Shown here: positions 1 to 64,000 of the stretch, piece after piece
Numbering within the stretch: position 1 is the first letter of the stretch
Layout of the letters: every line of letters begins with the position of its first letter
Source of the DNA: Octopus vulgaris
Taxonomy: Eukaryota
Direction: 5' to 3'
Length of the DNA: 64,000 nucleotides
Assembly (NCBI GenBank): GCA_951406725.2
Contig: OX597814.1
Location: 174,530,001 to 174,594,000, forward strand
The notes under the pieces: model-generated
Told to the model about the DNA's origin: nothing
Seen by the model: the letters and a program-made list of their open reading frames with translations, nothing else
The model's database searches: none
Made by a program: the position numbers and the translations under genes

Positions 1-11
1 GTATGTATACA

Positions 12-955
12 TCTTAATAATACTAAAACTTTAGATGTTTGTTTGTTCCCAAAATATCTCAGAAATAGTATATTTTATCTTCATTCTTTTTACATATATA
101 TTTTCATACTTACTTTATGCAGTGCAGTTTGAGGTTTTATTATATTTAGACCTCTATTTATTAATTAAAATGATTGGACACAGTTTTTGTTTATTTCTTT
201 CTTGACGAAAAACAAACATGGCTTCTGTGACGTCAACACATGTACACACATACAGAATAAACATGCATATAATGAATGTCATGGCATGTGAATCAGCACA
301 AACTCACGTATGCTATCTGTGACATATACACACACATAGTCCTTGCGCTCTCTCTCTCTCTATCACTCTCGAAGAATAAAAGAAGTCGACTTTTTGACGT
401 ACATACACACACTGACATAGAGAAACATCTTTTTTTGCAGATATTACCTATTGTTTCATAATATCAGATTTTATTCTATTTCATTCATTTGACATTTGTA
501 ATCTCTGTTATTTTGATTTAATTTTCTTAATAGAACATTACATACAAAAATGAATTCCTTCAAATTTATTTCATGGACCCTCAAGACAGCATTGAGTTGA
601 GAATGGGGATACTCAGGCATCATGGAATTCAATGTGAGATTGTTGAATTATTGGAGACTATATTAAGACAAAGAAACCCATATGTTGCATTATTTTGATT
701 AGCTAAAGAATTGCTTAAAGACATGCCAGAGGCTTCCATTGTTATTGATCCTGATAAGTAGAGTGTATACTGTTTCATCTCGAAGTGGTGACCTCTACTA
801 TTTGAGGATGCTTCTTCATTACATAAAGGGGCTAGTATCCTTTGATTCATTGAAGACTCATGAAGGAGATATGCTTCTGTAATTCAAAGATGCTTGCAGG
901 GGGGATTACTGCAAGATGACAATCATTGGAAGAAAACTATGGAAGATGCTGAGAG
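12..955 (+). mobile_element. Internally deleted, degenerate Helitron (5' end plus RepHel remnants)
   Basis: A|TC 5' terminus (TCTTAATAATACTAAA) at 12. Hand translation of ~632-950 gives EIVELLETILRQRNPYVALF..AKELL..IVIDPDK and RVYTVSSRSGDLYYLRMLLHYIKGLVSFDSLKT..FKDAC..GLLQDDNHWKKTMEDA. These match the Helitron RepHel motifs NPY and YYLRxLL..G.TSFEDLRT..C..GLLxDD..W. Stops and frameshifts are present. Confidence 0.8.
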
Positions 956-1545
956 AACAGGGTGTGAGGAATACATAGCTTTAAGGAGGGAGGGTGATTG
1001 TGAAGTTGGCAGTTGTTCATGCAGCATTTCTGCTGTCCATCACACACACACACACGCATTCATATGTAAAGCTGATAAAACACCGAATGGAAGCAAGGAA
1101 AGTAGAGGGTTTAATAAATTAATATGCAGTGGTAGGGGGGGGGGGTAAGTTTATATAAGCTGTCATTCAGATCATCAACCCACCACCACCCTCTCTGTTC
1201 TTTCTCTCACTCTCTCCTTCTCTACGATTTGCTGGAAATAACAGCCAAATCTTTCTCAATGTCACATGCTAACATTATAGAAATGAGGACACATTGGATA
1301 AGATGGAAAAGAATACATATGCACACACGTGTACATATTCCCTATAAAAGAACTTTGTTTTTCTCCCTCACCTTTCTTATCTTTTATACTTTTCTCCCAC
1401 CTCTCTCTCTCTTTCATGACCCAATGACCCGGAAGTTGTTGCTCTTCCATTACTTTCACAAATAGCAGTAACTTTCTTTAGCTGAGTACACACCATTGAT
1501 TGGTTAAAATTAACCTAAATACGACAACTTTAACATGAAATAACT

Positions 1546-1775
1546 TCATCATCATCATTTAACGTCCGCTTTCCATGCTAGCATGGGTTGGACGGTTCAA
1601 CTGGGGTCTGGGGAGCCCGAAGGCTGCACCAGGCCAGTCAGATCTGGCAGTGTTTCTACAGCTGGATGCCCTTCCTAACGCCAACCACTCCGAGAGTGTA
1701 GTGGGTGATTTTTATGTGCCACCGACACAGGTGCCAGACGAGGCTGGCGAACGGCCACGCTCGGATGGTGTTTTT
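1546..1775 (-). mobile_element. SINE-like repeat family C with RTE-type 3' end and (GAT)n tail
   Basis: catcatcat..aacgtccgctttccatgctagcatgggttggacgg, near-identical to copies at 16260, 38155 and 48779. Confidence 0.75.
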
Positions 1776-2010
1776 TTAAAATATAAAATTTTGTCAAAAA
1801 CGTTAAGAGTAAACCATGCTCCATGTAACACATTCAACCAGTATCCGAAGTCTCAAACTGTTTGGTTAAAAAAAAAAAAATTAAGAAATCTGTGATTGAG
1901 ATTGAGGATCTTTTTGAAAAGATCCGAGATTGAAAAGGTCCGAAGCTGGTTATATACTTACCTTTTGTACTTTTTCTATAACATCTTTTGTAGAAAACAC
2001 AGTCCTGTCT

Positions 2011-3481
2011 GTGTGGCAAGAAGCTTGTTTCTTAGTTATATGGTTCTGAGTTAAGCACCACTACGTGACAATAAACGGCTCCTTCTATAGTTCTCTATGT
2101 GTGTGTGTGTGTGTGTAACAGGAGTAGTGAGGTGAATAAGGGGAGGTAGTAGGTTAGCAATGGAGGGAGAGAGGGGAGCTGGATGAAGAGCGTTCGGCTG
2201 GAGGACAGGAGACAGTGGCAGTAGGCTGGCTATTACGGGAGTTGTGGGGTTAATAAAGGGATGAGCAGGACTAATACCAGCTGAATCTGACGGTGGAAGG
2301 GATTGGGGGAGAGATAGGGAGTTATTCTCCCTAGAATGTGATGGAAGAGGTGGGGAGCGAGAAGACAAAGGCTGGAAGTGGGTGATGAAATCATTTAACC
2401 ATCCTGGTCTCCTGGTTACTCGTCGCATGGCTCAAAACTTTTTAATTAATTTTACTTTGTTTTTCCTCCCCTTCAACAGACTGCCAATGCAAAGTCCAGT
2501 CAGGCCCTCGTGTAGTAGAAGTGCGATAATAGAAAAATGAGGGGCATTAAAACATCGAAGAGGAAAAAATGAAACTGAAGAATTTAAGGTGTACCAAAAT
2601 TAAACAGCAGAAAAAGTAAATAAATAAATAAACACACACAAGAAAGAACAGAAGAACATTATAAAAATTTTTTTTTAAATAAGGGAAAATGGTAGGAGGA
2701 AGGAAAAGGAATAAAAAGTAATTTTTCAGAGTAACACCCGCACAAGTTTCACTAAGAAAAAAAATTGGATTTTTGCATGGAATCAAGTACCCTGACCTCC
2801 TAATACGCTGCAAATCCCAAATTTTGGTTTGGAAAAAGGGAGGGGTGCGAAGGGGGGACCCCACCCCCTGGTCCTGGATTCATTAGAAACTTTTTTTTTT
2901 TTTTCGTTGAATGAATTCCTGTGACATCCTAATATGCTACAAAACCCAATTTGGGGTCCAAAAAACAGAGTTGAAGCCTCGGAAATTTCACCCACTCCCA
3001 TTGATCTCTTTAGGGTTAGGGAAATCCGTCCCATATTCATTGGAATTTTTTTTTTTTTTTTTTTGTGAAAATCGTGCTGGTGAAAAGATCAATGGGGGTA
3101 GGGTGGGTGAAATTTCTGAGGCTTCCACCTCACCGCACTCCGTTGAATCCGGGACCGCCCCATCTTTTTCCCGAACCAAAATAAGGGATTTGCAGCATAT
3201 TAGGAGGTCAGGGTACTTGATTCCACGCAAAAAATCTGAGTTTTTTTTTCTTTGGTGAAACTCGTGCGGGTGTTACTCTCGGTGTATATGTGTTTGTCCC
3301 CACCACTACCATCACTTGATAACCGATGCTGGTGTGTTTACGTCCCCCGTAACTTAGCGGTTCGTCAAAACAGACCGATAGAATAAGTACTAGGCTTACA
3401 AAGAATAAGTCCTGGGGTCTATTTGTTCGACTGAAGGCGGTGCTCTAGCATGGCCGCAATCCAATGACTGAAACAAATAAA
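2011..3481 (+). mobile_element. SINE family A copy split by nested insertions
   Basis: Degenerate head at ~2011-2065 and core/tail at 3281-3481 (gataaccgatgctggtg...gactgaaacaaataa), separated by other repeats. Confidence 0.55.
2728..3279. mobile_element. MITE with ~100-bp terminal inverted repeats and internal TTAGGGTTAGGG
   Basis: agagtaacacccgcacaagtttcac...caagtaccctgacctcctaata is mirrored by tattaggaggtcagggtacttg...gtgaaactcgtgcgggtgttactct. TTAGGG x2 at 3010-3021. Confidence 0.8.
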
Positions 3482-4690
3482 ATATATATATGCACACACA
3501 AATATATATAGAAAACAGTTATTTTATTCGACACGCAGGGCAGGCCTTAAGCCAATTGAACCGATTGCTCACAATCGGGCCCCGGGCCCAAGGGGGCCCA
3601 GCGCTCAAGGAGACCACATCCTGTACTGCAACATTTCATGAAGGTGGTCTCCCTGAAGTTTAAAAAACCCCACATAAAATGCTCTTTAAAAAATCTTTTT
3701 ACACTTTAGCAAAACAAGATACCAAAAGAACGCATTCATCCAAAATTATTCCGGTTAGCCTTGCTTAGTATTCTTAGTAATTGTATGTATGCATGTGTGT
3801 ATGTGAATATTTGGAATATTAAGGATTTGGTTGGATAAAATGTGTTTGTGACAGTATGCATGTAGTTGTTTAAATATATGGTGAATTGTATTTATATATG
3901 TGTGCGTATGTTTGTGTGTGTGTGAGAGTTACTGTAAATATACTTTGTATACGTTAAATTTTGGGGAGACTTTTTTTTTATTTCAATAAAGTGTGTTAAT
4001 GTCCACCCGATTTCTCCTAGCCGTTGTGTCATTTTAACTGTTATGCATCCTACTTTCATGCATGCACACTAGATTTTAAAAGCCTACAAAATAATATTCA
4101 TTGCACAATATAACTGTTATTGACGAAAATAGACCAATATTTCTCAAAATTTCACTTTAATTCAACTATCTATCAAGGACGCTTGGAAGCCCAAAATAGT
4201 GGTGGGTAGCCGGTAATACTTGAATGTCGAAAACATCACGCACTCCAAATGACTCAAACTTGGAAAATCAGCGACAAAAAAAAAAAAAACCTTTGATTTG
4301 AATTTTTCAATGGAAAAAAAACTTTTTTGCACAGTATGTAATAACTGAGACGACTGAACATCAATATTCATTCGGGATTTGTGGAAGGCTCGTTGTTCGA
4401 AGGTGTACTTGATCTTCACTATATTGCGCGGCGTCCAACCATTCTGTAAGATGTCTGTCGAGCGTGAATAGTTATTACGACGGTGCGTACGAGGTCGTCA
4501 GTTGTTGTGATGGTTCAGGGTCACCGGTTTTTGTTCGAAGATCCAAGATCTCCCTTGGTTTTACTAAAGCGTGCTGTAAGTACAAGCACAAGTCACATAC
4601 GCATTCCCATCTCTACACATACACGCTCCCTGTTTATACAAGTCACTCACAAACTAAACAAACACCGATCACACAATATTTATATTTCTT

Positions 4691-4858
4691 GGCGATCCTT
4701 CGGTATAGGTAACGTAAGTACTGAAAGTGGCTTTGTTTACATTTCTGAAGATAACAGAAACCCTTTCCCCCCCCTAACCCTAACCCCCCATATATATATA
4801 TATATATATATAAAACACTTTCTTGAAATGTATCCGGTACCTATACCGAAGTTACTCC
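4691..4858. mobile_element. Small MITE, GG..CC termini, 8-bp TSD (Merlin/Mutator-like), internal CCCTAA repeats
   Basis: TIR core cttcggtataggta / tacctataccgaag. TATTTCTT duplicated at 4683-4690 and 4859-4866. CCCTAACCCTAACCC at 4772-4786. Confidence 0.75.
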
Positions 4859-7231
4859 TATTTCTTAAATTAAATTGATGATGAAGATTATTCTCCGTTG
4901 CTACCCTCGATCTTTTGCAAAAAGCCGCAATGGTTAGCTTACATCCCAAGGCGAGAGCCGCAAGCACGGCAGTTGGAGTGAAAGTAAGAAGCAGTTTAAA
5001 AAAGGGTCAATTTGAAATTTTTGTGGCAGGGCATTGAAGAGCTGTGGGCTTTTGAACCCTAGACTATTGTAGTACATTGGTATAACACTTGATGTTGAAA
5101 TTAGGTACTAAGCCCTTCTAGGATTTTCCATTTGTATATTATTGCATATCTCTCATGTCTTTGCCCCAGGGAGAAAAGCTGGTTTTCTCAGCCTATCCCT
5201 GTAGCTCATCCACTGCACTGTTCAATCTTTTTAGTGTAGTGGTGTTGGATTGCTTCAAACTCCACTGTCATTTTGGCGCGGCTGAGAACATAGGTTCTCC
5301 ACAGGGTCAACATAGTTTCTTGGTCTCTTGTCTTGAAGGACCTCAATATCCATTCTGCCAGTTGTCTGCATCCAACCCATTCTTACTTTGGATGTAAGTG
5401 AAACCAAGCCCCAGTGATGGGTTGCAGAAAGTTTACTGCTTTTCACATACCAGAATCTCGCCTTCCCTCATTGTATGTGTACTACTAAAAAACAGGAAAT
5501 TATCTCTTGCGCCAAAAAACTGTAATTTGAGTTAATCTGGGGAAAAAATTTGGGAAGGAGGGCAAAAAAAATACCTTCTTTAATAGTGTTTGTTTTATAA
5601 TTTATAATGTTTAAATTATACACATCCGAAATTGAATCCTTGGCGCTCTAGATACAAGGAACACCATACAGGCACACGCGCACACACGTATACTCGCGCG
5701 CGTGGACATACACTTATATACATAAATATATACACACCAATACATTACTTGAGATCTTTTCACTTTGTAATAAAAGCTGTGTTAAAGAATTATTTTTTCC
5801 TTCATTCGTATGTGTGTGTATTTATATATATATATATATATATATGTATATAATGAGGCGTTAATAAGATAAACTAATTTGATGATCCATTTACTATCCA
5901 GCACAAATACTTGTAGCGACTGTTTCGTGACCAGTGTTTTATTTACTACTAAAATAAAAACTTACGAGTTTCTGTTGCTACTGCTGCTATTATTATTGGT
6001 TGACATTTAGATATTTGTCGTCTTTGTCCAGCGTTGGTAGTTTTAAGTCTTTAAAAGCATATTTCATTTTCATATTTCATTTTCAACCACTACCACTACC
6101 ACAATTATTACAATAAAAACAATTTCACTAACCACTACCATCTAATGTCCGAGTAAATACCACTGCTGTGAGACTTATTGTTTACTTATGAGAGAGAAAA
6201 CCTAAAGCATAAAAGGCACAAGACTAATAAAAGAAAAAAAAAAAAAAAAGGAAATCATATTCTAAATACGGTATTTAAAAACAAATACAGGAATAGAAGA
6301 AGGAACTTTTTATCTTTTATTATGTTGAAAACTTCATAGGATGAAAAAAACAGAACACTAAAACAATATTTTCAGCAGTTTCTTGACTTTCCATTTTGCA
6401 AGTAATATTTATAAATAATATTACATATGCAACTCATTGATTCTTCCATCGGATCTGTTTATCGTTTCCATTTTAAATATTTTACTATCAAATAAGATAT
6501 AGTACCTTAAACTATGACTTCGAGTCCCAGGACAGGTAAGAATCAATTGTTGTTTACAAAACTTTTATTTACTAAGTTTTTCTTTCTTTACCACACTGTC
6601 TACTTCACACGCTTTTCTCTCTGTATCTCTTTGCTTTATATTTTCTGTGTATCGGTCTCTGCATTTCTCGTTTACACATACATTCTCTTCTCGCTCGCTC
6701 GTTCATTCTTATTACAATCTTTTGCCGAGTCTTTCAATTCTCTCTCTCTCTCTTTCTTTGCCCCCCCCCCATCTCTCTCTCTCTCACACACACACGCACA
6801 CTGTGAAAAACACTTGTTGCACTTCGTTAACGAAACGTGGCCTGTTTTATCTGTAACTATGTTTTGATGTGGGTATCCGTTATCGTTGTTTGCTTTATTC
6901 TTGACGGATGGGATGTGGGGGTTAACAACTGTGTCTTCTTTTTGTTGCGTTTTTATTGATTGTGACTCCGATCGACCCAGTTCGAGCAGACCTAAAGAGT
7001 TGGTTACTGTGATTGTAGTTGGTATGCAGCGCCAGGTATGCCCTCAAGGACCTATAATCAAAGGCATATTAGCAATGGCCATCCGAACATGTATCCCCAA
7101 CTACGATATTCATTTTTTAAACCGTAGTGTAATTTCAAAATCCGGCTGTTATTTTTAGCAGGTCGAGCGACCACGTAGAAGTATATTGACTCGTAGCTGT
7201 TTATCTTTAACTAGAACACTAAAACATTATT

Positions 7232-7368
7232 CTGTTATGTCTGGGGAGAGTCATCATCTTTTTGTGCCTTATAATATAACACATTTACCGGTAAAATTCC
7301 ACTTTTTTCTTATTTTTATTTTCCTAAAATAAAAATAAAGAATCTTACAAACCAAATCCAAAAACGAA
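7232..7368. mobile_element. Short Penelope-like insertion (same family as 45590-45860)
   Basis: 14-bp TSD ACTAAAACATTATT (7218-7231, 7369-7382). Sequence shared with the 45590 element in rearranged/inverted order. Confidence 0.6.
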
Positions 7369-8137
7369 ACTAAAACATTATTTTCAGCTGTTTATTGACT
7401 TTATTCTTCTGCAAGAAAGTTATGTATATGTAACTTTTTGGTAAAAGGTATTCCAACTATCATCTATGTGCTGAGAACCCAAGATACTGTTATCCATTAT
7501 CCAACGTGTCTTTTAAGACGGCATATGTGATTTGAAGAAGCTATGATTGTTATTTCTGGCGAGTCAAGCCGTCAAGTAGAGATCTCCCTTCCTCTTTGGC
7601 TCGTGGTTATTGTTGTATATTATATTTGCGTTGTGTGTGTAGTAGTTGTTGTTTAGTCCCGCCAGCTCTTAGTCAGCAGAACTTATAGGCGAGTAGATAA
7701 TCAATCGGTCGATAAAGTGCAATTCCCTGAACAATTTTCATACTACGTCTCTACCTCAACTAGGTAGAGGCGTAGTGTCAGATTGTTCACACCACACAGC
7801 ATGTTACCTGTACTCCACTGTCCAATTTTTATTAAATACTTTTGTATGTTTATACATTATTGTGTCTACCGCAGTCTTTAGTTGGCAAGTGGATTCAGTC
7901 AGAGCGTGACATTCATTGTCCCAGTACAGGGTTTCGGTCTAATGAACTGATGCTATTTTCATGTGCATGTTTTTTTTTTATCCTCTGAACTAAACGTACG
8001 CGCGGGTTATGAGGGAGACAGTGTTCTGTTGTATTGGGAATGTCGTAGTTAGGCCCTAATATACATATAAACAAAGGCGATCCAGCAGTGACCATTTTTT
8101 TTGTTTTGTTTTATCATAATTTTATATATATAAATCA

Positions 8138-8298
8138 CAGAAGTTACTGTGTGGTAAGTAGCTTGTTTACCAACCACATGGTTCCGGATTCAGTCCCACT
8201 GCGTGGCACCTTGGGCAAGTGTCTTCTACTATCGCCTCGGGCCGACCAAAGCCTTGTGAGTGGATTTGGTAGACGGAAACTGAAAGAAGCCCGTCGTA

Positions 8299-8345
<47 letters not shown>

Positions 8346-8549
8346 GCGTGTGTGTCTGTGTTTGTCCACCTAGCATTGCTTGACAACCGATGCTGGTGTG
8401 TTTATGTCTCCGTAACTTAGCGGTTCGGTAAAAGAGACCGATAGAATAAGTACTGGGCTTACAAAAAAAGAATAAGTCCCGGGGTCGAGTTGCTCGATTA
8501 AAGGCAGTGCTCTAGCATGGCCGCAGTCAAATGACTGAAACAAGTAAGA

Positions 8550-8552
<3 letters not shown>
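8138..8552 (+). mobile_element. tRNA-derived SINE family A (central TA microsatellite)
   Basis: Head with A/B-box-like tgtggtaag / ggttccggattcagtccc, central (TA)n, tail cagtcaaatgactgaaacaagtaa. At least 6 copies in the window. Confidence 0.9.
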
Positions 8553-8580
<28 letters not shown>

Positions 8581-8583
<3 letters not shown>

Positions 8584-8835
8584 CTCTAAAAGAGATATAG
8601 ACAGTAACTGCTCGATAACATAAGGGACTAAAGCCATCTGAATATGGCTAGGGACAGGGCAGGGTGGTGGGGGTGTTACTGTTGCATTTAGCCCCAGGCG
8701 AACATCGACGTCACCAGAAAGGCCCGACACCGTCACGGTGTCCTTAACCTGCAAAGGGGCAGGTTAAGGACACCGTGACGGTGTCGGGCCTTTCTGTCCC
8801 TAGCCATATTCAGATGGCTTTAGTCCCTTATGTTA
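8581..8835. mobile_element. Fold-back (palindromic) insertion, probably Penelope-like; related to 31598-31820
   Basis: ataacataagggactaaagccatctgaatatggctagggacag and cagaaaggcccgacaccgtcacggtgtccttaacctgc are both mirrored. Inserted in a TA tract. Confidence 0.65.
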
Positions 8836-9924
8836 TATATATATGTATATGTGTGTGTGTGTATCTGAGATTGTCTTATATAATGTTTAAGATGATAATG
8901 TGTAATTTCGAAAAATTTACCTGCTGTTTCTAACAGACCAAGCGACCACTTAGGGCCCTCTCGGCTCCTTGAGAGGTTGATTACCGATTTTTTTTTCTCT
9001 CCTTTAGGATGAGTATTGTTTCTCAGTCTTAATATATTCATAAAATTGTTGGATCGTTGTTTACCCTGACCTTCTCGTGTATAGTGGTGCACCCAGGACT
9101 ATTTAATGTAAACTATCGCTTCCTATTTTCGACGATTGGGGTATTTTTTGAGGTTTTTTTTGAGGACTTTCTTTTGTTATCTATAAGCAGGTCGAGTCAT
9201 TTCGTTGGTTACTATGTTGCATGGACTTGTTATTGATAGTGTTTTGTTGTTGCAGTAGTTAGTGGTTTATACCCTGATCAACCCTGTTCGTTTTTATTTA
9301 TTTATTTTTTTTTGTGTGAATATGTAGGGCTACATTATCTTGTGTTTCCAACAAGATTTTTCCGAAACCTTAGGGTTCTGCGAGAAATAGTGATAAACGG
9401 ATTACTTATTTACATTTTTGAATCAATATCGTTTTATCTGTATCATACACGCACGGAATATGTTGATATCTGTTGGCAATAACTAGACCCGATGAGGGAA
9501 TTGACTTCTTAACGAGGAATTTAGACGAAAAAATATTTTAAGACAAAATATAAAACTTTTGTAACTGCTAAACATTTCAGTTTTTGGGCTAATCGCTTAC
9601 GAAATTTAACATTAATGGGGTGGGGGAGATTAATAGAGCTGTTTCTATGCAGGGCATTCCACATGACATTTCATGTCGCAGGACACTCCTTACATAAAAG
9701 CGTTCCCAAGAATAAAAAAAAATTAGACACTGATTTGTGTCCGTTTCTAAATTGTAAGTTTGAGAGATTTCATTGCTATTTCTAGCATTGGCTTCTGCTT
9801 TTGACAATTGCTGTTTTTTAGTAACTATTTTCTTACTGAAAAAATATTGTTTTTACGTTTATGAATTTGTGTTGCAAGATACCTGATGTGAAACCGTGTG
9901 TTGAAACAACATAACTAGATTTCT

Positions 9925-11650
9925 GCCCTCCCCGCCGACTTTGGATGATCATAACTTTGAGAAAAAAAGGATATTTTTTAATGAAATCTTCTACGAATAT
10001 GTGTTATATCACGTAGATTCCGAATATACAAAACTGGGGGGGGGGGGGGAGGACAAGACTTCCTTTTGTACCACCTAAAACACCCCTTAAAAAAATTTTT
10101 TTTCTACACAGATCCCCGTTTTCGGCTACGGAGAATACGAATCGCCAAAAACATTGGCAAAAATCGGCTTTTTGAAATTACCCCTCCTCCCTCTTACTTC
10201 TTCATTTTAAATTTTTTTCATAATTTTATTGGGGGGAGGGGGATCTTTTCGGTTTGACCGGCAGTTTTTTAAAATAATTTCCACGTAACTAAACACTTTT
10301 AAACTTCGTATACTGATAGAATGTGTTTATAAAACATCTTTTTCTCTTGGCTTTATTGAGAAAATTCTATAGTTTGTAAGATGTTTGCTGTTTTTTTTCT
10401 TCAATTTCTGCAATTTCAACCAATCAATGATGTCTATTGAGGTGAAAACATTCTGTGCCGTATGAATATGTCCCTCGTTTAAGAAACAGATTGGGTTTAT
10501 TTACATTTGTGAAGAAAAAAAGATACCCTTCCCCCACCCCTAACCCTAACCCTAAAATAAAATGAAATGCAATAGATCGATACTAGGGTCATAATTATGG
10601 GTGACAATTTCGTATGACAACGCTAGAAAAAACTGCCGTTCAAACCGAAAAGATCCTTTTTTTTTTTTTTCAAAATATGCGAAAAAATACGGAGATTATG
10701 ATTCTGAAAAAATAATTTCCAAAAATTTTTCAGAATTTTTTTGTTTTTTTGTTTTTTTTTTTAAATATGCGGAAAAGTACGGAGATTATGATTGTGAAAA
10801 AAAATTGTACTCACGGTTAAGGTTAGGAAAAATAGTGAAAAATAAAGAAATTGGGGAGAAGGTGGAGGGGGGGGGGCGAATTTTCAAAATGCCGATGTTT
10901 GGCAACTTTCCAGAATCTCCGTATCCGAAAACGGGGGTTTTTGGCAAAAAAAAAAAAAAATGGGGAGAAAATGGTGGGGAAGAAGTCTTTCCAGAAAGTG
11001 TTTTAGGAGGGGCTGGGGTGGGGAATTTCGGAAAATTCACCGGAGTCCAATTCGTCTTTTAAGAAAATGGATATTTTTAAATGAAATTCTCTACAAATAT
11101 ACCTCGGACTGTGTAGATTCCGAGGACAGGAATTTTGAAGAAAAATAATTAGGGGCTATTTTTGAGAACTGTTCCTCACTAGCGGGTGTTTTTGAACAAG
11201 TCCATATTTGTTTCATTTTCTCCGTTTCGTACGCTTGTGCATCCGTAGATTTCTACTGAAGCGACAAACAGTTAATGAAGAAAACTCGTTATGCTAAAAA
11301 TAACAGCTAAAGGTCTGGTACACAGAAATATGTTATTAAGACGACTTTGCGTTTATTTATGTTTCTGAACAAGATCGTCACTTTCCATAAAAATAAATTT
11401 TTATTTTACATATGTGGGGGATCTTTTGAAGTCAGTGTAAAAGAGAAAGAGAGAGCGACTGGATCAGTGGAGCTATCTTTTGAAGTCGGTGTGAAGCGAA
11501 AGAATTGATGTGTGTGTGTGTTTGATGGGATGTGGTATGTATGTGAAGTTGTTTTGTTAGTGTGTATGTAAAGAGAGAGAGAGAGACAGACAGATAACTG
11601 AAATTTTTTTTATTCACTTTTTGTAGTGAGTGAATGTGTGAGTGATTGAC

Positions 11651-11681
<31 letters not shown>

Positions 11682-11735
11682 ATATGTATGCACGAGTGAA
11701 TGGCTTCAGTGACATGCACACACACACAGGTGTGT
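9925..11735. mobile_element. Non-autonomous repeat with an inverted, internally deleted sister copy at 14190-15070
   Basis: Blocks such as gatcataacttt..ctacgaatatgtgttatatcacgtagatt, cctcggactgtgtagattccgag and gaatggcttcagtgaca recur reverse-complemented in 14190-15070. Confidence 0.6.
10241..10656. mobile_element. MITE with ~30-bp TIR and internal (CCCTAA)3, nested in the previous element
   Basis: ggatcttttcggtttgaccggcagttttt / aaaaactgccgttcaaaccgaaaagatcc. CCCTAA x3 at 10538-10555. Confidence 0.8.
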
Positions 11736-11761
11736 GTATATAAATATATATATATTATATA

Positions 11762-12190
11762 TGAGCAAAACGCCCCTCCCCCGTCCAATGGACGGTGCTG
11801 AGTTGTTAAACATTTAAACCAAATTTTCTCAAAACAACTTGTCTGACAGTCCCATAGGCCTCCCCTTTGAGAAACACTGATTTAACCTAAATTTGAGACA
11901 CCAGCAAAAGAAGAAATAAAAATAGACTTTTTTTCTATTCCAAAGAAAAACGATTTTATTCACACAAATATGCAACCAAAGAGTTTAAAGTACCAGTAAT
12001 GATAAGGCTGTTGACTGGGAGAACGGCTTTATCGATCGCATTCTCACCTGGAATCGATTTTTATAATCTTTTCAAGACTTATACACGCCCTGATACCGTC
12101 GGTATCTACATATCAAATTTGAGCGCAATCGGATGAAGGATGCCCGAGATCCTAGAAGACACACACACAGAACGGATTTTATATAATAGA
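11762..12190 (-). mobile_element. Non-autonomous Helitron
   Basis: Minus-strand 5' end TCTATTATATAAAATCC followed by a TG repeat. Subterminal hairpin ccgtccaatggacgg at 11781-11795. The CTAG end is degenerate. Confidence 0.5.
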
Positions 12191-12208
12191 TATACACACA
12201 CACATCCA

Positions 12209-12240
<32 letters not shown>

Positions 12241-12758
12241 CACATATGTTTATCATTCAACCACAGTAGTGGTTGAATATGTTCTTAAGTTCACCATTTA
12301 GTCAATCGGAGCAGCTTCCAAGCTTCACTACGCATTCAGTTCTCAACTAAATAGCAAATAGAATAACGAGTTTTCTGGTGAGGGTTTCATGAAAAGGAAA
12401 AGATCCGCAAACTGTTAACAGTTTTAAAGAGGACACCTCCTCAGCTACACTTTGGCATAAATAGTTTGATTTGGTTCAGTAGAATAAAAAAAGTTACATC
12501 AAAATATCTGCTACCTCAAAGGCACCTATTCATCTTCAATTAACAAAAACTTTTTAATTTTAAATTAAAAGTATACCTTTCTTAGGCTTAAATGATGGAA
12601 AACTGCATGAGGAATTCAGAATCACTAGTCGCATTGAATAAGATTTAGTAGAAAAATAGTTATAAGGTAAAATGTTACAAAATTTTCTGTCAGTAAGGGA
12701 GTAACGCTTCAGCTATAAGAATAAAGAATATATTTCTAAAATCAATGTTCACTTCCTA

Positions 12759-12862
12759 AGGCGGCGAGCTGGCAGACAGGTTAGCGCGCCTGGTGAAATG
12801 CTCGACTGTATTTCGTCTGTTTTCACGTTTCTGAGTTCAAATTTCGTCGAGGTTGACTTTGA
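12759..12862 (+). mobile_element. SINE family B, head only
   Basis: aggcggcgagctggcaga...ctgagttcaaatt matches the full copies at 15682 and 43697. Confidence 0.75.
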
Positions 12863-13338
12863 CGTATAGATTATTTCATTAATTTTTAACTAAACCCTTT
12901 CAAACTTCCGATACTGGTGAAATGTGTCACATAGAACAGGGTTTACTCTTAACGTTTGGGACAAAATTTTGTATTTTAGAAGTTATTTCGTCAGAGTGAC
13001 AATGGACAAATTCGTGTTTGATAAGTGCCAATACGCGAAACTCAGCTTTTGACTTACTCTCTAACTTCTGCTGATGATATATATACATATATGTGTAAAA
13101 TAAATCTCATCGCGCAATCGAACCAATGAAATAGCCTTTATCTGGGCGCTCGACACGCTAAAAATAGTAGCCAAAGTATCCCCCTACCCAAATAACACGC
13201 CCATTGTATGTAATGTCCTATATTATACCTAAAAAGACGATTTGCTTACATAGAAAAATTGAAATTTCAGTATTTTATAAAGTAAAATCTTCAATTATCA
13301 ATTATCTTATAACGGCAATGCCTGGAAAAATCATGGAT

Positions 13339-13855
13339 AACATAGAAAAGAGCGAGCATGAAAAATAATATTCTTAAGATTATAAACCTGGAAAAGTACA
13401 GGACAAGTTATTACACCTGTAAAAGTATAGGACAAACTATTACTTCAAGTAAAGTAAAACAATAAGAAACTTTTTACTTAAAATATTGCAGCTAAAATAA
13501 AAATTTGAATATTAAGAATTATTTTATTATAGTTTACAAATAACACTATACTTATTTAAGTAGAATTTGGTTAATTTACTACCTTATATACAGAAAAAAG
13601 TGACTAATTAGACAAACTTACAAATTAGCTGAACAGTTTTGTACAATGAATTTAAAAGATGAGAACTGTAAAGAGTAATAAATTAGAACTGGCATTCTTT
13701 GCTGCAATATTTTAAGTAAAGAGTTTATTCTTATTCTTTACTTTACTTGGAGTAATAGTTTGTCCTATACTTTTACAAGTGTAATAACTTGTCCTGTACT
13801 TTTCCAGATTTATAATCTTCAGAATATTACTTTCCATGCTCGTATTTTTCCATGT
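13339..13855. mobile_element. MITE with ~160-bp terminal inverted repeats
   Basis: cgagcatgaaaaataatattct..ctggaaaagtacaggacaagttattacac..gtaaaagtataggacaaactattact is mirrored at ~13695-13855. Confidence 0.8.
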
Positions 13856-13899
13856 AATATATATATATATATATATATACCATATATATATATATAATT

Positions 13900-14075
13900 A
13901 TTGACCGCTAGCCACTAAAGCTTTTTATTCTCTCTCTCTCTTTATTTTCTCGTGTTCCTATCTGTTGAAGAGCGTAGGCTCGAAACGTAAAAAACTTCCT
14001 CATTTTCCCGAGCGTTAAACTAATACACCTATTTGTTGTTTACAAACCTGTCTTCGTGTTTTTTTTTTATAAATT
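13900..14075 (+). mobile_element. Penelope-like pLTR fragment with variant hammerhead motif
   Basis: CTGTTGA-A-GAGC-gtag-GCTC-GAAA-CG-TA at ~13962-13989. Confidence 0.5.
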
Positions 14076-14116
14076 CCACATACATACATCTATGTATACT
14101 TTATATATATATATAT

Positions 14117-14160
14117 GGTGCCCCAGCATGGCCACAGCTCATTAGCTGAAACTGGAAAAA
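14117..14160 (+). mobile_element. Extreme 3'-end stub of the CR1-group LINE family at 51507-54580
   Basis: ggtgccccagcatggccacagctcattagctgaaact matches 54514-54550 with one mismatch. Confidence 0.75.
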
Positions 14161-14168
14161 TCAAAATC

Positions 14169-14189
<21 letters not shown>

Positions 14190-14199
<10 letters not shown>

Positions 14200-15070
14200 T
14201 CTGTGTGTCACTGAAGCCATTCACACACATACATTATGTCTCACACATACGCACACACCAACACCATTGCTCTCTCTCTCTCTTCACATACACTAACAAA
14301 ACTTCACATGCACACCCCATTTTCTGTCTCACATAACCCATCAATTCTTCAGCTTGACGCCGACTTTTAAAATAACTTCCGATCCAATCGCTCTTTCGTT
14401 TTTGCGCCGAACACATATGTAAAAAATAAAAAACATTTCACAGAAAGCGAAGATCATGTTCAGAAAAACAAATAGCACGTGGTCTACATTGACAATTATG
14501 ATACTCAAATCGATTGTGTGCCGATTGTTTTTCACTTTCAGTAAATTCCCTGGTAAACGTTTCTAATAGAAAGGCAGAAGACACTAGAAGCAAAAATAAA
14601 TAATAGACACGCACAGTTAAATATAGAAGTGTACCGTATAATTTGTTACATAATCTCTATAATAAACATGATATTGAATGGATTAATTCCTCGTTTGAAC
14701 CTTTTTTAATTGTGTGTGTGTGTGTTAGAAATCTACGGATGCACAAAATGAAACAAATATGGACAACTTGTTCCAAAACACACTCTAGTGGAGACCGGTT
14801 CTCAAAAATAACCCCCAGTTGTTTTTCCCCCCAAATTCGTATGTTCTCGGAATCTACATAGTCCGAGGTAGAGAATTTCGTTAAAAAATATCTATTTTCT
14901 TGAAAATAAAGACGAATTGAAGTAGACGCCAGGGAATTTTCCGAAATTCCCCACCCCTCCTAAAACACTTTGCCCCACAAGTTTTGTATATTCGAAATCT
15001 ACATGATATAACACATATTCGTAGACAATTTCATTAAAAATAGCCATTTCTCTAAAAGTTATGATCGGTG
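14190..15070. mobile_element. Inverted partial copy of the 9925-11735 element
   Basis: Reverse-complement similarity over several blocks. Confidence 0.6.
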
Positions 15071-15096
15071 GAGCAGAGAAATCTGCCCTGAAATAG

Positions 15097-15280
15097 ATAT
15101 TGTTGTATTTCGGAAAGTGTCGCTGAAGAGGTCACAGATGTGACAAAAGATTTACGGACAATGGACATGAGTTAGAATAAGATCAGTAATAAACGAGTGA
15201 AGAACAAATATATAGTGCGTGTGTTTATTTAGCAAACAACCAAAAAAAAAAAAATGACCGTCCCGATATACAACAATATT
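15097..15280 (+). mobile_element. Fold-back Penelope-like insertion with hammerhead-like motif (same family as 46700-46962)
   Basis: Inverted ends atattgttgtatttcgg / ccgatatacaacaatat. CTGAAGA-G-GTCAC-agat-GTGAC-AAAA at 15123-15148. Confidence 0.55.
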
Positions 15281-15681
15281 ATTGTTTTATTCTCATTTCA
15301 TGATTGCATTTTCTTATCTGGATTTATCTTAAACACATGGCCTCACAGTATGTGAGTGATTTTGGGGAATGCAAATGCTTAGGATGAACTTTATAGGAGT
15401 GTAATGTGTTTATATTTGTGTGTTATGTGCATTGTTTGTGTGTGTGTCTGTTTGTGTACTTTTTACATATACAAACAGGGCATATTAATATACCCCGTTT
15501 GTATGGAAACAAGCACCAGCATAGCTAGAGCAGGGCAGAAGGAGTAGTCCATCCCGAGCGGCACTTTTATCGGGGTAACATAACTTTTGGGTCTGCCGTA
15601 GGCAACATATTTTTAGTGGGGGCTCAGGGGTGGCAAGCTGAAGGGCCGCACACACTGGCTATGCTAGTGTAAACAGGGTAT

Positions 15682-15906
15682 AGGCGGCGAGCTGGCAGAA
15701 ACGTTAGCACACCGGGCGAAATGCGTAGCCGTATTTCGTCTGCCGTTACGTTCTGAGTTCAAATTTCGCCGAGGTCAACTTTGCCTTTCATCCTTTCGGG
15801 GTCGATTAAATAAGTACCAGTTACGCACTAGGGTCGATGTTATCAACTTAATCCGTTTGTCTGTCCTTGTTTGTCCCTTCTGTGTTTAACCCCTTGTGGG
15901 TAGTAA
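15682..15906 (+). mobile_element. tRNA-derived SINE family B
   Basis: A box tggcagaaacgttag and B box gagttcaaattt. The core gcctttcatcctttcggggtcgattaaataagtaccag resembles, from memory, the MetaSINE-type central domain. Many copies in the window. Confidence 0.85.
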
Positions 15907-16259
15907 AAATATATATATAAAAAAAAATATATATATTAATATACCTTCTTTGCATGAGCTCTCTTAATTCCTCACGAAGTTGTAGGCCACTGTGACATAC
16001 GATTTATCTTGTGGATTTTGAAACTGACCGCAAAAAGAGAGGAAGATTGCTTCCAGCTCTGAATCAGTTATTTATCAAAACTAAAAAAAAATTAAACTTT
16101 AAGCTGACAATAGCGGCACTTGAACTCCAGCGCAGAAACCTAGAATGAATATGCTCTAACACCTGTGCCAAGTCATCGCCTTGCACATAGTTACCCATTA
16201 AATGCACATGTCACAAATATACGAAGTAGCAAATAAACATACACATCTCTTTTCCCTCA

Positions 16260-16402
16260 TATCATCATCATCGTTTAGCGTCCGCTTTCCATGCTGGCAT
16301 GGGTTGGACGGTTCAGCTGGGGTCTGGGAACCCAGAAGGCTGCACCAGGCCCATTCTGATCTGGCAATGTTTCTACGGCTGAATGCCCTTCCTAACGCCA
16401 AC
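16260..16402 (-). mobile_element. SINE family C, truncated
   Basis: Matches 1546-1690 and 38155-38300. Confidence 0.75.
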
Positions 16403-18580
16403 TATATATATGCAGTTAAGTATATGTCTGGTCATAGTGCTCAATGCTTTCACATCCATAAAGGGCTTAGCCCCATGGACAACTCATCAGATTCTACAGC
16501 CGAAAATTCCGCATACTAGATGTCAGTAGGTTTCAAGAATCACGGGAGAGAATGCTCAATACTTGGGCTCAGCAAGTACTTTTGCTCGTCCCAACAATAT
16601 ACTTAGTTTGAATGCACCTTTAGTGCTGCTGCAATTATATTGACTGAACGACATCTCTGCACGTGCATGGATTTGTTCTTCGGTATTCTAGTTTAGTTTT
16701 TCTGTATGTAAGCCAAAGCAGGCATTAAATCAAACATAAGTCTTGTGTTTCAGGGTTTTCTTTACTCCACACACCCCGCTCTCTCTCTCATTTTCTTTTG
16801 ATGACAATATTTTTGGTCCACCCAACAGCATATTTGGCATTAAATCAAATAGAAGTTTTATAATCCATTGAAATAAGATTTCTTTTCATTTGATTGCAAT
16901 TAAGAAAGTAATTTGGTTTTGTAAATTGTTTCAATAATTGCCACTGTAAGAGTATAATGGTGAAAAATTACTAAATGACAATTCAAAACAGCAGGGAGGA
17001 ATTGAGGAAACCTGGTAAGGAACGTGACCTGAGACTTGGAAAACCACATCTGACTAGCTGGAAATAATAACCAAATTTCCTCAATTCACACTCTACACTC
17101 TTAAAAAGGAAAGACTCCTTATCCAGTGTAGTGTTAGGTATACAAAAATATCATAGCCATGACTGAAAGGGTTTTGATCTGAGGTTTTCTAAATCAAGGT
17201 TGATTTGGGATTCAACACACTTTAATATAAAATCAAAGGTGAAGAAAGTGGGTGGTTAGGGGGGCAGTGGCCCTTGATGAAGGTTGCAAAACATTTTCTC
17301 CGACCTATCATGCCTGTTAATTAGGGTGAAGGCGCCAATAGCATTTTTTGTCCAGGCAGAACCCTTACTACATTACTGTATGAAATGCAGTGATGCGAGT
17401 ATGAGGTGTCAACTGTTTCCTGGATTGTTGTGAATTTGTATTCAATTATTGGCATAATATTACAGTTTAGAACATCAACAGCACCAGGGTTGGACCAAGG
17501 TAAGAGAGTTCATTGCTCCTCCATAACTTTGTTCAACAATTGAACATTGTCATCTTTGTGTTTTTTCACCCTTTAAGCTCCCACTACATCCACCAGTCAG
17601 CCCTGACTGAACAAACCTTTGATCTAACTATTCCAGTCATGTTCACCATGTCCTGCTGTAGGGCATTGTCAATCTTGGACTACAAATCAAGTCTGTATCT
17701 GTTTTCAAGATGGTAGGGTAATTTGAGAGAAATTTGGCTGATATTCTCAGTGATCTTGCTGGCTTATTGATATTGTTGTTTATACTATGTTTAACCTTTA
17801 TTGAACAGACACTTATGAAAGACATTCTAGCCTTGGCCTTATCTTTTTTGCCCTTGTGTCCTTTTTTGCCCTCTAGCTCAGCGGTTCTTAACTAGGATCA
17901 ATGTAAGATTTTTGGGGGTCCATGCAAGCAAAATAATAATTTGTGGGCCCACAGTAGTATATTAAGGGTCTAGAGAAAAATTTCATCCTTTCGGAGTCAA
18001 TAAATTAAGTACCAGTTACGCACTAGGGTTGATGTAATCAACTTAAACCCTTTGTCTGTCCCCTCTATGTTTAGCCTCTTGTGGGCAATAAAGAAATAAG
18101 AATAAGAATAGTAATCAAAGGGCTCCGTAGATAAAAATTGATTGAGAACCACTGCTCTAGCTTGTCCTTTTTTTAAAACAGGGTTGTGGAAGTTTGAAGA
18201 TTTATTTGAATGTTTATTCCTTGCAGGCTCAGTGACCACATCAAGCCTCTTTTTTTTTTTTTTTTCGTTGAACATTGATGTGTTTGTGGTGGTTAGGCAA
18301 TATTATATACACACAAGATATATATATAATGGCATTGTCTGAACTCACATGACCATAGATATAATATATTTGTAAACCGTTGGTTAAAGATAAGCTATGA
18401 TATTCATTCTTTCTTCATCTAGGGTTCATTAGTGTAACTGTGCCTAGAAACTGGAACCTGGTTCATCTGTTTACTTGCTAAAAATTGTATTCCATAGGCA
18501 AAGATCAGGAGCATATGTGAAGTTGAGTGTTTCCTCTTAGAAATCGAAACTGGGTTATAGATATGATGATTTCATTGTAT

Positions 18581-18802
18581 TACTCTTTTTACTCTTTTAC
18601 TTGTTTCAGTCATTTGACTGTGGCCATGCTGGAGCACCTTCTTTAATCGAGCAACTCGACCCCGGGACTTATTCTTTTGTAAGCCCAGTACTTATTCTAT
18701 CGGTCTCTTTTGCCGAACCGCTAAGTAACGGGGACATAAACAAACCAGCATCGGTTGTCAAGCAATGCTAGGGGGACAAACACAGATACACAAACACACA
18801 CA

Positions 18803-18848
<46 letters not shown>

Positions 18849-19014
18849 TACGACGGGCTTCTTTCAGTTTCCGTCTACCAAATCCACTCACAAGGCTTTG
18901 GTCGGCCCGAGGCTATAGTAGAAGACACTTGCCCAAGGTGCCACGCAGTGGGACTGAACCCGGAACCATGTGGTTGGTAAACAAGCTACTTACCACACAG
19001 CCACTCCTGCGCCT
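18581..19014 (-). mobile_element. SINE family A, full length
   Basis: Reverse complement of the 8138 and 33240 copies, with a (GAGTAAAA)n tail. Confidence 0.9.
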
Positions 19015-19105
19015 ATTGATGATTTGAACATTGGGAATAATAATAATAATAATAATTGTGTACAGTGCTCAGGTGCACTACAACTCATCTAAAGTGTATA
19101 TATAA

Positions 19106-21035
19106 TCAGGTGTAGTTTCGACGGATTTCGGAAAGCATGAGGGCCTTAAAGGATGCAGTGTCATGGCAGTCAACAACTGATGCAGGCAGTTTATTCCACG
19201 CTTCAGCAACCCTGAGCGTGAAAAAATGTTTCCGAAAGTCATGGGAGCTGTATTGTTTTCTGACTTTGTAGGCATGTCCACGTGTGTTAGACACATGGAG
19301 ATCAAAAAGGTGTTCAGTGTTGTTGTTGGTGAGGTGGTTGATAACTTTGTGGGTGTTTACCAAGTCCGTCGCCAAACGCCGGAGCTTCAGTGAATCCATG
19401 CCCAGGGAAACAAGGCGCTCAGAATATGGTAGGTGTCTGATGGAGGGTATGCGTTTGGTTGCACGTCTCTGGACAGATTCCAGGAGGTCAATGTTCTGTG
19501 CAAGATAGGGGTTCCAAACTGATGATGCGAATTCCAAGTGTGGTCGTACCATAGCTGTATACAGTTTTAAATAGATGGCTGGAGAGCGGCTAACAAAAGA
19601 CCTGCTGAGTGATGCCAAGACACCCTCGGCCTTCCTGACAATCTTAGAGATATGCTTTGACCAACGCAAATCACTGCTGACAGTGATGCCTAGGTCACGC
19701 TCGCAAGAGGATTTCTTGATATCAGTGTTGTGGAGGGAGTATGTGAACGCAGGGTTTTTTCTCCCAAAATGCATGGTGGTACACTTGTCCACAGCCAGTT
19801 TCAGTTGCCAGTCTGTGATCCATTGCTGCATTGTGTCTAGGTCTGATTGCAGGAAAGAGTTGTAGACATCAGGATCTGTCCTCTTGATTTCAAGGTACAG
19901 CTTGATGTCGTCTGCATATTTCAATACTGTGGCATTCTTTAAATTGGCATCTATGTCGTTAATGTATGCCACAAACAAGAGGGGACCAAGGACAGATCCC
20001 TGTGGTACACCCGATGACATCTCATATGGTGTAGAGTGCTGTCCTAGAACTGTAACTACCTCCTTTCGGCTGAGGATGAAGGATTTCAACCAGTTAAAAA
20101 GGTCATCCCCCACACCCATTGCAGAGAGTTTCACCATAAGCCTTTTGTGTGGCACAGAGTTGAAAGCCTTAGCAAAGTCAAGGTAGACAACATCCACCCA
20201 TGAGCCACTGTCAGTAATCTGAGTAATGTCCTCAAGGAACTCGACAAGCTGGTCACTGCAGCTGGAGTTAGGGACAAATCCATATTGTGAGGGTCGGATG
20301 AGACTGTGAGAGCTCCAGAAGTTCCAGAGTGTTTCTCTGACACACGATTCCATCAGTTTTGCAATACAGCTAGTGAGACTGACTGGGCGATAGTTGACAG
20401 GTGATGTGCGGTCGCCCTTTTTGAACAGAGGAATGACACTGGCAGTTTTCCACTGCTCCGGAGTAGCACCATTGTTGAGACAGTACTGGAAGAAAATAGA
20501 AAGCTGGTGTAAAAGGAAGTGCCTGCCACGTTTGAGAAGCAGGTATGTAACTCCATCGAGACCAGGGGAGGCATAGTTGCGCTTATTTTGAAGGTGACGT
20601 CGCAGCATTGCAGGTGTAAATTCCATAGTTGTTATGGAGTTTGCTGTTAGTGATGGTGAAGATGGTACATTTTGACTTTCAACAGTGAATATGTTTGCAT
20701 AGCACTCGGCAATGAGTTCTGCGCATTCCTTGGGGTCGTCAGTGATCTGGTTTGTGTGAGGGTTGCGAAGAGGGCCCACTGGAGAGTGAGGTCTCTGCTT
20801 TGAGTGCACATATTTCCAGAAAACCTTGCTGTCAGGATTGGCTGCTATGCACTGTTCAAATTCAAGCACTGCTTTTTTTGTCACTTGCTTGAGATGGTTG
20901 GAGGATTTATTCCGCTTCTTCCTGTTGGTGTCTGATTTATGCAACCTGTATTCTCGTTCAGCAGTCCGACGTTCCCTCCTGGCAAGTCGGACCGCTGAAG
21001 TTTCCCAAATTGCCCTTTTGGGGCGGTTCTTCTTT
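19106..21035 (-). CDS. LINE ORF2, reverse transcriptase part (frameshifted from the endonuclease part)
   Basis: SPGLDG, PLFKKG..NYRPVSLTS, QYGF, YLDFAKAFNSVPH, SGVPQGSVLGPLLF, YADD. CR1-type C-terminus VRPHLEFASSVWNPY..LESVQRRATK..TRGH..FFTLRVAEAWNKLP. Confidence 0.95.
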
Positions 21036-21930
21036 TTTGTTTACGTGGCACTGATGCTGCACATGCTGCCCATATTGAGTCCAGGATACTCTGGAGTATA
21101 GTATTCACATCTCCAGAGTTGTAGAATTCACGCCAGTTTGGGTGCTGTAGTTCAGTGTGGTACAGGTTCCAATCTGCTCTCTTCCAATCGAAGGAAGCAG
21201 ATTGGAGATGGTTCAGGTTTTTGTTGCCCGCAAGAGCCAGATTGGCGATGATCATAGCATGATCAGAGTCACCTAGAGGTTCCTCCGTTGTGCAATTGAT
21301 AACTGCTTCAGGAGTTGTGGTGAAGAGCAGGTCCAAGGTGTTGTCGCCTCTTGTTGGAGAGGTGACTACTTGTGACCAGTTTGAGTCCAGCACAAGCTCA
21401 ACAAAATCGTTTGCACTCTGTGGCCAATGGAAGGTCTCCCAATCGATCTCAGGATGATTGAAATCGCCTGCAATAAACACATAAGTGGCTGTTTTCCTGG
21501 CAGCAGCTCGGAGGACATTGCAAAGCTGTGTGTCCCGATGGTAACTTGGGGGACGATAAACAACGCCAAGCAGGAGTGTTGACATGGTCATACGCACGTC
21601 ACAGAAAAAAACTTCTTCTTGTGATTCGTTCAAATCGGCACAAGGAATTACCAAAAAATTTGAACGAACGTAGACCATCACACCACCACCACGGCGGTTA
21701 GTGCGGTCCTTACGGAAGAGGTTGTACCCCGTAATGTTGAAAACCCCATCACAGAGTAAGGAATGCGCCCATGTTTCCGTGACAGTGATGAAGTCAGGGT
21801 CAACACTTCTGACGTAGGCGTTGAACAAATGTATTTTGTTGCATAAACTGCGAGCATTTAAGGACAACAATTTGTACCCTGCTCGCAGTTTATGATGGTG
21901 TGTAGAGGATGGCAGGTTGTTCTGGCTTAG
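20881..21930 (-). CDS. LINE ORF2, APE endonuclease part
   Basis: LNARSL, ITVTETW, RKDR..GGGV, VYRPP, AGDFN, PTR..LDL, SDH. The frame is open upstream to the ORF1 stop with no ATG. Confidence 0.93.
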   Translation of the reverse strand, partial: LSQNNLPSSTHHHKLRAGYKLLSLNARSLCNKIHLFNAYVRSVDPDFITVTETWAHSLLCDGVFNITGYNLFRKDRTNRRGGGVMVYVRSNFLVIPCADLNESQEEVFFCDVRMTMSTLLLGVVYRPPSYHRDTQLCNVLRAAARKTATYVFIAGDFNHPEIDWETFHWPQSANDFVELVLDSNWSQVVTSPTRGDNTLDLLFTTTPEAVINCTTEEPLGDSDHAMIIANLALAGNKNLNHLQSASFDWKRADWNLYHTELQHPNWREFYNSGDVNTILQSILDSIWAACAASVPRKQKRRTAPKGQFGKLQRSDLPGGNVGLLNENTGCINQTPTGRSGINPPTISSK

Positions 21931-22717
21931 TTTCCCTGAGTTGCTGTAGTCTTTTTAGTTATTGTGGGTAGAGAGCACTCAGACCAGCTGGTATCTCTCT
22001 TCCACGTTTCAGCAGTCTTGACAAATCTCCAGATTTGTCCATCTTCCCGAAGACTGAAGCTTTCCTGTAGAGCTGAGTTCCTATTCAGGGAAGCCACTAC
22101 ACGTAGCTTCGGGCGTACATCGGACGGTAAGCCTGGGCGTGTTCGGAAGGTGGTCCGATTTTCCCGCCCAGCTTTAACTGAGGCCAGATGGTAAGAGGTT
22201 GCCTCAGTGGGGTCCGTAAAAGACAACTTGATGAGCCTAGGTTTTGGGCCAGGTTGTCCAAGGCGGATAGCACCCGTTGGGGGAACGCAGCCTAGGTCTT
22301 TGGCTGAGTTGGCAGCAAAAGCCTGAAGATCAGCCATGTCTTCTGGCACCCCAATGGCGATGACTTCATGGGTGGCAGAATCCGCAGTCTTAAATGCGAC
22401 AAGAGGCACAGGTACAGGGAGGTTCTTTAGCAGAGCATTCCGATAAGACCCCTCATTGTGGAGTCCAACCTGAATGGTTGCTTTTATTCCTGCTACTTCC
22501 CCTTTTAAAGCACAGATCGATTGTTGCAGTTCTGCAAGAACCGCACTGGTCAATTGGTGTTGTTGTTGTTGCTGCTGTTGCTCTGGTTGTGGTTGATTTT
22601 GTTGTTGCTGTTGTTGTTGTTGATGTTGTTGTTGCTGCTGCTCTGGTTGTGGTTGATTTTGTTGTTGCTGCTGCTCTGGTTGTGGTTGATTTTGTTGTTG
22701 CTGCTGCTGCTGCTCTA

Positions 22718-22750
<33 letters not shown>

Positions 22751-23144
22751 CTGGTTGTGGTTGATTTTGTTGTTGCTGCTGTTGCTGTTCCGCCTCCTCC
22801 ACGGGAGTGGCAGGGGGAGACACAATCGTCGGTTGTGGAGGCACGCAGGCCTGACACTGAAAAGTCCAAGATTTAAGCTGAACCATCTTCCAGAGTCTAT
22901 CCATCATAGCATTATGATGGCTCTTTTTTTGGCCTGGGATCTTCTGAAAGTCCGTGGCACATTGGAGGCAGACAGAGATGAGACATGTCCCACATTCGAC
23001 CCAGCGATTACGGAACGTATTTTCGGGTTCCGTACAGATGTGGCAGGTGTGATTTTCTGGGCAGTGTTCTATTTTAGAGCAGCGACCAGTCTTATCGCAC
23101 GCCGCTATGGATTTCACCATGGCGATTCTGTTGGTTCTGGTCAT
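21927..23144 (-). CDS. LINE ORF1 protein (PHD-like zinc finger, polyQ repeat, coiled coil, RRM-like domain)
   Basis: 405 aa. CHIC..VECGTCLISVCLQC..FQCQAC, repeated Q-rich QnNQPQPE units, heptads LAELQQSICALKGEVAGIKATI, VIAIGVPED..IRLGQPGPKPRLIKLSF. Directly upstream of ORF2. Confidence 0.88.
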
Positions 23145-23743
23145 CCGTAGAGACAGAAAATGTAAACAACAATACGATAAAAGTAAAATATAAAATATTT
23201 GTTTTTGATTCGTTCTTTTTTGTGTATATTCCTTGTTCTTAAATATTGTGTGTGTATATACACATGTTTCGTTCTTTTTTGTGTATATTCCTTTTTTTCT
23301 TAAATATTGCGTGTGTATACATAAAAGTATTTGTGCGTATAGACACGGAGAAAGTTTGTAAACAGAGATGAAATTTTTGATTTTTTTGCAGTGTAGTCCG
23401 TCACATTAAATAGTGTGATTTATTTTCACTCTGCACGTATATACATGTGTGCTACAAGTATCTATGTATGTATGTATGTCACTGCTTTATAAATTTTGGA
23501 CGTACTTACTGTCGTTCAACGATTTCTTTTACCCTCAACTACACGTGGTGAATTCTTCCATTGTAGATCTGTGGTGGTCATCGTCGTAATATTTTCTCTT
23601 TAGTTTCCTCGCCAAATTGATTATACCCTAATCAAACCATTTGTTTGTCTTGTTTTAGTAACATTGTATTTTCCTCCTTTTCCTTTTTCATTCCCATATT
23701 ATATGGAACTTCGGTGGACAGCTACTCTAAGACTCCAGCTGCC

Positions 23744-24666
23744 ATGTATGTATGTATGTATGTATGTATGTATGTATGTATGTATGTATGTATGTATGTA
23801 TGTATGTATGTATGTATGTATGTATGTATGTATGTATGTATGTATGTATGTATGTATGTATGTATGTATGTATGTATGTATGTATGTATGTATGTATGTA
23901 TGTATGTATGTATGTATGTATGTATGTATGTATGTATGTATGTATGTATGTATGTATGTATGTATGTATGTATGTATGTATGTATGTATGTATGTATGTA
24001 TGTATGTATGTATGTATGTATGTATGTATGTATGTATGTATGTATGTATGTATGTATGTATGTATGTATGTATGTATGTATGTATGTATGTATGTATGTA
24101 TGTATGTATGTATGTATGTATGTATGTATGTATGTATGTATGTATGTATGTATGTATGTATGTATGTATGTATGTATGTATGTATGTATGTATGTATGTA
24201 TGTATGTATGTATGTATGTATGTATGTATGTATGTATGTATGTATGTATGTATGTATGTATGTATGTATGTATGTATGTATGTATGTATGTATGTATGTA
24301 TGTATGTATGTATGTATGTATGTATGTATGTATGTATGTATGTATGTATGTATGTATGTATGTATGTATGTATGTATGTATGTATGTATGTATGTATGTA
24401 TGTATGTATGTATGTATGTATGTATGTATGTATGTATGTATGTATGTATGTATGTATGTATGTATGTATGTATGTATGTATGTATGTATGTATGTATGTA
24501 TGTATGTATGTATGTATGTATGTATGTATGTATGTATGTATGTATGTATGTATGTATGTATGTATGTATGTATGTATGTATGTATGTATGTATGTATGTA
24601 TGTATGTATGTATGTATGTATGTATGTATGTATGTATGTATGTATGTATGTATGTATGTATGTATG
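23744..24666. repeat. Perfect (TATG)n microsatellite, about 230 units
   Basis: Uninterrupted repeat. It explains the CMYV/HTYI ORFs. Confidence 0.99.
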
Positions 24667-25559
24667 AAATTTTTGTTGCTTTGATATCATTGTCTCCATC
24701 ATTATAATTTAGACAAACAAGTTTTCTTATATTATTTTAAATTAAAAAAAACCCTTTGATTCAATAATAAAATAAATAAAACAGTTGTTAGTTTACTGCT
24801 TTTGTTTTAATAAGAAAAAATATGTCAATTCAGATTACACTTTTATAAAATCTACTTTTGACTAGAAATATTGTTTAATCAATAAATGGAATGCAGTTGT
24901 TTCTTATCTTTGGGCTTGCATCTACTTAAACAGGCCACGACTAAGATATCCAGATGGCGACTACGATAAGGTTTTCCTGTTTAATTAAATTCTTTACCTC
25001 TTTTACTAACTGATTTAATTCATATTTCATGTTTAACACTTTTAAGACAGATATTTTGTGTTTTTTCAAAAAAATTTGTATAACTAATATATTTATATAA
25101 AATAATGAAAGTCTAACAATTTTTTGTTCAGCCTTGTTGAATTTTTATGAAAGGTTTCATTTTAAATAATGCATCTGAATATAATTGAGGTGCCTTAACT
25201 TGAATGATAAGATTTAATATTGTATTGTAAATAGTGTTTCCCATGGTAAAACAAGTAGAACAAGGAAAAAAGTTTTATATTGTATTGCCAAAAGCAATTT
25301 GTTACTTTGAAACAAAATCTTTTTTAAAATCTAGTTTTACCTGTTTTTATTTTGCAAAATTTGAAAATAAATTTTTCATGGAAGTTTCTTGCTGAAAACA
25401 TGTGTAGTGATCTCAGGCAAATGACAGTTTAATTTCATTGTTTTGTCACATGTTACTTCAGGGAATGAAGCTAGTCAATACATAACTGTTTTGTACCGAT
25501 GTCACATGTGTTATTTTAACTAATCAGAAATTAATAGTCGATGAGCTATATTTTGGTTA

Positions 25560-26255
25560 TTTTAGTACCGATCTTCAAGGAGAAGAGGGATGTGATGAGT
25601 TGTGAGGTGTATAGTGGGGGTGAAGTTTTTGGAGCATGCAGTGAAGATAGTGGCAAGGGTGTTGGAGAGGAGAATTCAGAAAGGGGTGGATGTGGACGAG
25701 ATGCAGTTTCGTTTTATGCCAGGAAGGGGGGGACACTAGATGCAGTGTTCATTGTAAAGAGATTGCAGGAGGAATACTGAGATAAGGAGGGGGAGTTGTA
25801 CATGTGCTTCGTTGATCTGGAAAAGGCATTTCATAGGGTTCCAAGGAAGGTGATTGTGGAAGAGATGTGTACTAGAGGTAATAGTGATGAGTTTATATGA
25901 TGGAGTAAAGATGAGCTAGAATTGGATCGGAGCTGTCGGAGGAGCTTGCAATGAAAGTTGGTGTGCATCAGGGATCTGTGTTGTCACCGTTGTTGTTTGC
26001 AATAGTGGTTGATGTGACGGAGAGTGCAAGAGTGATTGGAGATATTGTATGCGGATGACCTTGTTCTGATGAGGGATTCAGGGAGAAGTTTTGGAAATGG
26101 AAGGAGTTGTTTGAAAGCAAGGGTTTGAAGGTAAACCTCGGGAAGACAAATGTGATGGTGAATGGGGTGGAAGAAGTGTTAGGTGGGTCCATGTGGTGTA
26201 TGTGGGAGGAGGGTCATGGTAAATGCAGTATTGTGTACAAGGTGTGAGAAATGGA
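25560..26255 (+). pseudogene. Degenerate RTE-clade LINE reverse transcriptase fragment
   Basis: VPIFKEKRDV, MQFRFMPGRG, DAVFIVKRLQEEY, MCFVDLEKAF, VGVHQGSVLSPLLF, LYADDLVL, GLKVNLGKT, with frameshifts. Confidence 0.85.
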
Positions 26256-26547
26256 GGCAATCTTACGGTTCTAGTATATTTTACGTCAACTGACCACGTG
26301 TATTTGTTTATATATGATCCTCGATTTCCGTAAAAAACTTTTAGTTTTTTACATTTATTTTTTTACATATGGGGTTGGGGGGAAATGGGATCTTTAGGGT
26401 TTGGGGTTAGGGTTAGGACCCTAAGATCCCATTTCCCCCCAACCCCATATGTAAAAAAATAAAAGTTTTTGACGGAAATCGACGATCATATATAAACAAA
26501 TACACGTGGTCAGTTGACGTAAAATATACTAGAACCGTAAGATTGCC
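26256..26547. mobile_element. Palindromic MITE with TTAGGG repeats in its loop, inserted in the RTE fragment
   Basis: ggcaatcttacggttctagtatattttacgtcaactgaccacgtg is mirrored at the right end. ttagggtttggggttagggttagg at ~26394-26417. Confidence 0.85.
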
Positions 26548-26662
26548 GGTACATTAACCAAATGACTTTAGTTATGTAATGTGGCCATGGTTTTAAGTTA
26601 TGTTGTCAAAGACAAATCAGCTGCATTATCCCGCCAATTTCGGGAAAATAATTGATACTCAG

Positions 26663-27030
26663 TCGAGCAGCCTGTTCTGATACTTACTGAACTCCATACA
26701 TTAAAAAGACTGTCTCACACATATACACAAACACAAAACACTGAACAAAAACGTAGCGTCTTTTCATTTGTTGGGAGTAGCAAAGATGTGAAATATCGCA
26801 ACATGCAAGGAGAAAAACGAAGAAATGTAAATTACACTTACCCATTGATGAAAGAAAATTTTAAAGAATATAAAAGAAAATTATTTATACAAAATGATTT
26901 ATAGATATACAAACACATCTTTCAATGTATGTGTGTGTTTATTTTTATGTGTATACGTTCCAATGTGTGTGTATGCACGCGTCATTGTCTTTCAGTGTAC
27001 TGCGTTCAGTATCAGAACAGGCCTGCTCGA
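26663..27030. mobile_element. MITE with ~22-bp TIR
   Basis: tcgagcagcctgttctgatact / agtatcagaacaggcctgctcga. Confidence 0.65.
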
Positions 27031-27059
27031 ATGAGAGACCGGAGAAGATAGAAGCTGTA

Positions 27060-28342
27060 TCGAGATGGCTTGCCAATTATTCATCATATTTACTGATTAG
27101 ATATAAGAGTTCTTTATACTTTCCACGATTCTCCAGATTCAAAATGACCCTGAAATGATAAATCCTGACGACCTAAAAAAATAACCACATCGATCAATCG
27201 TTGCAGAATGGATCTGTTGCGTCTAACTTCCTCATGATGTTGTATGCTCTGTTTTTTACACGCATTTAATTGTAAGTGTATGCGAACATTCCCGAATATT
27301 TTAAGATCTATCAAGGGTCTTATATGCCTTTGAGAACATTCATGTTTTAGCATAGCCATATATAAATTATTTAAATCATCATTACCGTTATCATTCCAAA
27401 TAGTTTTTTGTAAACAAAACGACACGTATGGCCAGCAGAATAGCTTATTTAGCGTAGCACTACCAGTTAACCATTTTTTCCCCTTTTCATACAAATTAAC
27501 CTGAAATTGTCTCCTGAATTTCTTGCTGTAGCTTCGCAAATCAGGCAATTTCGGTGTTGGTCAACTGCCATTTATAATTGTTTCCCTTCAAAGTCTTTTT
27601 CTTTCTTTTTTTCTGAAAAACTATTTTTTCAAAATTTCTTCTATAACACAAATTTCAAATATTTCGAAAATCCTAGAGATCTTACGAAAGTAATAGTGCC
27701 TGTGTGTGTGAATTGCAAATCAGTTTCAACAAAACGGAAAGATAATTTTAGTAAATCGTCAAAAGATTCATAAGCTATATATTATTTCTGATTTCAGAAT
27801 TTTTGAAATTTTGTTCAATACAAGAGGATGGTTAATGATGATAATTTCAAAACCTAAGACAGAGCGAAATAGATATTCCCACGTCACGGCAACATTTGAG
27901 CTGACTAATCAAGAATTATGGGATTATTGATATGTTTTGTTGGGTCAAAAAGTCGAACCCATTCAACCATTGAGCCTGTCGCGTTAGCAACATCAATTAC
28001 AAAGAATTGTTGACAAAGAAGAACTGATAGAAAGGGAGGGGAGAAGCCAAAGCTGTAACATTCATTTTTCCCAAAGTATGCCTTTCGTAGTTATTTTATT
28101 GAGATAAAGAATCTTACAGGCATTGATTTTACAGATAGGCAGGAGAGAAATGATAGTTATTGAAAGATAAAAAGGGGAGGACAAAATATTTCATATGCGT
28201 TTTTCTTTAAGCATGCCTAGAGGAAGCAAAATAGAACATGTAAATACAGCAAAGTATCGAATTTGGATGGATGGGTTTCCTTTGAAACAAAGTAACTATT
28301 TTATGCAGTGCATGACTTGCATGTCTTAACTGCACGCCACTG
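27060..28342 (-). mobile_element. hAT DNA transposon remnant (TTF-type zinc finger / DUF4371-like transposase N-terminus)
   Basis: ORF 27114-27548: WLTGS..NKLFCWP..KHECSQRH..RNRSILQRLIDVVIFLGRQDLSFQGH.ES. Minus-strand terminus CAGTGGCGTGCAGT at 28342. Confidence 0.8.
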
Positions 28343-29169
28343 TTGTATAGACTACCAACATGTAATGATGTGAAAATAGTTTACTTAAAATTCAACAAGA
28401 TTCAAACATCAAGATATTGTATACCATGTGAACTATCCCAAGTCATAGTTAAGGCCTTTTTGACAAAAAAAAAAACTGGCTAATGCCTCAAATTTTGTAG
28501 AGAAAAGGAATAAAATTGTATAATCCTCTTGTCACTTTCAAGGTGAATTGGAATTCCTGTATTATTTATGAAATTAATTACAGAAAATTTCTTTCTCTAC
28601 ATACAAAGAAATTTGCTTGACACTTGATTTTGCTTCTTAACTAGAAAAGAAATAGTAATAATTAAATATAAAGGTTGACATTTTCTGAGACAAAATTGAG
28701 TCTTGTATAACTTTCAAGTAAATACTTTGGTCTGTTTCATATTTTATTTCAAATTACATTATATTGTTGGTATGTAAACTATTTGCCATAAATAGTGATA
28801 AATTACTAACTTCTTTTTAATTAACATTGTTACTCTCAAGTTGTTTGAATTTTTTTCTATAATAGTAATATGAAGGCACTTACATCATTTATAATTTTTT
28901 TTAGTTGGCTTTTTTTCTAGTTTTCCATTCACTATTTTAAAGAGAAAATATGACTTGCTCAAGTAAACATTTTCAACATGTTGCATGTAGGATGACTAAA
29001 TCAAATAAGGGAATCTTTAGTGAGCAATGTTTAATATTAGTTTTAAGGTACTTTTATTGTACTATATGTGTTTGTAACTTGATGTGCACTATTATTTTTA
29101 TGATTGCTAAATCAAATGAATGGAAAGAATTTCATAACAGGCCCATATTAGCAGTTTAGTAAAATTATT

Positions 29170-30290
29170 TATGAAATTGCAGGCCATCATTGGATGTATC
29201 ATTCATTATCTATGGTCATGGATGTAAGGTAATGACCACAAAAGTATAGTCATGAATACACGCAGCCTAAATGGGATTCTTCTAAAGGGTTTCTGGAGTA
29301 ACATTACTTGACAGGGTGCATAGTTCAAAGATTAGGTCAAGCCACTAATCTGCATTGAGAGGTCAGTGTTCTGGTATTATAGATATGTGATTAAAATGTT
29401 GCAGGAAAGAATTGTAATATGGATCCTTTAAGCCAAAGCAACTGGTCAGAGACCTAGGGGTAAACCAAAAATTAAATGATTGGATAATATCCATAGTCTC
29501 AGTTGGTTACACTTGGGAATCCAGTAGGAAAGTGTAATGATGGTTGCTTCTAATATGTAGAGGTGGTGCCTGAGGACACTATCCCTCCCAGGAATAGTGG
29601 GTAGAGAAAATGAATAGATGGATGGTTATAGGCTTAAATTCTAGTCCATTCATTGTTCAATTATAAAGAAGCCACTGTTTAGCTCCCATGATTTCTTTGC
29701 AACTTTTTTAGTTTTAGTTCACTTTTCTCTCCTACAACTGCTTGTGATAATAAGTGAAGACTATTTTTTTCTTTGCTGGATCTGAAGAAAGGGGCAGAAA
29801 CCATTGCCTTTGCAGACCAGTGAAATTGATGCCATTAATGTTCCTCTGAAACCTTTAAGTCAACATTTATGGGAAAGACATGACCAAGGAAGGCCGAGCT
29901 TCTAAGAAGAAAGGTAAGTATAGTGATAGTTTGTGGTTTGATGGTGAGGTTGGACATATCTAGGCAAGTGGTATGAGAATGCCTTATAGGGGTGACTTGA
30001 GTCCAGCTAGCTTTAAGGAGAAGAGGTCCTTCTAGTAGCAGTAGAAAAGCCAGAAGCAATATACGGTATGTTTATGGACCAGAGACAGGCATATCTGTGA
30101 GTGACTTAGTGTAATTCAGTTATGGGGTCCTTTTCTGGATGCACTCTAAGTTTTGTGTGTGTGTGTGTGTGTAGCAACACTGTCTCAGATGTGAAAGCAA
30201 TACTCCCTTGTGGACTCACCTAATCATTTTGAAGCATCAGTAATTGGTGGGTGCTGAAGTATACACAAGTATGTATCTGTATTGAAACTG
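29170..30290 (-). pseudogene. Highly degenerate LINE fragment (endonuclease/linker region)
   Basis: GC-richer, coding-like stretch with many stops. Only weak motif resemblance. Confidence 0.3.
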
Positions 30291-31597
30291 ATTTGCATAA
30301 TGACATGACACTTATGTTCATACAATAATTACATTATCAGTAAAGCTCATGTTTGAATGAATAAATTTTCTTACATTATAATTACTTGAGTATCAGTGTA
30401 TCATTCTGAATTAAACCAGAAGGATACTTAAGAAAATTAAAATTAAGCCTACTCTACAAAGTAGCATAGTTATATTACTTTAGTTAGTTTCCCTTTGCTT
30501 CAGCATGTCTGTAGGTTCTGGTAGTGGTCACAATAGGCAAAAAACAAGAGACATTATCAATGACAAATGTAGTAATTGTTCATAAACAAGCTCAAAGAGA
30601 CCTATAATAATAGATGCTACAGTAGTTCTTTTTTTCTTTAAGATGATATATCATTTGAAAGAAACTTAGCTGCTTTTTCTAGCAAATTGTAGTAGAGAAC
30701 ACTTGAATAACCCTTTTGAGATATGGTGTTTTGGTATGTGTAGCCAAAAAGACCAAAACAGTTTGCTATTGAGATACATCTACAGAAAGACGATCACTGA
30801 TCAGCTATTACACTTCAAGACCAACCATTCACAACATTTGTTCCATTGGGCAAATAGATCGGCCTCAAAGTCCTTTCATCTTGTATCACTTGGGCCAGTC
30901 AATCAGCCTGGGTGTCCCAAGAGGGTTAAAGTACTGTACAGTGGCATCAAACCCAGAATTATGGTTGCAAAGTAAACTTCTTAAACATACAGCTATACCT
31001 GCATCTAAGTATATATAGATAAATACCAAGTTAGTCGATTAGAAGGAATTCAAAATGAGTGTGTGGGTAAAGTTTGGCAGAATGAAGTTATGAGAAAAAC
31101 AAAATTAAATATCAATAGTTTGTCAAAATCTTATTTGTATAATCTCAGCTGCAACAGAAATGCAGTGAAAGTTACCATTTTAATACACAGCCATAGAAAC
31201 CATACCACAATAGACAATTGGAGTCTAGCTAGCTTCATGTCAAACCGTCCAATTTATGCCAGCATGGAAAACGGACATTAAACGATAATGATATCCACTT
31301 CTACACTTTGGTAACTGAAATAATGGGTCTTATTCTGCCTAACTTGCACATAGATTTCCCTATCACACTTGTCACCAGAAATGAAGTGGGCCAGTAATTC
31401 TTTCTGGAAACCTTTAATGATATTACTTACAAAACAACCCCAACTCCCAAAATTGATTGCATTAAACTCTCCAGTCTAAGAGGTACACTCTAAAAAGGTC
31501 GTGTAGAAACACTTGTTTTTCTTGGCTGCATAAAAATATATTTAAAGAAAACTTTTCCCGGATATATGATTTCTTTTGTTAATCACTAACTTTTTTC

Positions 31598-31820
31598 TGT
31601 GAGGTATACTTGCCATCTCAATATGGCTAACCACTAAGGGTGGGTGTTACTGTAGCTTGTAGCCCCAGGAGAGCATTGTCTCCAGCTGGCTATAGGCACC
31701 CTTTCTGTGCCCTAAAGTGTGCCTATAGCCAGCTGGAGACGTTGCTCTCCCGGGGCTACAAGCTACAGTAACACCCACCCTTAGTGGTTAGCCATATTGA
31801 TATGGCAAGTTTACCTCACA
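31598..31820. mobile_element. Near-perfect palindromic insertion with 12-bp TSD (Penelope-like)
   Basis: About 100-bp arms. TAACTTTTTTCT at 31587-31598 and 31822-31833. Confidence 0.75.
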
Positions 31821-33239
31821 TTAACTTTTTTCTATTTCTCATAAATGCATGTTTGCTGATTTTGCCTCCATTTTTCTTTCATGTAAGGGAAAGAAGTATT
31901 TAAAGTGAAATTTTTTTTTGTCAAGAGACTTAAATTTTAAATTCTATTGTATAAAGATTACATTTTATTTAATATTTCTTCAATATTTATAAACCAGCTG
32001 TTTCTACATATTTGAACTTCATCAGTATAGAACACCAGATAGTCAATTCATTGTTATTTACATGGAACAATTTCCATACCATCTGAATTTTTGCCTAACA
32101 CAGACTGCAAACACATTCAGCATGAACAAAGAAACAGAACTAGTAGTCTGATCGTATATACATTTAAGCAAACACTATTGTATATTTCTGGTCATATGAA
32201 TTAGAAGAAAGACGGCATTCTTCAGATTACAATTCTTTGAAAGAATGGAGGCGTATAATGTTCTCTGCTTTTACCAACACTATACTTATGCACTAAGTGT
32301 ATCAGTAGTGAAATTAACCGCACTTTAAATTTTACATTCCCATATCAATGTAAATTTCAGAAAATTACTACTTATTTGACAAAATTAACTCAACTGCTGC
32401 TCACATTTTCTAACTACAGCTAGAATTTTGATGATTTACAACTCCTACATGGTTAACATGTAATTCTAAATCGTAACTAGACTACTTGGTCAATTATCCA
32501 ATTGTTACTACAGTTTTCTGGTAACAGCTGTTGTGTATTGATCAAAGATGTTAACAGCAAAAACTGCAAAGACAAGAAAACGACTCTGCATTTAACAGTC
32601 AAGTGAGCTCTTAACAGGAGGGAAAAAAAACAAAACAGTTATTTAAATTCCAGTCAGTCCTGATCAAGCAGACCTTATAAGCAGGCATTTTAACTGTGAC
32701 CATCAGATCATTTTCTGGCAGTATATCTAAAACTATTTCATCCAACCTGGTCGATCTTTCTTTTACTTTGTAACATTGATCGAGTAGATTTTAGGAATAT
32801 ATAACTGATAGATTGAGTGACAATGAAGAGATTATTTCATTGGCTTGAATGAAAGGATCTGCCTACCTCACTCTCTCTATATTTTATACATACATTTACA
32901 CACACACACTCACACAGCTAAATATTAAATCTATATAGACATATATGGGGAGGAAAATATTAAAGTACATAATTTTTTTCAACAAAATCATGAGTTTAAA
33001 CCTTGTTATATTCCTAAGAGTGTAGTGTTAGACTGTGTCACTACCTTCAAAGTTGTTTTAGTTGATTATATCAACCCTAGTACATTGTCAAGTACTTATT
33101 TTATCAACCTTACATGAGGAAAAAGTTAAAGTTGATATGAAGCAATGGGATGTAACTGTACTGGAGCAAAACAAAAACCATCATTTCATTTGTTTGATGC
33201 ATTGGTTCTTCTAATCTAGTCAGATCTTTCATAATATGT

Positions 33240-33637
33240 AGGCGCAGGAGTGGCTGTGAGGTAAGTAGCTTCCTTACCAACCACATGGTTCTGGGTTCAG
33301 TCCCACTGCATGGCACCTTGGGCAAGTGTCTTCTACTATAGCCTCGGGCCGACCAAAACCTTGTGAGTAGATTTGGTAGATGGAAACTGAAAGAAGCCCG
33401 TCGTATATATATATATATATATATATGAGTGTGTGTCTGTGTTTGTCCCTCACCAACATCGCTTGACAACTGATGCTGGTGTGTTTACATCCCCATAACT
33501 TAGCGGTTCAGCAAAAGAGACTGATAGAATAAGTACTAGGCTTACAAAGAATAAGTCCTGGGGTCGATTTGTTCAACTAAAAGGTGGTACTCCAGCATGG
33601 CTGCAGTCAAATGACTGAAACAAGTAAAAGAGTAAAA
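33240..33637 (+). mobile_element. SINE family A, full length
   Basis: aggcgcaggagtggctgtg head to gactgaaacaagtaaaagagtaaaa tail. Confidence 0.9.
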
Positions 33638-33875
33638 ATATATTATTAACAGGATTTGTTTTGATAACTGTTGTACAATTGTTTCCAAAATTGATATTTA
33701 AAAAATAAATACCTATCAATTCCTCAGTAACTGAAATCTAAATGTTTAAAATTAGTAAAAATGTAGTGTTCTTTGTTACAAGTTGAAGAACAACAATACT
33801 GTTTTATTTATATGTAAATATATTAGCAGAGCCAATACTCTGCATATCACAGTAACAAGCTACTGGATCAGCCAG

Positions 33876-34021
33876 TTTCTGTCAACCAAATCCACTCACA
33901 AGGCTTTGGTCAGCCGAGGCTATAGTAGAAGACACTTGCCCAAGGTGTCATGCAGTGGGACTGAACCCGGAACCATGTGGTTGGTAAGCAAGCTACTTAC
34001 CACACAGCCACTCCTGCACCT
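33876..34021 (-). mobile_element. SINE family A, head fragment
   Basis: Matches 18860-19014. Confidence 0.85.
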
Positions 34022-36896
34022 ATATATTAAGTACTTTTTCATTTGAATACCAACATTGTGTGTGTGTGTATGTATCTGCATGTATGTGTATATGTGTGTG
34101 CATGTATATGTATGTGTTTGTATATACATAGACATACACATTACATACAAGCATGCATACATGGTTGCTGTCAACTCATATATCAGTGTAGCCATCACTG
34201 ACAAATCAATGTCTACACTAAATTTTAGGTCTAATAAGGCTTACACATCACCTTATTGACCCTCTCCACCCTACTGACATGATCCAAAGACAAGCTGAGG
34301 CAAGATATCTAATGTCAATATGATTTGCAGGCTCAAGAACATCTTCAGCATCAAGAACAATCTTCAGCATCAGCAAAAGATCCCCAAAATAACTAATGCC
34401 ATTCCTTGCACACTGTTTTCTATCAGTGACTTTCTCCTAGAGACATGCTTTAATAAAAGCTGAGGGATGCCTCACTCCCAGTGGTTTTCCAGCATACAGG
34501 GATACCAATCCAGAATTTCTTGATTGCTTATACTATTACCAGATAGCTGTTGGACCTACATTGGGTTCATCCATCCTCTTGACAGGCCTTTTTTTTAACA
34601 ACCTTCCTCACCAGGTTAGCCAGGTGGGGGTGCCAGATTAGTTGCTCATGATCACAAAGACACTTCTTTGTGATCACTAAACCACCAAAAAGCTGCAGGC
34701 AAATCTCTTCAAACCATAACCAATGCAATCAAATGAGGCATTTACACCAGGGAGGATTCAAGAAACCATTCAATATAATAACTTCAGCCCAAATATATTG
34801 GTTAGTAGATTTAACCCTTTAGCATTTAAATCAGCCATATCCAGTCAAAATATTTTACCTGTTTTATTTTCAAACCAACTAGATTTGGCATCTTGCACCT
34901 ACCCTACAATGCCATTCTAAAAGTAAACAATTTTAATATCAAAATCTTGAAGTTATAAAATTATGTATGATTAATTTCAAAGCAATGAATAAATAAACTT
35001 TATATTTGATAGAATAATCCGAATGCTTTAGGATTAATTTATCATTTGATTTAACACCACCACCTGATTCTGTGTATCTTTAGCTGAGCCTACTCTGTTG
35101 CAAGCATTCAGACCAGGTCTCCCATTTGAGGATGCCTTCTTTCTCTCTCTCTCTCTTGTCCTAGGGCTCTGTAAAAGAGTCATGAGCACTGCCTTTCCTT
35201 TCTGACTGAAAGATTTTAAAAAAAATACATTTACCTGACAAAAAAATAACCCTCATTTTGTAAATTGTCTAGAAACATCTGATTGGAAGTGACTCAGTGT
35301 GGAAACAAGAAATGCATGAAAAGTCAACATGTTATTATATACCTAACATGAATAAAAATAAATATTTATTTCCAGTATAATATCAAGGGGTTATTATAGG
35401 CTGGCAGAGTTGATAGTTTTGGAGAGAATGCTTAGTGGTATTTTGTTGCACCAGTTTGTGTTCTGAGTTCAAATCTTGCAGAAGTCAACTTTGCCTTCCA
35501 TCCTTTTGGGGTTGACAAAAATAAAGTACTGATCAAGTATTGACTTGATGGTATTGACTAACAATCTCCCTGTAAAATCATTGGCCTTGTGTCTAAATTA
35601 GAAAATTATTTCACCAATAGGTGTAATCTTTGACATAGGCACATGGCCACACATATTGGGGGAAAGTGAACAACAGTTGAGTAAGTGTAACCCTACTTCT
35701 TGGCTGGTACATATCATCCCCAGAAGGATATAAGGCAAAGCTGACCTAGGTAGGATTTCAACTTGATTCACAAACAGCCAGAATGAATATGCAAAGCCAT
35801 CTGACATGAATGATAATGATTTCAAACTTTGATGCAAGCCTACAGTACCAGTGATAAGATGAACTCTCAACTCCCCAGGCAAACAACTGATACCTTATCT
35901 TACAAATTGTGATCATACCATTTTAACATCTGTTTTTGTAGCCTTTATTGAAAAAGTTTATATATCATCTCCAAAATGAGTCACTACCCTGTCTCATCTC
36001 AACAGAGAAGCTTAATGTTCTCAGGTCTAATTTAATTGCTTCATTTGCAAAACCATCCTTGAGCTGCTTCTGCTATGTATACCATCTTGTAAATATTTCT
36101 TTTTTAATTGTATGCATTTGTTAGTAGTAGCATTTTACATAACATGTTCATACCGACGCCGTTATATCGTGACTGCTCATAATTTATTAGTCTTCTATTT
36201 TCAGCTGTTTTCTTGATAAATGTGTTTATGAGAAGCCAGCATTAAAACAACTTTTAGATGGCTATTGGCTATGATGGCTGTGTTGATTATAATGTATAAC
36301 ACAGGGTAACGCTGGCCTTAATACATAATACATAATGTTGTATAGTGAAGCTTGATGACAACAGAAAAGCTCAGTACACAGCACATGTTCAAGATTATGT
36401 TTCATTATGCTACTGTGAGTTAATCAATAATCTCTAGATATTTTCCACAAAACTATTGATTATAATGATGATGATAGTCATGAAATATTAATAATTTGGT
36501 AGATTTCTGTAAATAATATTTTGCTTTCTTTGTTTGTTTCCTTCTGTGACATAGTATCTATCATCATCATCATCATCATTGTTTTAATAATCACTCTTCC
36601 ATGCAGACATAGGTTGAATGAGAGAAAAATCATCATTCACCTCAATCTGTGTTATGTCACTTGTGGGGCTCTAACATCTTGAGATCAGTCCCCAATGCCT
36701 CCCTCTGTGCTTTCCTCTATCATGATGTTGAATATGAGTAAAAGAAAATATTAATTTCTGAATTTAAAACTTATAATGGGCAAAAAAGAATTTTTTAGTC
36801 TTGACAGAATACCTCTCTAGTGCCAGTGACATGATAAAAAGCACCTAGTCTCCACTGAAAAGCAGTTAGTGGGAGGAAGAGCATTCTGCTGTAAAT

Positions 36897-37067
36897 ATCT
36901 ATTTCTTTACTACCCACAAGGGGCTAAACACAGAGAGGACAAACAAAGACAGATACACGGATTAAGTCGATTATATCGACCCCAGAGCGTAACTGGTACT
37001 TATTTAATCGACCCTGAAAGGATGAAAGGCAAAGTCAACCTCGGCGGAGTTTGAACTCAGAACGTAA
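36897..37067 (-). mobile_element. SINE family B
   Basis: Reverse complement of the 43697 copy. Its separated head piece is at ~37283-37316. Confidence 0.85.
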
Positions 37068-37605
37068 AGGTTTAGTCCTAGATAAACTTTGATTGGATGG
37101 TCAAGGGTGGAACATCTTCCATCATTGATTTGTGCAATTAAAGACGACAAAAGGCCAAGCAATAACAATGCCTTATTACAGTAATGATAAAAGGATAACA
37201 AAGCCTCTCAATATGGTCGCTAGAAATAGCAGCCAAATCCCCAAGTTAAGGAATGATAAACATACACAAGAGACATATAAAGACGAAATACGGCTACGCA
37301 TTTCGCCCGGTGTGCTGTAAATACCATCGCCAAAAAAGTAAAAGATATTTAACTATAAAGATTAGCAGTTTCCTCTGCTATTGTAAATATCAAATGATGG
37401 ACCATGACAGTTGGTAAGACATTGTACTAGAATAAAAAGAAATGAGCATCAAACAGCTATTGTTATTGCCAAATTTAGTTACGTTTGTAAAAAACGTAAA
37501 TAAATTATTTAGCACAAAGTTTAAAGTGTAGCTTCTATTCTGGCCCTTATGATGCTATCACTACTGTTTTTCACCTGCTGATATAACTATAACTGTTACT
37601 TTAAA

Positions 37606-37907
37606 TTATGGAGATGTACTTACATAGCAAGTGACCTGATCTGAGATTGTGTGCTGGAATGAAAACAATTGCAGCGTGGAAGGTGCTTATAAGCCATTTA
37701 AGAAACACACAAAATCCGTTAGATTCATTTCAACATTTAAATTTAATTTGTCAAAATATTTTCGTCGCTTTGAGACCGCAACCTGTTCACTGCCTAAATT
37801 CCATGCATCTGCATGGAATTTTGTTAGTGAACAGGTCATGGTTGAAGTGAATCTAACGGATTTTGTGTGTTTCTTAAATGGCTTATAAACACCTTCCATG
37901 CTGCAAT
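37606..37907 (-). mobile_element. Fold-back Penelope-like insertion with G3:C8 hammerhead variant, 12-bp TSD
   Basis: TGTTACTTTAAA at 37594-37605 and 37908-37919. Inverted arms. Minus strand reads GTGAACA-G-GTTGC-ggtctcaaa-GCGAC-GAAA-ATAT-TT-TGACAAA. Confidence 0.7.
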
Positions 37908-38154
37908 TGTTACTTTAAAACACCCAGATTAATTAATATTAATTGTTAACATTATTTCCTTAGGAGTAGTATTATTGAAATAATGAATTTTGGTGCACTG
38001 ACTGTTTTTACTGTAAAAATTTTGCAGTTTCTTGATATGGCTGAATTTTATCTTACTGATTTCTATCGAATTTGGTAATTTGGAAACTTGTAATATTCTT
38101 TTTGTATGTTAGACACATATTTTTGAAAAGTTAAGCATAATTTTGGACACACAT

Positions 38155-38390
38155 GATCATCATCATCGTTTAACGTCCGTTTTCCATGCTAGCATGGGTT
38201 GGACGGTTCGACTGGGGTCTGGGAAGCCAGAAGGCTGCACCAGGCTCCAGTCTGATCTGGCAGTGTTTCTACAGCTGGATGCCCTTCCTAATGCCAACCA
38301 CTCCGTGAGTGTAGTGGGTGCTTTTTACGTGCCACTGGCACAGGTGCCAGGCGAGGCTGGCAACGGCTACGATCGGATTGGTGCTTTTTA
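38155..38390 (-). mobile_element. SINE family C
   Basis: Near-identical to 1546-1775. Confidence 0.8.
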
Positions 38391-38398
38391 TTTCTAAA

Positions 38399-38741
38399 CT
38401 AGCAGTATTGCCCGGCGTTGCTCGGGTTTGTTTTCTTTTCGACCCTTTAGAATTGGAATTTTTGAAAAGTAAAAATTTTGCATTATGTAGCTTGTTATTC
38501 TCTTTAAGTGAACATTTTTCTGGTTGAAATACACCGAAAAATGGCGATTTGATGTAAATAATTTTTTATCTTAACATGGTCCGATTTGAACTTTTTCTTC
38601 TATGGAATAAAGAGCAAGCTTTCTTCTATCATACTCTCAATTTTGGTCAACTTGTGCCGCAGGGTCTCAGAGGAGATAGTGTTAGTTGAAGGCTACCAAA
38701 CCTACCATACACAGACAACTACAGCTTTATATATAAAGAGA
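38399..38741 (-). mobile_element. Non-autonomous Helitron
   Basis: Minus strand: A|TC..TATATATAAAG start, 3' hairpin CCCGAGCAACGCCGGG, CTAG|T end. Same family as 54630. Confidence 0.85.
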
Positions 38742-39682
38742 TTTATGAATTTAACTCCCTGCTTCCTATTTCTGACATAAAACAAATATATGGATAAACC
38801 AATAGCATTGCATTCAGAGCCAATATAACTGAAAGTTTTGTTAGGCAGAAGTTAAGATTATAGCAGTATTTATTTTCCTGAAATCTAATGTGAGAGGTAA
38901 ATAATTATTTTGGTTTATAACGAATCTAAATAAATAAGACTATGACTAATTACACATAGCCAGGAGATGAAATGAGAAAGTTATATTATTTCAGTTCAGG
39001 AATTTCAGGTTTCTAAATAGAAGTTATGTCTCAACAACAAAAGTGCAAGTAGTCAGCACCTAACTTAATTTATCTTCTTGCATATTATTGTTTGTTTTTT
39101 TTTTTTTGTTTTCCTCTTGAATTGTTTTAATATCACAGTATTGTTTAATTTAATGTCATTGAGATATTGCTTTAATGGAATTTACATTAGTGCATTCTTA
39201 ACGTCATCATTTAGTAACTTGAAAACCTAGAGGAGTAGTGTTTGCATTGATGTTACTACCTCTGCTTCCATAAGATGGTGTTTTGATTGTCCTTATTTCC
39301 TCAAAAGGTTAAAGATTTATATCTTGTAATTGGTACTTCATTGTGTAGCTGGCAAATGAATTTAAGAGTCAACCAATATTAAGTGCAGAAAAATAGTAAT
39401 TGTTGTGCTCTGACTGAATCTACCTTGCTTGCTCCCATCATAACCCTCACCAGAAGTGAGAGCATCTATTTGATTGCTTAATCTGCTAGAAATAGCAGTG
39501 AAATTCCCCTTAAATCACATTCCATTGATAAAGAGACACATTAGGTAATGTGATCAAAATGGTCAAAAATGGAATGCCACTGATCACAAGTCTGCTTGGT
39601 CAGGTTGGTATGGAATAAACAACAACAAATAACAGCAGCAGGCATTCAATTTATTCTGTCAAGCTTATTCGGAAATAGACTG

Positions 39683-39977
39683 TTTGTTCCTTCTCGAGCC
39701 ATGCCTGGCTCATTAGGGCCGGTTTCCTTGGCGAATAAGTTCCCCACCTGGACGGGACACAGGTCCGTCGCAGGTGAGCTGCAAGATGCAGGAGGAAAGA
39801 GTGAAAGAAAGTTGTGGTGAAAGAGTCAGCAGTAGTTTGCCATTACCTTCTGCCGGAGCTTCATGGAGCTTAGGTGTTTCACTCATAAACACACACATCG
39901 CCTGGTCTGAGATTCGAACCCGCGATCCCTCAACCGCGAGTCCACTGCTCTAACAACTAGGCCATGTGTCTCTGCAA
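39683..39977 (-). mobile_element. tRNA-derived SINE with V-domain-like core and 13-bp TSD
   Basis: TSD CGGAAATAGACTG (39670-39682, 39978-39990). A box tggcctagttgttag, B box ggttcgaatct, core cctgcgacggacctgtgtcccgtccagg. Confidence 0.8.
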
Positions 39978-40203
39978 CGGAAATAGACTGGACAGAGGGG
40001 GGAATGTCCCATTGCATTTTGGCACTCCATCCAATTCATCACTGCATGAGGGAGTATGCAGTATATCCTCAAACCAGACAGAGGCATTGTATTTCCAGCA
40101 TAATAGGTTTGTGGTTGTACCTCATCATTTGTCCAACTAGTTATGTATATAAGTCTGCATAGCTAGAGCTGACCTAACCTACTTAAAACGTTTAACCATA
40201 TTC

Positions 40204-40637
40204 TCTTTTCTTACTCTTTTACTTGTTTCAGTCATTTGACTGCACCATGCTGGAGCACCACATTTAGTCGAGCAAATCGACCCCGGGACTTATTCTTTGG
40301 AAGTCTAGTACTTATTCTATCGGTTTCTTTTGCTGAACTGCTAAGTTACGGGGATATAAACACACCACCATTGGTTGTCAAGTGATGTTGCAGGGGGACA
40401 AACACATACACACATACACATATATATATATATATATATACATATATACAACAGGCTTCTTTCAGTTTCCGTCTACCAAATTCACTCCCAAGGCTTTGGT
40501 CGGCCTGAGGCTATAATAGAAGGCACTTGCCCAAGGTGCCACACAATGGGAATGAACCCGGAACCATGTGGTTGGTAAGCAAGCTACTTACCACACAGCC
40601 ACTCCTGTGCCTGTCCACACAGCCACTCTTGCGCCTA
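40204..40637 (-). mobile_element. SINE family A with a tandemly duplicated 5' end
   Basis: Full copy. ccacacagccactc(c/t)tg(t/c)gcct occurs twice at the head. Confidence 0.9.
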
Positions 40638-40769
40638 TATATATAGGTAAGTTTTTGCTATTAGTTTGACTGTTCAAATCTTCTCATTGGCCCTATGTTT
40701 ATATTATTAGAGTCCACAAATTTCCAATCAGTTCTGTTACTGTTTACATTTATTCCCATTTATATAAGC

Positions 40770-41090
40770 ATATGGCTTTGTAATTAGGGTATTTGGCTTA
40801 CAATCGTAAGGTCGGGAGTTCAGTTCTCACCAATGTTTTGTGTCCTTGAGCAAGACTCTGTATATCACATTGCTCCAGTCCACCCAGCTGGCAAAACTGA
40901 GTTGTATCTGTATTTCAAAGAGCCAGCATTGTCACATTCTGTGTCATACTGAATATCCCTGAGAACCACATTAAAAGTATGCATCTCTGTGGATTGCTCA
41001 GCTATTTGCACATTAATCTCACAAACAGACAATCCCTTTGATCAGATCAACTGGGATCTTCATCGTCATAACTGATGGGGTGCCAGTAAT
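40770..41090 (+). mobile_element. Older tRNA-derived SINE
   Basis: tRNA-like head (ggtcgggagttcagttct) followed by gtgtccttgagcaagac..cattgctccagtccacccagctg. Confidence 0.55.
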
Positions 41091-42859
41091 AATAATTTAT
41101 ATCTTTGACACAAGGCCACATATTTGGGAAGGACATGATTGACTGAGTCAGTCATATTTAACCGGCAAATAGTTCATCAACCTTCAAAGGATGAAAGGCA
41201 AAGTTGATCTAAGTGAGATTTGAACTTGGCACAAAAAAGGACAGTTTTAAGCAGTACCGAAAGATATTTGATCTGGCATTCTACTGTTTCTGCAGATCCA
41301 GTTTTAATTTCTTTAATAAGGATATTAATTACAAAAATTTGACTTGGGACAACACACTACATATCCTAGGGAGAATGAGAGAATGAGACGTACATGTTTT
41401 TTATTTCTCAAAAGTGTTAGTGAAGATAAAAAAGTGAATTAACTTCAACAAACTGGTATATATCTTGGCAGGAAGTTATCTCTTGCTTTGAGATACAACA
41501 ACAATAATAAAAAACAATGATTTCTTTTCAATACAAAATTCATGTTACTAAATTAGCTGTACTTACATCAGTAATTATTTTGGTCAGATATAGGTCACTA
41601 GTGAAACTGGATTAAGAAATTATTCATGAAGATAAGAGATTTTAATGATTTGCAGATTGTCAGGCACTCAAATCTTGTGTAGGCCATTCCTTACTGGGAA
41701 GTGGAAGGGTGAGTTCTACGTGGTTAGATATGAGGGAAATCTGCCCTGATAGGAGGAAAAGAGGAAGGCTACAAAACCTTGCACTGCTTTAGAGGAAGCC
41801 GCCAGTAGCATTAAGAGGTTCTAGTGTGTGTGTTAGCAGTCACTCGAAAGTAAATATTATCTGGTAGCTTGTGCCAAGCTTTCAATCCTTGTTTTAGGAT
41901 CTATGTAGCCACAGCAAACAAACATCCTCTTGACCCTCCCAGACATGATCCTGTAGAACATCAAGGATGTAATACTCGGAGAAGAGAGAGAGAGAGAGCT
42001 ACATCACCACTCAGCTAGTATTATTTTTCAACTGAGGAGACTGGAGTAATATGGAACAAAGTGCTTTGCTCAAAGACAAAACATACTGCCCAGTTCAGGA
42101 ATTGAACCAATGATTTTATAATCATGAGTCCAACACCCTAACTTTGAAGTTATGTGATAGACTAGTAGTTTAGGTGTTGAGTTTCCATCTGTAACTTATT
42201 CTCTATAGATTCGGCTATAAGTTATCAGCATATAGATGAAGTAATATACATGACTAGCTGGCCCTATACCATCAAAAATGACAGCTAATTGCATATTATA
42301 TATAAATATGGATGGTAGATCAAATTTATACACTTGTCAGCGTTATCTAATGTTGTCTTTCAAGATGTGACATTGATCATTGTTTGTTACTTAAAGGATG
42401 CTGGTTCACACATACAAACATTCACATACTTCCCTTGTACACACACTTACATATACTCACACAGAGTTGAAACGCTGTTTGATTTTTCTTTTCAGCATTG
42501 AATGTTCACCATCCCACTTCCATAGCACACACACACACCTCCCTTTTACATATATGCACATATACTCACACAGAGTTGAAACACTCCCACTACCAGTTTG
42601 CCATCACCTCTTCCTTCCTTATTCATCTATCACCCCTTCCTTTCTCATTCATATGTTGTGACGGAGAAAAACAAGAGTATTATTATAGTAGATAGTCACT
42701 CGAATAATTGATAGGGTTATACAGAAAGCTGTTATACTGGCATAGCAGTGTCAATGTCAATTGCTACAAAGACAGAGGGGATGCACTTGAGAGAGGCAAT
42801 TATTGAGTCAGATTGTTAGTTCAGGTCATGAAGCTTATGGAAAGAATCATAACATAATT

Positions 42860-43230
42860 GTTTAGGAACAGAAGTAACCTATATGATATGCAATTTGGTT
42901 TTTTTGCCAGGAACAATTGCCACCAATGTCACTTTCTTAGTAAGACAACTGCAAGAGAAATAAGTATTTAGCTAAGTCGAAAACTTTAGCATTCATCATC
43001 TTGGATAAAGTCTTTGACAGAATGTCACACTCTATAATCTGGTGATCACTAGGGAACCTGGATGTTTATGAACCACTTGTGAAGGCTAATACAAGCCATG
43101 TACAGAGGCTCAGTCAGCAATGAGTTCAGTGATGAATTTTGTGTGCAGGTAGAGTTGGTTCCTCAATGGTTAATCCTCAGCTCTTTTCCTGTTCATTATA
43201 GTTCTGCATGTTATCACAGAGGAATTAAGG
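42860..43230 (+). pseudogene. Degenerate RTE-clade RT fragment
   Basis: MQFGF.., LVRQLQEK, AF..LDKVFDR, IQAMY remnants. Confidence 0.6.
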
Positions 43231-43603
43231 AGGCTTTTCATGAGTCCTCTCGTTATATATATATATATATTATATATATTTGAAGGTCAATAAAATAAGG
43301 TCATGATGGAAGATAACAAAAAAAGGAATGCAGAAACTGTTAAGAGAGATAAATACTGACTAAAAGTATTTCTAGGTCTGTAAAGTAGAAAATCTATTTA
43401 TGTAAATGAAAATTTATTCATAAGCTTTTTAGCAAATGTTAGCTAATTAAATTTAGGTTTTCTTATTAACCACCTAGTGCATATTATATTTATTTCTTGG
43501 CACTTCAATTACAACACTCTTATATGAAGAAAACAAAATTGAAAGTTTGGATAAGTTATAAGGATTCTTGACTTTTGAATATTATTGTTACATGCAATAT
43601 ATG

Positions 43604-43675
43604 GCAATTGTTGTCTAGTGGTTAGGATTCCTGGCTCTCACCCAGGTGGCCCAGGTTCGATTCCCGGCGTGGGAA
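43604..43675 (+). pseudogene. tRNA-Glu(CTC) pseudogene lacking the 5' acceptor strand
   Basis: GTCTAGTGGTTAGGATT-CCTGG-CT-CTC-AC-CCAGG-TGGC-CCAGG-TTCGATT-CCCGG-CGTGGGA-A. The 5' strand is GCAATTG instead of TCCCACG. T5 run downstream. Confidence 0.8.
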
Positions 43676-43696
43676 CTGGTTAACTTTTTCTTTAAA

Positions 43697-43945
43697 AGGC
43701 GGCGAGCTGACAGAAATGTTAGCATGCCGGGCGAAATGCTTAGCGGTATTTCGTCTGCCATTACGTTCTGAGTTCAAATTCCGCCGAGGTCAACTTTGCC
43801 TTTCATCCTTTCGGGGTCGATTAAATAAGTACCAGTTATGCAGTGGGGTCGATATAATCGACTTAATCCGTTTGTCTGTCCTTGTTTGTCCTCTCTGTGT
43901 TTAGCCCCTTTGTGTGTAGTAAAGAAATAGGTATTTCGTCTGTCT
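43697..43945 (+). mobile_element. SINE family B, full length
   Basis: Matches the 15682 copy. Followed by a family C 3' stub with (GAT)n to ~44010. Confidence 0.88.
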
Positions 43946-45589
43946 TTATGTTTTTGCCGTCCAACCCATGCTAGCATAGAAAACAGACGTTAAACGATGA
44001 TGATGATGATATGTTTCAGAATTTTTTATATTTGAATAATTTAATAGATAGTGCAAAGAATTTTAATTTTCTTACATCTGACATAATCATTATCCTTAAA
44101 TGAGCTGAAAAAGAGCAATAAAAGATTTATTTTTCTGCATACTGATTGTTTTGGTGCTAGAGGGTTAATGACATATTAAGAACAGAAATAACAAACCTAA
44201 TTTGATTTACTGTGTGGAATGCGTGATGATTTAGCATCATGATTGTAATAGTTAGATGTGGTCAAAATATATGATGATGGTCATTAAACTGAAAACTAAA
44301 TTTAGACAGGAAGAATTCATCTAGAAAATTGTAGGCAGTAGAAATATAAAATTGGTGTGTCTAAGTTTGTGTGGGATTGCTCAAGTGTTTAAGTGTGTTT
44401 GAGAGTGCATGTGTGTGTTTTCAATAGTATTTCTTCTCATTAGTTTTCATTTTAATTTCTTCATTGTCAACCTCTGAGGCATACAATACAAACTCTCTAC
44501 AAGCACCCTTCAAACTTTTCTTTTAATTTTTAGCTGAATACATTTCCCATTGCTTATGCTACTTGTGAAAGTAGCTTAAGAAAGATACAGGTATCTTATG
44601 ATACTTTCTTCCTTTTTTTTATATCAGCTTTTAAAATCATTAAATTTCTGTTGATATAATAAAAATATGGGAAATTTTGTTGCTATTTCTAGCAGTTTGT
44701 GTAACCATAGAGAGGTTCCAGGATATGAAAAATAATGAACTACAAATATCCTCTTTAACACAGTATTGTTGATTGAAGGAAATTTCTGTAGAGATAATTT
44801 TGATAAATGCACATATCAGCTGAGGCAAAGAGGATAGCCTCTACATAGTCATTCAACATGCTAGTAGTTGCTGAATCTCTCTCTACTTAGACCTTACCGT
44901 CTTAAAATTAAAGTACTAGTGAAATACTGGAGATGCAAAATTAAATACCAGTAAAACACCCAAGTTGACACAACTGACTGTCCTTCCTAACAACAGTTTG
45001 TGGTCTCATTGCCTAGCTTAGAAATCAATACTTGGTTAAGTCCCTTCATATTTCATCTTATTTTGAGTTAATATCGCACTAGGTTTGACCTTCCTATTTT
45101 CAGAAATCATGACATATCAAAATAGTGTGTGTGTATGTGCAGACAAGTATACCTATCCACTTCCTCCTTCCTAAACATTATACTATCCACTCCCCTAACA
45201 ATTCATGGCCTTGTTTCATTGAAAAATTAGTATTTATTATATTTTCTTCAGTCGACTGAATGATGTTTATAGTATTTTTTTTTTTTGTACAGCATGAGAA
45301 ATATTTACAAAATTAGCACTTATCACAATAGCTTGGAGTAGTCTTCTACCTGGCCAGCTCCTGACAAACCATCCAGCCCATGCCAGCATGGAAGGCAGAC
45401 CTTAAACGATGATGATGATGATCATCATCATCATTGTTGGACACATTGTATCAAATAGTAACAGATAAATACACGCATCAGGGGTAAAAAAAAAATAATA
45501 AAATGACTGGTTGGTCACTAATGGACTGCCTGTGGTCATAGGTCATCTCAATCATAGCTAATCTTAGGTTAAACAACATAAATAAATGT

Positions 45590-45860
45590 ATTTCGTTTTG
45601 GGATTTGGTTTGCAAGATTCTTTATATATATGAGTTCGTGTGTTGAAGCATATTCTGTTGTGTCTGGGGAAAGTCATTTTCTTTTTGTGCCTTATAATGT
45701 AACACACTCACTTGACTATTAGTCTTGACTATTGAAAAAGGTTGCAAGATGCAACGAAAATTTTAGGAAAATAAAAATAAGAAATAAGTGGAAATTTTAC
45801 CGGTGAGTGTATTACATTATGAGGCACAAAAAGAAAATGACTCTCCCCAGATACAACAGA
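45590..45860 (+). mobile_element. Fold-back Penelope-like insertion with U3:A8 hammerhead variant, 12-bp TSD
   Basis: ATAAATAAATGT at 45578-45589 and 45861-45872. Inverted arms. CTA-TTGAAAA-AG-GTTGC-aagat-GCAAC-GAAA-AT-TT-TAG at 45729-45766. Confidence 0.65.
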
Positions 45861-46151
45861 ATAAATAAATGTGTTATTTGGAAAAGGCAACAGTAAGAGT
45901 GCAGGGAAATTGTTTTGGGGAATGGAGTATCCAAGGTTTCAGACTGAGTCCTTTCAGAGGGTAAAGATGACAGGAAGACAATAATAGAAAGAACTGAGTT
46001 TTATTACATCCTTTATGTTTAAGAAACTGGCAGCAAGCACATTCAACATTGTGGAATTAGAATCAAAACAAATCAAAGCATACCAATATTTGGTATATTT
46101 CATAGTTATCTTATATATCTATTTTATTCATATAAATCATATTATTATATG

Positions 46152-46189
<38 letters not shown>

Positions 46190-46192
<3 letters not shown>

Positions 46193-46348
46193 TTAAAAAT
46201 GGGGAAGGCTGGTTTATGGGATTACCTTAGGTTTCCCGTCCATAAATGATTTAGCTTTATGGCGTATCATCAGATCCCAAAGCTAAACCCTTTATGGATG
46301 GGAAATCTAAGGTAATCCTATAAACCAGCCTTCCCCACTTTAAATATA
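46190..46348. mobile_element. Palindromic Penelope-like insertion in a TA tract
   Basis: tggggaaggctggtttatgggattaccttaggtttcccgtccataaa is mirrored at ~46291-46337. Confidence 0.7.
46217..46279 (-). ncRNA. Type I hammerhead ribozyme (canonical core)
   Basis: Minus strand: TGGGAT-CTGATGA-tacgCCATAAAgctaaatcaTTTATGGacgg-GAAA-CCTAAGG-TA-ATCCCA. Perfect 6-bp stem I, GUA cleavage triplet, short quasi-palindromic stem III. The base of stem II is imperfect. Confidence 0.7.
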
Positions 46349-46430
46349 TACTGCTCTACATCTTAGAGTGTGCTTCTTTCAGATTTATGTTTTCTACAAA
46401 CAATCCTTTTTACTCCCTGTTTTCTACAAA

Positions 46431-46481
<51 letters not shown>

Positions 46482-46699
46482 GTGTGTGTGTTTATATATT
46501 GTTACGCTGCATGCAGCCTCCCGAAACCACCTACAACACAACAGTCTGTCTGATAGCAAAACCAGAGAGCAGTGTTCTAATTTGTGTCATATGAATAAGA
46601 AATTATTTGAATATAAATTTTTTGTTCATAACAATATATGTGTCAGTGTGTTTATATATACGTGTGTGTGTGTATGTGTATATAAATATATATTATATA

Positions 46700-46962
46700 A
46701 TTGTTATATTTCAGGATGGTCCTTTTATTTATATATTTTGCCAGATAAACATATGCACTATATACTTATTGGACTAATCTGGACAGGAAGGAGACATGTG
46801 GGATGGCCAGTCACTGAAAAGGTCACAGAATGTGTGACAAAAGATTTAAGACAAAGGACACTAAAATGAGAATAATAATAAAACTGAACCAGTATATAGT
46901 GCATGTGTTTATTTGACAAAATAAATAAATTAATTAAAGGACCATCCCGAAATATATCAATA
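46700..46962 (+). mobile_element. Fold-back Penelope-like insertion (family of 15097-15280)
   Basis: Inverted arms ggatggtcctt..aaacatatgcactatatac / gtatatagtgcatgtgttt..aaggaccatcc. CTGAAAA-G-GTCAC..GTGAC-AAAA at 46814-46842. Confidence 0.55.
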
Positions 46963-47040
46963 TCTGTTTCAACACATGATTTCTTATCAGGTGTCCTGCA
47001 AAATAAATACAAAAATGTGTACATGTAATATATGATATAA

Positions 47041-47441
47041 CTAGCAGTATCACCCGGCGTTGCTCGGGTTTGTAAGGGAAATAACTATATAAGCATTTTT
47101 AGAGTTATAGCCAAAAAATAGCAAAAAATGCATTAAAAATGGGGAAAAAAATGATGGTAATTTTTTTTTTAAATCGTTGACTCATCATAGACATTTTTAG
47201 AGAGTTACTTCCCTTAAATAATAGCGAAAAAATGCATCAAAATGGAAAAAAAATGATGGTAAATTATTTTTAAAACCGTAGACTCATCGTAGATGCGCGC
47301 TAATACCCAGAAGGGCTCGATATGAATCACGACTATAAGATACCCGGTTTTGGTTAAACTGCACCGCAAAATGTGGGAGTAGTTAGGAATCTAAATCGTA
47401 GGAGACAGACACTCACACAACTTCACTTTTATATATAAAGA
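47041..47441 (-). mobile_element. Non-autonomous Helitron
   Basis: A|TCTTTATATATAAAAG start, hairpin CCCGAGCAACGCCGGG, CTAG|T end. Internal ~110-bp tandem duplication. Confidence 0.85.
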
Positions 47442-48778
47442 TATATAGTCAAGTATTAAAACAAACTGATATTTAGTATAATTACATTTCTTAGTTATTA
47501 TATAACTTATTTTACATGATAAATTTTAAGTGTCATTTGTGTTCTCTTTATATATATATATATACGAACTGTGTACATTGTGTGTGTGTGTGTGGTCATA
47601 TGCTAAAATTTCACCTCTGTTATGTTGTATCTATATTTGTTGACAAATGCAAGTTTTCAGTTCTAACCCAAGGCTTGTCTATTTATTTAATGAGATATTG
47701 GTTCCTGGTGGATTTCCTGATTATTTTCAAATGATTTTTACTGTAATATTATATAGAAAAGGATAGAGAGAGAGAGAGTGACAAAATGGGAGTACTGAAA
47801 TGCTTTGTAATAATTAGTTAGATGTTATTATGTTCTGAGTTGAAATTACACTGAGTTGGCCTTGTTTTCCACTCTTTTGTGGCTGGAAAATTAAAGTACA
47901 AGTGAAGTACTGGAGTCAATATAACTGACTGTCCTTTCCTACCAAGTTAACTGCCTTGTGCCTTAGAAGTCAAGATTTAGTTATGCCCCTTTATATGTAA
48001 GAAAATAGATTAACCCACCCAGTTTGACCTTGTTTCTTGTTTCTAGGCTTAATGAGATAAGTATCATGTTGTATGTAAGTAGGAGGTAAATTGACTGATC
48101 CTCCCTCTCTACAAAGCATTATCCTATACTAAATTTCCCTTGACTATGTGTCCTATCACTAAAAATGTCTGTATTGTATTTACCTCATTCTACTAAATTC
48201 ATATGTATTTAGTATCATTCATTTGTGTTTACAGTCTAGGATATAGTTGTTAAGGAAAGCATATATCATTTCTGTAGCAAAGCACTGAACTTTCATAGAC
48301 TCTTTTATAGTTTTGGGGTTATTAACTAACTTCAGCATTCTTGTTTTATGTTCTTGTCTACAATTCAGTTTGTTAAATCTCTCTTTCTTTTCAAATATCT
48401 TATTTTTACATAAAAACAGTCATATTTAGGTTTGGATTTGATTTTCATAAAGCTTCATTTTCACTGCTGGGTTTTCAAAAACTAAAACTCTGTTAGAAAT
48501 AAAACCACAGAAAATTTATGCATCTAAAAATATGGTATCTAAAGAGGATTAGAGGTTAGATTAAACTTAAAGCATACAAAAAACCTGAGGGAGAGATTAA
48601 TAATCTATAAGATTTAAATTATTATTGCTATAATTTGTCTCATGGTTTTTATTGCATAGCCCCCTAATCAACTATGATTGTATATTGTGCTGTCTTTAGG
48701 CATGGGTGCACAGCTGTTGCTTAGAGGTCTCATGGATCTAAGAACCCAATTCTGATCTATGTATCCTTCTTGCTTGCT

Positions 48779-49615
48779 ATCATCATCATCTAACGTCCGC
48801 TGTCCATGCTGTCATGGGTTGGACGGTTTAAGCAGGGATGGCAAGTTGGAAGGCTACACTAGACTCCAGTTTGATTTAGCATAGTTTCTATGGCTGGATG
48901 CCCTTCCTAATGCCAACCACTCCCAGAGTATAATGGGTGCATTTACATGTCACCAGCATGGTGCCTGTTGCATGACACCAGCATCTGCCACAACTATAAT
49001 TTTGCTGGGTTTGATGGGGCTTCTTATAATGCCAAAGGTGTTGCTAATTTGTCATTGCATCCATGAGGCCCAATGCTTGAAAGGTGCTTTTTACATGCCA
49101 CTAGCATCAGCCACATTGCCTCCGTGAGGCTCAATGCTCTAAAGATGCTTTCTACGTGCCACTGGCATGAGTGTCAGCTACATAAAACCAGTATCAGCCA
49201 TGACTATGATTTCACTTGTCTTGATGGGTCTTCTCAAGCACAGCATATTGCAAAAGGCCTTAGTCACTAGTCATTGCCTCCATGAGATCCAAACTTCAAA
49301 GGTCATGCTTCACCATCTCGTCCCATGTCTGCCTCTGCCACAGGTTCCCTCCATAGAGATCGGCATTTATTTACACATCTGTCCTTTACACATGACCATA
49401 CCAGTACAGTCGTCTCTCTTGCACACCATATCTGATGCCTCTTATGCCTGACTTTTTTCTCAAGATGCTTATACTTTGTTGAACATGCACTCTGACATTG
49501 CACATTCAACAAAGCATGCTAGCTTAATTTCTTTCAAACCTACACACATCCTTGGCTGTCACAGCCCATGTTTCACTGCCATGTAGCATAGCTGTTCGCA
49601 CACCAGCATCATGAA
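48779..49615 (-). mobile_element. RTE-type LINE 3' fragment continuing into the family C sequence
   Basis: VRTAMLHGSETWAVT..RFERN and LYWYGHV remnants (49300-49610), followed by tandem ggtgcttttacatgccac-like units and a (GAT)n tail. Confidence 0.7.
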
Positions 49616-50040
49616 GTCTGTTGAGGCCCTTCAATAAGTAAATACGATAGGACCCAGTGTATTGATTTTTCTTGGAGCCTGTAATGCTGCCAAGACAGCT
49701 CTGACTGTGTGGACATGTGTTCAAATGCATTCCATCCTTTTTTTTTTTTTACATCTGACAAATGTTGCTTCTAGTTTTTACCTTTTTTTTTTTGTCCTAA
49801 GATGGTAGATGGGATTTAAAAGCAGTGAATTTGTAGAATTGTTAGAACAAAGAACCAGAAAAAATTTGCTTGATGCTCTGAGTTTAGCTTTGTCTTTTAT
49901 GTCTCTGGGATCAATAAAATAAAACACCAGTCTAGGTTAATGGATTAGCACAATTGTTACTATTGGACAAAATGCTTTGCTGTTTTTCTTCTGGCTCTTT
50001 ACATTTTGAGTACCTAGGCAGATGTGGTAAAATTGTATTC

Positions 50041-50681
50041 TTTCTTTTCTTTCTTTATGCCTTTAACCCTCCAACTCGGAGTATAGGCCACTTATAGTTG
50101 AATTCCATGTCGCATAATTTTTGGCTTCTGTACTTATACTCTACCATGAATGTCCCCCTTTCTCTAGTTCCTTTTGTGTTGATCTCCACTATGAGTTCTT
50201 AGGCCTACCTCTCCTTCTATATCCATTCGGTTTCCTCTGTAAAGCACTTTTCGCTACATTTGGTGTGTCTTTTCTAATTGTGCTACTAATCCACTTCCAC
50301 TTTTTCTTAAATATTTGCTCCCTAATCAAAACTTGATTTGTTCTTTGCCATAGATCCATATTGTTTGGGCCATCTAATTTTAGAGTGGATGAGGACAGCA
50401 GTTGACAAATTGTTGTGTAAAGAACAAACCGGATTTAGGAAGAACCGTTCATGTGTAGATCAAATTGCCACTCTTTGCATCATCTTAGAGCAAAGCGCAA
50501 AGTGGAATGCACCGCTCTATATTAAATTTATTGATTTCAAAAAAGCATTTGATAGTGTAGATAGGGAAGGCTTATGGAAAATTATGCAGCACTACGGCAT
50601 ACCAGACAAATACATATCTATAATAAGAGCAACTTACCAAGGAATGTCTTGCCAAGTCTTGCATGGAAACGGAGTTACGAA
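50041..50681 (-). mobile_element. RTE-clade LINE insertion with inverted 5' segment, 13-bp TSD
   Basis: Minus-strand C-terminus (DLWQRTNQ..KKWKWI..PNGYRRRGRPKNS) with an AAAG-rich tail. Plus-strand RT piece EQTGFRKNRSCVDQI..FIDFKKAFDSV. TSD TAAAATTGTATTC at 50028-50040 and 50682-50694. Confidence 0.88.
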
Positions 50682-51139
50682 TAAAATTGTATTCAGCTAA
50701 CAAAAATATTATTTGAACTCAAAATATGTCTCAAATGCAGATATGTAACTGACAAATAGTTTGGCACTCTACAATGGCAACTCTGAATCTTTATATACAA
50801 ATACAAAAGAATAGATTTTGATCTGGTGTAATGTCATAATTAATGTATAATTAGCTCTTTGGAACTGTTGCCAATTTTGAGTTTAAAGCTTGTTGCACTA
50901 ACTTACACTTTATTTAATAATAATATTTCGTCTTAGGAATAAAGCATTCTAGTGATGTAGTCTTATACTCCCATAGTTCATAATTCTAAATCCTTGACAT
51001 TCCAGTGGTTTCTTAAGCAAGAAATATAAATAGAACCATATATGATTTTTCCATGAAGTGGGGGTTTCAACTCTTTTGAATCTCAATTATTCAGTGAGGA
51101 CAACCAACAATCTGTAAATAAAGTTCTGAAAGTTTGCAT

Positions 51140-51506
51140 CCCAACCAATTGGTTCCAGGTTCAGTCCCACTGCATGGCACCTTGGGCAACTGTCTTCTAT
51201 TATAGCCTCAGGCTAACCAAAGCCTTGTGAGTGGATGTGGTAGATGGAACATGAAAGAAGCCCATTGTGTACGTGTGTGTGTGTACATAAACACATGTGT
51301 GTGTGTCTTTGTATTTGTTTGTGTTCCCTGCATTAACAACTGGTGTTGGTGTGTTTACATCCCTGTAACTTAGTGGTTTGGCAAAATAGACTGATAGAAT
51401 AAGTACCAGGCTTCAAAAAATAAATACTGGGGTTGATTTGTTTGACTAAAATCCGTCAAGGCAGTGCCCCAGCATGGCCACAGACTAAAGACTGAAACAA
51501 GTAAAA
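51140..51506 (+). mobile_element. SINE family A, diverged copy abutting the LINE
   Basis: Same layout as the other copies, with more substitutions. Confidence 0.85.
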
Positions 51507-54500
51507 CAACGTACACCTCACCTCGATACTCCTACTGAACATCAGAGGACTGCAAACACTCAGTAACAGGACAAAGATCCCGTTCCTGAGAGACTTTGTT
51601 GCATGCAATCAAGCCTTATGCATAGCACTTACAGAAACGCACCTGAAACCGGACATAGCAGATGCGGAGTTACACATACCACAGTATGCTGTACTACGGA
51701 CCGACAGGAAAGAAAGGAGTCATGGAGGTGTTGCTATGTACATCCGTGAGGACCTCACACCCCAGGTCCTCTTGTCATACTCAAACTCGGTGTGTGACAC
51801 ACTAATTGTACATATTAGGCAACTTGATGTAGTTGTGTGTGCTACATATCGCCCTCCAGATGCCCCAAGCCATGTGGGCAAGTTTGAAGACTGCCTTATA
51901 AAAATAGAAGAAATTCTAACCACATTAGAACAACACATAGGTGTGCTTCTTATGGGAGACTTCAATCTGCCCAATGTCAGATGGCCCGAGGGCCTTTCTC
52001 TCCCAGGAATGACAAGATGTGAACGAGGACAGGCGAGGTCCCTCCTGAACCTCATCAACACCCTGTACATGGAGCAGGTAATACTCCAACCAACCAGGGC
52101 AGGTAACACACTGGATCTCTGCTTCACAAATGACATGGATCTCAGCCATAATGTGAAAGTGACACCGACACTACTCTCGGATCACAACATGATAGAGCTG
52201 ACCATGTACGGGCCAAAAGAGAGCACGGACATGCAGCCTACAAGAAACCCTCAAAATCTTTCCAGCTTGAACTACCATAAGGCAAACTGGAAACAAATTG
52301 AAAAGAGATCCTCAAACAAAACTGGCCTAAATGTCTCTCCTCGCCAGACATCGACGTGAAACTTCAAAAATTCATGTCTGTAATGCAAGCCATATGCTAC
52401 AAATGTGTCCCAGAGAGAAAGGCCACTGTACACAAGAACAAAATCCCCAGAGAGAGGAAAATTTTAATGAGACGGCGTACGAAATTTTCAAATCGCCTAA
52501 ACAAACAGATTGAAAGCAGTGAAAAGTCCCGCCTAAAAATAAAACTGTTGGAAATCGAAAAATGTCTGCAACTCTCCCATGAAAAAGAAAGAGCAGACAA
52601 AGAAGCCTGGGCTATAGAAAACATAAAATCTAACCCCAGAGCTTTCTACAGGTATGCCAAAGAAACAGCTACAGTGCACTGTAGAATAGGGCCACTCCTC
52701 GAAAAGGATGGCACACTTACAGGAAAACCAACGAGGGTAAGTGAAATACTGAATGAGCAATTCAAGAGTGTTTTCACTCCACCCCTTGGGCATCTCCAAA
52801 TCACCAATCCAACTGACTTTTTACCACTGCAGATATAAAATCAGAGGCGGCGACGATAGATTACATCGATATAAAGGAAGACGATGTAACCAAGGCTATA
52901 GATGAAATGAAAACAGACTCAGCTACTGGCCCCGATGGATTCCCGGCAATCCTCCTAAAAGCATGTAAGAGAGTCCTAGCAAGACCACTGCAGTTCCTCT
53001 TTCAGAGCTTCCTTGCAGCTGGCAAACTTCCAGGAAAACTGAAGGAAGGTAAAATATGCCCCATTCATAAAGGAGGTAGCAGAGCGGAAGCCAAGAACTA
53101 TAGACCTATCTCTCTGACCTCACACATCAGCAAGGTCATGGAACGAATAGTCAGAAGGAAGCTGATCACCTTCCTTGAAGAGAATGACTTGCTGCCCGAC
53201 ACCCAACATGGTTTCCGACCAGGGAGAAGCTGTTTAACTCAGCTCCTACAACACTATGACTGGGTGCTGAAATGGCTGCTCAACCACTCAAATGTGGAAG
53301 TGATATATCTCGACTTTGCAAAGGCCTTTGATAAAGTCGATCATGGAATGATATGTCACAAACTGCGTGATCTCAACATAGTTGGAAAACTGGGAGAATG
53401 GCTTCATGACTTTCTGAAGGATAGAAGTCAGGTGGTAGTAGCCAATGGGGCCACCTCCATTAACACACAAATAGTGAGCGGTGTTCCGCAGGGCACTGTT
53501 CTGGGACCACTACTGTTCATAATGGCCCTCTCAGACATGCCCTCAGCCACGCAGAGAGCCACGATCACAAGTTATGCAGATGATACAAAAGTTTCACAGG
53601 CAATACAGAACCCTGAGGACACTAAACACCTGCAATGTGAGCTGGACGAAATATACAAGTGGGCTGAAAAGAATAGCATGCAGTTCAATGCTGGAAAGTT
53701 TCAAGCTTTACACTATCAGCATGCAAAACTGAATGCAATACCCAATGAATACACTGGACCCGGAGGGATTGCAATCCCAAAGGCACAATCAGTGCGTGAC
53801 CTGGGTATTCACATGAGTGATGACGCGACCTTTCATGTACATGTTGCTAAACTGACAATGAAATGTAGACGGCTGGCTGGATGGATTCTTAGAACCTTTA
53901 GAACAAGAGAACAAGAAACCATGATGGTCCTCTGGAAGACACTTGTCCTAAGTCACTTTGACTATTGCTCTCAGCTATGGTCACCATCCAGTGTCAAGTT
54001 GATCACAGAACTTGAGGCGATCCAACGAAGCTACACAAAGAAGATAGCCTCTATGCAGAATGTAAGCTACTGGGAAAGACTCAAGAGATTAAAATTATAT
54101 TCCCTGGAGCGTAGGCGGGAAAGATATGCCATAATATACATCTGGAAGATCCTGGAGGGAAGTGTCCTGAATTTTGGCATCGAGAGTTACGCAAATGCCA
54201 GAACTGGGCGCCACTGCGTGGTGCCTAGGACTCCAAACCTGCCATCAAGATGTAGGACAAGATTCTGTGATAGCCTGGGCTTCCGAGGCCCACTGCTCTT
54301 CAATATCCTCCCGAAAAACCTGAGAGACCTGCATGGGGTGGATACAGATGTCTTTAAAATGAAGCTGGATCTCTTCCTGTCAGGTGTCCCAGATGAACCA
54401 ACTTCACGGCAGGAGGGGCAGATGAGGGCAGCTGCATCGAACTCTCTCATGCACCAAATAGCAGTTGCTAGAAAGCCTCCATGAAGTGAAACCAAGTAGC

Positions 54501-54580
54501 AACACCAAATGGCGGTGCCCCAGCATGGCCACAGCTCATAAGCTGAAACTAGAATCAATCAATCAATCAATCAATCAATC
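51507..54580 (+). mobile_element. 5'-truncated CR1-group LINE (whole ORF2, no ORF1), (AATC)n tail
   Basis: Starts at the endonuclease N-terminus (LLLNIRGL..ALTETHL). 3' UTR hairpin and (AATC)7 at 54553-54580. Confidence 0.93.
51510..54484 (+). CDS. LINE ORF2 (APE endonuclease + RT), split by two 1-nt frameshifts
   Basis: YRPP, MGDFN, PTR..LDL, SDH; then GPDG, NYRPISLTS, QHGF, YLDFAKAFDKV, SGVPQGTVLGPLLF, YADD, DYCSQLWSP. Frameshifts at ~52301 (A run) and ~52818 (T run). Confidence 0.92.
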
Positions 54581-54629
54581 ATATGTACATTAGTTATTGT
54601 AGATTAGATATGTCAGATCTAATCTATCA

Positions 54630-55066
54630 CTAGCAGTATAGCCCGGATTTGCTCGGGTTTGTTTTTTAGTTGCGCTTAAAACGGCAGACTTTGTTGCATT
54701 AACAAAGTTTTGATATAGTTTCAATCTTTTTTGGAAAGTAAAAATTTTGCATTATGTAGCTTGTTATTCTCTTTAAGTGAACATTTTTCTGGTTGAAATA
54801 CACCAAAAAATGGCGACACAGCAGTAAAAAAAATCATTAAAAATAGGGATTTTCATAGAAAAAAGCACCTTTTTGATGTAAATAACGTTTGGTCTTAACA
54901 TGGTCCGATTTGATTTTTTTCTCCTATGGAATGAAGAGCAAGCCTTCTATCATGCTCTCAATTTTGGTCAACTCGTGCCACAGGGTCTTGGAGGAGATAG
55001 TGTTAGTTGAAGGCTACCAAACCTGCCACACACACACACAGACAACTTCAGCTTTATATGTATAGA
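54630..55066 (-). mobile_element. Non-autonomous Helitron (family of 38399-38741)
   Basis: TC start, hairpin and CTAG end. Long near-identity with the 38399 copy. Confidence 0.85.
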
Positions 55067-55652
55067 TTAGTCCCAGCTCTTGCACCCTACAAAGACGTAA
55101 AACTCACTAGTTAGACCAGGTTTAAGTGAATGTTATTAATTAGGTTTGATCAACCATACTTAAGCTTGTCAGCCAACTTTTTCCCTTCTGTAGGCATAAT
55201 AATAAACTTCTGAACATTTGATGAATGTTTAGAAACCATCTTGATACATATTGTCAAACATTGTTACTGTTACATATTTTATCAACTCTAACAAAATTTA
55301 AGTTTATATTTTAAAGTTATTGATCCACTGCTGAATCTCAGTTAACACACTCAAAAAATTGTGAGTTTTGTGGATGTTCATTCTGCAAAGCTCTGACTGG
55401 TCTTGGAGTGACTGGTGTAGCAAAGAGGAGGATTCTAAATTCCATTACTGAAACTGCATAGATGGCCACTTGGTGGCTTTACATGAAGAGGATAGACCAG
55501 TAGTTTCCTGCTACTTGAATGCAAGCTAGGACTTGACTTGTCTTGGCTGGCTCAGCTAAGTAGCAGGGTCTGATGTTGAAAGACCTCAAAATCCCTGAGA
55601 CTCCAGAAGTATTTCTGATAAAGCATCAGTGAGATGTATTTTGGATCTTATG

Positions 55653-56033
55653 TATGAGGTGGTATGCCTTCCTAATCACTCATCGTCTTCCAAAGGACAT
55701 TCTTCTGCTTTTGAAGCACCTGTGCCACTTGAAACCTTGTTTACGACCCATTGCATTCATCGCTGTAAGTTTGCCAAAGCATGGCCAATGTCTCTGTAGC
55801 AGCCTTGTCAAGTTTAACATAAAATTTCATGTTAGTTCTTTGTTCTTGTCCATGGCAAAATCGCAGACTACAGCTTACATGTGATCACAGAAACACAAAT
55901 TTTACAACTTGTGAAGTAAACTCATCAATGTCACTTGGCTCACTGCCTTATGAAGGTCACTGCCACACAACCAAGTGCTGCTATCAGTTGGCATGCTACA
56001 GAACTAGTCAGAACTGTTTGATACTACCTCATA
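55653..56033 (-). mobile_element. Internally deleted mariner element
   Basis: Ends tatgaggtggtat / atactacctcata. Minus-strand translation EQRTNMKFYVKLDKAATETLAML..FKWHRCFKS..LEDDE (mariner HTH). Confidence 0.75.
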
Positions 56034-56189
56034 CATGCTATCATTTATAGCTTTACCTACTTAAACTTCCACTGTAAAAAAATTAGCAATATATATATAT
56101 ATATAAATGCAAAATATCAGTTGGTCCTAGAGAGCACAATGTTCCTGAAGGTCGGCAATGGTCTTCCTCAGTCATGAGTGGATGGCCAT

Positions 56190-56238
<49 letters not shown>

Positions 56239-57700
56239 AATTTTAATTAATACGTTCTCTAACCGGCAAAAGCCACTGCAGTAAATTATTTTCTGCAGTA
56301 TTATTTTCCGGTAATTTAGCGCGCCAAAACGAAGACTTTGGAAAAATAACTGCAAGTGTAATAGGTAGAGCTAGATGCAAGTCTGCCCTCGTGCAGATGT
56401 CTTCGTATATAGTTCTGCAAATTATATTTGTATAGACGATCACACTGAGGATCTATGGACAGATTGCGTAAGTAAAAAATTATGTAATATGTTAATAGTA
56501 AAACATGTACATGAATAATCTATATTTTGCTACTTTTCATTTGTCTTGTTTGCTTATGTTCTGGTGTTTGCTAAATTTTTCTTGAGAACATTTCTTAGTG
56601 GTAAGACCATAGTGGATCTACTTCTAGCATAAGGGTTATCTACATAATGGTCATCCCTCTCATTTATATATATATATATCCAATGGGTTTTGCACAATGT
56701 CTGTCTTACAAATTACACTCACAGAGCATTTTTTTTTATTCAATGCTAAAGTAAAGCACACTTGCCCAAGACACTGCATGTTTAGACTGAAGCAAAGGAC
56801 TACATGCTTGCAAAGCAAACATTGTGACCACACTGTAACATTAGTATTACATTTTATGAATCATTAAATGATAATTACTAAAATGGTAAAGCTCACTTGG
56901 AAGATTGTTGGTTGATGGTGGGAGACAAACGATGTGCTTTGATTCTGTTCGATAAATGAAATGTGTATTATAGCCACTTAAAAAGTGTCTGCTTAAATAA
57001 TAAATTTGAACATTGTTTCATATGATACATTATTTAAAAAGAAAAAGAAAAAACAGTATGCTAATCTATGTATCTGTGTATAAAACATTTTATAGTATTA
57101 GGAGTACATTCCAACTCTTGGTAAAAACAGATGAGACATTGGAAAGATTAGTTTCAGAATCATTACTCTTTGTTCAGTTTTCATAACCTTGCTTTTCTGT
57201 TGCAGGGCAACATAAGCATTTCCTACCTAGCTATAAGGCACTCCTGTGCCTGTGTTACAAATATTCAGCTTTGACTGCTCCTTTGTTTATTCGCACCTAT
57301 GTTTTTACTGAATATAGTCCTACTAATGTTCAGGCTTGTATTGCAATCTGATCAGTCTGAGAGAGCCAAAAGGTCATGAACACTATCCCTCCACTTCTTG
57401 CTAACTTATTTAACAAAAAATATATGTCATTCAAAAGTTATTCTCTTTGTTACTGTGTAGTTGTCTAAACTCCATATTCTTCTTTCCATAACATATTGTA
57501 TTGTTCTAATTCTCCTTTATATCCTCCAGCTCATTTCCATCTTTCTTTTCCATATACTGCTGCTGGTTAACACCTTGGTTCCCAATTCCTTTTTAATGAT
57601 AAGGGTAATTTTTCTTTAATCGCAAATATATTATTGTATCATCTGATGTTGAATGTTATGCTGGAAGTTAAATGTGTAGAGAAAAGGAGGAGGAGAGGAG

Positions 57701-58760
57701 TGTTGTGGTCTATGTAGCTAAATAGTTGAATGATCTTCCTTGTAAGAAGGATTATAGAGTAACCTCCCTTTACTAAGTTTCTTGAAGCATCTGTGTCATG
57801 AGATGTGATTCTTAATTATTCAAGAAGCTTAGTGTTTCTCTTGGAATTTCTAGAATGTCTAGCATTCCATTAATAAAAACAGCTTGCTAACCCTCTTCTT
57901 CGCTTCTTAGTTGATTAGACTTAGAATCATTCAGAACCATTCACATCATTGCTATGTCTGTCTATTTCTCTATGCCACATGACTGAAAGCCACCAGTTAG
58001 CTGTTATTTCTTTATTTCCTATCTCTGAATTTTCTTGCATAGATTACTTCATTCAACTAGATTCTACATTTTGATTCTATGTATCATCATCGACCATTAA
58101 ATAAAATGTATTTTTATGTAGTAAATATATAGTTCTTGAATTTATTCTTCATTTCTATATGTACTCTTGTAATAATATACACGCAGTCACATCAACACTT
58201 GGCACTGAATATATATCAGAAGGCTGCATGTTCGTATCACGTCGGGGTCACCAATTTATGTAGTGGAAGTATATATTCAGAACCAGGTGTTGATATGACT
58301 GCGTGTATATGATTACAAGAGTTCATATAGAGATGAAGAATAAATTTAAGAACTACATAAAAATATATTTTATTTATTGGTTGATGATGATACATAATCA
58401 AAATGTAGAATTTAGTTGAATGAAGTAATCTATGCAAGAAAGTTCAGAGAGAGGAAATATAGAAATAACAGCTAAGTGGTGGCTTTCAGTCATGTAGCAT
58501 AGAGAAATAGACAGACATAGCAATAGCGTGAATGGCTCTAAGTCTAATCGACTAAGTGAAGAGCAGGGTTAGCAAGTTGTTTTTTATTAATGGAATGCAA
58601 GACATTCTAGAAACTTCTAAGAGAAACGCTATGCTTCTTGAATAATTAAGAATCACATCTTATGACAAAGATGCTTCGAGAAACTTAGTAAAGGGAGATT
58701 ATTCTATAATCCTTGTTGCAAGGGAGATCATTCAACTATTTAGCTACATAGACCACAACA
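57701..58760. mobile_element. Palindrome of two inverted Gypsy-type LTR copies around a tRNA-Trp 3' half
   Basis: Arms 57701-58216 and 58259-58760. The minus-strand LTR runs TGTTGTGG...CCACTACA, then TAAAT and TGGTGACCCCGACGTGAT (tRNA-Trp PBS). Flanks are GGAG / GAAG. Confidence 0.85.
58215..58253 (+). pseudogene. tRNA-Trp nt 38-76 including 3' CCA (reverse-transcribed primer tRNA)
   Basis: ATCAGAAGGCTGCATGTTCGTATCACGTCGGGGTCACCA compared with the recalled metazoan tRNA-Trp(CCA) 3' half ATCAGAAGGYTGCGTGTTCRAATCACGTCGGGGTCA+CCA. Confidence 0.85.
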
Positions 58761-59480
58761 GAAGTTAGAGATTTACTTAAAGCAAAAGCAAAGTGAGAGT
58801 TGGTAGGTCATTTAGGCAGAACAGAGTTAAATAAGATGGACAAAAAGAACTACTGAATGGTCTCTGCAAGAGAGATTGAGAAGGTGGATGGAGTGGTGGT
58901 GGTGGTGGTGGCAGGGAGAAGACTTTGAGGTAATGCATGAAGGCATTGAAGGGAAGTACAGTTCCAGTTTAGACATGAATGGCAGTGGACTAGAAGAGGT
59001 GGAAATGGCTTGATGAAGTATAAGTCCCACAGTAGACTACTTTATGAATAATTCAGAAAACAGTATCAAGAAGTGGCGTTGAAATGTATTAATTGCACGT
59101 CTTGAAACTAATGTATGCTTTCAACAATATATCATAAGAGCTATAGGTTATGACTATTGTACTTCAAACTCCCCAGCCAGTCTATCCTGAAATGTTTATA
59201 TATAATTGAAATGTTTTTATTCTTGCTCATTAACAAGAGTTTGAACTTTGTAAACCTTCTGTCAATTAGCCTAAATTGATGAACTTGAATTATTAAGGAA
59301 GTTAATACATGGAAGATAAAACTTGTTCTGCATTAACTTGACATCTTAATCCCCTGTGTCTCTTAAGTGTAGTGTCATCAAATTAGCCAGTTTATTGACT
59401 CAAATTATTATCTCACAAGTAATCTCTCCTTGTTTGTCTTCTTTAAAATAGTAACAATACTGAATTGGTAGACACGGTGT

Positions 59481-60349
59481 GTACACATGGTCTGATAAAT
59501 AAGTATCCGGACTGTTGCTATAGTAATGAAGCAAAAGCACGGAGAGTGAAGCCGCTTGGCACAGATGGACCTTGAACTCTGCTGTGCATTCACACTAAGT
59601 TTTAACATTCTAGCTAACTTCCACTGTTTACAGCAGTGCGTGGAAGGAATGTGTGTAGTGTGTGATTGTCACATTGACCATGACAGAGAAAGCTGAACAG
59701 AGAATCTGCATCAAATTTTGCCAAAAGCTTGGTGATACCTGCTCAGACGCTGATGCAAAGTTTTCAAAAAGTTTTCATCGTTCTCGACACAATCAAGGAG
59801 ATCTTGTGCAACTGAAACCGAAGTGTCTTTTTGGTCAGCTGAAAATAGTTTTGGCACAAACTTGGCACACATGCGTCTCATACCCAAATTGTCAGTGATA
59901 ATGGACTGGACTGAACTGAACTGTAACTAATCTGCACATCCTCTGATAACTCATGGATGGTGATTCAACAATTTTCCCTCACAGCTGCATGCACATCTGC
60001 GATGTTTTTCTCAGTTTTGCCTGTTGCAGGTCTCCTAGAACATTCGATATCAACATTTTTTCAGCAATCTTGGAAACATCTGAACCACTCTTACACTTGT
60101 GTGTGGCTCATACACTCCTCTCTATACACTTTCTGCAACTTAGTGTAGGCCTCTGAGCAGTATCGTCTTGACAACTTTCTCTGTCGTGGTCCATGCGATG
60201 ATCACACGCTAAATAACTTCCTTCCAAGCACTGCTGCAAACAGCGGAAGTGAGCTAGAATGTTAAAAATTAGTGCGCATGGACAGCAGAGTTCAAGGTCA
60301 ATCTGTGTGCTAGGTGACTTCACTCTGTGCTTATTGATCAGACCTCATA
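59481..60349. mobile_element. Mariner-derived element with long inverted arms
   Basis: TIR ggtctgataaataag / cttattgatcagacc. MTEKAEQRICIKFCQKLG (mariner N-terminus). The 5' region is repeated in inverted form at ~60130-60349. Confidence 0.8.
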
Positions 60350-60459
60350 TTTAACCTGAAACATTCTAAAATTTTTAGGTACTACACTTTTTGATTACCC
60401 TGTTGCTCTTTGTTTTTGCTTGATGTATTTCTTGATTCTAACAATCATGAGCTTCTACA

Positions 60460-61140
60460 CTGTGTGTAGGTGCACTACAACACATCAGAAAATGGTAAAA
60501 TAGGGGACAGAAACCAGCAATAAGTCAAGTAAAGATAGCAAGGATTGCTATACATACATGCACAATATCAGAATAAACACAGAAAAATGAACAATAAAAA
60601 GCCATAAAGTGGAAAGTGTGCAAAGGCACATTAGGTTAGTGTTAGAAATTTTGGAAGCATGGAATTTTTGAAAGATGCAGTTTTATGGCTGCTAAAAACC
60701 AGCATAGGTTGTTTATTTCATGCCTTGACAATTCTGAGCATGTAAAAATGTTACTGAAAGTCATGAGTGCTGCACTGTTTTTCTTTTTTTTTATTATTAT
60801 TTGATTTTATAAGCTTGTTCACTTGTGGTAGAGATATTGAATTAAAAGAAGAAAAAACTTTTTGTTGGTAAAATGGTGGGTAGTCTTCTGGGATTCTACC
60901 AAGTCAGCTAGGAGATGTTAAAGCTTTAGTGTATCAATACCCAGAGAAGCAAGACCTTCATGATATAAATGACTGATGAGAAGTATTTGTCTGGTTGCAC
61001 ATCTCAGGGCAGTCTCCAGTTGATCATTCAGTTGTGGGTTACAAACTGGAGACACAAAATGTAAATATGGATATACAATAACCGTATATAAGCTTCAAAA
61101 AGAAAGGTGATAAGCAGCTGACAATTGCCTTACTGAATAA
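60460..61140 (-). pseudogene. Old degenerate 3' fragment related to the 19036 CR1-group LINE
   Basis: aggtgcactacaac, gaaagtcatg and ggttgcac(a/g)tctc blocks are collinear with 19071-19560. Confidence 0.65.
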
Positions 61141-61233
61141 CGTTAAGACACCTTCATCCATCTGACAATTTTAAAAATGTGATATATCCAATACAGACCA
61201 TTGTTGACAATAATGCTTAAGTCAATGGACTTG

Positions 61234-61800
61234 TTAACCCTTAGAGCCAGTAACACCAGTGTAGCAGTGGAAATGCTAGATGTGCACATGCCATAACATT
61301 GGTAAAATGGTGCAGGGTCACTGAATACAGAATGTGTTTGATTTTGCATGCTTTGACCCTGTTTTGATCAACCAATCAGAATGTCTTGTTACATCTGAAA
61401 GTAAGACATGTCTGTACCCAGTTTGATTGTTTGCATGGCACATTCTTGCAGAAATTGGGAGAAATTTCACAATGAAACAAACCCTAGTGTGTGAAAATGA
61501 ACCTGGGTCATCAGGATCAAAACATAAGAGACAGAAGCTATACACTGCCAGTCAAGTGCTTGACATTGGATGAATTCAGTGAATTAGATGCAAAATATGA
61601 GGCAGATGATGGGCCTGCTTGACTCCAAAATGTTGGACTGCACCGTCCAGAGATACCTGAAGATGGCTTCACTAATTATCTGTGTGTTATTTGCTCATAA
61701 AAGTACAATAAATTCAAAAGGGAAAACCCCAATGTGGATTACAAAACTATTCTGTGAAAGCTGTGAAGACTGATCTGATTTGAGTGCAATTGCGACCTGT
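61234..61800 (+). mobile_element. Possible degenerate piggyBac 5' end
   Basis: TTAA|CCCT terminus at ~61234. The downstream remnant EPGSSGSKHKRQKLYTASQVLDI..EFSELD resembles acidic piggyBac N-termini. No catalytic domain seen. Confidence 0.35.
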
Positions 61801-62059
61801 GCTTTGAGCAGGGTTTCACAGCAAGGTGGAATATTGGTATTATGAACATTGGTTAATACATATAAACTGTTTGTATGCTGTTTGATGACAATATAGAAAT
61901 TATATCATATATATATGTTATGGCAACACTGCTTCTATTCCTTGTCAGAACTGGGCACAAATGGCTCAGGATACCAGGTACAGGATCAAATAGTACCAAG
62001 AAGGTCAGGACTCAGTGTTAAGCTTGGTACAATGATTATATAGTTTACATGAGAATAAT

Positions 62060-62332
62060 GTAAAAAGCATTGATGCTGGTTCCACATAAAAAACACTGGT
62101 GCTAGTTTCACATAAAAAGTGCTGGTGCCACGCAAAATGTACTGGTGCTGGTGCCACATAAAAGCACTGGTGATGGTGCCACGTACAAAGCACCCAGTAC
62201 ACTGAGGTTGTTGGGATTAGGAAGGACATCCCAGCTGTAGAAACCAGGCCAAAATAGACTGTAGAACTTGCTAGTTTCTATCAAGCCATCCAAGCCAAGA
62301 CAGCATGGAAAACGGATATTAAATGATGATGT
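62060..62332 (+). mobile_element. SINE family C with internal ~22-25-bp tandem units
   Basis: Repeated aaaagcactggtgctggtgccac units, then ttaggaaggacatcccagctgtagaaac..cagcatggaaaacgga and a GAT tail. Confidence 0.65.
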
Positions 62333-63042
62333 TTTACTAATTCATAGTTTCACTAGTGCCTGCTATAGACATTAGAGAATGATGGTCTCTGTGAAGTATC
62401 TACTGTTGTTGACTTTTGTAGGCACCATGACTCAAGACCCATTAATTATAGGATTTGTATGACGCTATTCCATTATTGTCTTTCATAACTAATTGTACCT
62501 CCAGTTGCTACCCTTCAGCAGAATTCTGTGGTCATTGAGATTGATATCCACGTCCACTTTTTTTTAAAGCTCCAGTAGCATTAAGAAAACCCATTTGGGA
62601 TTCATAGCTGTAATCTCTTTGTTGAAAGCTTGAGGGATGCCAGTTATTGAATTGGCCCCTGTACTTGACTGATACATATTCTGTCCTAGTGACCCAATGT
62701 ATATAGGACTTTCTCATCTGTCACAAAACTTAGTTCTTAACTGTTCTGCCAAAGTTAAAACATGGGAACTTGGATAACTAAATTGTTCCACTTAAAACTT
62801 CAATCCTGTTCTTAGCTTTTATACTTGTTTAAATGTCCAATCAAATACAATTGTCATATGAAGTACTCTGATTACATGATTATCGAATATTCTTTGAACT
62901 AATGATCATATGTCAAGAGTTTAAACTTTGCTTCATGTATTTTGTGCACATAACAGTACATAATTCTGCTTGCTTTGGTTTTACTGCTTGCCTAAGAAAA
63001 CCAGTTTTACAAAAGAACGAATTAAATAATCTTTTCTACTAT

Positions 63043-63239
63043 AGGCACAAGGCCTGAAATTTGCAGGAGGGGGACTAGTAGATTACAACGACCTCAGTGT
63101 TTCATTAGTACTTAATTTATCAACCCCGAAGGATGAAAGGCAAAGTTGACCTGGCGGAATTTGAACTCAGAACACAGCAACAGGCGAAATACTAAACATT
63201 TCGTCCAGTATACTAACAATTCTGCCGGCTCGCCACCTT
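63043..63239 (-). mobile_element. SINE family B variant
   Basis: ggatgaaaggcaaagttgacc..gaatttgaactcagaac..ctcgccacct. Confidence 0.75.
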
Positions 63240-63772
63240 AGGAACATATTTAATAATGTTGTCTGTAGTATGTGCTACATCTAAATAAAAATAACAATAA
63301 AATAAGAAAAGAAGGATAGTTGTAACTGGAATATTTTATATTATAGGTTAGTGGGCTCAGGTATAACCTAAATCTAAATAACTTTATGGTTGTGAAATGG
63401 GCATAAGAAAAAAGTAGTATTTGAGTTATCAAAAATATTGTCCTCCCTGACTTTAGAGTTGGGTGGAAATAACTTTTCAGGAAGTTGTCTGGTAAAAGTT
63501 TTAAATCTTGGTTGAGGTTTTATTTGTTTTAATTTCATTCTTAAATTCATAATGGCAGAATAGTTAGAGCTTCAGACCAAATGCCTTGTAGTATTTAATT
63601 GTGTATCTTTATATTATGAGTTCAAATACTGCTGAGATCAACTTTGACTCTCTTCCTTCTGAGGGTCAGTATTAGATTAATCTAATCAATATCCTCTCTC
63701 CAAATATATGTGGAATTATGTCCAACGTTAGGAATCAATTTTCTTGAATTGTTTAGACAGTTACTATCAGTA

Positions 63773-63844
63773 TTCACTCACTCACTCACTCACTCTCTCT
63801 CTCTCTCTCACTCTCTCGCTCTCACTCTCTCTCTCATACTCACA

Positions 63845-63878
<34 letters not shown>
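63773..63878. repeat. Compound (CACT)n/(CT)n/(CA)n microsatellite
   Basis: Read directly from the sequence. Confidence 0.9.
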
Positions 63879-64000
63879 TATGACACTTGATTTCAAATGA
63901 AGACACTATTTGAAACTTAATAATTCCGCTGAGGTCGATAAAATAAATACCAGCTGAGTACTGAGATCGATGTAATCAACTATCCCCCTCCCCCAAATTT

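Follow-up and report, generated by a model that had tools for sequence, protein, structure and literature searches.

How far can the core of a hammerhead ribozyme change in nature, and in particular can the base pair between positions 3 and 8, of which position 8 supplies the general acid, be exchanged within one lineage of mobile elements? The question is raised by six candidate sites, here called A to F, in a 64,000-nucleotide stretch of Octopus vulgaris contig OX597814.1 (the window, whose numbering is used throughout). A preliminary description had read them as minimal hammerheads of the Penelope pLTR type with covarying 3:8 pairs, and all six cores are indeed present, with unequal quality. 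We consider it likely that the sites are short pLTR and ORF-start insertions of several Penelope-like families bearing the usual minimal type I hammerhead, that B, C and E/F form one lineage, and that the 3:8 pair has been kept Watson-Crick within it as C:G, U:A and G:C. Novelty lies in the G3:C8 core that family B has fixed in nature; the rest is published Penelope anatomy.

Hammerhead B lies on the (-) strand at 37747..37797, with G3 at 37790, C8 at 37785, U17 at 37754 and a predicted cut at 37754/37753. The window copy combines the core GUGAACA with one extra G, a 5-bp stem II, GAAA, AAUAUU and U17, and its stem I is interrupted, with two base pairs followed by a mismatch. It is part of a (-)-strand insertion (37606..37907) whose direct arm (about 37606-37811) carries the hammerhead and a one-sided 58-nt tail (37606-37663) and is joined through a palindromic centre, head-to-head, to an internally deleted inverted arm that extends to 37907. 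Alignment of public contigs to B in four runs from four species (15,163, 12,560, 8,690 and 6,792 contigs) reveals that G3:C8 is the family-wide state: at core positions 37784-37790 and 37760-37763 no alternative letter reaches 10% in any of the four runs, in an alignment where contigs with a different core may be clipped and therefore under-counted. U4, G5, A6, A9, GAAA and UH are likewise without a common variant in the four organisms. The consensus check proposed earlier holds for this family, as the majority letters carry a 7-bp stem I and five Watson-Crick pairs of stem II; those at 37780, 37793 and 37795 mend stems II and I of the window copy, and the common variant at 37751 retains a G.U pair. 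By a hand count, disruptive common variants affect 0 of 37 structured positions versus 11 of 141 downstream (chance probability about 0.05). This family-wide test covered family B, and the states given below for A, C, D and E/F are those of the window copies.

The same alignment points to a family in which the reading frame is largely gone and copying probably takes place in trans. An in-frame TAA at 37687-37689, which the window copy has in each of its arms, accounts for 85, 62, 57 and 95% of family depth, with an open codon in 5-43%, and the common within-family variants are spread over the three codon positions as 4/6/4, which argues against coding constraint. Loose contig ends gather at 37605/6 and 37907/11, and comprise two classes of 3' end, with a common 3' end at 37605/6 and a common 5' stretch that stops some 20-27 nt upstream of G3; the ends of family B insertions are thus apparently fixed. 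Such ends, together with a stop codon in most of the depth, are consistent with copying in trans.

The U3:A8 state is found in family C, whose (+)-strand insertion (45593..45860) consists of an inverted arm with a 58-nt tail (45593-45712) followed by a direct arm with the single copy of hammerhead C (45729..45766, (+) strand, N3 at 45732, predicted cut 45763/45764). The latter has the core UUGAAAA, two extra nucleotides, a 6-bp stem II, AAUU and a 3-bp stem I. A second family C copy (7232..7368, (-) strand) lacks the hammerhead core and joins an inverted tail piece to a direct arm whose start precedes the predicted cut site by about 4 nt. Family E, 74% like F, is represented at 15088..15279 ((+) strand) by a short inverted arm with the start of a tail (about 15088-15114) and a direct arm, whose hammerhead has the canonical core CUGAAGA (N3 at 15123), a 6-bp stem II and a 3-bp stem I, with A instead of G12. 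The F insertion (46701..47027, (+) strand) has an inverted arm at 46701-46770, a direct arm with a decayed hammerhead (N3 at 46814) and a tail of about 66 nt; position 12 is again A, a change that may plausibly have arisen through CpG decay in E/F, and the first stem I pair is mismatched. The proposed 3:8 covariation therefore stands for C:G in E, U:A in C and G:C in B; F was rejected as an instance, since its C3-A8 is a mismatch.

Described initially as distinct, families B, C and E/F prove to be related rather than independent. They share both the beginning of stem II and a short peptide encoded past the predicted cut site, at a distance of 94-118 nt (94 nt in B, about 102 in C and 118 in F). 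Its FQH..SxQVxC form occurs in B, in F and in an isolated piece of tail that belongs to the B/F lineage and lacks a hammerhead (9860..9915, (-) strand), and its DxPxIxQ part is common to C, E and F. Between B, F and the isolated piece, the 11 variable columns are distributed over codon positions as 3/1/7 (p = 0.039 for third positions, in a test that rests on 11 codons), and the codon differences between B and F comprise five synonymous and three non-synonymous changes. The pLTR and tail accordingly appear, from sequence, to overlap a coding frame, of which the peptide may be the N-terminus. Together, the common stem-II start and peptide argue for a single lineage of B, C and E/F and for a real 3:8 covariation.

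Taken by themselves, the motifs are weak evidence. None of the 75 Rfam matches (E up to 10) in the window belongs to a hammerhead family, and the Rfam hammerhead models fit minimal variants poorly. A strict descriptor gave one match, C, and so kept one of the six sites (mean of 40 shuffles, 0.35); allowing one mismatch per stem gave three (B, C and 33727) against a mean of 1.05, with at least three in 4 of the 40 shuffles. With all variants of the preliminary description allowed, a relaxed-core scan of the kind it had recommended returned nine matches against a mean of 4.4, a number reached in one of 40 shuffles; it recovered B, C, E and F and missed A and D, and the other five (5927, 25069, 33727, 36481 and 41295) were rejected, as they lack the shared peptide and their number is that expected by chance. 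The N3-UGA-N-N8-A core with a Watson-Crick 3:8 pair is found in A, B, C and E, but not in D, which has U6, nor in F, which has C3-A8; G12-A13-A14-A15.1 with U16.1-H17 is present in A to D. Among the minimum-energy monomers, the full three-way junction with its core open is formed, roughly, by C, E and F and by none of the others. With counts this marginally above those of shuffled DNA, support has to come from context and family data.

That context is of a defined kind. An inverted arm accompanies the hammerhead in A, B, C, E and F and is absent in D, and one-sided tails are seen in B, C and F and, partially, in E. The arms meet at their 5' ends, that is, head-to-head and not tail-to-tail as first supposed. 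Duplications of AT-rich target sites, initially ascribed to all copies, flank B (37594..37605/37908-37919, 12/12 exact) and F (46688-46700/47028-47040, 12/13), both found by a wide search that yields at least 12 bp in 8% and at least 13 bp in 5% of 150 random tries, as well as C (45578-45592/45861-45875, 14/15) and the second C copy (14/14 exact); an anchored 12-bp repeat occurred in 1 of 1,500 random position pairs. The ends of B, and not those of F, are independently confirmed by the family data. No clear duplication was found for A, which lies in (TA)n, D or E, and the apparent 12-bp repeat of E was rejected as its own short inverted arm. It is against this background that we regard as highly improbable a reading of the fold-backs as MITE-like DNA elements in which AT-rich hairpin DNA matches the hammerhead motif by chance. 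Relaxed descriptors do find 4.4 matches per shuffled window, five of the nine real matches look like chance, other fold-backs in the window carry no motif, and the reading may apply to D; however, it does not account for one-sided tails, variable inner junctions, duplications of 12-15 bp or a peptide common to three families that lies about equally far past the motif in each, and it is largely refuted for B by majority letters that mend both stems.

Arms, tails, duplications and shared peptide instead support the assignment to Penelope-like elements. According to Arkhipova 2013 (PMC3846280), Penelope insertions have an inverted pLTR, an optional tail, 8-10-bp duplications and a junction palindrome, and are mostly head-to-head; pLTR and tail encode the first 22 amino acids, and pLTRs suffice for integration in trans. 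That work and Craig 2021 (PMC8557442) describe for EN+ elements the same head-to-head copy, one-sided tail, palindromic junction and duplication, with pLTR and tail over the ORF start, solo pLTRs and, in some clades, (TA)n targets as here, whereas the window arms have no ORF body between them, and their tails (58-66 nt) and duplications (12-15 bp) exceed the 30-40 nt and 8-10 bp given there. Type I layout, extra nucleotides after A9, a tiny palindromic stem III and U3-A8 families are likewise published for minimal hammerheads (PMC4209133), as is G10.1-C11.1, seen here in B, C, D, E and F; further shared traits are a genome with numerous heterogeneous families, motifs that mostly stand alone, and opposite-strand neighbours. 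B, E and F have G as the extra nucleotide where the published consensus has H, and A has G at 11.1; none of the representatives examined in Fig. S3 of that set has G3:C8, and its searched supplement file lists no cephalopod ('Octopus', no matches). Word searches for a linked RT/GIY-YIG protein with short queries returned 2 and 137 candidates, none scoring, a profile search gave two matches (a repeat artefact and a copy, 48 aa long, of the peptide of family C), the eight long window ORFs scanned hold LINE-type domains or nothing, and in the Craig 2021 supplement (PMC8557442) two short motifs had no match and the FQH matches were unrelated.

We propose that, in AT-rich DNA, a Penelope RT-endonuclease nicked the two strands at sites 12-15 bp from each other, and that two cDNAs, primed within a single RNA region from internal starts separated by about 60 nt, met at their 5' ends. 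Most templates would have been uncut, because the whole hammerhead is copied. Comparable features are reported for the Anolis element Poseidon PAc (Frangieh 2024, PMC11167929), in which both strands are nicked and extended, two internal RT starts define tails, targets are AT-rich, the RNA template is uncut and the hammerhead, at the ORF start, is protein-assisted. The ribozyme would act slowly, either as a dimer or assisted by protein, and its cutting would be confined to transcripts of parent or master elements; window copies other than B would be decayed fossils, and the long hairpins of the A and B fold-backs would bury the core.

Do the hammerheads still act, and does family B move as a unit of its own? 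We think it unlikely that they are dead relics in which core changes reflect drift and stems persist solely as protein-binding or promoter structure. The loss of G12 in both E/F copies, of A6 in D and of the 10.1-11.1 pair in A and the second A copy would fit decay. The claim of five families keeping diversified ribozymes finds no support in the window copies, of which D has no stem I, E/F have no G12 and F has a 3:8 mismatch, the family-wide test being that of B. Catalytically, G8C costs 10^5-fold and C3G rescues it partially (PMC8495972), and in the anole element hammerhead mutants had no effect on in vitro insertion and no RNA reads ended at the cut site (PMC11167929). Drift, however, does not readily explain why both letters of the pair changed on two separate occasions, once to U:A and once to G:C, with Watson-Crick pairing kept each time, nor the invariance, at the common level, of the core in B across four organisms.

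It is possible, if doubtful, that B, and perhaps C and E/F, are SINE-like non-autonomous units of about 200 nt that have a promoter of their own and a G3:C8 hammerhead that is active and under selection, copies breeding copies through Penelope protein in trans. The stop codon, the 4/6/4 spread, the common 3' end and 5' stretch and the intact structured positions of B agree with this, as do the sufficiency of pLTRs for integration in trans (PMC3846280) and the reported descent of retrozymes as non-autonomous PLE derivatives (bioRxiv 2026.07.22.740005). Yet ordinary Penelope transcripts, when RT starts internally within their 5' part, yield an identical short, fixed-end product, the open codon persists in 5-43% of the depth, and a few dead masters could account for the stop without copy-to-copy spread; moreover, such a unit is a special case of the Penelope pLTR reading and not exclusive of it. 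The earlier idea of a mobile unit in its own right hence gains some support in B, from thousands of contigs, fixed-looking ends and a stop in 57-95% of depth, while still needing the Penelope RT-endonuclease in trans and having the published inverted-pLTR and tail shape. Non-LTR retrozymes (bioRxiv 10.64898/2026.07.22.740005) are likewise short non-coding hammerhead units from PLE pLTRs with many dispersed monomers, but are defined by head-to-tail tandem repeats; we find none within the window, where solo or head-to-head copies imply one sense hammerhead per transcript.

Tentatively, then, family B may be an abundant SINE-like Penelope derivative of about 200 nt in at least four related species, with a fixed natural G3:C8 core still under selection and cutting as a dimer or with Penelope protein, and with C3:G8 and U3:A8 sister families. 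To our knowledge, G3:C8 is otherwise known only as a partial laboratory rescue or laboratory-made mutant; it may already be among the many variants of PLE hammerheads that Lunse et al. reportedly list in RNA Biol (2017). In the Poseidon PAc work (PMC11167929), C3G/G8C is an engineered partial rescue, whereas family B carries it naturally, as its majority state. Its occurrence with perfect stems across species suggests selection on the fold of the Penelope hammerhead, and probably on slow cutting, and bears on the role of Penelope ribozymes. If true, a single lineage holds the catalytic base pair in three natural states, C3:G8, U3:A8 and G3:C8, a series ready for assay. The result also assigns a Penelope origin to a large repeat family that is probably unclassified and that searches fixed on CUGANGA would miss.

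Sites D and A complete the set. Site D (13955..13995, (+) strand, N3 at 13962) lies between (TA)n runs, without fold-back or duplication in the window, and combines CUGUUGA, with U6 rather than A6, with a 4-bp stem II, GAAA, ACGU, A17 and a stem I of 1 bp; its exact 22-nt pattern had no match in metagenome, viral and prokaryote contigs. Hammerhead A (46217-46279, (-) strand, N3 at 46273, predicted cut 46223/46222) is part of a fold-back adjoining (TA)n (46188..46349, (-) strand), with CUGAUGA inside a 20-nt loop, GAAA, A17, a palindromic 4-bp stem III around a 1-nt loop and a stem I of 6 bp plus 6 more beyond a 4-nt bulge. Of the nine pairs of stem II the first (10.1-11.1) is an A.G mismatch, 11.1 being G in both arms, and the hammerhead appears plausible despite this broken pair. 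The pair is also missing in the second A copy, a degenerate A-like one at 16420..16500 ((-) strand), which, read from the sequence, has CUGAUGA (N3 at 16490), a related long stem II and GAAA, with stem I unformed.

All six motif cores reported in the preliminary description are present where it placed them, and their pair tables reveal hammerhead-like motifs of differing quality. In motif A (N3 at 46273, minus strand), stem I comprises 6 bp with a further 6 bp beyond a bulge, stem III is palindromic, and stem II is long and begins with a mismatched pair; the window copy of motif B (N3 at 37790, minus strand) pairs G3 with C8, its stem II being 5 bp long and its stem I interrupted; and motif C (45732, plus strand) combines U3:A8 with stems I and II of 3 and 6 bp. 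Motif D (13962, plus strand) carries U at position 6 and a stem I of only 1 bp, motif E (15123, plus strand) a canonical core with A at position 12, and motif F (46814, plus strand) A at position 12 and a mismatched C3-A8. A strict descriptor scan retained one of the six (C; 0.35 expected by chance), a relaxed one gave 3 matches vs 1.05 by chance (reached in 4 of 40 shuffles), and the most relaxed gave 9 vs 4.4 (1 of 40 shuffles). The relaxed-core search proposed earlier recovers B, C, E and F, the remaining five of its nine matches being chance-like, and an Rfam search at E up to 10 returned 75 matches with no hammerhead family among them. Little is proven by these predicted hammerhead motifs taken alone.

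Motifs A, B, C, E and F lie in fold-backs and D does not; A and D adjoin (TA)n runs. Because the ribozyme-strand 3' ends face outward in all five fold-backs, their direct and inverted arms are head-to-head, not tail-to-tail as first described. One arm carries an extra tail of 58 nt in B (insertion 37606-37907, minus strand), 58 nt in C and ~66 nt in F. The claimed target duplications (TSDs) hold for B (12/12 matching), C (14/15), F (12/13) and a second C copy at 7232-7368 (14/14); a 12-bp repeat at E was rejected as a TSD, being E's own short inverted arm. When anchored, a 12-bp repeat occurs in one of 1,500 random position pairs, and the wide search used for B and F finds at least 12 bp in 8% of 150 tries; of the two, only the B ends are corroborated by loose ends of the family. 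We consider it probable that the insertions are fragments of Penelope-like terminal repeats (pLTRs). Separately, tail pieces at 9860-9915 (minus strand) and 15088-15114 both lie directly against copies of one other repeat (at 9947-10042 and 14973-15066, respectively); targeting or capture may account for this.

A peptide, FQH-x-x-S-x-Q-V-x-C, is encoded 3' of the ribozyme in B and F and in the loose piece at 9860-9915, and D-x-P-x-I-x-Q is common to C, E and F downstream of the ribozyme. Variable columns distribute 3/1/7 by codon position over 11 codons (p = 0.039), and B and F differ by five synonymous and three non-synonymous changes; small as this 11-codon sample is, the shared stretch points to an old coding frame. 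In B, C and F the peptide follows the predicted cut by 94, ~102 and 118 nt, respectively, and in these three as well as in E, stem II begins with G-U. Shared peptide, distance and stem II start together argue that the predicted B, C and E/F hammerheads are homologous, hence one lineage rather than the distinct families initially described, and that C3:G8 in E, U3:A8 in C and G3:C8 in B represent true covariation, as had been proposed. The pLTR and tail of an Adineta Penelope encode the first 22 ORF residues (PMC3846280) and the ORF of an Anolis element begins inside stem II (PMC11167929). Since word and profile searches linked the peptide to no full protein, and the families to no Penelope RT/GIY-YIG protein, we only infer that it is an ORF N-terminus.

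To follow family B across organisms, we considered the 24 sequencing runs listed for the B stretch, 20 of which contain part of it and none of which is recorded as RNA; four, from organisms lettered A, B, C and E, were aligned to 37570-37960 at 80% likeness and a 10% variant share. These yielded 15,163, 12,560, 8,690 and 6,792 aligned contigs, with a summed depth, not equivalent to copy number, of millions over the element and <100 in the flanks. In the four runs no alternative letter reaches a share of at least 10% at the core (37784-37790), GAAA or stem III, a uniformity to which clipping of contigs with a different core might contribute; the same core is found in both arms of the B copy in the window. 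At 37780, 37793 and 37795 that copy departs from the majority letters, with which stem II has five Watson-Crick pairs and stem I seven; the majority B sequence is thus predicted to form both stems, whose absence had been named as grounds for refutation. A variant at 37751 (~18-40% of depth) preserves a G.U pair, loop II holds two of the common variants, and disruptive common variants number 0 at 37 structured positions vs 11 at 141 downstream (a hand count, borderline at ~0.05). The loose ends listed place a common 3' end at 37605/6 and a further class near 37662; on the 5' side, a common stretch fades into AT-rich noise ~20-27 nt upstream of G3. At 37687-37689 an in-frame TAA accounts for 85, 62, 57 and 95% of depth in the four runs and 14 minor variants spread 4/6/4 by codon position, which argues that family B spread largely without coding constraint.

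Much of this has precedent. Cervera and de la Pena (PMC4209133) described the minimal layout, the extra nucleotide and the palindromic stem III, noted families with U3-A8, and found the motifs to be mostly solo and dimer activity to be low. Other sources cover natural U3-A8 and a weak A6C (Perreault, PMC3088659), inverted Penelope copies and tails (PMC3846280) and non-autonomous pLTR derivatives (bioRxiv 10.64898/2026.07.22.740005). We found no natural G3:C8 hammerhead in print, although one paper names G3-C8 alongside the hammerhead (PMC3884650) and the variant may already be recorded in Lunse 2017 or its supplement; the published C3G + G8C hammerheads located are engineered mutants only, and the papers listed for Octopus and Penelope contain no natural report. 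What appears new is therefore the family-wide G3:C8 of the predicted B hammerhead, carried on putative Penelope pLTR fragments; the earlier observation is confirmed, and its interpretation supported, in part.

As described in PMC11167929, the Anolis Penelope protein acts at AT-rich sites, nicking and extending both strands, two internal start sites bound the tail of the element, its template RNA is uncut, its hammerhead cleaves only with protein present, and C3G/G8C gives partial rescue. The observed insertion form would result if two cDNAs were primed at staggered nicks and their 5' ends then became joined; an alternative route, self-priming on an antisense template, is given in PMC3846280. 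Each head-to-head insertion contains a single ribozyme in sense orientation and so cannot form the dimer in cis. In predicted whole-insertion folds the core is buried in B (unpaired probability 0.0 at 7/7 positions), as are C3, G8 and A9 in A (0.04), and open in C (0.74-0.95). Any cutting would be confined to RNA transcribed from parent or master copies. The direct arm of the second C copy begins ~4 nt before the predicted cut, a hint of cutting from a single case with a roughly one-in-ten chance. Family C also holds a 48-nt stretch (45803-45850, plus strand) with splice-donor-like and acceptor-like ends, and its inverted arm starts at the donor-like site; introns are retained in Penelope elements.

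The window (37% GC; CpG at 0.47 of expectation) is crowded with microsatellites, LINE ORFs and SINE-like repeats, the last of which we take to resemble octopod SINEs. A tRNA-like match at 43609-43669 (plus strand; 35.6 bits, exceeding the Rfam gathering score) immediately precedes a repeat also present at 15682-15895 and is probably a SINE head. One LINE (19106-23405, minus strand) retains long open frames with an ORF1-like frame, AP endonuclease and RT (Pfam RVT_1, Exo_endo_phos), downstream of a 0.9-kb (ATGT)n array (23744-24668); a second (51505-54484, plus strand) shows frame changes in its endonuclease and RT, and 50326-50700 (plus strand) holds an RT fragment on its own. A fold-back family without hammerhead motif, at 31598-31820 (an almost perfect hairpin of 107 bp, with a TSD of 15 bp, 14/15 matching) and 8615-8836, may represent 3' ends of another Penelope-like family. 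The fold-back at 26256-26547 has TTAGGG-type telomere-like repeats within its loop and related pieces at 14400-14484, 10191-10256 and 11358-11417. Inverted-repeat elements at 13337-13858, 2728-3279 and 10096-10954 have neither clear TSD nor hammerhead motif, and a 1-kb fold-back at 57701-58760, with 85% self-complementarity, lies near a 7-bp direct repeat. Finally, inverted ends of 160 bp flank a decayed interior at 59535-60332, which may resemble the start of a mariner-type transposase.

Follow-up and report, generated by a model that had tools for sequence, protein, structure and literature searches.

Structure of the palindrome

The window analysed here is a stretch of 64,000 nucleotides from Octopus vulgaris (assembly GCA_951406725.2, contig OX597814.1, positions 174,530,001 to 174,594,000), and coordinates refer to this stretch. 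Near its right end lies a non-coding element with inverted terminal repeats. On the minus strand it begins with a complete 502-bp LTR (TG..CA; 58259-58760) of a Trp-primed, probably CsRn1-like Gypsy family, followed by a 5-nt spacer common to family copies (58254-58258) and an 18-nt primer-binding site (PBS; 58236-58253) complementary to tRNA-Trp positions 76-59, including the CCA. Complementarity to the tRNA continues on the same strand as a read-through copy of positions 58 to 38 (58215-58235), after which the LTR is found again in inverted orientation. This second arm (57701-58216, plus strand) begins at the first base of the LTR, the U3 end, and lacks the last ~10 nt of U5. Tract and arm meet in an ATAT junction (58213-58216) common to the LTR arm and to tRNA positions 36-39, with T at 37. 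The inversion ends at the LTR first base on both sides, and the outer ends of the element are LTR U3 termini of a retroelement. Outside the inversion lie GGAG (57697-57700) and GAAG (58761-58764), candidates for a target site duplication and identical at 3/4 positions. When the arms 57701-58216 and 58259-58760 are aligned in inverted orientation, 452 of 517 columns are identical, with 37 substitutions and 28 gap columns.

Compared with the genome's own tRNA-Trp gene plus CCA, 58215-58253 corresponds to tRNA 38-76 with mismatches only at 58235 and 58228. The base at 58235 (plus strand) is tRNA position 58 and has T for A, which would be a misincorporation opposite m1A58. The base at 58228 is position 51, where the G of a CpG has become A; a sequence-only reading of this DNA had not mentioned this change. 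The structure claimed in that reading, an LTR joined to a 39-nt tRNA-Trp copy (76 to 38, with CCA and T58) and to an inverted LTR, is confirmed by the alignment. That reading also let the copy end just before position 37. The match does run as far as 38, but the end may also be at 36: 58214 has T at the G37 site and 58213 has A, as A36, and the tract may reach 36 through a misread 37. The two ends are ambiguous because both bases overlap the LTR's own ATATAT.

ARAGORN called no tRNA gene anywhere in the window, and Rfam gave nothing there at gathering level. The Rfam family RSV_PBS matched the PBS weakly (E 0.2, below the gathering score), and a match to mir-3149, likewise not at gathering level, was rejected as a reflection of the hairpin. 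A strand of the element is predicted to fold into a hairpin of ~470 pairs, as any such palindrome would. No RNA data set was listed as containing this locus, which has no bearing on its expression.

The palindrome is not an assembly artefact, as had been argued earlier. Its fold-back junction is crossed by contigs, with 50 letters to the contig end, in two of four independent runs (X4 and X7), which carry other organism labels. Run X3 covers the junction at single-copy depth and run X5 has no coverage there. The borders between element and flank are bridged by 31 or more letters, the left one in X7 and the right one in X4 and X5. Position 58214 reads C in X4 and X7. An empty site was not found among the joints listed (15 of 41) in the four runs, so that a 4-bp duplication at the window element is not proven.

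The genome searched, of 227 contigs, is 2.8 Gb long, and the arm recurs in it: there were 463 candidates, 40 of which were scored. Together with 57 matches for the tract pattern, against 0 for its reversed control, this excludes a chance resemblance. In contrast to the multi-copy, MITE-like inverted-LTR family that had been imagined for this element, a search for the junction pattern returned two matches, the window and one unrelated stretch, and thus only one true junction. The element is an inert, immobile single copy. Its LTRs are inverted, not direct, with no polypurine tract (PPT) between them, and it would be incapable of retrotransposition because it is without a direct second LTR and a polypurine tract.

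The parent LTR family

Most of the scored relatives of the arm are solo TG..CA copies. Ten family solo LTRs have 4-bp duplications that are perfect in 3, at 3/4 in 6 and at 2/4 in 1, while 3 of 15 control non-solo rows reach 3/4. The 3/4 state of the window element is the commonest among these solo LTRs (6/10), and the GGAG/GAAG mismatch is typical decay for this family. The orientation of the LTR is fixed by a common 3' internal region and a G-rich tract found upstream of some copies. One PBS-bearing copy continues into a reverse transcriptase (RT) fragment, a weak Pfam RVT_1 match (E 1.5e-4, below the cut-off). Most family copies with a PBS have no coding parent next to them; what was found is limited to fragments (L133, L137 and L184). 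The CHCC Gag signature CX2HX9CX3C is present in 13 of 14 full-length relatives (60-67% RT identity) and was not found in the window family's own decayed loci. This signature, a Trp PBS and a 4-bp duplication are given together as the hallmark of CsRn1-like elements in the available text of PMC2582038. The solo copies, the PBS-bearing copies and the RT fragment bear out the view that both arms derive from LTRs of a Gypsy family primed by tRNA-Trp, and the parent likely belongs to the Trp-primed CsRn1-like group of Ty3/Gypsy, in the CsRn1 clade. Elsewhere in the genome (L136/L093, G000:C20:44.42 Mb), two window-family LTRs lie ~390 bp apart, together with a PBS and the internal region's 3' end, a TRIM-like deletion derivative.

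The two arms are mutual nearest neighbours, 8.0% apart as against 8.3% or more to other copies. They hold two near-private variants in common and their branch lengths equal the family median. The trees, however, give them little backing as sisters: one joins them with 77/11 support and a second does not separate the alternatives (p-AU 0.50).

Origin of the tRNA tract

The tract was copied from a tRNA and is inherited neither from the parent nor from a gene. ARAGORN called tRNA-Trp genes at 18 of the 27 loci scanned. Among 32 gene-like tRNA-Trp copies A58, which the sequence-only reading expected of the genes, is found in 31 and G37 in all, and the CCA present in the tract is absent from them. 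About 20 tRNA-Trp genes form a cluster at G000:C6:58.38-58.46 Mb, one of which (L044) has T58 together with a second change.

The normal PBS is 18 nt or shorter, in agreement with the ~18 nt predicted for the parent. Among coding relatives a PBS was found at 9 of 18 loci, with 10-12 contiguous matches and 18 in one; in one full-length copy (L193) a short native PBS is extended to exactly 18 nt. In the window family, 13 LTR-PBS matches represent 9 distinct loci, 5 without a tract and 4 with tracts at different junctions. The genome has 180 loci with a full 18-nt PBS, and none of 40 sampled outside the known set has a contiguous match beyond 20 nt. Of these 40 (L244-L283), 24 come from a single family in which the match extends by two more bases. 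With 8 duplicate rows left out, a single clade of T58 copies is rejected (p-AU 0.019). Copies on C1 that might have been taken for a parent with a native T58 tract have both flanks in common; they are four duplicates of one event, ending at 40. Hence none of the three observations that could have told against a tRNA copy was made, namely a native 39-nt tract with T58, arms other than LTRs, or T58 as the state of the tRNA-Trp genes.

Genome-wide read-through events

Three pattern searches of the genome, with position 58 left free, gave 57, 33 and 58 matches, against 0 in all three for reversed control patterns. Tracts adjoin LTR ends at 58 loci. Twelve rows were dropped as duplicates or members of shared-junction groups (L011, L027, L074, L122, L130, L211, L231, L232, L236, L238 and the second units of L035 and L087), leaving 46 independent LTR and tRNA read-through events in 26 LTR-end clusters. 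Of the dropped rows, L122 carries C58, and L232 carries A58 with a junction of its own; keeping L232 would give 15/47 in the count below.

Position 58 is misread in 15 of the 46 events (T in 10, G in 5), compared with changes at 16 of 582 other non-CpG positions (p 1e-10); other A sites are changed in 3 of 213 cases. The correct A58 is found in 31 events. The misreads are spread over 10 of the 26 LTR-end clusters, and in the subset of 43 events where position 58 is charged like any mismatch they number 13. CpG sites change often, as at position 51 (13/45), but position 58 is not a CpG. In two loci the position is lost: the tract of L280 skips tRNA 58-54 and base 58 is deleted in L283.

The ends of the tracts are also unevenly distributed. 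In calling them, position 37 was scored free, one pattern needed a match to position 40, and microhomology blurs the ends by 1-3 nt. Among tracts at risk, 19 of 27 end within 34-38 (p 3e-5), and 26-27 is the stopping point of 4 of 6 (p 0.001). No tract passes 26 cleanly, since the two that go beyond it carry a deletion or an A there. At position 37, six tracts outside the window have T and all continue with A36 (p about 0.001), one has C and continues to 27, and G37 is read correctly in 13. A whole tRNA-Trp including the CCA adjoins the LTR at L086 (G000:C29:5.32 Mb), with G58 and a deletion at G26.

Presumably tRNA-Trp carries m1G37 and a methylated G26. We infer that the misreads at 58 and the pile-ups of ends at 34-38 and 26-27 are the reverse transcriptase signature of m1A58, m1G37 and methylated G26. 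For Trp primers, m1A58 is stated in the available text of PMC13191261, and the stops and misreads that reverse transcriptases make in tRNA sequencing are placed at 58, 37 and 26 in what is accessible of PMC8062790, PMC7144921 and PMC4787781. The low frequency of C at m1A when the next base is A fits the last of these (PMC4787781). The idea of modification footprints, put forward from one locus, is supported here beyond what its author could know by the 15 misread events in 46.

In groups among the loci L117, L121, L122, L128, L130, L211, L231, L236 and L238, tracts to ~45-48 are held in common within tandem units of U5 tip and PBS. These groups are possibly read-through events turned heritable.

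Sequences that follow the tract

At four loci the sequence jumps from the tract into gag or integrase. Five others (L057, L079, L123, L226 and L280) jump back to the U5 tip, by which the CA end is restored; a perfect duplication was found in 5/5 with a placed LTR start, that of L280 being AGTG. L124 has a perfect duplication directly at the tract end. In L078 the tract folds onto U3, 55 nt are copied to the LTR start, and the product is bordered by a perfect GTTG duplication. Perfect 4-bp duplications were thus found on seven products, L078 and six other events, while ten events with a placed LTR start had none at the tract end. These counts are without L278, L281, L080, L084 and L129, in which the LTR start was not placed. 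L078 is the design of the window element, LTR, tract and inverted U3 with two U3 ends, in another family. The search that had been suggested for LTR-tRNA-inverted LTR structures with independent junctions yields in this genome a second case, with a perfect 4-bp duplication.

Further fold-backs were found in L278, L115, L060 and L087, the last three without two intact U3 ends. In L278 (G000:C3:52.71 Mb) an inverted U3 tip of 28 nt directly abuts an 18-nt PBS, giving a product that has two U3 ends and shows no read-through. L087 (G000:C25:9.81 Mb) folds back inside the tRNA copy (~11 and 48), between short inverted LTR pieces, and adjoins a solo copy and a duplicated flank of ~105 bp; its fold-back may mark a stop at G9/G10. 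At L083 (G000:C14:32.53 Mb) the PBS is preceded by 750 bp that are themselves palindromic, with U5 ends outward.

Proposed mechanism and alternatives

We regard the window element, with a probability of roughly 0.8, as a single, immobile product of failed reverse transcription that read through into the tRNA-Trp primer. Plus-strand synthesis would start at the polypurine tract and copy the LTR and the attached tRNA-Trp primer, m1A58 being bypassed by insertion of a wrong base, and would stall at or just past m1G37. The over-long end would fail in plus-strand transfer, and we infer that its 3' end (AT or ATAT) primed on an AT run close to where U5 ends in the LTR of a plus strand. Copying of the LTR back to its first base would then give a DNA with a U3 end on each side, which integrase would insert with a 4-bp duplication. 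The template may have been the strand itself (snap-back, followed by conversion to a duplex), or it may have been a sister plus strand; in the latter case mutual 3'-end priming would yield a two-ended duplex directly. Sister-strand priming is slightly favoured. Snap-back alone would be insufficient: a 4-bp duplication requires two double-stranded ends, of which a hairpin offers one, and a second strand would have to be supplied.

The same read-through and priming could instead have affected the right end of a linear DNA of full length; the entire element would then have been inserted and later reduced to LTR, tract and inverted LTR by LTR-LTR recombination. This would supply the double-stranded left end and solo LTRs dominate the window family, but a polypurine tract was found upstream in 0 of 20 events with a placed LTR start, and element coding sequence within 1.5 kb upstream at 1 of 55 loci (L070, gag-like). 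We consider this route unlikely, though a serious contender; it would alter the path to the element and leave the tRNA record unchanged. A later inverted duplication of an LTR and tract by host replication or repair is improbable. It would likewise make the arms sisters, and other long inverted repeats are present in the window, but here the inversion stops exactly at the LTR first base with no flank included, the divergence of the arms equals the age of the family, and in L078 this design recurs, bordered by a perfect duplication.

Inheritance of the tract and T58 from a parent subfamily whose native PBS was already extended, or their copying from a T58 tRNA gene, is very improbable and largely refuted. 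T58 does occur in 3 of 5 events of the window's LTR cluster, a few other families hold tracts to ~45 in common, and one tRNA gene copy has T58. However, the junction differs at each locus, the T58 clade is rejected (p-AU 0.019), the PBS at coding loci has 10-12 contiguous matches and 18 in one (9/18 loci), and a T58 gene cannot account for the G58 events. There is even less to recommend a mobile, MITE-like family of inverted LTRs that makes a silencing hairpin RNA, with the window element as its founder or a survivor: the ~470-pair hairpin is predicted and runs labelled as several organisms retain the insertion, but the junction pattern has its two matches in the window and an unrelated stretch, and without a direct second LTR or polypurine tract retrotransposition would not be possible. 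Least probable of all is a tail-to-tail meeting of two LTRs, by independent insertions or by autointegration. The LTR family is abundant and inversion products of autointegration are described in the accessible part of PMC7197481, but the junction lacks a processed CA end, the lost U5 tip was not found beyond the right arm, and the arms have near-private variants in common.

Relation to known systems

Defective retroviral DNAs with tRNA inserts were reportedly obtained by Olsen and Swanstrom in 1985, Colicelli and Goff in 1986 and Pulsinelli and Temin in 1991; in these clones tRNA sequence is said to lie beside the LTR, with deletions joined through extra primer sequence. The four octopus loci that jump from the tract into gag or integrase would resemble them. 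To our knowledge, no two-U3 palindrome and no population of misreads is found among those laboratory clones (1985-1991).

In HIV-1, over-extended plus-strand strong-stop DNA (products P1-P5; PMC13191261, PMC8599865, both as far as available) arises, as here, when synthesis on the primer tRNA goes beyond m1A58; it may then stop again at the modified base 37, or an unmodified tRNA is copied in full. Products extended beyond 54 are said in the accessible text of PMC8599865 to be unable to integrate. Unlike these products, known in vitro and from infected cells, those of octopus are germline-fixed, appear to have been rescued by microhomology jumps, and have integrase-type duplications and retained misreads. 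With a CCA-bearing tRNA copy past 58 that is absent from the parent leader, the window unit is probably an integrated over-extended strong-stop DNA.

The CsRn1 clade of Ty3/Gypsy, which includes PwRn1 and AgCR (PMC2582038, in the part available), has in common with the octopus elements the tRNA-Trp PBS, the 4-bp duplication and, in full-length relatives, the CHCC Gag signature, but an internal region is absent from the window element, both of whose ends are U3. Helenus TRIMs, as presented in the accessible text of PMC10886601, are also short non-coding LTR elements with tRNA-like sequence and, in animals, a 4-bp duplication. They form a mobile family with direct LTRs, a PBS and a PPT, and their tRNA sequence lies inside the LTR as a promoter, whereas in the window element the tRNA piece is a copied primer that adjoins the PBS without a break and lies outside the LTR, in one immobile copy. 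A Helenus-type TRIM was rejected on the LTRs that are not direct, the missing PPT and the position of the tract outside the LTR. A MITE would fit the inverted repeats, but no dispersed copies of the whole unit were found in the genome. The signatures of tRNA sequencing described in the accessible sections of PMC8062790, PMC4787781 and PMC7144921 are similar in their stops, misreads and skips at 58, 37 and 26; unlike them, those of octopus would have been written by an endogenous reverse transcriptase in vivo and are fixed in chromosomes.

Such structures are not mentioned in the available text of a repeat annotation of an octopus genome (PMC13282606), and no report of genomic LTR-tRNA read-through fossils was found in the accessible literature. 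Read-through into the tRNA is already known in vitro; within that coverage its genomic, germline-fixed record appears to be new.

Implications

Modified RNA bases are not normally recorded in DNA. In this genome such a record appears to exist in dozens of independent germline insertions, and ancient modification states would thereby become testable from assemblies alone. Over-extended strong-stop DNA, called a dead end for integration in the accessible text of PMC8599865, can apparently be rescued and inserted, and its rescue can create inverted repeats of 500 bp. The value lies in the class that is revealed and in the genome-wide record of modifications, not in the single window copy. We give about even odds to a broader proposal: failed plus-strand transfer would be a regular route to LTR-only insertions, some of them long hairpins; animal genomes would contain a datable 'tRNA-seq', made in vivo, of the primers of ancestral germlines (58, 37, 26 and perhaps 9-10); and some apparent solo LTRs would never have been full elements. 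If so, mining across primers and species could give a history of tRNA modification and of the bypass habits of extinct reverse transcriptases.

Other features of the window

Other long inverted repeats, probably MITE-like, are found in the window at 13337-13858, 26256-26547, 31598-31820, 33232-34029 and 59560-60307. Long reading frames at 19106-23405 (minus strand) and 51505-54484 (plus strand) resemble, by eye, the ORF1, endonuclease and reverse transcriptase of non-LTR retrotransposons.
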